Positions 1 to 64,000 of a stretch of DNA of 64,000 bases are shown piece by piece. Position 1 is the stretch's first letter. The number at the start of each line of letters is the position of its first letter. Location: positions 1,736,001 to 1,800,000 of the forward strand of contig OZ251235.1 of the NCBI GenBank assembly GCA_965240325.2. The letters run 5' to 3'. The position numbers and the translations under genes are program-made. The DNA is from Rebecca billardiae RCC1528 (Eukaryota > Protista > Haptophyta). The notes beneath the pieces were generated by a model. It saw nothing but the letters and a program-made list of their open reading frames with translations. It did not search any database and was not told where the DNA came from.

Positions 1-2384
1 TCAGCGTCCTCGGCAGCGGGCGCGCCGGCGGGCGCGTCGGCGTCGGCGTCGGCGGCGGGCGCGTCGGCGTCGGCTCCGGCGGGCGCGCCGTCCGCGTCCG
101 CGCCGGGCGCCGCCGCGGGCGCGCCCGCCGCCGCGGGCGCGCCCGCCGCGGGCGCGCCACCGTGTGCGCCCTCCTCGCCGTCGCCGCCTTCGGAGGTCGG
201 GCGCGGCTCGGCGGCGCTTGCCTCGAGGCTGGCCGCCTGCCGCGCGGCGCGCAGCTGCCGCGCGTGCCTGCGCTTGAGGAAGTACCCCTGCGAGGTGATG
301 CTCGTCCGGGAGGGCAGCTCGCCATCGCGCACGGCGATGCCTTCGACGACGAACATCGTCCATTGCCGCAGCCGATCCCGGAGCACGCGTCGGAATCCCT
401 TGCGCGTCGCCCACCGATCCATGCGACACCACTCCGTGTGTGCGCGCATCAGCGCGAGCAGCAGCGGCGCGAGCCGGCGGCGGCGGAGCAGGTTCGCCGC
501 GCGCTCGTGCTCGCCGCGGAGCAGCTGCGCCTCCACCATCGCCACCGCCCACGACGGCAGCTCGGCCGGCGGCGGCACGCCCGCGGGGCGCGGCAGCTGC
601 GCCCGCGGGCCGAGTGCCAGGTCTTGCACGGCGCGCTCGCGGCCGGAGGCGCGCGCCAAGGCGTACAGGCGGAGGGCGTCGAAGGGCCACGCGATGCGCG
701 TGTTGCGCATGCGCACGGCGCGCGGCGTGTCCCACGCCCTGCGCAGCCACGCGCGCTGCGCCGCGTACCACTGCCAGCCGTGCAGCAGCTGCCGAGCAAT
801 CATGTCCTGCCGACCACGCACCAGCACGCGAGCGAGCCGCTGCGCGTATGCGGAGCCGACGACGGCGGTGCGCCAGCCGCGCACGATGCGGATGAGGAGC
901 AGCGCGTGCCAGATCGAGCGGAGGTACCGCGCCTTGTCCCGCCGGAACCGCCGCCCGCGCGTGTACCGCCGCCACACGTGGTACGGCCAGAAAACAATTC
1001 GATAATATTCCATCCGCGCGTGGTAGCCGGGTCCCTCGTGTCTCTCGTCGACCGCGTTGGCAATCACCTCGGGGCGCGCGCGGCGGCGGAACATGGCGAG
1101 CTCGCGCTCGCGCGCGGCGGCGCGCGCCTCGGCCTCGGCGGCGGCGGCGCGCTCGGCCTCGAGCGCCGCCGCGCGCTCCGCCGCCGCCGCGCGCTCCGCC
1201 TCCGCGGCCGCGGCCGCGGCCGACGCTTCGGCGTCGTCGCCCTCCTCTGTCGCTGCGGCCGGTGGGCCAGAGGCTCTGGGCGGCGTGCCGGGCGCGTGCG
1301 GCGGCGGCCACGCGGGCGCGGCGTGCGCGTCGGACGCGCCGCTGGCTCTGCGCGCGTCCGCGTCGGCGAGCGCGTCGGGCGGCGCGTGCGCGTGCTCGCC
1401 GCCCGCCGCCCACAGCCGGGAGGCCCCAGAGCCGCCGCCGCGCTCGGCACGCGCGGCCAGGCCCGGCGCGGCGCGCATGCCGCTCACCAGACCTGGCGCC
1501 GCGCCGGCGCTCGCGCCGCGCTCGGCGTGCTGCGCGTGCGGCGGGAAGGCAGGCAGCCGCGCGGGCGGCGCGCCGCTCCCGCCCGCCGCCGCCCCGTCCG
1601 CCCCGCCCGCGCCGTCGGCGAACTGCAGACGCGTCGGCGCTGCGCGGCCGCGCGCGCGCGCGCTGCCGTCGGCCGCGCTCGCAGCGGAGAGCTGAATCGT
1701 CACGTGCGGCCGCACGGGCACGGTGGAGGGGCGCGCGCGCGGCGGCGGCTCGTGCGGCGGCATGCCGAGCGCGGGCGACGCGGCGATCTGCCGCTCGCAC
1801 GTGCGCGCGAGCTCGGGCCACGCCGCGCGCTCGGCGTTGCCGAGCTGGGCGGGCGGCGGCGACGGCGCGCGCGACGGCTGCAGCGAGCCGAGCCGCAGGC
1901 GCGCCGCGTCCTGGGTCACCGGGCGCGGCGGCAGCGGGAGGACGTCGAGCGTGCCCGCGCGCCTGTACTGCGCGATCGGCGTGTTGCGCCCGTCCGCGAC
2001 GCGCGCCGCGCTGCCCGCCGCCCACGCCGTGCGCGAGAAGCGCACGATGCCCTCGAGCGACTTGACGCTCGCCTGCACGTCTGCGCTGCGTGCGGCCGGC
2101 GCGTCGCGCAGCAGCGAGGTGCGCGGCAGGCCGTGCGGCGGGGCGCGTGGCGCGCGCGTGCCCAGCTGCCCGCTCGGCCCGGCCGAGCCCCACGCGCTCC
2201 GCCCGCCGCCGCCGCCGCGCGCGCCGCCGCCGCGCCTGCCACGAGTCAGATACTGCAGTGCCATCTCATGCTCGAGGACCTCGCGCGCGGTGGGGCCGCG
2301 GTAGATGAAGCTGCCCGTCGCGTCGGCGAAGGCGGTGGGCGACTCGTCCGCGCGCGTCCGGACGAGCGCGCCGCGCGGCTCCAT
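1..2384 (-). CDS. Long protein with Sfi1-like (putative centrin-binding) Trp repeats; 3' end runs off the window
   Basis: My translation of a frame absent from the ORF track: ATG at 2384 (MEPRGALVRTRADESPTAF...), in-frame stop upstream at 2421-2423, no stop seen to the window edge. It contains a coiled-coil AEAERAAA tract and repeated LxxW motifs (VWRRYTR, VRGWRTAV, LLHGWQWYAAQR, LRQWTMFV). The family call is tentative. Confidence 0.7.
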   Translation of the reverse strand, partial: MEPRGALVRTRADESPTAFADATGSFIYRGPTAREVLEHEMALQYLTRGRRGGGARGGGGGRSAWGSAGPSGQLGTRAPRAPPHGLPRTSLLRDAPAARSADVQASVKSLEGIVRFSRTAWAAGSAARVADGRNTPIAQYRRAGTLDVLPLPPRPVTQDAARLRLGSLQPSRAPSPPPAQLGNAERAAWPELARTCERQIAASPALGMPPHEPPPRARPSTVPVRPHVTIQLSAASAADGSARARGRAAPTRLQFADGAGGADGAAAGGSGAPPARLPAFPPHAQHAERGASAGAAPGLVSGMRAAPGLAARAERGGGSGASRLWAAGGEHAHAPPDALADADARRASGASDAHAAPAWPPPHAPGTPPRASGPPAAATEEGDDAEASAAAAAAEAERAAAAERAAALEAERAAAAEAEARAAARERELAMFRRRARPEVIANAVDERHEGPGYHARMEYYRIVFWPYHVWRRYTRGRRFRRDKARYLRSIWHALLLIRIVRGWRTAVVGSAYAQRLARVLVRGRQDMIARQLLHGWQWYAAQRAWLRRAWDTPRAVRMRNTRIAWPFDALRLYALARASGRERAVQDLALGPRAQLPRPAGVPPPAELPSWAVAMVEAQLLRGEHERAANLLRRRRLAPLLLALMRAHTEWCRMDRWATRKGFRRVLRDRLRQWTMFVVEGIAVRDGELPSRTSITSQGYFLKRRHARQLRAARQAASLEASAAEPRPTSEGGDGEEGAHGGAPAAGAPAAAGAPAAAPGADADGAPAGADADAPAADADADAPAGAPAAEDA

Positions 2385-2478
2385 CGCCTCCGGCCCTCTC
2401 TGGCCTGAGTGCGAGAGACGTTACGAGCACGACGCCATCGTGCTTGAACGCAGCCCAAGTGCCCCGCAACTCCATCTA

Positions 2479-4402
2479 CAGGTCGCTGCTTCGTTTTTCG
2501 GACTGCTTCGTCTTTCAGACCCGGCGATGGCGACGCACCTCGCGCAGCGGCTGCTGTGTGGCGGGCGCCGCGCGGCAGGGCTAGGCGGCCTGTCGGCGCG
2601 TCTGGTGACCTCAACGCAGCTCTGGTGGCTGCGGGGCTGGAGCCCATCGCCTTCCCGATCGTGCTGTTGCTCGACAACCACTCGTCGCGGTACACGGAGG
2701 ACGTGCTCGCAGCCCTCGGCACTGCTGAGTCCGAGTTCGGCATCCGCATCTTCACCGAGGAGCCGAACACGTCGCACTTCCTACAGGTAGGCGCCCGTGC
2801 GCGCGGACGGCTGCAGCGCCTCTCCGGCGCGCGCGCGTGCCCCGGGTGTACCTGGCGTGCAATCGGCCCGGCGCGCGCGCGCGACGCGCGCACAATCACC
2901 TCTCCGCCCTCGCGCGGCCGCACGCACCGTGAAGGCTCTCGATCAGTACAACCACAAGTTCCACTCGCAATACCAGAAGGGCCTGGCGTCTTTCAAGCAC
3001 GCGTACACGGCGAGCTACGGCAAGGAGCCCACGATCGGCCTCCGCGAGTTCCTCCAGATCCTCGGCGGCTGTGAGGAGCTGTCCACGCCGGGTGCGTGGT
3101 TCTCGTGGTGTGACACCTTTGACATCATCAACGCGTGGCGCAAGGTGGGCATCACGGGCAACGTGTTGGACCCGGACCAGATCAACAGGAAGGACTTCGT
3201 GGATCGTCTCGATGCCGCACAGGCGAAGGCGGAGCGCAGGCGGCAAGAGGAGGAGGCCGATGCCGCGTCGCTCGCGGCGGCGGCGCCGGCAGCGGCGCCA
3301 AGCACTCCGGAGCGCGGGGCTGCGCGCTCGGCCGACGACGGCGAGCCCTCTGGCGCGCACGCATCACCTACGTTTAGTGCGTTCACAGCCACGCCTGCGG
3401 GGATGCGCTCGAACACTGCTCCAGCCCTCCGCGCCAAGCTCGAGCTCGCCAAGGAGTACTCCGGCCGCCAGGCCGCCAAGCTCGTGCGCGAGCGTGATGA
3501 GCACGACGCCGAGCTCGCCGCGGTGCGCAAGGCGGTGAGGTTCGACCCGGGTGAGCTCGCAGACCAGCTCGGTGTCCTTCCAGTGCCCGCCGTGGAGCTC
3601 GCCGCGCCGAAGCCGGACAACACGCGGCTCGACAGCCAAAACGGCTCGTGGTCGTTGCGTGAGATCAACACGCAGAAGGCCGCGCAGACCGCGCAGAAGG
3701 AGGCCGAGGCGGCGCGCAAGGCGGCGGCCGCATCCGAGCGTGCGCGGAAGAAGGCGGAGGCGGAGGCAGCTGCTGCTGAGCTCGAGGCGAGCTTCGACCG
3801 CTGTCACCAGACCTGCTCGTGCGGCGTGTCGCCCTGCCCGATGGCGAAGGCGAGACGCTGCCCGACGTGCCAGAAGATCGATCTCCGAGGGTGGCTGTGC
3901 AAGAAGGCCGAGTGCTCGGAAGCTCGCAAGCAATCGGCGCCGGCGCCGGCCGCGCCGGGCACCGCCGCGTCAGTATGAGCTGTCGTCGTCGACCGTGCTG
4001 GCCGCGCAGCCGCAGCGCCGGCTGGCGGTGGCGCGGAAGCCTAGTGAATCCCTGAGGTGGTCTGCTGCATGTATGTGGTATCTAGAGTGCATGATGCCGT
4101 TAGCCCGACTCACACGGCTCACCAGACAGCGGCTCTGACTCGGCGCGCGCGCTGAGAGCCCGCGGGTCTGAAAGTTGAAGCATGCCGTCGGCGGCCCCGT
4201 CGTGGACCTCGTGGCGTCCGTGGGGCACATGGTAGTGGAACAAAGTCGTCTAAATGGTACATACCCGCTGGGTTGTACCTCAGGCACACCCTGGGGGTGC
4301 CGCCAGACGCGATCTCGAGCGCCGCAGACCCCCGGGGGCGCCGCCGCCATCGTGCACAAAAAGTGAACAGCAATCGGGTCCGAAAGTTGAAGCAGCGACC
4401 TG
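2479..4402 (+). mobile_element. Internally deleted pogo/Fot1-like (Tc1/mariner superfamily) DNA transposon
   Basis: 25-bp TIRs, CAGGTCGCTGCTTCGTTTTTCGGAC (2479-2503) vs the reverse complement of 4378-4402 (22/25 identical). TA on both sides (2477-2478, 4403-4404). Subterminal second copy of the motif at 2503-2523 and 4163-4182. A DDE remnant lies inside. Confidence 0.92.
2604..3978 (+). pseudogene. 5'-truncated DDE_1 (pogo-type) transposase with C-terminal Cys-rich domain
   Basis: VLLLDNHSSR...EPNTSHFLQ|ALDQ is restored by a GT-AG intron at 2787-2934, matching the pogo consensus LLLDNHSSH...PNTSHxLQPLD. C-terminal CxxxCxC...CPTC...CKKAEC. The N-terminal DNA-binding part and first catalytic Asp are missing. 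Confidence 0.85.
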
Positions 4403-4560
4403 TACAGCGTGCGTCCCCGGACACCTGCTTCTGCAGCCCCGGACTACCAAGGGTCGACGGTTGGTCAGGCACCCCCGCGTACTTCGCCAAAGGACTGGCC
4501 GTGCCGCGGCCGCTGAGCAAGCCGAGCGCGCGCAGAGCGGACCCCGGAAGGCCGGCCGCC

Positions 4561-5890
4561 ATGGGTATCCACGGCCTGAGCAAGCTCATCGGTGCGCGCG
4601 TGCCGACTCGCCCACATCTCGTGGCCCGCGCGTGCCGCCCCGCCTCAGCGCGCGCACGCGCGCGCGCGAGACCGCTCGCGCGGTCACCACGCGGCGCGAG
4701 TGGCGCGCGCACGACCGCGCCGGGCAGCCGACCACGCGCCGGGCGCGACGAAGGAGGGCAAGTTTGAGAACTACTTTGGGCGTAAGATCGCCATCGACGC
4801 GTCGACCAGCATCTACCAGTTCCTCGTCGCCGTGCGCCAGGGCGACCAGCAGCTGACGAACGAGGACGGCGTGGTGACGTCGCACCTCACCGGGATGTTC
4901 TACCGGACCGTGCGCATGCTTGACGCGGGGATCAAGCCCGTGTACGTCTTCGACGGCAAGCCGCCGACGATGAAGGGCGGCGAGCTCGCCAAGCGGCAGG
5001 CGCGCGCGGCGGAGGCGCACGCCGAGCTCGAGAAGGCGAGGGAGGCGGGCGACCAGGACGCGATCGAGCGGCTGTCCAAGCGCACCGTGCGCGCGACGCG
5101 CGAGCAGTCCGCCGAGTGCAAGCGGCTGCTGCAGCTGATGGGCGTGCCGGTCGTCGACGCGCCGTGCGAGGCGGAGTCCACCTGCGCCGCGCTCTGCGCT
5201 GCGGAGAAGGTCTGGGCCGTCGGCACGGAGGACATGGACGCGCTCACGTTCGGCACGACCGTACTCGTGCGCCACCTGACCTACTCGGAGGCCAAGAAGG
5301 TGCCGCCGGCGGAGTACCGGCTGGCGGACGTGCTCGCGGGGCTCGGGCTCACGATGGAGCAGTTCATCGACGTGTGCATCCTCTGCGGCTGCGACTACAC
5401 CGACAAGGTCCGCGGCGTCGGCCCCGAGACCGCGCTCAAGAAGATCCGCGAGTACGGCTCGCTCGACAAGCTGCTCAGCTCGTCAGACAAGACGGTGGCG
5501 GACGACAAGGTGCCCACCGCGCTGAAGGAGGGGTACGAGGAGGTGCGCCGGCTGTTCAAGGAGCCCGAGGTGATCGACGTCGCCGCCGTCGAGCTCAAGT
5601 GGACGGAGCCCGACGTGGAGGGCATCGTTGGCTTCATGTGCGGCGAGATGGGCTTCAACGAGCAGCGCATCCGCTCGGCGTGCGAGAAGCTGCAGAAGGC
5701 GAAGAGCAAGGGCAACCAGGGGCGCATCGAGTCCTTCTTCGCGCTCAAGCCGAACCCGAACCCGCCCGCGAAGGCCGCGCAGAAGCGCAAGGACGCCCCG
5801 GCAAAGGACGCCAAGGGCGGCGCCAAGGGCGGCGCCAAGGGCGGCGCGGGAGCGGCGGGCAAAAAGGCCAAGTCCTGGAAGGGCAAGTAG
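4561..5890 (+). CDS. FEN1: Flap endonuclease 1
   Basis: MGIHGLSKLIA-DHAPG (intron 4592-4727), KIAIDAS, TSHLTGMFYRT, PVYVFDG, EAESTCA, TEDMDALTFG, GCDY and PIP box QGRIESFF. Confidence 0.98.
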
Positions 5891-6189
5891 CTGCGCCCCG
5901 CCGCACGCCCGGCCAGGCGCGGGGCTGCGCAGCCGCGCAGCCGCGCAGGGTCCGTGGCCGTGCCCCGTTGATGCCCGTTGGCATATATATCATCGGACGT
6001 CTCCTGGGACGCCGACGATGATTCAGCCGCGCCCACTGCGATCGGCCCGAGCCCGCGACGGACTCGGCGGACGGGCCGTCGGGGCCGTGGCTCCGTACTC
6101 CGTAGCACTACTGTTAGCAGTCTGAGTCTATGAGTATGACTATCAGTACTAGCTAGCAGTAGTATAGTGAATATAGTAGCAGATAGATC

Positions 6190-6254
6190 AGTATATATAT
6201 ACACACACACTGACAGTCACACACACACACACACACATGTATATATATATATAC
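6190..6254. repeat. (TA)n/(CA)n microsatellite cluster
   Basis: Runs of TA and CA dinucleotides are directly visible. Confidence 0.9.
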
Positions 6255-6591
6255 GCGTTACGCGGGATGACCGACGTATATAAGACTCACGAATAATACG
6301 ACTATTGAAGCCAGCATCACTACTGACTGCTCGGCGCCCCAGTGGTCATATGGTGGGCGGCCTGGCGGCCCGGCCGGTGGCCCTCCCGACAGGCAGGCCC
6401 GACGGCGACGCCCCGACCACCCAGCCGACACGCCGACGGCGACGGCTGGTGTGATGAGGTGTCCGAGGCGGCCGAGGCCGGCTGGAGTAGAACGCGTGCC
6501 AAATGCAGCATCCGCGACCGCAAGATTCCTCGAACGCACCACACCTCTTCGGAGTGAGTACGCGCGTGCACACGTACATGCGTCATGCGAC

Positions 6592-7554
6592 TCAGATCTT
6601 GAAGCCTGAGTGCACAGCGGCGACACCAGCCGTCAGGTTGGTGTACGTGACGGCTCCGAGCCCGGCGGTCTGCACCATCGACGCGAAGCGCTCCTGGTCG
6701 GGGAACCGGCGGATCGACTCGACGAGGTACTGGTACGACTGCCTGTCGTTCGCGACCACCCCGCCGAGCGCCGGGATCACTTTGAACGAGTAGGCGTCAT
6801 ATGCGGCCTGCAGCACGGGGTTGGTCACGCGGCTGAACTCCAGGCACACGAAGCGCCCGCCGGGGCGGAGCACGCGGCGCGCCTCGACGAGTGCGCGGGG
6901 CACGTTGGTCACGTTGCGGATGCCGAACGCGATCGAGTACAGGTCGAAGCTCTCGTCCTCGAACGGCAGCTCCTCTGCGTTGCCCTCGACCCAGCTGAGC
7001 GTCGGCGCGGCTGGATCGGCTGAGGGCCGCGCGGCCGCGCGCTGCTGCCCGACCTCGAGCATCTGCGGATTGATGTCGCACACGGTGATCTCGGGTCGAT
7101 CGTCCGGCACAGGCGAATAGCGGCACAGCTCCTTGGAGATGCGGAAGGCGATGTCGCCCGTGCCACCAGCCACGTCGAGGATTCGAAGCCCTCCGTCAGG
7201 TCGGCCGACGCATGCGGCGCGCATCGCTGGCAGCCCCATCGCGTGGACGAAGTGGTCCTTCCACGCGCGGTGGATACCCGCGGACATCAAGTCATTCATT
7301 AGGTCGTACGACGACGCCACGCGGCTGAACACCTCGCCAACCATCTTCTCCTTGTCGTCGGCAGGGACCTCGCGATAGCCAAAGTGTGTGGTTGCGCCCG
7401 CGCGCTCGCTGCCGCGACCTTCGGGCGGCGACGCGCCGCCATCACCCGGCGGGGAAGTTGCCCGTGAGTCGGACTGCGACGATGACAAGCGCACGGTGGC
7501 CCGCGTGGCGTGTTGCCGCGCATGACGTCCGCACGACGACGCGGCGCGCATCAT
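6592..7554 (-). CDS. COQ5: COQ5/UbiE-family C-methyltransferase, mitochondrial
   Basis: [67 protein letters not shown]; Arg/Ser-rich presequence. Confidence 0.97.
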
Positions 7555-7697
7555 GATGACGCGTCGACGAGGAGAGATTCTTCTCGTCCGAACTCCGATT
7601 TCCCCGACGAACGAAGGAAGACAATTCTTTTTCGCGCGGGGTGACGACGCACAGCCCCGGGCCGCGCCGCGCGGCGGACGTCACGGCTGCCGGCGCG

Positions 7698-9008
7698 ATG
7701 GCCGACGATGACCTCGATCTCGGGCTCGAGGATGGCCCCGACATCGACGTGAGCGCACTCATCGCATCTACGCAGGGCATGCTCGACTCGCACAAGGCCG
7801 CCGCCTCTGCCTCTACGGGTGAGATCGACGTCGCTGCACTGCTGCGTGAAACGTCCGCCGCGGACGTGGGCGCGGACGCCGAGCTGACCGCGGACGATTT
7901 GGAGGACGACGAGCTGCTATCGGACCTCAAGGATATCGGGTGGGTCGAGGATGAGGGCGGGGACGTGCCTCGTGCCCATCAGCGCTCGCGGGCGCACGCG
8001 CACGCGCCGCGTGACACGCCGCCCCCACCGTCTCCCGTGACTGTCGCGACCGTCGACGAGCGGATCGCCGAGTGTCTGCGCGAGGCGCTCGAGTGCAAGC
8101 AGCGCGGCGACCGCGACGGCGCACTCGGCTGGCTCGCGAGCAAAAAGGCGCTCATGGCCGTCCGCGACGAGGCGGCCGCTGGCACGCTCACGGCCGGCAG
8201 GCTCCCTGCTCGGCCGGGCAGAGCCGGTGCGGAGTCGGCCGCGGCGGGGGCGAGCAGGGCCGCGGCCCACGCGCAGCCGAGCGCGACGCGTGCGCCCGGC
8301 GGCGTGGCTGTATCGTTGCTTGCGCCGCCGCCGCCCCCGCCGCCCCAGCCCCCGCCGCAGCAGGCCGCGGGGGCCGTGCCCCAGCCCAGGCTGGCGCCGG
8401 CCGCGCCCCGGGCACCGCCTGCGCTCGGCGTGTGTCCCGCCGCCCTCGGCGGCGTTGAGCCCACGCTGCCCGCGCTCGGCGGCGGTGGCGGCGCGCCCCG
8501 CCGCCCCGCCTCCGCGCTGGCCGACCAGCACCCCGGTGGCATCCCACCGCCCGCCCGGCCGCTCGGCCCCGACGACCTCGAGATCGTGATCTGCCGCGCC
8601 GAACTGAGCGACGAGCGTCAGCTTCCGAGCGCCGCGCCGCATTCATTCGTTACTTGGCGGCTGCCGCTGCCCAACTCGAGCGTGCAGGAGGGCAAGACGG
8701 AGCTGGTGCGCTCGACGACCCGCCCCGCGTACAACAGCCCGTTCCTCACCACCATCGACCGGCGCAAGGGCTCGACGGCCAACGCGTTCGCGCACCGCCG
8801 GCTGAGCGTGGAGCTCCACGTGGTCGCGCACACTGGCCTGCGCCGCTTTGTGAGCGCCGGGCCTGCGCTGCTGGGCAAAGCGGACGTGAAGATCGCGCCG
8901 CTGCTGCACCAGCACGAGCTGGCCGTTCGCGTGCCGCTCAGGCCAGCGAGCGGCACCGACTCGCCCGGCGCCATCGTCGTGTGCGTGCGCCTCGCTTCGC
9001 CAATCATT

Positions 9009-9041
<33 letters not shown>

Positions 9042-9578
9042 ACCTCAGCACCCGACGGCCGGGCCGGCGCCGGCGCGCCCGCGCGCGGCGGGGGCACGCC
9101 GCCGCCTGGCGGCGCGGGCGGCGGCGCGGGTGCAGCGCGCGCCGCCACGCCGCCCGCGCCGCCCGCGGAGGGCGAGGAGGTCGACGACTTCTCGTACGCG
9201 GAGGCGATCGAGTCCTTCGACGTGCTGAGCTGGGAGCTTGAGGAGCTTGGCGCGCGCAAGGGCGTGTATGCGCGCATGGGCGCGGACGCGCTGCAGATGC
9301 GGCGCGACGCGCTCGAGTTCCGCAAGCAGCTGATCGAGATCAAGGTGTCGAGCGGGCAGCTCACGATGGACGCGTACCTGCAGGCGCTGTGCCGAGCGAT
9401 CGCCACCGAGCAGGCGGCCGCCGCCAAGCACAAGGCGAGCGGCACGATCCCGGGCAAGATGCGCGCGGTGCACTCGCTCAAGCGCGTCAAGGTGATGAAG
9501 GACGAGCTGCTCGGCGCCGAGAAGGCGATGGCGGAGGAGGGCGACGACGCCGACGAGGGCGCCGTGGAGGGGGCGTAG
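7698..9578 (+). CDS. CC2D1/Lgd-like protein (DM14-like helix, C2 domain, C-terminal helical domain)
   Basis: Acidic N-terminus (DDELLSDLKDIG), DM14-like ALECKQRGDRDGALGWL, C2 domain (GKTELVRSTTRPAYN...LLGKADVKIAPLL) and C-terminal SLKRVKVMKDEL. Confidence 0.75.
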
Positions 9579-9882
9579 CAGCGCCGCCAGAGAGCGTATA
9601 CGCTTCAACCGCTCCCAGGTTTAGTACTGCGTCTAGCTCCGGAGTCGTGGACGGACTCACGGAGTGATCCCGCGCGGGCGCCCCGCCCCCGGGCACTCAT
9701 CCAGTTCGGCAAGGTCGCGCCTTGCGCCGAAAACAAATCAGCGGGAGAATGAAAATGCAGGAGGCGACAATTTGCGCCGCGCAATTCGCTCAGTCGCCGA
9801 CGAATCAGGAGACCCGCGTCGTCCTACCTGTGTCGTTAAATCATAGAATGAGTGGACGAACCACGCTGCCACTGGGCGTGTA

Positions 9883-10935
9883 ATGACGACCGCGCGTGGC
9901 GGCGCTCTCGCGGCAGCAATCGCGCTCGCGTGGCTGGGCGGCGCTGCTGCGCGCGGCGCACCGCGCTGTGCGCACGCCCGCTCCGCTCTGGCACGACAGC
10001 CCGCCCGCACACGCCAGCCCGCGCGCATGAGCACCGCCGGCGACGGCCCGGTCGGCTTTGTTGGGCTGGGCATCATGGGGCAGGGCATGGTGGACAACCT
10101 GCTGTCGAGCGGGCACTCGCTGGTGGTGTGGAGCCGCGACGGCTCCAAGTGCGACCGCCTCGCCGCGGAGCACCCGACCTCCGTCGCCGTCGCCGCCTCG
10201 CCGCGCGAGGTCGTCGAGCGGTGCGCTCTCACGTGGGCGATGCTGAGTACGCCTGAGGCCTCGCAGGCCGTGTTTGAGGGCGCCGACGGGCTGCTGGCCG
10301 GTGTGGGCACGGGGAAGGCGATCGTGGACTGCGCAACGCTCACGCCCGAGCGCATGCGCGAGATGGCCCACGCCGTGCGCGCACGCGGCGGCCTCTTCGC
10401 AGAGGCGCCCGTCTCGGGCTCGAAGGCGCCTGCCGCGCAGGGGACACTCATCTTCCTCGCCTCAGGCGACGAGATGGCGATCTCGCTCGGGCAGAGCGGG
10501 TTCGACGCGATGGGCAAGGCGCTGCACGTGTACGGCGCGGAGGCGGGCATGGGCACGCGCATGAAGCTCGCCGTCAACATGGTGATGGCCGCGCAGCTCG
10601 CCGCGATCGGCGAGGGCGTCGCGCTGTGCGAGGCGGCGGGCCTCTCAGCCGCTCAGCTCGTAGATGTTCTGAGCGAGGGCGCGATGGACTCGCCGATGGT
10701 GCGGCTCAAGGGCAAGGCGATGGCGGAGCGGGCGTACCCGCCCGCCTTCCCGCTGTGCCACGCCCAGAAGGACGTGCGCTTCGCGCTCCTGCTCGCGGAC
10801 GAGCTCGGCGTCGGCCTGCCCGTCGCGGGCGCGGCCAACGAACTCTTCAAGCGCGCCAAGGGCGAGGGGCGCGCGGACGACGACTTCGCGGCCGTGTGCG
10901 AGACGAGCAGGGGCACACCCCGCGGGAGCGGGTGA
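9883..10935 (+). CDS. GLYR: Glyoxylate/succinic semialdehyde reductase (beta-HAD family), probably plastid-targeted
   Basis: VGFVGLGIMG, EAPVSGSK, catalytic MKLAVN and YPPAFPLxHxQKD typical of GLYR; signal peptide plus Arg-rich transit-like leader. Confidence 0.9.
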   Translation: MTTARGGALAAAIALAWLGGAAARGAPRCAHARSALARQPARTRQPARMSTAGDGPVGFVGLGIMGQGMVDNLLSSGHSLVVWSRDGSKCDRLAAEHPTSVAVAASPREVVERCALTWAMLSTPEASQAVFEGADGLLAGVGTGKAIVDCATLTPERMREMAHAVRARGGLFAEAPVSGSKAPAAQGTLIFLASGDEMAISLGQSGFDAMGKALHVYGAEAGMGTRMKLAVNMVMAAQLAAIGEGVALCEAAGLSAAQLVDVLSEGAMDSPMVRLKGKAMAERAYPPAFPLCHAQKDVRFALLLADELGVGLPVAGAANELFKRAKGEGRADDDFAAVCETSRGTPRGSG

Positions 10936-11388
10936 GCGGGCCCCGCGTGCACGCGCGGCGTCGCCTCGCGGACACGCCGCACTCGTGCACGCGACGGGCG
11001 CCGCCCGCCCGAGGGTTCCAGCATCATGCTGCGCCATGGCCCGCCGACTGCCGCGCGGGCCAGCTGGCCGTGAGCCTGGCGATCGAGTCGCGACAGCGGC
11101 CGCCTTCAGCCGGCCCGCTCTCAGTCTCAGACCCAGCCTCAGGCTCTATGCTTATCAGAGGAGTCTGTCCGACGACTCCACTGTGCATGTCTGTGAAGTT
11201 TCATGATGATGATGATAGTCATCAGTGTCTAATGTCTACGGTACATGTACTATCCGGTATATCCCGAATGATCCGCGCCGCAACTTGCACAGTGTCAGTG
11301 ACAGAACGTACACGGTAACTCCGATGTCTCATGATCCGACTGAACCTGTGTTCATTCCGGCTCGGCCGGATGGCCAGGACGAGCAGCA

Positions 11389-11865
11389 TCACCAATCTTG
11401 CTTGTACCCTGCCGCAAAGCCCGCTGCGAAGCCGGCGGCGCTGCTGAGGCCGTGGTCCGAGAGGAGGTGTACCAGCCGTTGGCTCGCAAAGGTGTAGTCG
11501 ACGCGATCAAGCCTGCCGTCCTTGTTAAGGTCGGCCAGCTTGAGGATGTCGCGCTCCATCTTGGCGTAGTTTACAGTGACGTAGCCCGCCTTCGAAAGGA
11601 TAGTTAAGGCAATGAAGGCACAGCCCACGCCCATGGAGACACCACTTGTCGCCGCGCGCGCAGCCTTCCCGGTGCACAGGCCCAGGACGCCAGAAACGGT
11701 CGCTGCACCTCCGTGCTCTGTGGCGTTGGCGGGCAGGACCATCGCCACTATCGGGCGCAGGATGCCTGGTCCACCCATCTCGGTAGCCGCATGACGGCTC
11801 AGCGACCGCGCCTCGGCTGCAGAAGCCAAAGTGACCGCTAGACTCCACGCGACGACGGCGCGCAT
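11389..11865 (-). CDS. FUN14-family membrane protein with EF-hand-like loop
   Basis: GVLGLCTGKAAR...GCAFIALTILSKAGYVTVNY, DLNKDGRLD loop and terminal AGFAAGFAAG. Confidence 0.8.
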   Translation of the reverse strand: MRAVVAWSLAVTLASAAEARSLSRHAATEMGGPGILRPIVAMVLPANATEHGGAATVSGVLGLCTGKAARAATSGVSMGVGCAFIALTILSKAGYVTVNYAKMERDILKLADLNKDGRLDRVDYTFASQRLVHLLSDHGLSSAAGFAAGFAAGYKQDW

Positions 11866-12185
11866 GCTGGGGTGACGAGCTGCCGCGAGCCCGCCTGGCG
11901 GCTAGCGGGAGTTTTATCGAGTTTTGAGTTTTCTTCTTCCGCAGCTCGTGCACCCGGACCGACGTGGCTGTGCAGTGCCCTCTGGCAGTGGCGGACGAGT
12001 CCGAGTGGTGAGTGGTGAGCAGCACGACAGCTGAGCACTGCACTCGGCAGCCTGATCAACACGGCCACGCCGAATCCTGCTACCGCAGGTGACACCACAG
12101 TCCGGCATCGCGATGTGCGCGTCACACGAGCAGCCGCAGAGCCGCTCCGCGGATACCAGCTGACTCTGGTGTAACACTCGCAGGG

Positions 12186-12764
12186 TCAAAACATCATGCC
12201 GGGGGCCACGAGCACGCGCCACATGAGCAACAGCGCCAGCTGGACCGGGAGGTCGGGGAGCCCCATCAGCAGCTCGAGCGCTGGATCATTCGCGCCGCTC
12301 GCGCTCAGCGCCAGCACCTTGAGTGCGAGGCCGAGTGGCCCGCCGAGGGCGAACACTCGCACCACCGCTTTCGAGACGGTCCCGACATCCCGCTCGAGAG
12401 GCCGTTGGAAGATGTTGGCACCCTGCAGGAGCACGCCTGCCAAGACCCAGCCAAGGGCGCCTGACGCAGCGTCGTTGAATGAATGCGCAATGTCGACGAG
12501 GTCCTGCGTCGTGATGGTCGGGTTCGGGTCGAACTGCCCGTGTGTTGTGATCTCGACGGTGGCCTTCCCAAGCGCGTAGATCGCCAAGAGTGACGCGTCG
12601 CACTTGACGAGCTCGACGTCGACGCCATCGCCCAATCGCATGCGCGGACTGGCGCGAGCTCGTAAGCTCAGCCGTGGCGTCTGCACTTGGCGGGGTACGA
12701 CCGGCACAACTGCGACAGCGAGAAGGACCACATGCAGCAGCCGGCGGTCCAAAGACGCGCCCAT
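12186..12764 (-). CDS. Hypothetical membrane protein, probable plastid leader (DUF3054-like, tentative)
   Basis: ATG 12764 (MGASLDRR), hydrophobic signal and Arg-rich leader, several TM segments. Confidence 0.55.
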   Translation of the reverse strand: MGASLDRRLLHVVLLAVAVVPVVPRQVQTPRLSLRARASPRMRLGDGVDVELVKCDASLLAIYALGKATVEITTHGQFDPNPTITTQDLVDIAHSFNDAASGALGWVLAGVLLQGANIFQRPLERDVGTVSKAVVRVFALGGPLGLALKVLALSASGANDPALELLMGLPDLPVQLALLLMWRVLVAPGMMF

Positions 12765-14189
12765 CTTGCCGGTCCAAGACCAGGCGCGGTTGCTGATGGC
12801 GAAAATAATTATTGGCAAATTGCCGGCGGCGCCGCCTGCAATTTAAATATGGGTTGGCGCTGCGCGTCAACTTGGGCTGGAAACCTGTTTCTGAAACGCA
12901 CGATGGCACGCCGGGCCGGTGGCCCGAGCTCGGAATTCCGACGCTGCCAACGGCGCCACAGGGGCGCAGCGACGGGGCTGACGACGCGCGCAGGTGTGCA
13001 CGTCTGACCACGGAGTGCGCGCTGCAATGACCGGCCCGTCCGCAGCACCACGCCCCGCGCTGTGAGTGAGAGTGTGGCCCGCGCCCAAGCGAGAACGCGG
13101 GCCGGGCGGCACTCCGCCGACCTCGCCGGCCGCCGACCAGCCCGCGGCCGCCTGCTGCAGCTCGTGGAACACGCAGTCGCGCGCTCACGCGTGGAGGGCG
13201 GACCTGCGCGTATGCGCCCGCCGGGCTTGCCGCTTCATCCGCTGGCACCGCAGTGCAGGTCGAGCCCTCCGCCGCCCACCGAGCCGGCGCCACGCCTCGC
13301 GCTCGTGCTCGAGCTGAGGCGGCGCGTGTCGCCCGAGCCGGCGGGTTCGCGCGCGTGCGCGTGGTGGGCAGCCTCGCGCGTGCGCCCGCCGCGCGCCCCG
13401 CGTCGCTCGCTTGGCGCCGCACGCGAGCCGCTCGTCGCGCGACCGAACGAGACGTCAATCAAGGGCGACCCTTGGAATGGCGTGGGCTCTCCGCCTGTCG
13501 TCCTTCACGGGACGTCGTCGACGCGAGGCCGCGCGAGGTTGCTCCGATGCTCATAGTCCAATGCAAGATGATACCCGCGTGCCACTATCAGCGCGCCCTT
13601 TCGCTCGTGAATTGTCTAGCGAGAATGTGACGGTTCGTGCGAATGTGAAGTGTGAACTCGCGACACGACGAATGCGCCGATGCGATTCGCGCGAATGTGA
13701 GTACGCAAAGCGCCGAATGACGAGCGGTTTTTGACCGAACGACGAGCGGCTTTTGTCTGATCGAGCGCGCGTAAGCGGGTACGCGAATTCCGCATATGTG
13801 ACCCGGTGACAAACAAACAAACGCAGAGGGCGTCAAAAAAAGGCCTGCGACGGGCTGGTCCCCAGCGTGAAGTCGTGCCTTTGTTCTCGTGGGTTTCCAG
13901 TATTGTACCCGGTAGCTACCTCCCTGACTCATCCCGTATCTCTGACGCCTGCCCGTTGCATAGTGAACAGTTGCATACCACGTCGTTAGTATACCCCAAT
14001 CCCCAGGATATGGATTATGGGCACGGCAGTTGTTCTTTGATGCCAATCAATGTGCTGCGCAGCCTACTCTGCCTCGAGGCTGACAGACAGACTATGTGAT
14101 ACATCGGACTGAGACAGGCTACAATGTTAGGCGGAGGCGGCGACGGCCGCGGGCCCCAGGCGGCTGCCCTGCGCGGCTGCGCGCGACGA

Positions 14190-15032
14190 TCACTGGTAGG
14201 CGGGCGGCGGATCCTCACCCCCGCCGCGCCGCTCGTGCGGCGGTGGCCTGGGCGGCGCGCCCGGCTTGACGAGGTCGCCGTACTCCATCTTGTCGTACAG
14301 CGCCTTGAGGCCGAGCACGTAGAGAGCATGCAGCGGCGTGAAGATAGAGCCCTCGTAGAAGAAGGCGAGGGCGGCCAGGCCGAGCTGGGTGAAGCCGTAG
14401 CAGCGGAGCATCCCCACGTTGTACGTCGTGATCGCGATGATGCCGACGACGCCGATCACGAGCTCGATCAGGTTCCACACGAGTGCGATGGCGAGGACGG
14501 CGACCAGGGCGATGCGCTGGCCGGTCTCCACCTGCTCCTGCGTCGGGCCCACGTCCGGGCGCTGGCTTTCAAACTCCTCGCGCTGCGCGGCTGACGGACC
14601 GAACTCGTCCTCGGGCTGCGGGCGCGTGGGCGCCATCCCGCTCGAGACCACCTCGATGCCGACGATGGCACCGATGCAGACGGCGAGCTGCGCGAGTGTG
14701 AACAGGTACGTCCACGTGAGCACACCCGTGTACAGGCTGCAGCCGCAGCAGCCGAGCGGCGGGCAGAGCGTGCCGCAGTGCGCTGCGACGACGTTCGTGT
14801 CGAGCGCCTTGTTCGTCCCGCCCCCGCCGTTCACGCCGTAGTGCGACAAGGGGCGGTGGTTCTCCGTGAAGGTGCTGTCGATGAGCACGACATACTCGTT
14901 GGTCGGAGGCGCGCCGATCTCCTTGAGCACGCGCTGCTTGGCTTGCTCGACGGTCTCGGAGGGGTCGACGTCGATCGCGTAGTTCTCTCCGTGGCAGCAG
15001 CACCAGAGCGCCGCCCCCTTGAACTGCACCAT
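14190..15032 (-). CDS. Ubiquitin-like domain fused to multi-pass membrane region with C-terminal PPxY
   Basis: IDVDPSETVEQAKQRV..EIGAPP..RPLSHYGV aligns by eye with ubiquitin; then CCGCSLYTG, about 4 hydrophobic helices, and terminal PPPAYQ. Confidence 0.75.
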   Translation of the reverse strand: MVQFKGAALWCCCHGENYAIDVDPSETVEQAKQRVLKEIGAPPTNEYVVLIDSTFTENHRPLSHYGVNGGGGTNKALDTNVVAAHCGTLCPPLGCCGCSLYTGVLTWTYLFTLAQLAVCIGAIVGIEVVSSGMAPTRPQPEDEFGPSAAQREEFESQRPDVGPTQEQVETGQRIALVAVLAIALVWNLIELVIGVVGIIAITTYNVGMLRCYGFTQLGLAALAFFYEGSIFTPLHALYVLGLKALYDKMEYGDLVKPGAPPRPPPHERRGGGEDPPPAYQ

Positions 15033-15619
15033 CGTCGCGTCACGTCGATGGGCGGCGGACGAGCGCTTGATTGATAATGGCGGAGCCCAGCCCAGCAGGG
15101 CTCAAAAAACTCCGAATGACGACGACGGCTTCGGACGGCGGACGCTCAATCTCCAATATCATCAGTCAATCTCAATTCTCATATATCATGGAAATGATTG
15201 TGAGACCTCTCAGCAGCACTACGATTGAGTATTATTACTCAAGGCGTCGATGAGTGCTTTCGCTGGTATCAGATACTTGCGCCGCCGGGCAGCGTTCGCG
15301 ACGACTACGGTCAATGCGCGCGGCCAGTAGCCCAGTCCGTGCGGTTCGAAGGGTTCGAGCAGACGAGCAGCCTCAGACTGTGCGCGGCGCCACTGCTGCT
15401 TCATGAGTTATAGTGCACACGCGACAGACACGCATGCCTCTGCAGTGTGAGCATACTTGTCGGGCCCGTCCAGACTTCGGCCAGGCTGTCTCTGGCACGC
15501 GCCACTCGGCAGGCCGGGCGCGGGCGCTCACATGCCCGGATCCTGGCTGGTGCACACCCAGCCGCCCCTGCCGGCTCCCGGACTGCCTCGTGCCTCCTCC
15601 TCCGCCGAAGGCGGGCGGC

Positions 15620-17943
15620 TCAGGGCGGCTTGACGTACTGCATCAGGATCTGCATGCCGTGCTGCTCCCGGATCTGCCCCAGGCAGTGGCTGTTCTTGGC
15701 GAGGCGCGCGAGCGCGATGGCCGCGTTGCGCTGCAGCTGGCCCTTGCGGTGGTGCGCGATCGCTAGCAGGTACTGCACGAGCTGCGTGCGGGCGGGCGCG
15801 GGCGGTGGGGGCGGAGGGCGCGGGGCGGTGCGCGCGAGAGGGGGGCTCAGCACGGCGGCGCTGCTGGGGGGGCGCGCTCGGACCCCGCGGCGGCACTCCG
15901 CCCCACTCGCGCCCAGCTGGCGGCCCTCCGTCCCCCGAGCGCGCACGCACACGCACACACGCACACGCGCGCACACGCGCACACCTTGGGCTGAGCCGCC
16001 AGAACGGCCAGGCAGCGCTCGTCGCGCGCGAGCTCGCCGACGGCCAGCGCCGCATTGCCCTGCACGTGCGCCGCCGCGTGGGTGAGCAGCCTGGGAGCGG
16101 GCGGGGCGGAGCGGGCGGGCGGGCGTTGCGCGCGGCGTCAGACGCAACCCACTGACTGCGCGCCTCGGCCGCGCGCGGGCCGAGGCGCCGCCGCGTGCGC
16201 ACGCCACGCCGCGCCCGGGGCGCGAGACGCGAGCGGACGGATGGCGCGCGCGTGCGTGCGCAGCCGGCCCATCCATCGCGCGCGCGCACCCGGTGAGCGT
16301 GGGGATGGCGCCCTTGTCGCACAGCTCGGCCGCGTGCCGGGCGTCCGCGTGCAACATCAACGTGAGCAGCTTGAGTGCGGGGCCAACGGCATCCATGCCG
16401 GCTTCGGTCGCGTCCGCGTCGTCGTCGTCCGCCGCGCCGCCGCCCGCCGCCGCCGCCTCCTCCGCCGCCGCGGCCTCGTCGGTGACCTCCTCAAACCTCG
16501 GCGTTGCGGCCGGCGCGGCGAGGCCGCGCGCCGCCGCCGAGGCGCGCGGCGCGCCCGCGCCGCGCAAGCTCGCGTCGAGCAGACTGAGAGCGAGGCCGAG
16601 CGCGCCGCCGTCCGCGAGCGCGCCATGTACGCCCTCGCACCGAGCGCATTTGCCGAGCAGCGCGAGTAGGCGTGCGCCGATGTCCGTGTCCGCGGCGAGC
16701 TCGGGCCGCGCGAGCAGCGCGCACAGCGGGCCGGCGAGCGGCGCGCAGTGCGCCGACACCGCCTCCTCGTCCGTGCACAGGTTGTGCAGCGCCGCGGCCG
16801 AGTTGGCGACGAAGCAGATGCCAGTGGCGTCGAGGGCTCGCGCGCCGCTCGCCGATTCGCGCGCGGACGCGCGCGGCGCGGCGCGCAGCAGCCCCAGTGT
16901 CGCCGCGCTCACGGCGGCGGGGACGCCGAGCGCGCACAGCGCCGCGCGCAGCCGGCCGCTTGCGCTCAGGTTGCCCAGCGCCTGCACCGCGCTGTGCCGC
17001 CGCTCCGAGCGGCCGGCGCGCTCGTCGCGCGCGGCGCGCGCGAGCACGGCCAGTGCCTCGCAGCCGCCCGCCGCGCCCGGCGGCGCCTTTGTGTTCGTGG
17101 CCGCGGCGACGAGCAAGGCCTTGAACTTGGGCGAGGAGGAGAGGTTGGCGAGCAGGTGCACGGCGGAGGTGGCGAGCGCCGCGCGCGCGCCGCGCTCCGC
17201 CATCGCCGCCGCCGCCGCCGGCCCGCTCGGCAGCGCGATCTCGGCGCCGATCTCGATCTCGGCGCCAATCTGGGAGGCCTCTGCGGCGCCGTCGCCGTCG
17301 GCGGCGTCGGCGGCGTCGGCGGCGTCGGCGTCTGCGATCTCGGAGAGCGTGCGCAGCGCGGCGCGCGCGCCGATCGCGCCGACGAGCGCGTCGTGCAGCC
17401 GCTCGGTGGCCGCGCACAGCCGCAGCGCGTCGAGCCTCGCCTCGGCGAGCTGCGTCGCGCCGAAGCGCGCGGCGCACGCCTCCGCCGCCTCGCGCGCCGC
17501 CGGCGAGTCGGCGCGCTCGGTATCAGACGGCAGCGGCATCGGCGCGCGCAGCTCGGCCCACTGGCTGTTGAGCGCGAGGAGCAGCTTGTCCGCGCCGCCC
17601 TTGGCGAGGAGCTCGTGCTGCGCGCGCGGCGAGAGGCACGCGGCGACGAGCGCGCGCGCGCACGCCATGCCGAGCGCGCCGCCCTCGCCCAGGTGTGCGC
17701 ACAGCCAGCCAACCAGACCGCACTGGCGCGCGGTCGCGCGGTGCGCGTCAGCGCGCAGCAGCAGCGGGGTGAGCTCTCGCAGCACGTCGAGGGCGTGCGC
17801 GTCGGCCTGCGCGCGCGTCGGCGGCGCGTGCGTGGGCGGCTCCGCGTGTGCCGAGCCGCCGGCGTCGGGCGCGGCCGCCGGCGCCGCGCCGTCGGCGCCG
17901 CTCGCGCCGCCGTCACCGCCGCCGTCACCCGCCGCCGCTCCGC

Positions 17944-17977
<34 letters not shown>

Positions 17978-19254
17978 AGCGGTGATCGCCACCTTGCGCA
18001 TGCCTGACTCGGCCTTCGCCTCCGCCGTCCCGCCCGCGCCCGCCCCGCCCTTCCGCGCCGCGGCGCGCACGGGCGGCGGCGGCGGCGCGGCGGCGTGCAG
18101 CGCCTCGACGAGCGCGTGCACGCGCTGCACACTCGAGCGGTCAGCCGCGCCGGCCGCGTCGGCGGCGTCGGCGGCGCCGAGCGCCTTCGCCTCCTTCGCC
18201 TCCTCCGCGCGCTCGGCGTCGACCTGGCGCAGCAGCCGCTGGCACTCGGGCACGTCGCTCTCGCCCGCCGTGCGCAGCGCCGCGCGCACGTCCGCCTCCG
18301 CGTCACCGTGCCTGCCAAGCGCCGAGTAAGCGGCCGCGCGCCGCAGCCGCGCCTTGAGAACGAGCGGTGGCGCCGGCCGCGCCTCGAGGCAGTCGTCGAG
18401 GAACTCGGCGATCTCGAGCGCCTTGGAGCAGTCCTCCGCGGCGGAGAGGAAGTTGCCCACCTTCATGTGCGCCAGCGCGCGGTTCGTGTACAGCGCCTTC
18501 TCCGACTTGTCGAACTCGAGCGCCCGAGAGTAACAGCCAAGCGCCTCCGACGGCTGGCCGGCCGCGAGCGCCGCGTTCCCGCGCGCGCGCTCCGCGTCGG
18601 CGGCGGCGCGCGCGGCGGCGCGGCGCGCGGCGCGCTCCTCGACGTCCTTCGCCATCGCGTCGAACGCCGCCTGGTCCTGCACCTGCGGCTTCTGCCCGGA
18701 CTCGTGCGCCCAGAGGTCCTCGTCCGGATCCTCCTCGAACAGGTCCCAGCCGCGGAAGTCGGTCGCGCGCGACGGGTTGTCGCGGCGGTACTGCTCCCAG
18801 CGCTCGCGCCGGTTCTTGCGGTGGTAGTAGTCGCGCTTGAGCTCCTCGATCTTCTCGGCGTGCACCTCGCGCAGCGTCTCGCGCTCCTGCGCCTCCGCCT
18901 GCGCGAGCAGCCGCTCTTCAATCTTGGCGCGCCGCTTCGCCTGCCGCCGCGCGAGCTCGGCCTCCTCCTGCCGGCGCGTCTTCTCCACGGCCTCGTCGGC
19001 AAGGTTGGGGTCGATCGTGCCCTCCTTCAGCCCGGCGATCGTCTTGCTCACGTCCTCCACGCGCGAGATGAAGTCGGTGAACTCATCCTGCGCAGGCGCG
19101 AGGCGCGGAGCGCGCGTGCGCGCGCGCGCGAGCCGTCAGGCGCGAGCCGCACGGTGCTGCGCCGCGCGAGGCTGCTGCACGGCGTGCGTGCGCGCGCGCG
19201 GCGCGGCGCGGCGCACACCTCGTCAGCGCCCGCGAGGCCCAGGCCACCCGCCAT
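15620..19254 (-). CDS. TTC12: TPR + armadillo-repeat protein, TTC12-like
   Basis: Exons joined by GT-AG introns 19218-19088, 16289-16091 and 15984-15782. AKDVEERAARR..ERARGN precedes three TPRs (LYTNRALAHMKVGNF); C-terminal ARM repeats (QGNAALAV, QRNAAIALARLA). Confidence 0.8.
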
Positions 19255-19544
19255 GGCGCTCGTTGCACGCGCGTCGGTTGTGCACGGCCGGCTGCGCTCC
19301 GCAGCGGCAGCAGGCTGTAGATCTGGATCCGCTTGGCACTGAAGAACTGCGCGATGGCGTCCGGCTCGCTCGGCGGTTTACAGGAGTTCTAAAACCGTTA
19401 ACGGCCCAAGGCGGAGGCCACCCCGGCCGCCCGGCGCCGGGCTGCTTGGGCGCACGATGGTGTATGATAGATCTCTCGTGCTGGCGGCACACTGAGCCTT
19501 GGCCCCCGCTTGTGACGCCCAGCCGGCGCCCGAAAAGCGGCGCG

Positions 19545-22098
19545 ATGGCGACGGCCGGCACACCGGCCGACGATGACGAGTCCGAGCTCGAGGCGCAGGT
19601 CCTCCGCGACCTCGCCGCGCTGGGCGACGTGGACGTGGGAGAGGCCGACTCGGAATACGGCGCGGACGACGACGACGGCGCGCTCGCCTCGCCGCTCCCC
19701 GCCGCTGCGGCCGTGGCGGGCGCGGGCGACGGGGAGGGGCTCGAGAGGCTCGAGTCCATGTCACTGCTCCTCAAGAGCTTCGCGGACGCCGACGCCATGC
19801 GCCACACGTTCGGCTCGGAGCTGAGCGCGCTCGTCGCCTCGGTCGCAGACGTGCGCGCGAGCGCCGAGCCCCCCGCCGACGCCGACGCCGACGCCGACGC
19901 GGCTGCGCACGCGCCTGGCGCGGAGGTGGGCTGGGTTTCGGCCGAGGCGAGCGGCGCGGCGCACGCCCTCGAGCGCGCGCCCGCCGCCGACGCCGACGCC
20001 GACGCGGACGCGGACGCAGCTGCGGCCGCGGCTGCGGTGGCCAAGCTGGCACGGGCGCCCGCGGCCGCGCAGCTGCTCGAGGCGGCGCTGAGCGAGGCGG
20101 AGGCGGCCGCGCGCGCGCCGGGCGAGGCGGTGCCGCGCTGGGTCGAGCTGCACCGCGAGCGCGCCGCGCGCGACGCCGCCGAGCGCGCCGACGCGGCCGC
20201 GCGCGACGAAACAAGACGAGCCTCCGCCCAAGCGCTCGCCGCCGCCGAGCGCGCCGCCGCCGAGCGCGAGGCTCGTGCTGACGCGGACGCGGCGGCCGAG
20301 CTGGCGGCGGCCGAGGCGGAGCTGAGGGCGGCGGCTGCGCGGCGCGAGGCCCAGCTCGCCGAGGCGGAGGCGCGCGCGCGCGCCGCCGCGGACGCCATCG
20401 CCGCCGAGGCCGAGGCCGCGCGCGCGGAGGCGGAGGCGCAGCGCAAGGCGTGGGCGGAGGAGGATGAGGCGGCGCGCGCGCGCGAGGCGGCGCGCGCGGC
20501 GCGGCTCGACGCGGCGCGCGCCGAGCGCGAGGCGAAGGCGCGCGAGCTCGAGCGCGAGCGGCAGGCCAAGGCCGAGGCCGCCGAGCGCCGCCGCCGCGAG
20601 GAGGACGCCGCGCGCGCCGCCGCGCTCGCCGCCGCCCAGGCAGCGGAACGCGAGCGGCTCGAGCGCGCGGACGCGGCGGCGCGCGCGGCGCGGGAGGCGG
20701 AGGAGCGGCGCTTGGCGGCGGCGGCGGAGGCGGAGGCGGAGGCGGAGGCGGAGGCGGAGGCGGCGGAGGTGGCGGCCGTCGAGCGCGTCGCGCGCCGCGA
20801 GCGCACGCGCTGGGCGGCGGGCGGCGCCGGCGCGCGCGCCCGGCGCGCGCGCGCCGCCGCGTTCGTGTGTGCGGGGGCGGCGGGTGGCGCGGCGGCCGAG
20901 GCGGTGCGCGACGCCGGCGGCGGCGGCGGCGCCGACGCGCCGACCACGGCGGCGGCGCCGGCCACGGAGCCGCTGGACGGCCCGGCCGGCGCCGGCGGCG
21001 CTCTGCTCCCGCCCGAGCCCGCCGGCGCCGCCGACTCCGCCACGCGCGCCGCGTGCGCGCTGCTGTGGTGTCTAAGCGCGGGCGAGGGTGTGCTTGCCGC
21101 GTGCGCGCGCGTGGCCGCGGCGCACCGCGCGTGGGTGGCGCAGGCGGAGGCGGCCGCGGCGGCCGAGCGACGCGGCGGCGGCGCGGCGGTGGCCTCGGCG
21201 CGGACGCCGTCCGACGAGGCATCGCCCTTCGCGGCGGCCGCCGCTGTCAGTGCATCTGCGATGCCGGCGGCGGTGGCGGCGGAGGCGGTGGCGGCGGAGG
21301 CGGTGGCGGCGGAGGCGGTGGCGGCGGCGGAGGCGGAGGAGGAGGGCGAGGAGGGTCGGATGAGCGAGCAGCTGGTGGTCGAGCACGCGCAGCCGCGCGG
21401 CGCATCCGCCGCGTCCGCGCGCGCGCTCGAGCTCAACCTCGAAGGTCTGCGCAGCGCCGCGCTGCCGCGGCGGTGCGCCCGGCTCGTGAGCGTACGCCTC
21501 GGCGTGAACTCGATCGGCCCGAGTCTGAACGCCGACGACCTCGCGCCCGCGGCGGGCTGGCTGCGCGAGCTGAGCCTGCGGGACAACCGGCTCGCGGGGC
21601 CGCTGCCCGCCGCCGCGCTCGCGCGCGCGCCGCTGCTCGAGTCGCTCACGCTCGACATGAACAAACTAACGAACCTGAGCGGGCTCGGCGGCGCGTGCCC
21701 GCGCCTGCGACACTTTAGCGTGGCGAGTAATGAGCTGACGAGCGCGGAGGGTGTGGTGGGGTGCGTGGGCCTCACGTCGCTCAACCTGTACCGCAACAGG
21801 CTGCGCGGCCTCCCGCGCCTCGCGCCGCTCCGCGCCCTCCGCGCCCTCGACGTCGGGCGGAACGGCCTCGTCACGCTCGGCGGCGCGCTGCGCGGCTGCG
21901 CGCGGCTGAGTCAAGTTGTTCTCTACGAGAATTCTCTGGCGGGAGATCTCGATCTCGGCGCGGAGCTGGGCACCGCGCCGCTGTGCGAGGAGCTATGGCT
22001 CTCGGGGAACAGGCTCACGTCGCTCGGGCCCGCGCTGCTCGGCGCCGAAGCCGAGGGCGGCGCGGCCACGCAGCCGCAGACGCCGCCGCAGCAGACGC

Positions 22099-22137
<39 letters not shown>

Positions 22138-23979
22138 TCCGCACAGAATGGCTCGCCCTCCGGCTGCGAGCGCTCGATATCTCCGACAACGAGATCGCCG
22201 ATCTGGAGCCGCTGAGCGGCTGCCTCGCGCTGCGCTCGCTCAACGCCGCGTTCAACAGAGTCACACCCCTCGACGCGCTGGGCGCGCTCGCGCCGTGCCG
22301 CGCGCTGCGCACGCTAAGTCTCAATGACAACCCTGTCTGTGCGCACGGCGCTTACCGGCCGGTTCTGCTGCTGCTGCTGCCGCTGCTGGCGGAGCTTGAC
22401 GCGGACGCGCTGCCCGCGGGCGCGCGCGAGGCGGCGCGCGCGGAGGCGGCGAGCGAGCTGCTCGCCGCCGACTCGGCGCTGGCCGCGCGCGTCGCCGCGG
22501 CGAGCGCTGCGGTGGGCGGCGCGCGCATCGGCGCAGGCGGCGGCGGCGGCGGCGCGCGCGGCGGCGGCGGCGCGGGCGCGGGCGGCGCGCGCGCGCACGC
22601 CGACTGGGCGGCGGTGCAGGCGGCGGTGGCGGGCGCGCTGTACGCCGGCGCGGCCGAGGCCGACGCCGCCGACGCCGAGCCCGAGCCTCGCGCGCGCGAC
22701 GTGCGCCTCGCGCTGCGCCTGCTCGCGCTCAGCGAGCAGCAAAGCGCGGCAAGCGCCCACCTCGGCGCCGCCCACCGACGTGCGGTCAAGCGCGCGCGCG
22801 CGGACGCGCTCGCGTCGCTGCGCGTGGGCGCGGCGCACACGGCGGCGGCGCTCGCGCTGGCGGACGCGCACGCGGCCGAGCTCGCGCGCGCGGGCCAGCC
22901 GGGCGCGCGCGCCGCGCCGCACGACGCGGCCGGCTGGGCTGACGCGCTCGCCGCCGAGCGGCGCGCGGCGCGCGCGCTCACGCGCGCGCTCGGCCGCGCC
23001 GCCGCGCGGCTGCGCGCCGCGCGCGCCGCGCGCCGCGCCGCGGCGGCGGTGGCGGTGCAGGCGCGCGCGCGCGGCATGGCGGCGCGCGCGCTCACGCGCG
23101 CGCCGCTCGCCGCGCTCGCCGCGCACCGCCGCGAGCGCCAGCGCGCCGCCACGCGCGTGCAAGCCGCGTGGCGCGGCGCGCGGCTGCGCGCGCGCATGTC
23201 GGCAGCGCTCGCGCGCGCGCGCGCGCTGAGCGCTGCCGAGGCGGCGGCGGACGACTTCGACTACGAGCAGGAGGTGGAGATCGACGAGTCGTGGGCCGTG
23301 GCGAACCTCGGCCTCGGCGTCGACGCCGACGCCGCGCCGCCGCGCGCGCACGACGCCACCTCGCTGCTCCTGCGCACGCTGGACGGCCTCGGCGGCGCCG
23401 CACCGCACAGCCGCGGCGGCGCCGCACCGGACGGCCGCGGCGGCGCCGCACCGGACGGCCGCGGCGGCGCCGCGCCGCGCGTGCCGCCGACGCCACTCGA
23501 GGCTGCGACGGCGCGGCGCGGCGACCGCGGCGCGGCGGGCGCGCGCGCGCCCTCCTCGCCGTACAAGCCGTTAGGGATGAGCGTGGCGTCGGCGGCGGCG
23601 CAGCAGGCGCGCGCGCCGCTCGCGCCGCTGCGCAGCGCTCACGCCGCGCCGCCGCTCGACGCGTGGGACTCGCCCCCAAGCAGCGTGGACGGCGGCGGCG
23701 GCGGCGGCAGCGCGCTCGGCGGATGGGTGCCAGGCGCGCGGCAAGGCTGGGCGGAGGGCGGCGGCGAGGAGGAGGACGACGACGACGACGACGAGTCCTC
23801 GAGCAGCGCGCACGGATGGGGAGGCCCCGCGCCATCCCACGCCTCCGCCTCGCGCCACGCCGCCGCGCCGTCCCAGGCGCCGCCCCAGACAGTGTCTGGG
23901 ACGGACGCGCGCGTGCTCGCTGCGCTCCGCAAGAAACGGCTTCGGGACGCGAAATTAAAAAAGGCGGCGGTCGCAAGGG

Positions 23980-24014
<35 letters not shown>

Positions 24015-24500
24015 GGCAGCGGCGCGGCGCTCGCGCGCGCGCCACCCGGCGTCACCGGCGCGCCGCCGCCGCCCGGCCGAGCCCTCGCCCACGCGCCCAC
24101 GCCGAGCGCGGGCGCGGGCGCTGGCGCGCGGCCGTGGAGCGGCGACGCATCGCCGGCGGCGGGCGCCGCGCCCACGCCGCAGCTGCCGGCCCTGCCGCAC
24201 TCGGCGGGCTCGACGCCGCTGCGCCCGGTGCAGCCACCACCGCATACGCGGCAGCCGGACGCGCGCGCGCGCGCGCGCAGCCTCGCCTCGCTGCCGCTCG
24301 GCCGCGGCGCCGTCGGCGCCGACGTGGCGCCGCCGCCGCACGCGGAGCCGCGCCGAGGCATGCCCGCGTGGGCGGCGGCGCCGCCGCACGGCGGCGCCGC
24401 CGGCGCGGATGAGCCGGCGCGCCATTTCGAGAGCGCAGCCGCGACTCAGCCCGCGTCGGGCCGGGTCATGCGCGGGCTCGCGCGCGCACGCGGCAGCTGA
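19545..24500 (+). CDS. Leucine-rich repeat and IQ-motif protein (LRRIQ1-like)
   Basis: ATG 19545; coiled coil; about 10 LRRs (LSLRDNRL, LTLDMNKL, LNLYRNRL, LDISDNEI, LSLNDNPV); IQ motifs VQARARG and VQAAWRG. Confidence 0.85.
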
Positions 24501-25008
24501 GCGAGCGTCGCCGCCGGGCTACTAGTCGTCTAGGAACGCGGCAAAACAATCCGCCGCCAGCTGCTTGCGCTAATCAGCTGAACTGCCTAATGCGCTAGGC
24601 GCCGTCCGTAGTCGTCACGGAAACCAACCTTCTGAAAGTTCTTCAAGGGCGGCAAGCATCAGGGGTCCGTTCCGCAGAAACTCGCAAGGGCTGATCAAGA
24701 GCGGCTAAAGTATCATTGCAAGGCTCGTATCTGGGTGGAATCATTCAACCCGTGGGAGTCAACGCGGGGCCGCGACCCGCATTAGTCATTACAGTTTACA
24801 AAGAATAAGAGACGCACACAGCTTAGGCAGGCGAGATTAGTACGGCGGCCCTTGTGCCGCAATTGCCTCCGTTCCAACCGTGATCAGCTACAAGTACTCA
24901 CGAGGCGGACGAAACGGCTATCTCCCTCGTTCGGACACTTCGGTGAGACTTCTTTTCGACCGACGTCATCGCGCAGAGAAACGGCAACCCTCCGCCTGCC
25001 AGGCAGAC

Positions 25009-26075
25009 ATGCTCTGCTGCGCCGCGTCCGGAGCGAGCCGCCATGCAGCCGTCGCCCTGCTCCTCTTCGGGCCCGTCTCGCACCTGCTCGGCGTGCTCAA
25101 GCTCGTCGACGCTGCAGCATGCGGCAGCTGCGACGGAGGTGAGCTGATGTGCAACACGTACACCGCTAGTGACGACCTGTTTGGTGCGGACGACACGGGT
25201 GGCTACACCGGGCGGGATAAGCTCTGGTCGTTTTCGAACACACATGGTGTGGACCTTAAGCTCACGGTCAATACGGAGGGCTCCGTCAACCCGGGCTCGG
25301 GCGGGACGTACGGCGATTCGACCGCGATCTCAATCTACAGCGACGAGGCGCTCACGACGCTGATCGACAGCGATGGCTTGACATGCACATCGAATCCGAC
25401 GATATCCGTATTCTCCAACGCGGGCCTGGCTGTCACCGTCAGCGCGGGAGCTACCGTCTTCGTGCTCATCGACGGCCAGCAAGGTTTTACGCTCGTCCCG
25501 TCTTTCTCCACCATCCAGCTCAACATCTGCTGCTCCGAGACCTCTACTACGCCCACGATCTGCTCGACCAGCTTCAGCAGCGACGATGGCAATGCAAGGA
25601 GGATTTTACTGGCGGTGCGACGAACGATCCTCCCTCGCCACCACCTTCGCCACCGGCGAGCCTGCCGCCGCCCTCGCCTCCACCGAGCCCGCCGCCAGCG
25701 CTCGTCGCAGGGGTGGACTGCGCCTGCATGTCGGATGCCGCCCTGTTCGGATCCGCGCGGCGGGAGCTCGGCATGCTACCGCTCCTCGCCTCAGAGATGG
25801 AGCAGGAGCGGGTGGTGTCTCGCAAGGAAGACCGTGGCCGTGGGCGCTCGCGCGGACGCTCGTCTCCGGCGCCCGCTGGTCTCGGGCGTCGTGGACGGCA
25901 CGACGCAGGCGCTGCTCATCAGCACTCGTCCCCGCCTCCCGCGGCGTTCCGCTGGCCGAAGGCGCGGAGCATCTCGACAGCGGCCGCTGCCGACCAGCCG
26001 CAGCCCACACGGCGGCGCGAGCTCCTTTTCGGGGGCCTGGCGGTGCTTCCACAGTGCCCGGACGCGCTGTGCTGA
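25009..26075 (+). pseudogene. Secreted beta-sandwich (PPC-like) protein with SPPP linker, frameshifted near 25590
   Basis: The signal peptide and Cys/Thr-rich domain lie in the 24880 frame; the continuation CKEDFTGG..PPSPPPSPP..CPDALC lies in the 25383 frame. No intron signal is seen at the switch. Confidence 0.6.
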
Positions 26076-27470
26076 GTCCAATCGCCAGCGGACTCGCTGT
26101 GTGCCTTGCCTTGCTCACGGCAACTGCGCCACCGTCCGGCGGTTGTGTTGTGTGCTCCTGCCAGTGGTGTCTCTCGCTAAGCTACTGCTCTGCCAAGGTG
26201 CTGCGCGCTGGCAGTCGGGCGTTGGCGCAAGAAGCTGTCCGCCGCCTGTTCGTGTGAGGCCGGCTCGACGGGGTGCTGGTCTGCTGAACAAGGTACCCGG
26301 TGACCGCTCCCTCGCCGAATGGCTGATGCTACTGTGGGCCGACGGCGCCCGACGCCCGCAGTGCTGTCCGTGCTACTAGTACTAGTGCTGACATCTGCGG
26401 AGTGACGCACGTGCATGACGCGGAGCCTTGGTTCGCTCGCTGCTAGGCGCCTGGGCAGTGGTCACCCAGCACTTCGGGCGCATTCGTTCGTCGTAGTATC
26501 ATCGTTTCATCGAGTGTCAGACAGGGCGTTGATGACGATAATAATGATAGGCGCGCGTCTCAGTCTAATGAGGTTTGGCCCGCGCACGGCTTGTTTCATT
26601 TCTACCAGATTCCATTGCTGTATACCTCTCACAGCCGATGGCGGCCCCCACGTGCGTGAGGAATGCGATTCGTGCACTCCTCGGTGACCGGTGAGTGCAC
26701 GAATTCGGTTGCGGCGCTCGTCCGCCTCGTCGTCGTCGCACACGAGGTACACCCAACACCATGGGTCGGATCCTAGAACTCTCCGCGCGCTCGCGCCCGC
26801 GCGGCGAGGCACTGGCAGGCGTGTTCTCATCATCTTGGCCGAGACTGCAGCCTGCCAGATGCGCGAGGACGCGTGTGCACGCCTTTCCGCGCGTCATGGG
26901 TGCGTGTAGCACGCACCTTATCGTCATGTCCGCCGAGGAGGCCTCAGCAACCAGCCCACCAACCTGCCGTGACCACGTTCAAATGCAGGCGGCAAGCTGC
27001 ATGCAAGCGCGCGCAACGGAAACATCTCACGCTCGACAAGGAAGTGGCGGCGGAACGAGTGGAGCTGGTGTCGTTTGCAGTCCATCTGTCGTCCAACAGT
27101 ACTGGTTCACCAACTGACACGGGCGGGAAGCAGCCAAGGCAGAGTGCTTGCAGCTCGCAGCGCGACCGCAACTGCGGTTTGCAGCCGCGGCGCGGGGATC
27201 GTCACACCGCCGTGCGCTGCGAGTGACCTCTGTGTCATGGCGAAGCACCATGGCAAGGCTAAGCAGCATGCCTTGGTAACACCTTCCGCTACAGCTCAGC
27301 GCCCTAGTACGAACATGCGCCAACGACGTGCCATCACTCCTCCGAACTCGCGCCGGCACCACCGCCGCCGCCATTAACAACCGCCATCGCCCGCTCCCGC
27401 TTTGGGCTGCGCGCGGCGCATCGGCGCTGCCGCCGCCGGAAGTCGGCCGCGGCGCGGCAGCCGGGGTAGC

Positions 27471-29882
27471 ATGTGGGAAGGGCTGGGCCGCGCGCTGCAC
27501 GTGCACTCGGAGGAGCACTTCCACGCCGAGCTAAAGCGCGCCTTTGGCGTCGTCGCGGCGCACGAGCTCACCGCCGACTTTGGCGAGCTCGACGCGGACG
27601 CGCTGCGCGCTCGCGGCACCGTGTTGGTCGACCGCGGCGCGGGCGTGCGCGTGCGCGTGCACTCGCTGCTCGAGCTGGACGAGGGGCGCGTGTACGTCAC
27701 CTCGCGCGGGAACACGGTCGAGCGCACCTCTGACACGGAGGCGCTGCTCGCCGGCGCCGTCAGCCTGCGCCTCGAGCCGCAGCTGCCGGCGGCCGCGCTC
27801 GTGCGACGCGGCTCGACTCTCTCCGAGGTCGGCGGCGGCGGCGGCAGCTTCGCCTCGGCGGGCGGCGAGCTGGCGCGCGCGGGCTCGCGCGGCGCGACGT
27901 CGGCGCTGGCGGCCGAGGAGGCCGTCGCCGCGCTGCGCGCCGGCCCGTCCCTCTCCGAGCTCTGCGCGCTCCGGCGCGCGCTCGCGCCGCGGCGGTGCAC
28001 GGCGGAGTGGCTGCACGCGTTTCTGTGCGAGCGCGGCGCGCAGGCACTGGTCGAGGTGCTCTCGCGGAACATGCGCGGCGCGGCGGGGGGCGGCGGGCCG
28101 GCGGGCGACCCGGACGGCGAGGAGGCCACCGACGCGCGCGCCGAGACCCTCGCCTGCCTCCACGCCCTCGTCCAGCACCGGCTTGCGCTTGAGGCGCTCG
28201 TGTCGCTGCCGCACGCGACGACGTGCGTCGCGTCCGCTCTGATGGGCACGTCCGACGAGCGCGCGGCGACGCACGGCGCGCGCACGCTGTCGAGGCTGGC
28301 GCTGACGGCGGAGGGCGCGCGCTCCGTGATGGCCGCGTGGAAGGCGCTCTCCGACGCGGGCTCCCTCGGCGCGCACCCCGCCTCGTCGCCGCCCGCGGCC
28401 GCGCGCGCCGCGCCGAGCGCACTGCAGCCATTGGCAGACGCGCTGGAGGGCGCGCGCTACGCGCCGATGCACGCGGCCTGCCTCGCGGCGGCGCTGGGCG
28501 TGCTCACCGCGCCGCTGCCCGCGGCGGAGGCGGCGGAGGTGCGCGCCCACATCGCCCGCGCGCGCCTGCTCCAGATCGCCTGCGCGCTGCCCACCGCCGC
28601 TGAGGACGGCGAAGTGCGCGCGCTTGTGCGCCGACTCAACGACTGCTTAGCGGCGGGCGCGGCCGCGGACGCGGCCGACGCCGCGCTGGCTGGCGCGGGC
28701 GGGGAGAGCGAGGAGGCGGAGCGCGCGGCGCGCGCGGCGCGCGCGGCGGGCGCGGCGCAGGCCGCGCGCGCGCGCGCCATGCTCTCGCTCGACGACGACG
28801 ACGCCGCCGCCGCCGCCGGCACTGGCGCTCACGACGCGGACGGTGTGTCAGCACACGGCCGCGCGCGCGCGCGGCGCGCGCGCGCGCGCGAGTGCGCGCG
28901 CGCGGACGCGAGCGCGCGCGGCGGCGAGGTGGGCGGCGGGTTGGACCTGGCCGAGGGGAGCGGCAGTGACGAGAGCGATGGCTCGAGCGCCGAGAGCAGC
29001 GCCGACACCTCCGCGCGCACGCCGAGGCCCTCCGATGCCGACGAGGCGGCGGCGGAGGCGGCGGAGGCGGCGGCGCGCGGCGCGCGCGGCGGCGCGCTCG
29101 GCGCGCTCGCAGCGACGGCGGAGGAGGACGATGGCGGCTCGCCGCCGCCACTGCTGCACTCGGGCGCGCGCGCGCCACGGCGCGGCGCGTTCGACCCGTC
29201 CGCCGCAACGCGCTGCTTCTGGCGCGCCCTCGACGAGGGCGAGGGCGCCGGCGCGGGCGCGGAGCGGCGCGCGCGGAGGCGCGCGCGCCCCGCCGGCGGT
29301 GGCGGCGGCGCCGGCGGCGCGGACGGTGCGGCGTGGCGCGCGGCGCCCGACGAGAGCTCGGCGTACAAGCACGCGCGCGCCGAGCTGCTGCGCTGCTCCT
29401 CGCGCGCCGCGCTGCCCCTCTTCCGCGGCGACGTCGACCGCTGCCTCCGCGCCCTCGTCGAGGCCGCGGATGACCCTCAGCTGGGGTATACAGTTCGGTT
29501 GCTAGTCGGCGTGACCCCCGAGCCGTCCCAGACGGAAGCCATTGCTGCGCTGCTCCGCGCGTCCGTGCAGCGGGTGAGCGAGGAGGGCGTTGGTGGCGGC
29601 GGTGGTGGAGGGGGCGGGGGCGAGGTCCCGGAGGCGGCGCTGCTGCTGCGCGTGGCCGAGCAGTGGCTGCGCGCCTCGGGCGGCGGCGCGGACGGCGGCG
29701 TCGCGGACGGCGGCGGCGCGGACGGCGGCGGCACGGACGGCGGCGGGGCGGACGGCGGCGGGGCGAATGTCGTCGGCGGAGGTGGCGAGGGCGGCGGCGG
29801 GAGCGGGAGCGGTGGGAGCGGTGGCGGCGGCGGCGGCGGTGGCGGCGGCGCGGCGGCGCTGCGCGCGCCCGCGCCGCCGCCG

Positions 29883-29914
<32 letters not shown>

Positions 29915-31355
29915 GCCCGGCGGCCGCGCCGGCCCGCCGCGCACGCCCAACGGGCCGGGCCCGCCGCCGCCGCCGCCGCCGCCGCCCGGCCAGCGGCAGG
30001 GGCCAGCGCTCAAGCCGCTGCATTGGACCAAGCTCAAGGTGCGCGCAGCGCCAGCCAGCGCGCACGCGCGCACGCGCGCGCCGCCGCAGCGGCCGCGGCC
30101 AACTGTCAGTGCGCACGCCACGGCCCGCGCGCACGCGCCGCACACACACACGCTCGGCCGGCGCGCCGCCTCCGCGCGCGTGCGCGCCGGCAGGAGCGGG
30201 ATGCGGCGACCGCGGCGCTGTGGGCGGAGGCGGCGCGGCTCGGCGGCGCCGTCGACATCGATCTAGAACGCCTCGCTGCGCTCTTCGCCGCGCAGCCGCC
30301 GCCCAGCCGCGCCGGCCGCGCCGCCGCGCCGCCGCGCCGGGCGAGCGCGCGCGCCGCCACGGCCGCCGCGCCCGCCGCCGCCGCCGCCGCGCCCGCCGGC
30401 GCGGCGGGCGGCGCGCCCGCCGTGCCGCAGGTGCGCGTGCTCGACGTGCAGCGCGCGAACAACATCCTGATCTCCCTCGCGCGCGTGCTCCGCCGAACGG
30501 GCTCCGCCGAGGCCGTCGCGCGCGCCGCGCACCGCCTCGACGCGAGCTTGCTGGCCGAGTCTGATGTGCCAGCGCTGGTGAGTGCCCTTCCAACTCGGGA
30601 GGAGCGGGCCAAGCTCGCGCCGCACGCGCGCGACGCGGCGCGGCGCGTGGCGCTCGGCCCGGCGGAGCAGCTGCAGCTGTGCCTGCTCGCGCTCGGCCCG
30701 CGCGCGGCGCCGCGCCTCCGCGCGTACGCCTTTGCCCGGCGCTTCGGCGCGGCGGTGGCCACCCTTCAGGCAACGCTCGCGCTCGTTCGGAACGGCTGCG
30801 CGCAGGTGGCGCGCTCGACGCAGCTGCGCACGGCGCTTGGTGCCGTGCTCACCGTGGGCAACGCGCTCAACCGCGGCACGGCGCGCGGCGGCGCGAGTGC
30901 GTTCGGCCTCGAGGTGCTCAGCCAGCTGATGGCGCTCAAGTCGAGCGGCGGCGGCGGCGGCGGCGGCGGAGGCGGCGGTGTCCCCTCGGCGCGGGCGGCA
31001 CCTACATTGCTTCACTTTGTGGCGGAGTCGCTCAGCGCGGCGGGTGCGCGCACACGGCGCGCGCCCTGGCGGGATCGGGCGTGCGTGCGGGCGCGCGCCG
31101 CCCCGCGGTGCGCGCGCGCTGGGCTCTCACTCACGCCCCAACCCGCCGCCACGCGCCACACACACGCACGCACACACACACGCACACACACACACGCACA
31201 CACGCACACTCGCACACACACACACACACACGCACACGCACACACGCACACACGCACACACGCACACACACACACACACACGCACACTCACACACGCACA
31301 CACACACACACACACACGCACACTCGCACACACACACACACACACGCACACGCGC

Positions 31356-31403
<48 letters not shown>

Positions 31404-32356
31404 TCGCGTGGCCCTTGGCAGGCGTGACGAGCGGCTCGCTGGCTGCGCAGATGCCCGCGCTCGAGTCGTGCGCGCGCGTCGACCTCGCCGAGCTCGCGTC
31501 CGAGCTCGCGCTGATCTCGCGCGAGCTCGAGGACGCGGAGGCGGAGGTGCGAGCGCACGCGGCCGCGACGCAGGCGGCGGGCGCGGCGCAGGCGGCGGGC
31601 GCGCCAGACGCCGCCGCGGCCAGTGCCGCACAGCCCGGCGCGCCTGGCGCGGCGCCGGGGGCGGCGGTCGGCGCGGGCGCGGCCGACGACGCGGACGCTG
31701 CGCCGTTTCCGCCAGCCGTCGAGCTCGACCCTGCGGAGGACGGCTTCCAGTGCGTGATGGGCCCGTTCGTCACGGACGCGCGCGCCTCCGCCGACGCGCT
31801 GCGCGCGCAGCATGACGCCGCGTGTGACGAAGCAACCGCGCTCGTGCGAAGCTTCGGGTACGGCGACGACAAGCCGCTCGCTGAGGTGCTGGCGTTGCTC
31901 GCAGCGTTCAGGGGCGCGCTGCGCCGCGCGGAGCGCGAGAACGAGGCGCGGGGCGCGGAGGCCGCGGCGGAGCGCGACGCGGCCACGCCCGCAACTCGAC
32001 AATCCGCGGCACGCGCGCCGGCGGGGCGCGCGCCGGCTCTGGCTGCCAGGGAGGGCGCGGCGGCGGCCGTCGCGGGCGCGGACGCAGCCAGCGGCGCGCC
32101 GGCTGCCGCGGCAGCGAGCGAGACGTCCACGACCGGCACTGCGGGCGCTCCGACGCGCGCCGTCGCGGACTCGGACGGGCTGATGCCACTCCGCCCGCCA
32201 TCCCAGCCCAAGGGCCCCAAGGCGGACGGCGCGGACGCAAAAGCCGAGGCGAGCCGAGCGCGCGCCGGCGGGACGCTCGCAAAGTCGGTGGGCGAGGGGC
32301 TGCGCAAGAAGCTGTTCAGGAGGCCCAGTGGCGCCGACAGCTCCAGCACGCCATGA
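27471..32356 (+). CDS. Formin (GBD/FH3-like, FH1, FH2)
   Basis: Poly-Pro FH1; FH2 motifs LKPLHWTKL, LDVQRANNILISL, VGNALN.G.ARGGA.AFGL, TLLHFV; introns 30039-30193 and 31044-31421. Confidence 0.92.
31158..31403. repeat. Long (CA)n/(CACG) microsatellite inside formin intron
   Basis: About 245 bp of CA repeats between the GT at 31044 and the AG at 31421. Confidence 0.95.
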
Positions 32357-32595
32357 GCCTGGCGTGCGGCCGTGTGGGCTGCCAGGTTCAAGCACAAACC
32401 GTCACCGTGCCATCGTGATCATCGAGGCGCCCCGGCCGTTTGCCAGAAGCCAGTCCGGTTCTCGCCGCGGCATCTGCAAAGCGGTCCGGACACGTCCTCC
32501 GCTAGACCTGCGCGCCGAGCGGCAGGTGGGCACAGGCGCCCCAACTCAAAACCGGGCCCGCCGCGGTGCGCCCCGGCGTGCGCGCCGCCGGCTCG

Positions 32596-34332
32596 ATGGG
32601 CATCTCGGGCCTGCTTCCCTTCCTCTCGTCGATCGCGGAGGAGACACGGCTGTCGCAGTTCTCCGGGCACACGATCGGCGTCGACGCCTCGTGCTGGCTG
32701 CACCGCGCGCTCTCGACGTGCGCGATCGAGCTCGCGGCCGGCGCCAAGACGGACGCGCACATCCGCTACTGCATGGAGCTCGTGCGCAGGCTGCGCGCGG
32801 ACGGCGTCGAGCCCTTGCTCGTGTTTGATGGCGCTGCCGTCGCGCAGAAGGCCGCGACCAACGAGCAGCGCACCAACGAGCGCAAGGCCGCGCGTCGGAC
32901 GGCGGCGAGCAAGCGCGCAGCGGGCGCGCTCGACGAGGCGGACGCGCTCAGCCGCCGCTCGATCGGCGTGACGCCGGCGATGGTCCGCCGGCTGATCGCG
33001 GCGCTGCGCGGCGCGCGCGTCGAGTTCATCGTCGCGCCGTACGAGGCCGACGCGCAGCTCGCCCACCTCGCGCGCGCGGGCCGCGTGTGCGCCGTTCTGA
33101 CCGAAGACTCAGACCTGCTAGCGTACGGCTGTCCGCGCACGCTCTTCAAGTGGAGCGCGCGCGCGGGCGGCAGCGCGGAGCTGATCGCGCTGGACGACCT
33201 GGCGAGCGCCGAGTGCCCCAAGCGCGGCGGCCACCTCTTCGCCGGCGCGTGGCACCGCGAGCCCGAAGACTGGGCGGGCGGGCTGTTTCTAGACATGTGC
33301 GTGATGGCCGGCTGCGACTATTTGCCGTCGCTGCCGTCGGTCGGGATCCGCACGGCGCACGCGCTGCTGCGCGAGCACCGCGCGGTCGGGCCGGCGGTGC
33401 GCGCGCGGCTTGCGGCCGCCGAGGCGGACGCGTACCTCGGCCGCTTTGCGCGCGTGCGCGACATCTTTGCGCACCAGCTCGTGTGGACGGGCTCGGAGGT
33501 GGCGCCTCTCGCGCCGCTGCCGGCCGGTGCGCGCCTCTCCGCCCTGCCGCACGTCGGCCTCGTCCTCTCCGCCGAGCTCGCGTGGCGGGTGTGCGTGGAG
33601 GCGAGCGTGGACGCGCGCACGCTCGAGGACGTGGCTCCCGACGAGGACGACGACGAGGAGGAGGACGGACGCGCCGGCGGGGCACCCGCCGAGTCTGACG
33701 CTCGAGCTATCGCACAGCCGCCGCCGCCACGAGGCGCGGCGCACGCCGCGCTGCAGCCGCCGCCGGCGCGGCCGCAGCGGGACCCGTTCGCGCGCCCAGC
33801 ATTGCCTGCTGCCCGCGCACCGCTCGCGCTCCCGCCGGGCCTCCCGCGCGCGCTGCCCCCCGCTCTGCCGCCGCCGCCCGCAGCGGACGTCCCGCCCGCT
33901 GCCGCGCGAGAGCCGCACGTCGACGACGCCGGGCGCGCGTCAAAATATTTCGCCAGCAGCGCTGCGCATGCGCGGGCGGGCGCAGACCCTGCGGCGCGCG
34001 GCGCGGGCGACGGCGCGGCGAGCACGCCGCGCACGCGCGCGCACGCGCGCTCGCCGAACGGCTCGGGATCCGCGCGCCGCACGGCATCGGCCGCCGTGCG
34101 CACGCACCGCTGGGAGGCGGGCGCAGCGCGCGTCGGGCTGCCGCCCGAGAGCCCGCCAGTCCTCGACCGCTCGGTGCTCTCAGCCATCGACCGCCTCTGC
34201 CCGCTGAGTTCGTCGCCGACGGCCAAGAAGCGCGCGAGGACCGCGGCGGCCGCGCCTGCCGGCACTCAGGGCAAGGCGGCGACGGCAGCCAGGCCCGCAG
34301 GCAGCAGCAGCCGCGCTAGGCATCTGCTGTGA
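32596..34332 (+). CDS. EXO1: Exonuclease 1 (XPG/Rad2 family)
   Basis: MGISGLLPFL, IGVDASCWLHR, VAPYEADAQLA, TEDSDLL, GCDYLPSL; C-terminal SKYF motif. Confidence 0.96.
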   Translation: MGISGLLPFLSSIAEETRLSQFSGHTIGVDASCWLHRALSTCAIELAAGAKTDAHIRYCMELVRRLRADGVEPLLVFDGAAVAQKAATNEQRTNERKAARRTAASKRAAGALDEADALSRRSIGVTPAMVRRLIAALRGARVEFIVAPYEADAQLAHLARAGRVCAVLTEDSDLLAYGCPRTLFKWSARAGGSAELIALDDLASAECPKRGGHLFAGAWHREPEDWAGGLFLDMCVMAGCDYLPSLPSVGIRTAHALLREHRAVGPAVRARLAAAEADAYLGRFARVRDIFAHQLVWTGSEVAPLAPLPAGARLSALPHVGLVLSAELAWRVCVEASVDARTLEDVAPDEDDDEEEDGRAGGAPAESDARAIAQPPPPRGAAHAALQPPPARPQRDPFARPALPAARAPLALPPGLPRALPPALPPPPAADVPPAAAREPHVDDAGRASKYFASSAAHARAGADPAARGAGDGAASTPRTRAHARSPNGSGSARRTASAAVRTHRWEAGAARVGLPPESPPVLDRSVLSAIDRLCPLSSSPTAKKRARTAAAAPAGTQGKAATAARPAGSSSRARHLL

Positions 34333-37154
34333 TCGGAGCAGCAGCAGACGAATGATCCAGGTTATTACTACTAGCTGCTAAGAACGCGTGGCTCAGGCTC
34401 CGCGGCGCCAGCCTTGTGAGCCTGCAGCCCGCTGCAGTGAGTCGCTCGGAGTGACTCACAGCATGAGTATTGAGTGACCGCACTGGCCCAGACTCACTGG
34501 CCGCGCAGCACCCCGAGCAGCCTACTATATCTAGTATACTACGACCCTTGACCCTTCGCGCCCATCATCCTGACAGGCTGACTCTGACACTGATGCTGAT
34601 ATACGATGACTGATTATGGCCCGCGGTGTAGGGCGGAGCGCGTAGCGTTGAGCCCCGCCGGGGGCTCTCACTACGTTGTCAAAAAGATCTTTTGATCAAA
34701 GAAAAGGGGTGACGGGGGACGATTTTGAGGGCTGTTGGAGCAGGTGAGTTAATTAGTTCGCTTTTTCGAGGGGTACATTGGCGCCCATTGCTCTCCATCC
34801 GGCGAGCAAGACGCGGACCAGTTGCACGCGTGAGCGCCGAAAAAACGACACTTTTGCAGCTTGATAGTCACAGTCGCCCCCGGCGGGCATGCCGCTGCCG
34901 CCGGCGGCGGCGGTAGCGGGAGCGTGGCAGCGATCTACCACCTTCCGCGTTACACGCTGCGCCGCGCGCGCCAGGTGGCAGGTGCCCCCGGTCCGCCTCG
35001 CGGAAGGCAGCGCGGTCGGCGAGCGCAGAGGTGAGAAGCCAGCGCGCGTCGTGAGAGCTTCAGCAGCTTGCCCGTGCTTCACGGAGGGTTGCGCAAACCG
35101 CACCCTGCGCAAACCGCACGCTGACGCTGCCGGCGCGCGCGCGGCGTGGCTTCTTGGTGGGCACCTGCCCTGGGTTTTTCCGTTCGTAGTTCTCAGCGAC
35201 GGTTGGGCCGATTGACAAGCCGATTGGATTGGGCATTGCGAATCGGCTTCGCAATGCCCCATTCCGCTCGGATCGGCGCGGACGTCAGCCATGCGGCAGC
35301 GCTAGCGGAAAAACCGAGATTTCATAATCATACGCATCGGTCGTTTTTTCATACGCTCACGGTTACTCACCCGTGCAACGGGTCCGCGATTGACGAAATA
35401 GCCGCGCCCGCTCCAATTCCTGTATCTACGGACGGACGTGAGCCTGTGGACGTGCATTTGTCAGTATATCTGGGTAGTGAACGAATATCTAGCTGCGATT
35501 TGTTGTATAAATATTCATACGGAACAAAACTTGGTCGCCAGTCAGGGACCAACCGGACCCAGGGCCGGACGTGCTTTTTAAAAGTGCATGTGCACGGGGG
35601 TCCTACAGTAGCAGGGTATTCTACCACTGAGGGGATTCCCGTTCAATCTTCTGCGACGATACGGTTGAACGTGCATGGTCGTAAATGGACATGGTTCCCG
35701 CGGAAGCCACTAGAGGGCGCACTGCAGACAAATTAGATGATCACTCCGTAGGACCGTATTCGTGACGAATATACAGCAGACGAAATTGCACTATGGGGCA
35801 AGGCCCTTGTCGACGACTCGCGCCGGTACGCGCCGGCGCGCGCCGCGACGTGGAGCCCTTGACTCGGACCGGGGACCGTGCGTGCGCGTGCCGCCGCAGT
35901 ACGCCGCGGTGCGCGAGGTGGTGGCGGGGGCCGGCCGGCCGCTGCCTCTCGCCCTCGCACTCTGCTCTCCCCGAGCGCGCCTGTCGCCTCGTAGGCCCCG
36001 CGTCTACTCCGTCTCGCCCGGCCCTCGCGCTCCGCTATCACCGAGCGCGCCCACCGGTCTGTCGTCTTGCCGGGCCGCGTGGCCGAGTCACGCCGGGTCG
36101 GCGCGCGCGCCCAACCAACAACTTGCCCGCGGGCGCGTTCGTCGCTCGAGGAGGGAGTGCGCAAGGGCGAGCCGAGTCAGGAGCACTACGCGAGCTCGTC
36201 GCTTGAGGAATGAGGACGGGAGCGCGCCGCGACGGCACGCCGCAGCGGAGATGAGCCGGATGCGCCCGGAGCTAGCGCGGCTGAAGGGTGAGCTCGAGCT
36301 CGCGAGCTCGCTCCTCGCTCGACGCCGAGCGCGAGCTCCTCCTCAGTCTCAACTCGGTCGTCGACCGCGCCGGAGGTGCAGCAGCAGCAACTCGGCGAGC
36401 ACGCACGGCCACGGGCTGCCGATTGTCAGCCTGCCGCGCTGGCTGGCCGCCGCCGTGGCTTCGAGGCCGACGCGGCGGACGAGGAGGCGGCGGGCGAGCA
36501 CGGCGGCGCGGTGGAGCAGGCGCGCACGCGCGGCGGCAGGCGCGACGCGCCGCTCGCCTCGTTCCACTCCGAGCTCCGCTCGGTCTCGCCTCTGGCGATC
36601 GGTGCGCGGCTGCGCAGCGCAGGCCGGGGCAGCAGTGCCCGCTGGCAGTGGCGCGCGCTCTCGCTCTGCCGGCACGAGGCGCGCCGGCTGAGCGACCAGC
36701 GGCCCGTCGTCGAGCGCATCAGCGCATGCGGCGCAGCGCGAGCACTCCTCCGCCAAGCAGGTGCGCCCGCACGCCCGCACGCGCCGGCCCGCGCCGCGCG
36801 GCGCCTCTCGCCCTGCGCGCGCGCGCCGCCCCGGCGGCCGCGCTTCCCGCCGCGCGGCACGCGGCGACAGTCCTCGGCCCACCATGTCAGTCAGACTGAT
36901 CGACAGCAGCCCGACGGAGGTTGCACCGCCGCACCGCGGGCCCCTAACTACGTTGGTTCTACGGAAGGACCGCGGAACGCGGTCATTAGTAGATAGACCT
37001 ACCGTGCTCGGGCCGACTGATTCACTGAGTGCTCCAACGAAGAGCGATGGCGGTAAGCACTTTACGGTTTACGGAGGTCGGAGCTGGGGGGTGGACCGCC
37101 GCGCCACTGGACCGCGGAGCCGGACGCCGGGACGGCCTGCGGCGTGCCGTGCCA

Positions 37155-37175
37155 GTGTGTGTGTGTGTGTGTGTG

Positions 37176-37220
<45 letters not shown>
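37155..37220. repeat. (GT)n microsatellite
   Basis: Direct observation. Confidence 0.95.
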
Positions 37221-37221
<1 letters not shown>

Positions 37222-37249
37222 TACTGATGATTATCGGTAGCAGTCGTCA

Positions 37250-37383
37250 ATCCAGCCAACGCGCTGGACCGCTGGCGGCGGCGCGCGCCTTGCGCTGCCG
37301 AGCTTCGCGCTCAAAGATCCAGCCAACGCGCTGGACCGCTGGCGGCGGCGCGCGCCTTGCGCTGCCGAGCTTCGCGCTCAAAG
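37250..37383. repeat. 67-bp tandem duplication over the GST 3' end
   Basis: ATCCAGCC...GCTCAAAG at 37250-37316 and 37317-37383. Confidence 0.95.
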
Positions 37384-38243
37384 TGGGCGACCCGAAAGTA
37401 CCACGCGCTCGACAACATGCCCGGGTGCTGCGCGCTGTCCGGGGCCATCACCCACGGGATCACGCGTCGCGCGACCTCGTAGTACTCGGGAGCGCCCCCG
37501 CGCCCAGGGAACTCGAGCCGCCGGCCGGACACCATGTAGGCGGCGATCTGCGGCAGCGCACCAAAGCGCGCGTGGTACGCGCTCAGCGCGGGCCACTCGC
37601 GCTCGAGGTCGACGTAGCCCTGGGCGGAGAGCTGGTCGAGTGCTTGGAAGAGATGCACGTCCACGAAGCTCGGGCGGCGGCCCACCAGGAACGCCACGCC
37701 CGCGCGGTTCGAGCGCAGCGCGCGGTCGAAGCGGCACAGGTAGCGGCCTGCCGTCTTGGCTACGTCCGCGCGATCGCGCACGCCTCGGATGGCGGCTGAG
37801 ATGGCCATGACGGCGTTCCAGTCGTTCATCGACTCGGCGAGGATGTCGATCTGCGCGCGCTCCGCGTCGTTGCCGCCGTAGTACCCGTGGCGCCGCGCCA
37901 GGTGGCGCAGGATGGCGCCCTGCTGCACGAGGTGCAGACCGTCGACGACCAGCAGTGGTGTCTGGTCCATGGCGAGCACGCCCGCGCGCATCAGCTTGAG
38001 CTGGTGCTCCGCGCTCGAGAGGTAGGACGCGCCGTCCCGCGACAGGTACACGCGATCCTCCCACGTCATGCCGCACAGCGCGAGCATCAGCCGCACCTCC
38101 TCGCATCGGCCGTGGCCTGCAAAGTAGGTGAGAACCGCACCGCACTTTGGCGCGCGCCGCCTGGCCAGATGCCAGCGCAACGCCAGCGCCGCGCCCGCCG
38201 CAGCGGCAGCAAGCGCTGCGCCGCGACTGATCGCGCTCGTCAT
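37311..38243 (-). CDS. Glutathione S-transferase (Tyr-type, alpha/sigma/pi-like) with N-terminal hydrophobic leader
   Basis: LTYFAGHGRCEEVRLML, QTPLLVVDGLHLVQQGAILRHLAR..YG, FLVG..SFVD; ATG 38243. The longer ORF start is a shadow of the next gene. Confidence 0.9.
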   Translation of the reverse strand: MTSAISRGAALAAAAAGAALALRWHLARRRAPKCGAVLTYFAGHGRCEEVRLMLALCGMTWEDRVYLSRDGASYLSSAEHQLKLMRAGVLAMDQTPLLVVDGLHLVQQGAILRHLARRHGYYGGNDAERAQIDILAESMNDWNAVMAISAAIRGVRDRADVAKTAGRYLCRFDRALRSNRAGVAFLVGRRPSFVDVHLFQALDQLSAQGYVDLEREWPALSAYHARFGALPQIAAYMVSGRRLEFPGRGGAPEYYEVARRVIPWVMAPDSAQHPGMLSSAWYFRVAHFEREARQRKARAAASGPARWLDL

Positions 38244-38369
38244 CAAATGCTCCGCCCGGAGAGGCGCCGCTGCGGCTCTGCCTGCTTCACCTGCGTCGCG
38301 GAGGCCCCGCCCCGTGCGCGCGGCGCCGACCCGTCGCCCTGCTGTGTTTGATGCTTGAGAATCGGCAGG

Positions 38370-38822
38370 ATGGCGGCTCGAAAGCGACCGGCACGACAAG
38401 GACCAAGCCCCAAGGACCAAGCCCACGATGACGCCAGGCTGGCGGAGCAGATGCAGCTCGCACACGACGCCGAGATGGCGGCGAAGCTGCAGGAGGAGCT
38501 CGACTACGAGGTGGCGCACGAGCTCAACGATCAGCTGGAATCTCTGGAGATGGAGGCGAGTGAGCGTCGCGCGGCTGAGGCCATCAGAGAACGGCTCGAG
38601 CGCAAGGCGAGCAAGGAGGTCACGCATCTGGGCAAGGCTACCCTCAAGCGCATCCAGAGCACACTGGGTGTGCCGCAGACGTTGCGTGGCGTGCTGATGG
38701 CGAGCAGGGATGACGCCAAATTCCTACAGCTGCTGGAGCTGGTGGACACGGGCCAACGTGACCAGGTGCGCCTCGAGATTGAGTCGCTGCTGCTCGAGCA
38801 CGAGCTCGTGGCCATGCTCTGA
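38370..38822 (+). CDS. Small helical protein with MIU/UIM-like motifs
   Basis: Coding-like codon usage; DARLAEQMQ, DAEMAAKLQEE and DYEVAHELN repeats. Confidence 0.6.
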   Translation: MAARKRPARQGPSPKDQAHDDARLAEQMQLAHDAEMAAKLQEELDYEVAHELNDQLESLEMEASERRAAEAIRERLERKASKEVTHLGKATLKRIQSTLGVPQTLRGVLMASRDDAKFLQLLELVDTGQRDQVRLEIESLLLEHELVAML

Positions 38823-39168
38823 CGAGCCATCATCGCAACAACTGACAAGCGCATGCGGTAATACTAAAGTCATCACAGCAATAGAGAAGTTTGGATCATA
38901 TACATCCCGACGCTGATGAGGACTCGTCGGCGAGAGGACCCGTGCGGGCCGCGTCGGCGGCGGCGGACGCGCCGGTAACCCGGGGCCCCACGTGTTGGCA
39001 TTTAGTGTCGGCTGCCGACACCCAGCCAGGCGGTGAGGCAGGCCGCACCCGAAAATGCACGACGCACGCATCAACGCATGCCGGCGCCGGCCGAAAGAGC
39101 GTGCTCTACGCCCAGCCTCCAGACGCACGATGAAGGCCGTGCGCAGAGCCCGCCCGGAGCAGACAGCG

Positions 39169-40176
39169 TCATAGCAACGCGCTGTTGGATGACGCGGCGC
39201 GCGTCGGCGCTGTGCCCGTCGCCGACACCATCTCCGTCTCGCCTCCGTGCGCAGTGGCGGATGGGAACGCGTCGGGGGGCAGGCTTGTGGACGCGCAGCA
39301 TAGCCTGTGCAGCGTGTGCCCGCGGGAGGTCGGGCTGCGCACCGTCTCCTCGCCATGCGTCGGCGCTCCGTCGGGCTTGACCGGCTCGCCCGCGCGCGCG
39401 GCGGCGCCTCCCTTCTCCCCTGCGATAGCCTCGCCACTCGCCACCTCGCCGCCGCTGCGCACCCTGTCCATGACCGCGCGGAACCAGCGCACGGTGGTCG
39501 GCGCGGAGGTCGCGACGATCGCGCCCGCCACGAACAGCGCGCAGATCGCGTCCGTCGCGGCGGGCTGCGTGGTGAAGCGCAGCAACACCACCGACTCGAC
39601 GAGCGTGGTCGAGGATCGGAATAAGTCGGCGAGCACGTGCACGAGCGCGGACGTCATGTTGAGGCCGTGCGCGCCGGTCTCGTCCGGCGCGAAGGCGGCA
39701 CCGGAGCGCCAGCTGCGGGCGAACTCGGCGAGCGACGCGCCGTCCACCGCGAGCCCGGCGAGCGCGAAGCCGAGGACGATGTGGCCGTTGACCGCGTCGT
39801 CCGCGTCGCGCGCGCCGTCCAGATTCGCGAGCGTCGCGATGGCCTCGAAGGCCGACGGGAGCGTGATAGCCCAGAGCGCGCCGAGCGAGACGCCCGACAC
39901 GAGCAGCTCCGTCTTCTCGCTGTCCGCGCGGCTGCGCGGCCCCGAGCAGCCGCACTCCGCCCAGAGATTGGCCGCGTACGTGAGCACATCGACCAGCATG
40001 GACGCCGAGTCAATCAGCAGGGACAGGCTGCCCGCGATGGCGGAGCCGATGAACTGCGATGTGGTGATCGCGAGGAAGAGGAGGAGCGTCACCGTGAGCG
40101 CGCGCACGTTGGCCCATTGCTTCTCCTCGGGCCCGCCGCCCGGGCCGTCGTCAGCAGCGGGAGCTGCCGCCTGCAT
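39169..40176 (-). CDS. Cation diffusion facilitator (ZnT/MTP-like) transporter
   Basis: GSLSLLIDSASMLVD signature, LNMTSALVHVLAD, 6 TM helices; ATG 40176. Confidence 0.88.
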   Translation of the reverse strand: MQAAAPAADDGPGGGPEEKQWANVRALTVTLLLFLAITTSQFIGSAIAGSLSLLIDSASMLVDVLTYAANLWAECGCSGPRSRADSEKTELLVSGVSLGALWAITLPSAFEAIATLANLDGARDADDAVNGHIVLGFALAGLAVDGASLAEFARSWRSGAAFAPDETGAHGLNMTSALVHVLADLFRSSTTLVESVVLLRFTTQPAATDAICALFVAGAIVATSAPTTVRWFRAVMDRVRSGGEVASGEAIAGEKGGAAARAGEPVKPDGAPTHGEETVRSPTSRGHTLHRLCCASTSLPPDAFPSATAHGGETEMVSATGTAPTRAASSNSALL

Positions 40177-40293
40177 GATCCCGTTTGTTGAGAAAGGCCG
40201 TGTCCGAGAACGCAGTGCTTGCCCAGGACCGGACCGGAATCCTCCGTTGACGTTGGCCTCGGACGCGTCGTCATCGTGCTCGGAGCGAGCTTC

Positions 40294-41196
40294 ATGTCGG
40301 GCGATGCGGACGCGCAGTTCTCCCGCGGCATGCAGCACGCACACAGCGGCAACTTGGACGCGGCGGTGCCTTTGTTCAAGCAGGCTGCCGCGCAGGGCCA
40401 CGTCGAGGCAATGTACACGCTCGGCGCGTGCTATCACACGGGCGCCGGTGCGCTCCGCAGCGACCAGCGACAGGCCGTGCACTGGTTCCGCGACGCAGCC
40501 GAGGCCGGGCACATGCTTTCGCAGCTGAATCTCTCGACCATTTACCGCAACGGCGCACCCGGCGTGCCGATCGACAAGTCCGAGTCCGCGCGCTGGTCGC
40601 GCGCGGCGGCCGAGCAAGGCCATCCGCAAGCGCAGTTCAACCTCGGTAACGACTGCCGGGCGGGCGAGGGCGTGCCAAAGGACGCGGCGGAGGCGGTGCG
40701 CTGGCTGACCAAGGCAGCCGACCAGGGGCTCCCAGAGGCGCAGTACAACCTCGCCAACCTCATCTACGACGGCGAGGGCACGGCGCCCAACCCCAAGGCG
40801 GCCTTCCGGCTGTGGCTGGCGGCTGCTGAGAGCGGGCAGGCGGAGGCGCAGTACACCGTTGGCGATATGTACTTTCGCGGCGACGGCGTGGAGGAGGACG
40901 AGGACCAGGCGATGCGCTGGCTCCGCCGGTCGGCCGAGCAGGGCTACACCGTCGCGCAGATCGGGCTGGCCGGCCACCTGGCCCTGGGGAAGGGCATCCG
41001 GAAGAACGAGGCCGAGGCTGAGCGCTGGTTGAAGCGCGCGGCGCAGGCTGGGGACCCGCGCGCGGTCCTGCTGATGGGCAGAATGGAGCTGCTGCCGATG
41101 GCCAGCGAGAGCTTCGTGGCAGGCGAGCGCCGATCGACGAGGCCATCAGGCGGCGAGACCGGGCAGGGCGGACAGGCTGGCCAGCGCCGCAGTTGA
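40294..41196 (+). CDS. Sel1-repeat protein, copy 1
   Basis: About 7 SLR units (AAEQGHPQAQFNLG, AADQGLPEAQYNLA). Confidence 0.92.
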   Translation: MSGDADAQFSRGMQHAHSGNLDAAVPLFKQAAAQGHVEAMYTLGACYHTGAGALRSDQRQAVHWFRDAAEAGHMLSQLNLSTIYRNGAPGVPIDKSESARWSRAAAEQGHPQAQFNLGNDCRAGEGVPKDAAEAVRWLTKAADQGLPEAQYNLANLIYDGEGTAPNPKAAFRLWLAAAESGQAEAQYTVGDMYFRGDGVEEDEDQAMRWLRRSAEQGYTVAQIGLAGHLALGKGIRKNEAEAERWLKRAAQAGDPRAVLLMGRMELLPMASESFVAGERRSTRPSGGETGQGGQAGQRRS

Positions 41197-41494
41197 TCCG
41201 ACTTTGAAGCGACTACCAGTATAATCAGTATCTCGCCGTACGCGCTGCCGCAGCCTTAGTTAGTATGCCGTTCGCCCTCGGCAAGTCGGGGTAAGTGCGG
41301 TGTTCGGCCTCCGATGAGTCTGACGCCGCATGCTGCAGGAGTAGCAGCTAGATAACTGCCAACTGGCTCCGCGGCCGCCCATCATATTCATAACCTGATT
41401 AAACTCGCGCGCCGCTCCGGCTCTGCCAGTCTAGTTGCAGCATCTTAGTAGTAGTTGAGTCCGCGAGTCACCGATCGGCAGTTACCAGCCACTA

Positions 41495-41495
<1 letters not shown>

Positions 41496-41547
<52 letters not shown>
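41496..41547. repeat. (TA)n microsatellite
   Basis: Direct observation. Confidence 0.95.
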
Positions 41548-41549
<2 letters not shown>

Positions 41550-41767
41550 GGGTACACTTATAACTGAGTGACCCGACTGACCATGCAGGCTTGGCTGACT
41601 GAGTACATACTCAGTACTACGACGAGTAGTCGCACGGTTGACACCGTGTCAGTTGCAGCTCGTGCCACTGCGGTACTGCACCAAGGCCACTCGTCCGCCG
41701 ATCCCGACTGGCCGACTGTCATGCCGGTCATCGACGACGCACGCCACAGCGAGCGGTGGTAGGACGA

Positions 41768-42967
41768 TTAGGAGCCTGCCCAAGGATCGTAGCCGAAGGG
41801 TGCAAATGAGAAGGCCCAGCGTTCTTGCACGAGTTGGAGCTCAGCGCTGGTCGCACCTGGATGGTGGGGTCGGCGGTAGCTCGCGAGCTTCGCGCAGTAC
41901 GCTCGCAGCACGTCGCCGTCCACGGGAATGCCAGCCGCCGCGAAGACGCGACGAGCGACCGCCTCCGGCTCGGCCACCAGCTCGGCAAAGCCCACTTCGA
42001 GCAGATGGCAGTTGGGCGGCAGCTGCTCGCGGTCGTGGAGGTACGCACGGAGCTTGGTCTCGTACACGCTCAGGACCATGTCGCGCACCTCCGCATGGGG
42101 CGGCTCGCCGTCCAACGTCGTTTTCACGTCCCACTCGCGCGCGAGCGTGCACGACGAGCGGTACACCTCTTCGGGCTGGCGATGCATGAACACAAACGTG
42201 GCGCCTGGGAAGCGGCGCGCCAGAAGCAGCATGCGCGCCGTGTTGCAGTTCGTCTTGAGCACGAGCGTCTTGGGGGCGGCGGGGCAGGAGGACGGCCGCG
42301 CCTCCGCCTCAAGCGCATTGTACACGGCCGTGCGGCGCAGGAGCAGGTCCAGCGCCCAGCACCAGAGCCGCTGCACGTAGGCAGGCGCATCTCCGATCGT
42401 GAACACCCGCGTCGTGGTCGGAGGGCACGGGAACTTCGTGCTGAGGAAGAGGCTTGGGGGGTACTCGCCAAGGCCCGTCATGAGCCCGATCCCGGACGCC
42501 TCTTCGAAGGGCGTGTCCACGTCCTTGTCCACATTGTCGTACGCCCGGAGGTCGCGCAGTAGGTACCGCCCGATCAGATGGCGCGTGCGGCGCAGAAGTA
42601 GACACGTCCACGGAAAGTAGCAGACGAATGCGGGCACGAAGGTGACGTGCGCGGCGTTGGCGCACAAGATGTTCTGCATGAGCGTCGTCCCGGTGCGGTA
42701 GTGCCCGATCACGAAGATGGGCGGCACGGGCGCGGCCTCGGCGGATGCGACGCGGCGGCCGTAGATAGCCCAATCGACGAGGCCCAGAACGGACTGCACG
42801 GCCGCGAGCGCAGTGATGACCGCTGCTTGCCATGCGCCCCGGCGGCTGAAGCCGCGATGGCAGTACGGCAGGTGGATCCACAGAGCGTGCGCCCATCCGA
42901 ACAGCCCAAAGCCAGCGTAGCGCTTCAGCGCCTCGGGCACGGCGTAGGATGAGTGCGCGTTCAGCAT
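41768..42967 (-). CDS. Sulfotransferase (Sulfotransfer_3-like)
   Basis: 5'-PSB motif PIFVIGHYRTGTT, LVLK.., FPGATFVFMHRQPEEVYRS, EVGFAELVAEP. The start is uncertain (first ATG 42967). Confidence 0.88.
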   Translation of the reverse strand: MLNAHSSYAVPEALKRYAGFGLFGWAHALWIHLPYCHRGFSRRGAWQAAVITALAAVQSVLGLVDWAIYGRRVASAEAAPVPPIFVIGHYRTGTTLMQNILCANAAHVTFVPAFVCYFPWTCLLLRRTRHLIGRYLLRDLRAYDNVDKDVDTPFEEASGIGLMTGLGEYPPSLFLSTKFPCPPTTTRVFTIGDAPAYVQRLWCWALDLLLRRTAVYNALEAEARPSSCPAAPKTLVLKTNCNTARMLLLARRFPGATFVFMHRQPEEVYRSSCTLAREWDVKTTLDGEPPHAEVRDMVLSVYETKLRAYLHDREQLPPNCHLLEVGFAELVAEPEAVARRVFAAAGIPVDGDVLRAYCAKLASYRRPHHPGATSAELQLVQERWAFSFAPFGYDPWAGS

Positions 42968-43101
42968 CGGCGCGATGGGGTTGTCGATAATACTGTGCTG
43001 CAATGGCCGCCTCGATGAGGTGCGGCAACGCGCCCCTCACCTGCCTGCGCCGGTCTGTTTTGTGGCGGCGGTCGGAGCATCGCACGCTCGATCTCCGAAT
43101 T

Positions 43102-44229
43102 CAAGGGCGTTCCCGGGATCCTGCCACACGCTCCCGAAAAGCAAAGCCCCCCCTGGGGGGGCTTTGCCTTCCGGACTGGCGCTGCGCCAGTGGCGGCCGC
43201 CAACCCGGACTGCGGCGCACCAGCGCTTGGCGCGCGCGCGGCGCGGCTTGCTGCGGCCGTCGAGTTGCCGTGCGAAGGCGGCGCGTTGCGTGCGTGGCAT
43301 CGGATCGCTACCGTGTTCCGCACTGCGCCCCGCAGCTCGCTCCTCGTCGACTTCGCCGCGCCTACGATCAGCGCGCATGCGAGCGTCGCCTCGGAATGAG
43401 CAGCCCGCGCCGGCCTCAGCCGTGAGCGCCCGCCTGGCGCGCGATGCGATCAACTCGGGGCACGAGCTGCGGCTGGACGAGGAAGCATGTGCCTGCGCGC
43501 AAGCCTCGCCGCCTTGACACACCGATCGTGAGCAGGGCATGCACCTTGCACGCAACTATTCTTCTTGCCCTTGCGAATGTCGCGGTGCCCTTGAAAAGAC
43601 TCCTCATCAGAGCAACTACTCAAGCATGTCATGACAGCAGCCACGCGCGCAGGCGATGCATACAGATGTACACAAGCCGCTGCGCGCACACGCAACCCGA
43701 AGACTCCTATTCATCACTTCAGGGCGCTCGCGGTCTGTTGCTTAATCTCCACTGCATGCAAGGCTCGTGCAGGCTGATCGGCATTCGTCGACAGCCGTCT
43801 GAAGCTGCATCAACGCGCACGATCGGTGTCTCAAGGCGGCGAGGCTTGCGCGCAGGCACATGCTTCCTCGCCCAGCCGCAGCTCGTGCTCCGAGGTGATC
43901 GCATCGCGCGCCAGGCGGGCGCTCACGGCTGAGGCCGGCGCGGGCTGCTCATTCCGAGGCGACGCTCGCATGCGCGCTGATCGTAGGCGCGGCAAAGTCG
44001 ACGAGGAGCGAGCTGCGGGGCGCAGTGCGGAACACGGTAGCGATCCGATGCCACGCACGCAACGCGCCGCCTTCGCACGGCAACTCGACGGCCGCAGCAA
44101 GCCGCGCCGCGCGCGCGCCAAGCGCCCATTGAGGCCAGCGCGCCTCGCGAAGCGCGCTTTCATTTTCCCGCGCTTTGTTTTCGCGCGTGAGTTTTTATTG
44201 GCGCATGACCCGCGCGGGGAACGCCCCTG
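43102..44229. mobile_element. Non-autonomous fold-back element: 13-bp outer TIR plus 308-bp internal inverted arms
   Basis: CAAGGGCGTTCCC (43102-43114) vs the reverse complement of 44217-44229, CAGGGGCGTTCCC. Arms 43223-43530 / 43818-44125 with about 5 mismatches; spacer 287 bp. No TSD found, so the outer limits are less certain. Confidence 0.7.
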
Positions 44230-45689
44230 GAGACTAAGAGAGACAGAAAGTTCACGAGTCACAACCTGTCCGGTTAAGACCCGGACTGCCACTGCCGCGT
44301 GCAAGCACTGCGGCCGCAGGCTTGTCCCCTACACCCCTGGCTCGGGGGACGGCTGCCGTGGCGGCGGTGGGTGCGTGCTCGCCGAGCGTCCTAGCGGTCG
44401 ATTGCGGGGCGTTCCGTGGCGGCACGCTGGGCGGGGCGGGCCCCAAGACGTAGGGGAACGTCGACAAAGCAGCCCGCTGATGTCTCTCCTCGCTCGTCGC
44501 CCTTGCGGTTGGCGCGCGCAACCACTTGCGGGCTTGAGCTTGTGCCGAGCGGTCACTTCCTGCCAGCCGACTCGACATGTGGGGAGCCTGGGCGCGATGA
44601 GATGGCTCGGGGAGGTGGGGGTATGTATGCACAATGTATACGTACACGCGCGCTGGACTTCCGACCCCGCACGCCGCCTGAAAGAGGTCACGTTAGGCAC
44701 GCGTCGCGCTCTCGCGTTTCAAACGGTGTGTGCCGCACGACATTTCCAGAGTCACGGATCACTGATCGAGCTGCTTTCCTGGTCGCCCATAGCACAGATA
44801 AGCCTACCCGACTAGCCCCATGCGTGACGGCCGGGTCTTGAGTGCTATGGCACCACTTGTAGCAGCTTCTTGCACGCTAGGCACTGCCACAAGCGCCGCG
44901 AGCCAGCTTCGTGAGCATTTGAACGCAGACACAAGGTGCGGAGGCAGTCTTCAGGGCGTGGCAATGGCATGGGAGTCCGCGTCTAGTGTTGTACACGCAA
45001 TGCGACGGCGCGCACACGCGCGACTACGTGCCACAAGGCCGGTGATACCCGCGAGCCGCCACGCTCACGCGCCCGTCGCTCCTCCAGCCGCCGCTTGGCG
45101 ACGCCGCCCGGACTCAGCGACGACACTGGTCGCGGCCTCCCGGAATACAGGGGGGGGGGGGGGGGAGGGACCTGTATTTACCCGTCCAGGGGTTTAGGAG
45201 ATAAGCCGCAGGGCGTCCGGCGAGACCCACTGAAGCCCCAGTGCGGCCCGAGGTCCTCGATGGCGGCTTTCGACGGCCGGCCCATCTGACCCACCGTGCG
45301 CCCACGGCCGGTGCCGGACCGTCGGGGGGCGTCACAGCCGCGGCGAGGTTCGTGTGGGCATGCCAACTACTCGGGCAAAGACTCCCCCACCAGGTGCGTG
45401 TGCGTGATGCGCGTGTTGTCCCATGCGCTCGTGCGGGCGGGCGCGTCCTATTTCAGCGAGGCGGGCAGATTGAGTGCTTGGTGTTCGCAAATGCGACGAT
45501 TTGCGGGCATGCGATGGGTGTGGAGGGGAGCTATGTGATACCCATATGCCAGGCCGCACGTGTCTGGACTGTACTTTTGTGTGATTGTCATGCCGCGTGC
45601 GTTTTGGGGCTCACGCATGCATGCCTGCACCCACGCGTGTGCCGCCCGCATTCGAGCGCGCAGGGACGGGCGCGAGGAAGCGGAGCGTT

Positions 45690-46380
45690 GATGCGCGCAC
45701 GCCGGGCAAGGTTCCCACGCCAGCTGTTCCTCGGCCGCGCCTCGAGGGCGAGCTCCCTGACTCGCTCATCGGCAAATACTGGCGTGATGCCCACTTTGCC
45801 AACGGGACGGGCAATGACATGCACGGTGGCGCGCGCGCTCTGGCTGCTGCTCCGCTCATTCTGGTGCTCTATGCGCTGATGACGCTCTCGCAGGTCATTG
45901 ACCTGTTCGGCACGACCGTCGTTCACCCCCTCGTGAATGCCACGCGGCACCAGCGTAAGGAGGCTCGGCACGAGCGCCTGCTGCGAGCGCTCTCGGCCCC
46001 GGATATCGATTGGAGTCGCTACAAGCCCGCGTGGGTGGCGGAGACCGAGGACGAGCCCGACAGCTACGGGCTGTGGCCGATCGTGCAGTGCCTACGCGAC
46101 ACCCGCTTCATCGCGGTCTTCGCCGCACACCCCATTGCGAGCGGCAGGCAGTGGCAGCCGACGGACGTGCGCTTCTCCACAGCGACGCTGGCAGCGGGGA
46201 TGCTGCGGCATCAGGCGACAGGCTGCCTGCATACGCTCTCGAATAGCTCAAAATGGGGCAACGCGCTGAAGCCGCAATGGGCACCGTTGCTCGCGCCGGA
46301 CGGCCCCTACGTGTGGCAGCTGCTCGAGCACCTCCTCGCGTGGCGGTCGAGGGCCACAACGCGCCCGCTGGATGCGCGAG
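45690..46380 (+). other. Orphan coding-like segment inside the TIR element
   Basis: The core of ORF 45585-46712 has balanced globular composition (many W/Y/F/D/E), unlike shadow ORFs; start and end are unclear. Confidence 0.45.
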
Positions 46381-46449
46381 GCGGCGTCTCCACAGCTGAC
46401 GTGGCTCACGCTCACGCGCACACGCAGCCTTCGCCGGTGGCTGGCGTCG

Positions 46450-47560
46450 AGCACGCTGCTGCCGCTGACCGGCCTGTCCGCAGCTGGGTTCGGGTGTGGG
46501 TCGAGGAGGATGAGGCGATTCGCAGCGACCAGGTTCAGACCAGCGCCGCCAGCCTTCGTCGAGATGAAGAGGACGCGCGCCTTCGAGCCAAGGGCACAAA
46601 AGTCAGCGATGACGCCCTATCAGACTGCCTCACTGCGCCATGCAGCTCGACGATGCGCCAGCCGTCACGCCGCCAGCCGCCAGCGTACTCCTTCTCCAAT
46701 GCCTTGCGGTAGAGCGACAGCACCTCCGTGTGCGCAGCGAACACGACGATCTTGTCGTCCGTGTGATCGAGCACCTCCGTCAGAAGGCGCAGAAACACTC
46801 TGTAACTCGCAGCTTGGTGGACGCAGCGAGTGCAGCTGGGACGAGTCCAGCCAATTCTGCTCGAGGTGGCGAGAGAGGGACTGGATCTTGGGCTCGAGAC
46901 TGGTGCCGGCGAGGGCGGGGTGCGACGAGATGCCGACCTGGATGCCCGACCGTGCGAGAGTGCGAAGGCGTTGATGGGCCCCACGACGAACTGCTCCCAG
47001 TACTGCTCGGAGACAGCGGCGCCGGGGTCAGCCAGGTTGATGAGTGAGTGAGGGCCTTCAGGTCGTTGCTGTCAGGCGTGGCGGTGAGCAGCAGCCGCTT
47101 AAGCGGCCAGAGCGAGTGCACGTAGGTCACCAGCGCAGTATTGTCGTTGTAAAGCTCGTGCGCCTCGTCGAACACCCCGAGGTGGACGCGTGCTTTCGAG
47201 GCAGAACGGAACTGGCCGTACGAGAGTACAAGCCAGTGCGCGCCCGTCATGAAGGCGGCGATGCTGTCGTCCGCTGACGGGCCGACAACGCGCACATCTT
47301 GATCGGGACAAATCCATCGCATGTCTCCTTCCCACTGCTTCACCAGCGTCGCCTTGGTGACGATGAGCACCCGCTCAGACCCCATCCGGTCGGCAACCAT
47401 AGCTCCGACCGCGGTCTTGCCGTACCCCGTACCAGCGGCGACTATGAAGCCGTCGCGCAAGCGGAGGCGCCCAATGACGATGTCTACTACATCCTCCTGG
47501 TCTACACGTGCCTCGAACGCAGGCCTTGGCGCTGCATGAGGCGAGCGCGGCAGGGCGGGG
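46450..47560 (-). pseudogene. SNF2-family (SF2) helicase remnant, frameshifted and internally deleted
   Basis: Walker A AGTGYGKT, LIVTKATLVKQW, DEAH and LLTATP. In other frames: DKIVVFA..ELHG and VLFISTKAGGAGLNLVAANRLILLDPHPNP (SNF2 helicase-C motif). Confidence 0.88.
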
Positions 47561-48135
47561 CGGCAGAGCGCAGAGTGAGTAGACGTGGAAACGTAGGCCC
47601 CACCGCGCGACGAGGAGAGGGTGCACGACACGCCCCACGCGCGGGATCACCTTGATAGGGGTTGGGCATCATGTCGAAGCCCTCAACACGGCCGAGTCGG
47701 CCCTCTCGTCGAGGCTCACCTGGGCCGCTGCCTCTCGCCGGACGGACTCGTCCCTCGCCCCATGGGAGAGGGGAGGTAGTCCGGGTCTCAACCGGACAGA
47801 GTCACAACCAAGGCCGCCGTTCTCGCCTGCCTGAGCTGTGTGCGTCTCTTATTCTTAGTAAACTGTACGCCGGTCTGTGGCCGAGTACTAGTGGGAGTAG
47901 TGGCGTGCTCTTGCGTCTGAGCAAGGGGGTTCAATTGAGGTCATGGGTTCAAAACCCCCAGTTTCCAGGTCTCTCTTCGGAGAGCGTGCGATGAAGGATG
48001 GCGCGGCAACCTGCCACCGTGAGCCTTACGCACGTTAAAACAAATAAACTGTACCCCCGCTCGACGTCGCGTTGTCGAGTCGCCGCCGTGTCGCTGGGGT
48101 CGGCGGTCCCAACGCAGTCGCGTCGTGCTGGGCCC

Positions 48136-49138
48136 ATGCTCCGCCTCGCGTCAGTCGCATCCGCCGCGTCGCGCGCGGCGACTCGCGTCCCGCCCCCCAC
48201 CGCTCGGTCCCTCCCCGTCTCCCGAGCTCGCACCCTCGCCACCCTCGCCACGCACGATTCTGCGGACGGCACAGCCGTGCGTCACGAGCTCGAGCAGCAC
48301 GTGACGGCGACAGACGCGGGCGCGATGGGCGAGACGCTGGCGACGACACGCAGCTTCGCGCGCGGCGAGCTGGTCTACGCATTTACCTCGCGCACCGCCG
48401 AGGACAATTCCCGGTACTCTATCCAGGTCTGCCGCACCCTGCACACCGCGCACGAGGGCCTCTTCGCGCTGATGAATCACAGCTGCAAGCCCAGCTGCTA
48501 CCTGTGGCCGCTGCCACTGGCGGGCGCGGACAGCGCCGATGCGTGCGAGGCAAAGGAAGAGGGCCTCGTGCGCGTCGGCGTCTTCGCCGCGCGCGACCTC
48601 GCGGCCGGGGAGGCCGTCAACTTCGACTATCAACAGACGGAGTGCGTGCGCGCGCGGCGCGGCGCGGCGCGCGCCATGCCGCCGTCGCTGTCAGCGCTTC
48701 AGGGGCCTGTATGCTGCACCGAGGGAGAGCGCGATCTGACAGGCACACATCGCACGCACGCGCTACTTGCGCGCCTGCGCATTGCTTTCGGCTGTCGTGG
48801 GTGGGTCACAGCACGCGTCGAGCACGCCCGCCCCCTCCGTCTGACGTGTGTGGGCGTATACCACCCCGCGCCCTGGCGCACCGCCGCGTGCTGCCCGCCG
48901 ACAACGCAGATGGGAGATGGCGACACCGTTCGAGTGCGCCTGCCCCGGCGTGGAGCAGCGCTGCGCGGTCGCCGGCGCCTCCGCCCTCCCACCGGACGCG
49001 CAGCGCGCCTTGCTCGCCGACCCGAGTGCTCGGCTCTGGCCGCACGTCTCGGAGCAAATCCGCATGCTCGACCAGCAATCTCAGAGGCCGTTGTCGGAGC
49101 CGGGGGCGGCCGCTGCCGGCACCGCGCGCGGTGACTGA
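48136..49138 (+). CDS. SET-domain protein with post-SET Cys motif and mitochondrial-type presequence
   Basis: MNHSCKP, AARDLAAGEAVNFDY..TE|WEMATPFECAC joined by intron 48642-48909. Confidence 0.88.
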
Positions 49139-50094
49139 CCCGCTCCCGCCCAGTGCCGCTTCTAATCTGCTGTCCCGCCGCCTGGTACATCTGTAAGCCG
49201 ATCAGGCACTGACATCACTTGCAGTGACACTCCGCGAAGATTTGAGGCAGGTTGCACAGGAAACTTGTTGGTGTTACATTTCTGAGAGACGGCGCCTCTG
49301 AAGGATGGCGCCCGCCCACTCGCCGCTCGTGGGTGGCGCGCGCCTCGCGTGTCGATGCAGCCCCTCATCATGACTAGCTGAATGCGCGTGTCGTCAGGAC
49401 TTGTCCGCGTGCGGCTACATACAACCGGACCCCGCCAGGACCAGCAGACCGTCGATGATTCGGGTTAGCTCGGGGTGGTCAGTGGCAACGTCGGATAGAG
49501 AGAGCTGGCTGAGACGGTGAGGACTGAGACGGTTGCCGTTGCGTCAGCACCACGTCCACGGCATCCGATCTGACCATGCATGCGACGCGAGCCGCAATCA
49601 GCCCGCCCTGACCTGCCCTGGGCCTGGCGCAACGTGAACGGGCATCCGTGGCGGGACCGCGGCCGATCGGGCATCGGCCGCCACGAGGGCGGGTGCGGGG
49701 TGGGCCAGTGGGCCGGGCCGGCGAGAAGCAGCCAAGGGCTGAAGGGGCTGTTAGTGGAGCGTGGCCGATGTGCGTAGTTACACCAGGGTCCACGCACTGG
49801 CACTCTGTGGCTGCCGAGGACACAGCTGACAGCAACGGTCCACTACCAAGTAAAACCAAGGGCCGTACGGCACTACGTACGCTTGCAACTGCGAGCCTGG
49901 ACAGGCTGGACTCAGACCGTCAGACTACGGCCCTTGGTCAGACGCACCCACCTGCAGGCTGCACAGTCCCGCACAGGGACAGGGACCGCCGAATACTGGT
50001 ACCGTGCGTACGTAATCCTCCTGACGATTCGTCCTCGGACGCGGGCTACATACAGCAAGGTAGGGCGTCATCGTAGGTGCTCGGAGCGAGCTTC

Positions 50095-50997
50095 ATGTCG
50101 GGCGATGCGGACGCGCAGTTCTCCCGCGGCATGCAGCACGCACACAGCGGCAACTTGGACGCGGCGGTGCCTTTGTTCAAGCAGGCTGCCGCGCAGGGCC
50201 ACGTCGAGGCAATGTACACGCTCGGCGCGTGCTATCACACGGGCGCCGGTGCGCTCCGCAGCGACCAGCGACAGGCCGTGCGCTGGTTCCGCGACGCAGC
50301 CGAGGCCGGGCACATGCTTTCGCAGCTGAATCTCTCGACCATTTACCGCAACGGCGCACCCGGCGTGCCGATCGACAAGTCCGAGTCCGCGCGCTGGTCG
50401 CGCGCGGCGGCCGAGCAAGGCCATCCGCAAGCGCAGTTCAACCTCGGTAACGACTGCCGGGCGGGCGAGGGCGTGCCAAAGGACGCGGCGGAGGCGGTGC
50501 GCTGGCTGACCAAGGCAGCCGACCAGGGGCTCCCAGAGGCGCAGTACAACCTCGCCAACCTCATCTACGACGGCGAGGGCACGGCGCCCGACCCCAAGGC
50601 GGCCTTCCGGCTGTGGCTGGCGGCTGCTGAGAGCGGGCAGGTGGAGGCGCAGTACACCGTTGGCGATATGTACTTTCGCGGCGACGGCGTGGAGGAGGAC
50701 GAGGACCAGGCGATGCGCTGGCTCCGCCGGTCGGCCGAGCAGGGCTACACCGTCGCGCAGATCGGGCTGGCCGGCCACCTGGCCCTGGGGAAGGGCATCC
50801 GGAAGAACGAGGCCGAGGCTGAGCGCTGGTTGAAGCGCGCGGCGCAGGCTGGGGACCCGCGCGCGGTCCTGCTGATGGGCAGAATGGAGCTGCTGCCGAT
50901 GGCCAGCGAGAGCTTCGTGGCAGGCGAGCGCCGATCGACGAGGCCATCAGGCGGCGAGACCGGGCAGGGCGGACAGGCTGGCCAGCGCCGCCGTTGA
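50095..50997 (+). CDS. Sel1-repeat protein, copy 2
   Basis: Differs from 40294-41196 at 4 nucleotides by my comparison. Confidence 0.92.
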   Translation: MSGDADAQFSRGMQHAHSGNLDAAVPLFKQAAAQGHVEAMYTLGACYHTGAGALRSDQRQAVRWFRDAAEAGHMLSQLNLSTIYRNGAPGVPIDKSESARWSRAAAEQGHPQAQFNLGNDCRAGEGVPKDAAEAVRWLTKAADQGLPEAQYNLANLIYDGEGTAPDPKAAFRLWLAAAESGQVEAQYTVGDMYFRGDGVEEDEDQAMRWLRRSAEQGYTVAQIGLAGHLALGKGIRKNEAEAERWLKRAAQAGDPRAVLLMGRMELLPMASESFVAGERRSTRPSGGETGQGGQAGQRRR

Positions 50998-51230
50998 TCC
51001 GACTTTGAAGCGACTACCAGTACTCTCGCCGTACGCGCTGCCGCCGCGCAGCCTTAGTATGCCGTTCGCCCTCGGCCAGTCGGGGCAAGTGCGGTGTTCG
51101 GCCTCCGATGAGTCTGACGCCGCATGCTGCAGGTAGCAGCTAGATCAGGCTCCATCCGAGAGCGGTCTGGCTTGACGAGCGGGAGGCGATACGACTCTCT
51201 CGACTCACTATGATACTCAGACCCTTGGGG

Positions 51231-53451
51231 CAAGGGAGTCAAGGGTGCCCGCGCCCCAGTGGCGCGCTCGGCGGATGTTGGCACACAGATTTTTGCCCGC
51301 GGCCTGCGGCGGGCGGCGGCGAGGGCGTGCTCCGGTGGCGGAGCGAGCGCACGGGGCACGGCGCTGCGGGCGCGGATGTGCCCGCGAAGCCGGCGCGTGC
51401 GGACGGGCAGTTGCGGGAGAGCATATGGCGCCCTCCTGCGCCGCGCGACTTGCGCCACGCCTCTTTCGCCTCGGCTCAGAGCAGCGCGCACGCACGCGCC
51501 GCCTCAAGGCCAGCCTTGCCGCGCCGCAGCCGGCCGCGCGCGCGCCGTGCGCGGCGTGGTCGGGAAGGAGCGGGCGCTGCTGCCGGGCGAGATGGCGACA
51601 TCGCGTGCGCACGCCATGCCGCCCCGTGGCGCCGCGAAAGGGCACGAGAACGGATCCGCACAGCTGTTGACGAGTGCTGATTACTTGTCGTGCCTGAAGC
51701 CAGACCTGAGCTCGAAGAAGATGATGAAAGAGCATCAGCGCGAGGAAAGCGTCGCACCCAGCACTTCTGCATGACCACGCGGTGATGAACATTCATGTAA
51801 GAGTAGCCCGCGTGCCCGTCTGGCACTGTTCTGTGTCTCAATGATCGTCCCGCCAAGGGTCACGACCGCGAGGCCGTGCACACCATTTGTGACAAGTCAA
51901 AGAGGCATGCAAACGGACCGACGACGCACTCGTCAAGGCGTGGCGGGGCGGCATGGCGTGCGCACATGATGTCGCCATCTCGCTCGGCAGCAGCGCCCGC
52001 TCCTTCCCGACCACGCCGCGCACGGCGCGCGCGCGGCCGGCTGCGGCGCGGCAAGGCTGGCCTTGAGGCGGCGCATGCGTGCGCGCTGCTCTGAGCCGAG
52101 GCGAAAGAGGCGTGGCGCAAGTCGCGCGGCGCAGGAGGGCGCCATATGCTCTCCCGCAACTGCCCGTCCGCACACGCCGGCTTCGCGGGCACATCCGCGC
52201 CCGCAGCGCCGTGCCCCGTGCGCTCGCTCCGCCAGCGGAGCACGCCCTCGCCGCCGCCCGCCGCAGGCCGCGGGCAAAAATCTGTGTGCCAACATCCGCC
52301 GAGCGCGCCACTGGGGCGCGGGCCAAGGGTAGTAAGGGTGAGCAACTCCGCTGGCGACAGCCGCGAAGGTCGGCAGCCCTCTGTTTGCCGCGAGCGGAGC
52401 GGAGCGAGTGCTATCAGCGGCGGAGGGCGCTGAGGCCGCGCACGGCGTGAGGCGCGGCGTCGGCCGAGTCGGTCCGCGGAGGATGCGCGGCGCTCGGCCC
52501 GCTGCGCAGCGGCAGTGCGCCTCACTTTGCCCCGAGCGCCGTCCTCCGCGTCGCCTCCTTCCCGCCTTGGAGCAGCACGCATGTGCGCGCTGCCACCTTG
52601 AAGGCGGCACGGGCTTGCTCAGACGACCGCGCGCGCGTGGCGCGCGACTTGGTCGGCTGCGCGCGCGCGCCGCCGCGGTGCAAGGTAGCGCCACCACATG
52701 CGCGCGCCGTGCCCGCGCGAGCCTTTGCTCACGGCCATCTCATGAGCGTAGTGCTCGCTTGTCTGCTTGCTCTCACGAATGATTTGCTGTGCCTCACGCT
52801 GGCACTCGTCGGGTCGATCAGCGAGGTGTTGAGTGACATTGGATACCCAGGACGAAGGCCTAGTCTTGTCTATTCCTTCTCAGCACGAATGCAAGTGGAC
52901 GCTAAGGCTCCGCATCGATGGTACCAACACTCACGCCGCTGTCTTTTCCAGCTTCCCGTCAGTCCGCAAGTCGGATGCCAAGCAGCATTCGACATGTGTG
53001 TGAGGTCGCACTCAGGTCCGCGCACACGCTCTCGCGCTGGCACGGCGCGCGCATGCGGCGGCGCTACCTTGCACCGCGGCGGCGCGCGCGCGCAGCCGAC
53101 CAAGTCGCGCGCCACGCGCGCGCGGTCGTCTGAGCAAGCCCGTGCCGCCTTCAAGGTGGCGGCGCGCACATGCGTGCTGCTCCAAGGCGGGAAGGAGGCG
53201 ACGCAGCGGACGGCGCTCGGGGCAAAGTGAGGCGCACTGCCGCTGCGCAGCGGGCCGAGCGCCGCGCATCCTCCGCGGACCGACTCGGCCGACGCCGCGC
53301 CTCACGCCGTGCGCGGCCTCAGCGCCCTCCGCCGCTGATAGCACTCGCTCCGCTCCGCTCGCGGCAAACAGAGGGCTGCCGACCTTCGCGGCTGTCGCCA
53401 GCGGAGTTGCTCACCCTTACTACCCTTGCGCGGGCACCCTTGACTCCCTTG
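51231..53451. mobile_element. Fold-back element A (P-like CAAGGG ends), interrupted in its right arm by element B
   Basis: Left arm 51231-51626; right arm 51944-52323 plus 53436-53451; termini CAAGGGAGTCAAGGGT...ACCCTTGACTCCCTTG. No clear TSD of its own. Confidence 0.85.
52324..53428. mobile_element. Fold-back element B (P-like CAAGGG ends) with 7-bp TSD
   Basis: Arms 52324-~52721 / ~53031-53428; termini CAAGGGTAGTAAGGGTG; TSD CGCGGGC at 52317-52323 and 53429-53435. Confidence 0.92.
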
Positions 53452-53576
53452 CCAGTGGCAAGCAAGGAAGGACTCTTCTCCCGGACTCCAAAGTCCAGCC
53501 GGCGGCAGTCCATCGTCAGCCAGTCAGCAGTCCTGTCAGCCACCGATTCGCGCATCAGAATAAAGGCGAACGTGGC

Positions 53577-54312
53577 ATGGCGCCGGCCGCTGGCTCGGGC
53601 ATGTCGATCAAGGAGTGGCTTCTTCAGCTCAAGGCGTTCGCGTCGTCGTGGTGGTATCCGTTCGCAGTTGGCACGTTGAGCTGCCTCAACACCTTCACCA
53701 TCTTCCTGTCTGGTGAGTGCGCTGCGCCAAACGGGCGACGGATCGAGTTGGTCGACCGCCGCGGCCGCGATCGCCCTTCTCGGCCTCCGGCTATCACGCT
53801 CATCACGCCACCCACCGTCCACGTGACTCGCCCGAATCGCAGGTCCACTGGTGATCCTGTACGTTGCGGGCGTCCTCGCGAACGGCGCCAAGCTGCAGCG
53901 CCGCATGGTCGCCGCGCTTGCCAACGCGCTCGGGACGACCATCGGGGCGGCCATGCTGGTGCACCTCATCGACCAGCATGGCGTGGATGCCGTGCTGAAC
54001 GCGTTCCCGTCCATCTTCGGCTCGAAGCACTGGGACCGCTCAAAGGAGCTGATCGACGCGTACGGCTTCGTGGGCACGGTCGTGGTGTCGGCCATGCCGA
54101 TCGTGCTCCACCCAGCTGTGATCTTTGCAATGACGGCGGGGATGTCTCGCGCCAGCCTGCTGACCGCGGTGATGGTGGGCAGGACGATCAAATACACGCT
54201 GATGGCGCAGCTCGCCGTCGGTGCGCCGCATCTGCTGCGCTTCTTCGGCCACCGGGGCGAAGTGCAGGCGCCCCCGCCGAAGGGCGCTGCCAGCAAGCGG
54301 AAGGGCACATGA
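53577..54312 (+). CDS. DedA/VTT (SNARE-associated Golgi) family membrane protein
   Basis: Intron 53713-53842; ANALGTTIGAA, YGFVG..SAMPI, AGMS...VMVGRTIKY. Confidence 0.8.
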
Positions 54313-54848
54313 GGAGGAGCAGGGTTCCATGCAGACCATGTGGCATGTGCCATGTCAAGCGCAGCTGAGGCGGAGCAGTGAGTGCGCTGCGCGTGCATGC
54401 GTGCTCTGGGGACCACCAAAGTCCAAACTGGCGTCGGCACTCTCTGGCTCTGCCGCTCTGACGACTTACGGGCCACCGGCCAGCGAGCGGCCGCCCAGCT
54501 ATCGCGGCCCGCGCGGGCCGCGGGCAATCCAGGCGCATAGCATGTCACCGGCGCTGGCCCATGGCCATCCGGCAGGGGCCTCAGAGTATGGGTGACTCCT
54601 AGGCCGGCCTACTGCACGGCAGTCCAACCGACAGTACTTTGTCAATAATGATATACGATTCATGTCAATGATCATCATTGAAGTCTCGCGCGTGAACTAA
54701 TACTCGGTGGATGCCAACGAGTAGGCCGGCGGCGTGATGGCCCGGCGGCGGGGCCGCCGCGGGCGGCGGGCTCGACTGATAAAGCCGGCGGAACCGATGA
54801 TAGCCGAAATCTTGTCACTGACGACACTCTGTTGGCAGCTGTAGCCGA

Positions 54849-55868
54849 TCAAGCAGACGCTGGCGCCGAAGAATCTTCGGGATCTGCGGAGTCGCCTGAT
54901 GATGCCGGCGGCGGACGATTGAGCAGCAGCTCGCTCTCCCTGCTGCGTTGTGCCAGCACCGGCACGAGCTGCGCCGTGAAGACGAGCAGTGCTCCCAGGA
55001 GAGTCGACCACGGGGGCACCTTGCTGCTCGAAGGCACAAACGCCGCCTGCAGGACGATCGACCCCAGCAGGTCGCAGCCCACCATCTGCACGGTGGCGAG
55101 TGCCGGCCGACCAGCCTTTGTCTCGCGGCTTGCGATGGCCTGTGCAGCATGGATGGCCAGGCCGAGTAACCCCACGCTGCACATGATCACCCACGTGCCC
55201 GCCGAAGATGGCCGCGCCCACACTGGCGACTGCGTGACGACCGCGGCCGCGGGTACACCGAACAGCTGACCAAGGGCGGTGGCGACCACGACGACTTGTG
55301 GATGCACTTTGTGTACACGAGTGAGGTAGCGCATGGCCACAAAGCCAGCAGCCATGGCCAGCGCACAGCCGAGGGCGCACGTGATGCCCGAGATGTAGCT
55401 ACCAGCAGCTGCGTCCTGCCCCGCCGACGTGGGATCGGCGGCAAGCGCAACTCCGCTGATAGTCAGGGCGGCAGCGAGTGCATCGTGCGACGCCAGAGGC
55501 TCGCCGAGCACTGCCCATCCGATCGCAGCAGCAAAGAGCGGCATGGATGCCATGATCGTAGACGCCACGGGCAGGGACAGGAAAGTCACCGAAAAGAAGT
55601 AGAGTGGGCCAGCAGCACACGCGCAAGCCGCGCGTGCGAGCAGCACTGGCCAGTGCTGAATCGCCTGGCGCGGAGCCGCCTGCGATACGTGGAGCGCCGG
55701 TGGAACGGCAAGCGCGACGGTGACGACGGCCCTGGCAGTCAGGCATTGGAGCGCACTCGCGCCAAAGCGCTGATCGCCCAATTTGACCAGGAGGGAAAGC
55801 AAGGCATAGCCAAAGCCCACGAAGGGGAACACAGCCGCTGCCGCAAGCGAGACCCCCGGGGTCGGCAT
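54849..55868 (-). CDS. EamA/DMT-superfamily transporter (SLC35G-like)
   Basis: About 10 TM helices; LSLPVASTI..SMPLFAAAIGWAVLGEPL. Confidence 0.88.
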   Translation of the reverse strand: MPTPGVSLAAAAVFPFVGFGYALLSLLVKLGDQRFGASALQCLTARAVVTVALAVPPALHVSQAAPRQAIQHWPVLLARAACACAAGPLYFFSVTFLSLPVASTIMASMPLFAAAIGWAVLGEPLASHDALAAALTISGVALAADPTSAGQDAAAGSYISGITCALGCALAMAAGFVAMRYLTRVHKVHPQVVVVATALGQLFGVPAAAVVTQSPVWARPSSAGTWVIMCSVGLLGLAIHAAQAIASRETKAGRPALATVQMVGCDLLGSIVLQAAFVPSSSKVPPWSTLLGALLVFTAQLVPVLAQRSRESELLLNRPPPASSGDSADPEDSSAPASA

Positions 55869-56113
55869 CGTGCCGCGGGCGCTGTGCTTTCAGCACGGCA
55901 GCGCCTCCAGAGTCCAGAAACACGCGGGCGGGTCACTCTTGATCACGGCCCCGTCGTTTCTGTGATCCGCCATTCCCCCTTGCCAACCGGCATGCGTCCG
56001 GGCGCTCCCGGACCAGCCGCCAACTGTCGTCATATTTCCCATCGCGCGGTCAAGCCGGGGATCAATAGTAGGGGACGGCCTTGCCGACGCCAACATGCTC
56101 ACTCGCCTTTGAT

Positions 56114-57450
56114 TTGGTACCCATGCACTTCCTGTCTTCCTGGTGGGCCTGACGACGTCGACGACGACAACAACGACATCCACCATGGCGACCAATAACA
56201 TTATCAACGTGCTCACACCACTGCCACTGCTGCAAGCTTCGACCAGTACCGCACTACAGACCGGAATCCGAGAGCTGCGCCCTCGTGCCTGTGTCTTTAA
56301 ATCATAGAATTAGTAGGGGGTTACAACATTCGGCTCATGAGGCAACACTATTAATAATCATCAATCAGATTCAGACCGCTCATCAGGCTACTTCATGGGT
56401 CTGAGTAGCTAGTTTATAATAGTGAACTGGCCTCTCTGTGGCTAAGCCTGATTATGAATAATAGGACGCTTACAAACTTGGTTGATGAAATTAATTTGTA
56501 CATCATAGACCACCAAGCGGCAAGCTGTCTCCGGTTGGTGAGCGAAGGCCAGTGTCAGTGACCACGCGCACCGCCTTCGCGGGCACGCAACTACCGCAGG
56601 CAACTACCGTGCATGATTCGCGGTAGTTGCACGCAACTACCGCACGCAACGTGCATGATTCGTCGCGAATCGTGCATGATTCGCGACGAAGATTCGCGAC
56701 GAGCGTGTGAGTCCGCCAGGTATGATACTGCTGATTAGGCGGCGATGATTTACCGTCGGAAGATTCGCGACGGTGTGTATCCGCCAGGTATGATACTCAC
56801 TCTATGATTTAACGACTGCTGATTAGGCGGCGATGAATTTTATGTATCTAGCTGTTCGGAACGAAGTAGCACCCGCTTGTTGTAGCGCGTTACAAGACTG
56901 CTGATTATTGCTCGCAGATTCTTCACCTAACTTTCAATATATCTGTGCAGCGCTAGTGTTCCCGATTGTTGAGTCGCATTGCTATGTGTTCTCATCCAAT
57001 GTGCATATGTTGCATATTATTGTGATTAGAAAGCGGCGGTGGCGCGAAGACTGTGTGGTTTACAGCTTGTGTCATTGTTCTTGTGAGAATTCTGCGTTTT
57101 TTAATGACCGCCATGAAGTTGTCATTAATTCCTACGAGCACTATCTGAGGTTGTTCATTGGCTGTTGCTAGCAATCTCGCATGATCTGTTGCAATCACGC
57201 CCGATCTGCGCTTCTTTGAGAATTTCCCAATAACTCGGAAGTTTGTAGTAGTAGTTGGTACCCATGCACTCTTCCTGGCGGGCCTGACTAGCTAGTGAGC
57301 TACGTCGACGACGACAACAACATCCACCATGGCGATCAACATCAACGTGCTCACACCACTGCCACTGCTGCAAGCTTCGACCAGTACCACGACAGACGAA
57401 TCAGGAGAGCTGCGCCCTCGTGCCTGTGTCTTTAAATCATAGAATTAGTA
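56114..57450. repeat. Pair of ~200-bp imperfect direct repeats flanking a ~940-bp lower-GC segment
   Basis: TTGGTACCCATGCAC...TTTAAATCATAGAATTAGTA at 56114-56315 and 57255-57450; the copies differ mainly by short indels. Confidence 0.9.
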
Positions 57451-57581
57451 AGGCGTGTCAACCGACAGTACATTTGTCAGTCACAGATGACAGTACACGT
57501 GTCTACTTTACAGTACAGTAAGCACTGTGAGTTCAGAGTGATGACACTAAGCTAACGTCACTCTGAACTTCAGGATGGACG

Positions 57582-59219
57582 ATGCGCGCACCTCCGCCGC
57601 CGGTCGTGCTGTTTGCTCTCGTCAGTCGCGTCTGCAGCTTACCATCATGGCCGTTCCAACGCTCGTCCATCCGGCACGACGTCGCCATTGCGCCGGCCTC
57701 CAACGGTACACGCGGCCGGCCACCCGGGGCGGAGGCCGGCATCGCTCTGAAGCGCGGTGTGTCCGTGCCGCGCAAGGAGCGGCCGACGCCGTGCAACGCG
57801 CGCACCCTCTTCCAGGTGGCGGAGGACATCGCAAGCGCCGGCGGAGTGCGCACGCGTACGCGGCCTGTACGTGTGTTCGTGTACGACCCGTTCGTGGTGG
57901 CGCGCGCCTGCGAGAACCGGCCGAGCGACACGTTCTGTGCCACGGGCCTGAGCCACTCGTCGTGTGGCAAGCGCCAGCGGCTGATGGGCGCGCTTGGTCG
58001 CCGGCTGAACCAGTCGAGCGCGCTCGTGCAGCGCACGCTCGATCCCAGCCGCGCTGATCTGTTCCTGCTCCAGTGCTACAGCCTCTCGCGCGACACGCGC
58101 GTCCCGGGGCTCGTCCACCTGAGCAGCCGCACCGCGCATCGGCACATGGTAGTGGCGGCGCGCACGTTCGAGCCTGCTGACCGGTGCGAGCTACGCACGC
58201 TGCGCCCCGTGCAGGTGTACAACCTGCAGCGCCCCGCGTACTGCGAGCTCGCGCCGCGCGGCTTCGACCTCTCCTCCCTGCCGTACCCTTCCGACGGGCC
58301 ACGCGACGAGGGCGCGCTGCGCGTCGGCCGCGCGCGCCCCGTGCTTGCCACTTTCATCGCCAACGTGCACGGCGGCGCGGCGGCGCTGCGGTACAACGTG
58401 CGGCGCGCGTGCCGCGCGCAGCTCCCCTCGCGCTGCACGCACGAGACGCCCAACCGCCTCAGCCACGCCGAGCTGCTCGCGCTCAAGGCGCGCTCGCTCT
58501 TCTGCCTCGAGGTGGCGGGCGACACGCCTTACAGACAGAGTCTCACTGAGTCCCTTCTGGCCGGCTGCGTGCCCGTGCTGCTCTCGGCGGAGATGGAGCC
58601 GTCGCTCGGGCTGTTCTGGCACGGCTGGCGCAACGCGTCGCGCGTGCGCGCCACGTGGCACGGCGGGAGCGAGTGGCCGCCGGACACGCCGCGCTCACGG
58701 AGGGGCCCGAAGCCGGTCGGCGCCGGCGGCGCGGCGCGCAAAGCCGCGGCCGAGGCGCGCTCCACTGCAGGCGCGCGCCGGCTCGGCGACGAGCCCGTGC
58801 TGGGGACGGCGGTGGCGGGGCCCGTGCGCACGGCTTCGGCGCGCCTGCCGCCCGCACAGCCCGGGGCCCCGCTCGAGCTCGCCGTGCGCTCGTTCGGAGA
58901 GCTGCTTGCGCGGCTTGAGGCGCTGCGCGACGACGGGGTCACGGTGCCGCGCATGCAGGCCGTGATCGCCCGGCACGCGCCCGCGCTGTGGTACGCGCTC
59001 GACCTGCGCGAACGCGGGCCGTCAGCGGGAGCTGCGGCGACGCGCGGGGGCGGCGACGGTGGCCCCGATGCACTCGACACGCTCTTTGCCACGGCTGCAG
59101 CGATTGCGGACCGGATGGATGCCGAGTGCAATCGTCCCAAGCAGAAGCGGGGTGCTGGCGGCCAGCAGCAATCCAGCATCACTATTCGTGACATTTCACT
59201 TCGGCTTCGCGCTAGATGA
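57582..59219 (+). CDS. Exostosin-family (GT47) glycosyltransferase
   Basis: VFVYD, TLDPSRADLFL, SLFCLEVAGDTPYRQSLTESLLAGCVPVLL. Confidence 0.85.
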   Translation: MRAPPPPVVLFALVSRVCSLPSWPFQRSSIRHDVAIAPASNGTRGRPPGAEAGIALKRGVSVPRKERPTPCNARTLFQVAEDIASAGGVRTRTRPVRVFVYDPFVVARACENRPSDTFCATGLSHSSCGKRQRLMGALGRRLNQSSALVQRTLDPSRADLFLLQCYSLSRDTRVPGLVHLSSRTAHRHMVVAARTFEPADRCELRTLRPVQVYNLQRPAYCELAPRGFDLSSLPYPSDGPRDEGALRVGRARPVLATFIANVHGGAAALRYNVRRACRAQLPSRCTHETPNRLSHAELLALKARSLFCLEVAGDTPYRQSLTESLLAGCVPVLLSAEMEPSLGLFWHGWRNASRVRATWHGGSEWPPDTPRSRRGPKPVGAGGAARKAAAEARSTAGARRLGDEPVLGTAVAGPVRTASARLPPAQPGAPLELAVRSFGELLARLEALRDDGVTVPRMQAVIARHAPALWYALDLRERGPSAGAAATRGGGDGGPDALDTLFATAAAIADRMDAECNRPKQKRGAGGQQQSSITIRDISLRLRAR

Positions 59220-59505
59220 GTAGCATGTCGTCTTAAGGTCGGACCCTATTGTTGAACGGGCGAGGCTCCGTATTGTGAAACGGATATGCAGTTGTAGTAT
59301 TCTCTCTATGTAGCAGCAGGCTGATGACGCCGAGGCGATGGGACCATCGCGGCTACTGCCGTTTGCGCCTGGCCAAACAGGAGCGTCGTCCATCGAGCGG
59401 ATCGAGCCCAAGAACGTGGCCATAGAGACATCCGTGCTCGTGATGCGCACGTGGCACGGGCCGAGGCTGTCAGCTCGACGGCCGCCATGCGGGTCCACCC
59501 TCTCT

Positions 59506-60357
59506 TCAGGCCGCGCCCGCCGCGCAGGCTGCGGGCAGGAAGAGGAGCTGGCCGCAGAGCACGGCCGTGAGCAGCGCTGAGAGCACGTACGCCAACACCA
59601 GCCAGACGTCATCGCCGATCCGGACGATCGTCGTGCCCAGCCGGATCAGGCAGCCGACGAAGCGGAGGACGGTGGTGGCGGCGGAGAGCTGGCCGGTGCA
59701 CCCGTTCCGAGCGTTCAGCATGATCTGCGGCAGGTAGCCGCACAGCATCGACACCGGCTGCGCCTGCGCGATGAGTGGCTGATATTTCACCGGCAGCAGC
59801 CACAGGGCTGCATGCAGCGCCACGCCCACGCTCAGCGCGAGGACGGCATGCGCGAGGCCGGGGGGCTGCAGGACCCAGAAGATGGCGATGATCGCGAGAT
59901 TCTGCGCCGTGATGATCACGTTCTCGCCGTACGTGTCCCACGGGTACCCGAGCCGCGCGTGGTAGATGGCAAAGGACGAGTACATGGGTATCTCCGAGTA
60001 CGCGGCCGCGAGCGAGAGGCCCAGCACGGAGCGGTTGCGCACGAGCTTGACGATCTGCGGGAGCTTGAGGCAGAGCGATCCCAGCATGATGCCCGTGCCA
60101 AAGAGCATGGCCAGCAGCTTCTCGTGCTTCTCCGCCAGCGCGCGCAGCCCGCTCACCTGCTTGGGCTGGGCGACGGTGCGCCGAGCGGCCGGTGCTTCAG
60201 CACCACCGCGGAGTCGGGCGGCAGTCAAGACGAGCGGCCGCACAGTCGATGGCGCTGCATGCACCACCGACCGTGCATGCGCCGCCACGAAGCACGGGCC
60301 GGCGCAGCACAGCAACGCGATGCACGCGCGTCGCGTCGCGCCCTTCCTCGATAACAT
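59506..60357 (-). CDS. MPDU1: PQ-loop protein, MPDU1-like (mannose-P-dolichol utilization)
   Basis: LKLPQIVKL...SVLGLS, YPWDTYGE, LPQIMLN..NGCTGQLS; N-terminal signal plus RLRGG. Confidence 0.85.
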   Translation of the reverse strand: MLSRKGATRRACIALLCCAGPCFVAAHARSVVHAAPSTVRPLVLTAARLRGGAEAPAARRTVAQPKQVSGLRALAEKHEKLLAMLFGTGIMLGSLCLKLPQIVKLVRNRSVLGLSLAAAYSEIPMYSSFAIYHARLGYPWDTYGENVIITAQNLAIIAIFWVLQPPGLAHAVLALSVGVALHAALWLLPVKYQPLIAQAQPVSMLCGYLPQIMLNARNGCTGQLSAATTVLRFVGCLIRLGTTIVRIGDDVWLVLAYVLSALLTAVLCGQLLFLPAACAAGAA

Positions 60358-60591
60358 GCCGCCGCGACGCCACCCGCTGCAGTCTGAACTGCACTGACGA
60401 GAATGACGATGCACAAAAGCGTCGTCAGATGATCAGTCATGATGAGTACGACAGTCGTATGATACTCTGCTCTATACTTCGTCATGTTCGGTTGCTGTTA
60501 CCGTCGTAGCGACGTAGTCGTAAGAACGTCACGGTCAGCACAATGCAGTCACCACTATATCAACACGGTGGCAGCAGTTCAATGTCTTCTG

Positions 60592-62328
60592 TCAATCAGC
60601 CGCTGGCGCCAGCCCTGGGTCAGCCGCGGCAGATGACGGCTGGGCTCCCCCTGCTGCATGTGCCGCGCACCATGCGATGCAGTGGGGCTTGTGCACCTTC
60701 CACGAGCTGCGCAGGTGCTCACGCGAGCAGAAGACCGCCACGTGGCACCGCTCGCACTTCTTCAGACCACGGCCCGTGCGTCCGCAGTCGATGCAACACT
60801 GGGAGACCACCTCGCGCTTTCCAGCGAACCCAGCCAGTATCTCGCGCACCGCATCTCCGACGTCGGGATCGAGCTCTAGGCCACGGCGCAGCAGCCGTGC
60901 GCCCTCCTCCACGTCACGCGCCACTCCCTCACCCGACAGCGTCATCGCCCCCAGCGTGACATTCGCGCGTGCGCTCCCGCCAGCAGCAGCCAGGCGGTAC
61001 CAGCGAGCTGCCTCGCCCCAATCCTGCTGCATATCCTTGCCTTGCGCGTAGCACAGGCCCAGACATTCCTGCGCTTGAGTATCGCCCTGCTCGGCCGCCA
61101 GCCGGTACCAGCGCGCTGCCTCGCCCCAATCCTGCTGCACACCCTGGCCACGCGTGTAGCACAGGCCCAGACGGTACTGCGCTGCAGCAAAGCCCTGCTC
61201 GGCCGCCAGTCGGCGCCAGCGCACCGCCTCGCCCCAATCATGCTGCACGCCGTCGCCACGTTCGTAGCACACGCCCAGATTGTACTGCGCTCCAGCGTCG
61301 CCCTGCTCGGCCGCCAGTCGGTACAAGCGCACCGCCTCGCCCCAATCCTGTTGCACGCCGTGGCCTTGCGCGTAGCACACGCCCAGGCTGTGCTGCGCTT
61401 CAGCAAAGCCCTGCTCGGCCGCGAGTCGGCGCCAGCGCACCACCTCGCCCCAATCATGCTGCACACCGTCGCCATGTTCGTAGCACACGCCCAGATTGTA
61501 CTGCGCTTCAGCAAAGCCCTGCTCGGCCGCCAGCCGGAACCAGCGCACTGCCTCGCCCGAATCCTGCTGCACACCGTTGCCATGCTCGCAGCACGCGCCC
61601 AGATTGTACTGCGCTTCAGCAAAGCCCTGCTCGGCCGCCAGCCGGAACCAGCGCGCTGCCTCGCCCCAATCCTGCTGCACACCGTCGCCTTGCGCGTAGC
61701 ACGCGCCCAGATTGTGCTGCGCTTCAGCAACGCCCTGCTCGGCCGCCAGCCGGTACCAGCGCACTGCCTCGCCCCGATCCTGCTGCACACCCTGGCCTTG
61801 CCCGTAGCACGCGCCCAGATTGAACTGCGCTTGAGCACAGCCCTGCTCGGTCGCCAGCCGGTACCAGCGCACTGCCTCGCCCTGATCCTGCGCCACACCC
61901 TCGCCATGCTCGTAGCACGCGCCCAGATTGTGCTGCGCTGCAGCAACGCCCTGCTCGGCCGCCAGCCGGTACCAGCGCACTGCCTCGCCCCGATCCTGCT
62001 GCACACCCTGGCCTTGCCCGTAGCACGCGCCCAGATTGAACTGCGCTTGAGCACAGCCCTGTTCGGCCGCCAGCCGGCACCAGCGCGCGGCTGCCTCGAG
62101 GTCCACGGGCTGACCAAGCGCGCCTGTCGCGCAAATGCCGCCCATCCTCAGCTGCGCATCGGCAAAGCCGCGCTCAGCGGCGAGGGTGTACAGGCGAAAG
62201 GCTTCGCGCCCATCTTGCGCGATGCCGTCGCCATCCTCAGCCCGCCGCGCTAGAAGGAACGTCGCACGCGCGTCGCCGCGCCCCGACTTGCGCCAGAGGA
62301 GACCGACCGCCGCGGAAGAGTTTGCCAT
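60592..62328 (-). CDS. Sel1-repeat protein with C-terminal MYND zinc finger
   Basis: About 13 SLRs, 10 of them near-identical 36-aa units; CIDC...CERC...FCSREH...W..HKPHC. Confidence 0.93.
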   Translation of the reverse strand: MANSSAAVGLLWRKSGRGDARATFLLARRAEDGDGIAQDGREAFRLYTLAAERGFADAQLRMGGICATGALGQPVDLEAAARWCRLAAEQGCAQAQFNLGACYGQGQGVQQDRGEAVRWYRLAAEQGVAAAQHNLGACYEHGEGVAQDQGEAVRWYRLATEQGCAQAQFNLGACYGQGQGVQQDRGEAVRWYRLAAEQGVAEAQHNLGACYAQGDGVQQDWGEAARWFRLAAEQGFAEAQYNLGACCEHGNGVQQDSGEAVRWFRLAAEQGFAEAQYNLGVCYEHGDGVQHDWGEVVRWRRLAAEQGFAEAQHSLGVCYAQGHGVQQDWGEAVRLYRLAAEQGDAGAQYNLGVCYERGDGVQHDWGEAVRWRRLAAEQGFAAAQYRLGLCYTRGQGVQQDWGEAARWYRLAAEQGDTQAQECLGLCYAQGKDMQQDWGEAARWYRLAAAGGSARANVTLGAMTLSGEGVARDVEEGARLLRRGLELDPDVGDAVREILAGFAGKREVVSQCCIDCGRTGRGLKKCERCHVAVFCSREHLRSSWKVHKPHCIAWCAAHAAGGAQPSSAAADPGLAPAAD

Positions 62329-62382
62329 CGGAGCTCGATCGTCGTCAGATGACGAACTCGCAGCAGTTTACTCATACTGTAC

Positions 62383-63440
62383 GAGTGCACTCGAGCGAAA
62401 ACGTGCCAGGCTAGGCATGCGCGGCCCAGTGCGGGCTAGGCATCGGGGGCGATGCCTAGCCCGGCCAGGCTAGGCATTCGCCCATACCCTCGCGTCTTCA
62501 GAACTTTCGGAAACGAAAGTCGCGCAAAGGCGGCCCCGGTCTTCTTTCACGGCGGCGCAAGGGGCGCGGGGGCGCTGGCTCGCGATCCGAAGGGCAGTCG
62601 CTCGCGACCTCGCTTGGGCGGCGGCAGCGGCGCTGCGGCATACTGTTTGCCACCCGCGCGGCTGTGTGCGATCGCGCGGTCCCGTTCGTCGCCACGCCGC
62701 GCGCGACCGTTCACGGCACAGTCTTTCCGCACTGTGAGCACCCCTTGCCAGCGCACGGCGGCGGAGAGCCCAGACAGCCCGTCACGCGCGCGACGTCCTT
62801 GTGGGATGCGATGTACCCAGGTTCTTTGGGTTCCCGGAGGCATGCGCTTGCCCACGGGGTGGGCAAGAGGATCATGGACGACTGCTGCGCTGTCCATGCC
62901 TCGTTGACCGATTGGCAGACGATGACTCATCTTGCAGCAGTAGAGAGTGGTCTGGATGCTGAACAGGCTCACCAAAACGCAGGCGCATGCTAGCATTAGG
63001 GTGAGTACATCGCATCCCACAAGGACGTCGCGCGCGTGACGGGCTGTCTGGGCTCTCCGCCGCCGTGCGCTGGCAAGGGGTGCTCACAGTGCGGAAAGAC
63101 TGTGCCGTGAACGGTCGCGCGCGGCGTGGCGACGAACGGGACCGCGCGATCGCACACAGCCGCGCGGGTGGCAAACAGTATGCCGCAGCGCCGCTGCCGC
63201 CGCCCAAGCGAGGTCGCGAGCGACTGCCCTTCGGATCGCGAGCCAGCGCCCCCGCGCCCCTTGCGCCGCCGTGAAAGAAGACAGGGGCCGCCTTTGCGCG
63301 ACTTTCGTTTCCGAAAGTTCTGACGACGCGAGGGTATGGGCGAATGCCTAGCCTGGCCGGGCTAGGCATCGCCCCCGATGCCTAGCCCGCACTGGGCCGC
63401 GCATGCCTAGCCTGGCACGTTCGGTCGCTCGAGTGCACTC
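62383..63440. mobile_element. Fold-back element with ~435-bp arms and GAG..CTC ends
   Basis: Arms 62383-62816 / 63005-63440, spacer 188 bp; TGTAC directly repeated at 62378-62382 and 63441-63445; subterminal GGCTAGGCAT repeats. Confidence 0.9.
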
Positions 63441-64000
63441 TGTACGTTACAGGTGGATACGGGTGATCTGGACAGTTTTTTTTTTTCCCCCTTTATAACG
63501 GTGGCCGCAACTCACGCGGAGGCCTCCCTGGGAGCATTGGGGTCGAAGGGGCGCCAGGGACGGACTTCAGGGGGTCCCTGGAGTTCCGCCGCAGCGCGCT
63601 TTCTGCGCTGCGGGCCCGTCTCCGCGCGTGGCGGCCGCAATGGCACTGTCCAATTAGCCCCTGGCACTGGCTGAGGCATGGGAATCGAGCTCAGAGACGC
63701 GCGCGCGGAGGAAAAGCGTGTGCAGCGGCTCGGACGGTTGCTCTGGGACCTACCCACGCCAGCGCAACCGCGCCTTGCCTCGGAGTCCGCCCTTCCTGAG
63801 TCCGCGCACGCGCCTTGCGGCTTGAAACGCTGGCGTTCGCCCTTGTGCGCGGGACTCACGAAACAAGGCGAAGGCGGCGAGAAGCGCGACCTGGCGCGTG
63901 CGCAGACGACGTCTCACGACCAGGTGAGTTCAGCGAACATCGTGCGCCGTCGTGGCGACCCGCCAGTGGGCGCTCGTGCTCGTTCGCCCACGAGCCCTCG

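Follow-up and report, generated by a model that had tools for sequence, protein, structure and literature searches.

Why do four fold-back elements in a single 64-kb stretch of the Rebecca billardiae RCC1528 genome (the window; the host genome is GC-rich and spans 72 Mb) all measure about 1.1 kb? The first-pass annotation proposed that unrelated families had converged on this length, as if under a size limit. Our analysis points to two lineages of non-autonomous cut-and-paste fold-back transposons. We consider it likely that the size of three units (A, B, and C) was inherited, while the match of the fourth (D) is either incidental or the product of a soft constraint.

Inverted-repeat detection confirmed the four units to the base, with arms of 308 to 436 bp, spacers of 188 to 317 bp, and an arm complementarity of 98 to 99%; no further inverted repeats were found within the window at an arm length of at least 80 bp. 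Among the matches listed, A, B, and C are each represented by about 33 to 42 full or nearly full-length copies, while D has approximately 20 copies and its sister family D2 at least 23. Each of the four is a dispersed family in which the flanks are unique to each copy; thus, A to D are real mobile elements. Their description as non-coding long-arm transposons held up, in that the cross-family alignment showed no consistent codon periodicity. A period-3 signal, as would be expected from a coding origin, was inconsistent in the conserved inner arms (p = 0.011 in one of three blocks; not significant in the rest). We found no description of these fold-back elements in the literature on haptophytes.

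Element A (1128 bp; positions 43102 to 44229) is a CAAGGG-tipped fold-back whose two ends differ and which lacks a target duplication; its ~33 full or nearly full-length copies among the matches listed are 92 to 100% identical. The left unlike end (121 bp; 43102 to 43222, forward strand) carries a CAAGGGCGTTCCC tip and a small hairpin of its own, and the right unlike end (104 bp; 44126 to 44229, reverse strand) terminates in ...GGGAACGCCCCTG. Between them lie the left arm (311 bp; 43223 to 43533, forward strand), a spacer (281 bp; 56% GC; 43534 to 43814) that occurs in either orientation among copies, and the right arm (43815 to 44125, reverse strand), which is 98% complementary to the left arm. 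The inverted arms reported for A are therefore a real repeat, but an internal one that forms no terminal palindrome. The two ends have only the 13-bp tip in common, and beyond it the left end shows no match to the right end read in reverse complement. Full copies (n = 20) measure 1126 to 1130 bp and have unique flanks, none of the 20 carries a target duplication, and one empty site agrees. In the copies at loci L029 and L030, the spacer is flipped relative to the unlike ends. A DIRS-like structure was rejected because A lacks any internal stretch complementary to its ends, and neither Helitron-like or recombinase-like targets nor long, offset, or inverted duplications fitted the duplication-free insertions of A.

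Elements B and C are nested. The main part of B occupies positions 51231 to 52323 and its last 23 bases occupy positions 53429 to 53451; without C and a 7-bp duplication, B measures 1109 bp, which is the length originally reported and also that of an intact B copy just outside the window (locus L061). Element C (1105 bp; 52324 to 53428; ~40 full or nearly full-length copies among the matches listed) is inserted in the right tip of B, with arms at 52324 to 52721 and 53031 to 53428 and a 309-bp spacer. The left copy of its 7-bp target duplication, CGCGGGC, lies at 52317 to 52323 on the forward strand, the right copy forms the first 7 of the last 23 bases of B, and the uninterrupted target is present in the other arm of B. 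Duplications of 7 bp also flank a second C copy (GCCAGGC, perfect, at locus L042), the intact B copy (CCCGTAT), and the related family F (TATGGGC), while the flanks of the B copy in the window have no matching target duplication. Three base pairs to the left of this copy, we read a 16-bp remnant ending in CCCTTG (51212 to 51227) that resembles what would remain of the right tip of a different CAAGGG-type element.

Element D (1058 bp; 62383 to 63440) has inverted ends (GAGTGCACTC...GAGTGCACTC), arms at 62383 to 62819 and 63002 to 63440, and a 182-bp spacer. It is flanked on the forward strand by the 5-bp target duplication TGTAC (left copy, 62378 to 62382; right copy, 63441 to 63445). Each arm carries four GCTAGGCAT motifs inside its outer 95 bp, and a single strand of D is predicted to fold into one 437-bp hairpin (-735 kcal/mol). 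The copies of D and D2 measure 1055 to 1077 bp and have GAG...CTC ends, and 26 of the 30 have a 5-bp target duplication. The claim that at least two mobilization types are at work is thus borne out by the 7-bp duplications of B and C and the 5-bp duplications of D.

The first-pass annotation judged by eye that the bodies do not align and took the families to be unrelated, which fails for A, B, and C, whose arms align over the whole inner 300 bp. When scored against dinucleotide shuffles, arm sequences from A, B, C, and four families derived from the flanks (F, G, H, and J) gave local alignment z scores of 7 to 26, in forward orientation only, and the B-H alignment reached z = 81. This reverse-complement control argues against a composition artifact as the source of the apparent similarity. 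D and D2 scored below 3 against these families, save for one reverse-strand score of 5.7. The seven families have CAAGGG-type tips in common, and their multiple alignment is co-linear from the tip through the arm end, with inner arms that are 55 to 65% identical over ~296 positions and contain 1 to 8 gap columns (for the left arm of A against the inner arms of the remaining six families, identity is 58 to 65%). A search with the arm profile returned only paired arms, with totals of ~1100 to 1140 bp; D and a further fold-back family, K, were unmatched. A, B, and C are diverged families of one large superfamily, the hallmarks of which are CAAGGG tips, ~400-bp arms, a ~300-bp spacer, and a conserved block where arm and spacer meet. 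D and D2 form a separate lineage, unrelated to the CAAGGG group and probably moved by a different enzyme. One CAAGGG-group motif pair, on another contig (C1; positions 3404087 to 3408127), spans 4024 bp.

Since A, B, and C share one lineage, the four units count as just two independent cases, and convergence of unrelated families on ~1.1 kb gives way to homologous, co-linear arms with D alone standing apart. Descent from one ancestor means that the common size of 1.10 to 1.14 kb is mostly inherited, and the ~1.1-kb length would have been retained because the inner arms gain very few insertions and deletions. D reaches its length through a different geometry (arms of ~440 bp and a spacer of ~190 bp), so its similar length is a coincidence or at most reflects a soft constraint. 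The suspected large genome-wide population of ~1.1-kb hairpin elements does exist: 178 elements carry the exact inner-junction motif pair, compared with 0 in the control. A hard size limit is contradicted by ~45 dispersed B/H-type loci at which tandem inner-junction motifs 381 to 389 bp apart (0 in the control) imply lengths of 1.5 to 1.9 kb, as estimated from motif coordinates and matched text rather than from full sequences. Of the 178 exact-motif B/H-type elements, about one in four carries this duplicated inner unit.

Descent alone leaves one pattern unexplained, namely, that three independent lineages cluster at 0.94 to 1.14 kb. The CAAGGG group (1104 to 1140 bp), D/D2 (1055 to 1077 bp), and K (939 to 955 bp) show no detectable homology to one another, and their similar sizes are suggestive, albeit in a size-biased sample: the inverted-repeat scan covered 305 kb (i.e., the window plus size-biased flanks), and K was found in 1.5-kb flanks, which cannot hold larger elements. 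A shared constraint might drive independent fold-back lineages toward ~1 kb through palindrome stability, a hairpin-dependent step of transposition, or chromatin spacing. All lineages have arms of ~300 to 440 bp and spacers of ~180 to 330 bp, the inner arms are strongly indel-poor at ~60% identity, and the only large inverted repeats in the window are A to D, all of which would favor such a constraint. However, the sample offers no more than two or three independent lineages. Moreover, roughly one in four exact-motif B/H-type elements, spread over 45 loci, carries a duplicated unit that implies 1.5 to 1.9 kb, and a further fold-back at locus L035 has a spacer of ~445 to 460 bp. We therefore regard a shared constraint as unlikely, although it is the strongest of the competing explanations.

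The constraint may also be considered together with the behavior of A, which shares its body and tip with B and C yet makes no target duplication, so that its integration chemistry cannot equal theirs. It is doubtful, but conceivable, that a shared hairpin-dependent step holds the lineages near 1 kb and that A integrates by an undescribed mechanism. If so, selection would really act on the near-indel-free inner-arm body, which would hop between mobilization systems by swapping its outer 80 to 120 bp, and the precise, duplication-free insertion of A would represent a mechanism undescribed for eukaryotic terminal-repeat transposons, possibly one in which a single strand snaps back and is ligated into a nick or blunt break.

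The arms themselves carry a record of exchange. D and D2 differ by 13%, while the two arms within one copy differ by only 0.4 to 0.5%; among the D/D2 changes, 1031 are mirrored in both arms versus 45 that affect one arm. The arms of one copy thus evolve in concert, as they do in every lineage. This could result if the arms are matched to each other by gene conversion or hairpin-templated repair, which would keep the hairpin near-perfect over long times. Change, whether by divergence or by exchange, is far more rapid in the outermost 80 to 120 bp than in the body (over the outer 80 bp, B and H share ~57% identity, which rises to ~82 to 97% in 40-bp windows further inward), and the outer tips appear to be swapped between bodies. 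The spacers stay at 281 to 329 bp although they are mostly unalignable between CAAGGG families, a constancy that weighs against the favored reading; where homology is detectable, B-F, F-H, and B-C match in reverse and B-H matches directly. Together, the homogenized arms, the spacer inversion in some A copies, and the tandem duplication of the unit formed by the inner arm end and spacer indicate active recombination or repair within the elements. The same three features would also fit an origin of the geometry in fold-back formation itself, in which hairpin-templated or template-switching repair after excision produces typical tract lengths and a starting size of ~1 kb. No intermediate forms were seen, however, and direct evidence for de novo fold-back formation is lacking, which makes this origin improbable. 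Assembly artifacts from long-read chimeras, a possibility raised in the first-pass annotation, are effectively ruled out, since every family occurs at tens of loci with differing flanks, exact ends, and target duplications, and nested insertions carry duplications that match the other arm of the host element.

Within the favored reading of two non-autonomous lineages, B and C may be mobilized in trans by a P-superfamily-type transposase. One intact P-like open reading frame (1317 amino acids) is present on another contig (C21; positions 1532845 to 1536795, reverse strand), as a single copy in the genome. Its domains are in the correct order (P-type RNase H N-terminal part, GTP-binding insertion, and RNase H C-terminal part); PF21787 matched with E = 2e-8, the other two P-type domains gave weaker co-linear matches, and the nearest protein-atlas clusters are P transposases. 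Its flanks (2.6 kb at one end and 0.4 kb at the other) contain no CAAGGG repeats and no arm homology, so that it is only a candidate enzyme for these elements. For D, no candidate transposase was found; the genome-wide search with its terminus pattern returned 18 pairs of 975 to 1199 bp, one of 2193 bp (containing a nested C), and 8 lone ends, and thus no long pair that would indicate an autonomous partner. The search for autonomous partners sharing the ends, as proposed in the first-pass annotation, yielded none in either lineage.

What seemed a new size-limited class mostly reduces to common descent within a single abundant fold-back superfamily, joined by one family unrelated to it. Its value lies in the well-resolved long-term concerted evolution of transposon arms, in the terminal modules exchanged between conserved bodies, and in a sister family, A, that inserts without target duplication. 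This genome is therefore a good system for studying how fold-back transposons are maintained and mobilized. For annotation, several hundred such elements are located near gene starts, and any transcripts of them could fold into long double-stranded RNA.

Among known systems, MITEs are usually under ~0.8 kb, non-coding, and high in copy number, with terminal repeats and a target duplication. The elements described here are likewise non-coding and numerous, but their 1.06 to 1.14 kb exceeds the usual limit, and A lacks a duplication. Target duplications of 5 bp are made by Transib and some hAT groups, which the strict 5-bp duplication of D/D2 resembles, while the ends of D (GAGTGCAC...) are unlike the termini of those groups. 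Drosophila Foldback (FB) elements have arms of tandem sub-repeats and make 9-bp duplications. By comparison, the arms here are unique sequence (they are absent from the 20 direct-repeat families listed of 27, and D carries just four scattered 9-mers in each arm), and the duplications are 7, 5, or 0 bp. Elements of the P superfamily make 7- to 8-bp target duplications, and their long staggered excision cuts leave terminal remnants of ~17 nt. Two anecdotal sequences may be such excision remnants: the 16 bp at 51212 to 51227 and a single 18-bp CAAGGG... tip immediately to the left of the A copy at locus L007. Hairpin architecture is also found in FB/Tetris elements of Drosophila, most copies of which have no coding capacity (PMC4079207). 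BuT5, a 1-kb MITE of the Drosophila repleta group, is mobilized by a divergent P element (PMC3698922); our elements are similarly ~1 kb and non-coding, but no autonomous partner was found for them. Galileo, a P-superfamily element of Drosophila with fold-back-like long terminal repeats, makes a 7-bp target duplication, and some of its copies are chimeras in which arms have been exchanged and the flanks do not match (PMC3573991). The present elements resemble it in copies of this chimeric kind, in the 7-bp duplications of B, C, and F (A, with 0 of 20, and the B copy in the window differ), in very long inverted arms, in mostly non-coding two-arm copies, and in the presence of a P-type transposase gene in the genome. 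They differ from Galileo in that the search turned up no autonomous copy bounded by these ends, in that A makes no duplication, and in their host, a GC-rich alga-type eukaryote rather than an insect. Moreover, while arm length varies widely in every Galileo subfamily (PMC3573991), the geometry here hardly varies even between families with just ~60% identity.

Searching the whole window for inverted repeats turned up four large ones and no more, each located in the final third, with arms of 308 to 436 bp (complementarity, 98 to 99%) and spacers of 188 to 317 bp. These fold-back units, whose letters also name their dispersed families, are element A (43102 to 44229; 1128 bp), element B (51231 to 53451; 1109 bp after removal of element C and its 7-bp duplication), element C (52324 to 53428; 1105 bp), and element D (62383 to 63440; 1058 bp). 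The coordinates and lengths proposed for them in the first-pass annotation were borne out, and an intact B copy just outside the window has the same length as the reconstructed B (1109 bp). The palindrome of A is internal (43223 to 44125) and lies between two dissimilar ends (121 and 104 bp) that have only a 13-bp tip in common. The window is contained in a 72-Mb assembly of 41 contigs, and its sequence is eukaryotic in appearance (G+C content, 64 to 82% per 2-kb segment, with a single exception of 54%). All four insertions are close to gene ends: A sits ~100 bp upstream of a sulfotransferase open reading frame (ORF) on the minus strand (43003 to 43102), B and C lie ~240 bp beyond the end of a Sel1-repeat ORF, and D sits 55 bp upstream of an ORF of the Sel1-repeat/MYND-finger type, also on the minus strand (62328 to 62383). 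A 108-bp tandem "satellite" (60878 to 62149) is coding sequence, namely, the 36-amino-acid (aa) unit that a Sel1-repeat protein contains 11 times. A 1.08-kb direct repeat (40276 to 41353 and 50077 to 51145; 98% identity) is no transposon but a duplicated Sel1-repeat gene.

In a sequence search of the genome, A, B, and C were each represented by at least ~33 to 42 full or near-full-length copies. A terminus pattern search yielded 18 D terminus pairs 975 to 1199 bp apart and one further pair at 2193 bp, which encloses a nested C. D2, a sister family of D with GAG...CTC ends, has at least 23 copies (1075 to 1077 bp; 83% identical to D). Since the dispersed copies of each family have unique flanks and exact ends, assembly artefacts, a possibility raised in the first-pass annotation, are ruled out.

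Five further fold-backs (F, G, H, J, and K) were found by chance in the flanks retrieved around copies, and one arm each of A, B, C, D, D2, F, G, H, J, and K was locally aligned to every other, with dinucleotide-shuffled sequences as the baseline. A, B, C, F, G, H, and J (here, the CAAGGG group) matched one another in forward orientation (z = 7 to 26; B-H, z = 81), while the reverse-complement values for these pairs, which serve as a built-in control, were below 4.5. Their multiple alignment is co-linear from the tip through the arm end; the inner arms are 55 to 65% identical across ~296 positions with merely 1 to 8 gap columns, and among several conserved blocks, GCGCRCGCCATGCCGCC falls exactly on the arm-spacer junction. 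CAAGGG or a close variant opens every one of these elements. A profile built from the arm alignment detected paired arms only, with estimated full lengths of ~1100 to 1140 bp, in the 312 kb examined, and picked up neither D nor K there. D and D2 matched each other only (z < 3 against CAAGGG families, except for a reverse-strand value of 5.7 between C and D2), and the K arm, which represents a third fold-back lineage, matched no other arm tested (largest z, 4.1). Thus, A, B, and C are related families, contrary to what the first-pass annotation had presumed; on the evidence of their aligned arm sequences, the size and geometry of these three of the four units are shared by descent.

Because most of the size coincidence reflects this common descent, the annotation's central inference, i.e., that unrelated families converged on one size, is not supported, although its observation was largely right. 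Six CAAGGG-group families have full lengths of 1105 to 1139 bp (standard deviation, ~14 bp; arm and spacer summed by hand), and arm length rises as spacer length falls, a trade-off that is trivially expected if only the arm-spacer boundary shifts. The scarcity of inner-arm indels suffices to preserve length by inertia. The fact that three independent fold-back lineages, the CAAGGG group, D/D2, and K, all fall within 0.94 to 1.14 kb speaks for a possible soft size constraint near 1 kb. K has AAGATAG tips and ~7 copies of 939 to 955 bp (296-bp arms and a 285-bp spacer at L037:497-1439, a locus elsewhere in the genome). However, K came from 1.5-kb flanks, which are too short to hold larger elements, and in a fourth fold-back, truncated at a locus edge, the spacer measures ~445 to 460 bp. 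The junction motif itself (≤1 mismatch) occurs 417 + 442 times versus 45 + 47 times in the control, and exact inverted pairs 308 to 338 bp apart mark 178 elements versus 0 in the control. At 45 dispersed loci, two tandem motifs lie 381 to 389 bp apart, with B-type spacer sequence after each one, and two loci carry three junction motifs in a row. Judging from coordinates and printed matches, the 45 loci are probably transposed variants of ~1.5 or ~1.9 kb in which the inner arm end and spacer are duplicated, and so read, they counter a hard size limit. The tandem-motif B/H-type loci (e.g., G000:C1:1469032-1469783) comprise two sequence subtypes spread across many contigs.

Evolution of the arms is concerted: D and D2 have diverged by 13%, while the arms within any one copy are 0.4 to 0.5% apart, and mirrored changes outnumber one-arm changes (1031 versus 45); A copies exhibit the same pattern more weakly. 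Since per-site compensatory selection would be far too weak for a 440-bp stem, we infer that conversion or hairpin-templated repair between arms is responsible. In all three lineages, the G+C content is 67 to 78% in arms and 56 to 58% in spacers, a gap that would fit GC-biased conversion. Spacers diverge faster than arms and are able to invert. The outer 80 to 120 bp behaves as an exchangeable module: B and H share ~57% identity over their outermost 80 bp versus ~82 to 97% per 40-bp window further in, spacer included. In D, GCTAGGCAT occurs four times per arm within the outer 95 bp, and a transposase probably binds at these motifs. Single-stranded D is predicted to fold into one 437-bp hairpin.

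Target duplications support the earlier proposal of at least two transposase types. C in the window duplicates CGCGGGC (the uninterrupted target is visible in B's other arm), and the duplications at a second C copy, the intact B, and F are GCCAGGC, CCCGTAT, and TATGGGC, respectively, in contrast to the perfect 5-bp duplications of D/D2 (26 of 30 copies). The single K copy that was readable has no obvious target duplication. None of 20 full A copies has a duplication (2 to 10 bp, any register), and neither long direct repeats between A flanks nor a conserved flank base around A insertions was found. Both ends are intact in ~25 of 30 A copies. At a paralogous empty site (a small palindromic repeat that is interrupted by A in L015 and unbroken in L007), A is inserted between GGAG and GGTG with 0 bp duplicated and one T absent. 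That repeat (L007:777-1229 and the L015 flanks) measures 283 to 368 bp overall, and its arms (82 to 118 bp) are 100% identical. In L011, A lies five bases within the left tip of F, and ~39 bp of F is gone. Since duplications are absent despite a body and tip like those of the 7-bp families, A integrates differently from them. Fold-backs are also nested in one another's tips (L036, L038, L042, L059, and L011): D lies 27 bp inside H and in a G tip, C in a D tip, D2 in a J tip, and A in an F tip. This nesting suggests that fold-backs favor these terminal regions or, alternatively, shared open sites.

The RNase H N-terminal domain of P transposases has exactly one match in the genome, within an intact, single-copy, minus-strand ORF of 1317 aa (G000:C21:1532845-1536795, i.e., L062:2645-6595). 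Its C-terminal 552 residues match the three P-type domains, which follow one another in the expected order (E = 2e-8, 0.0036, and 0.15), with the RNase H core split by a GTP-binding insertion domain in the C-terminal third. The C-terminal part shows weak similarity (E = 0.2) to the Drosophila P transposase of solved structure and resembles P-transposase clusters in a protein atlas (score, 0.96); residues 1 to 765 matched no Pfam family. No CAAGGG repeats, terminal repeats, or arm homology were found near this ORF, which we regard as no more than a candidate for supplying transposase in trans to the 7-bp families. The terminus pattern search found no enzyme candidate for D, and none was found for A. 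Two inverted inner-junction motifs 4024 bp apart (G000:C1:3404087-3408127) could be an autonomous CAAGGG-group member or a pile of nested copies.

Three features merit follow-up: that two or three independent lineages still cluster around 1 kb, that a conserved body poor in indels is combined with tips that can be swapped, and that family A inserts without duplication. We found no description of these elements in the literature on haptophytes. A 1-kb miniature inverted-repeat transposable element of a P element, BuT5, has been reported (PMC3698922). The closest known system is Galileo, a P-superfamily member whose target duplications are 7 bp long, whose arms are fold-back-like, and some of whose copies are chimeras bounded by nonmatching flanks (PMC3573991). 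However, Galileo arm lengths vary widely inside subfamilies (PMC3573991), whereas the geometry of the elements described here is almost fixed.
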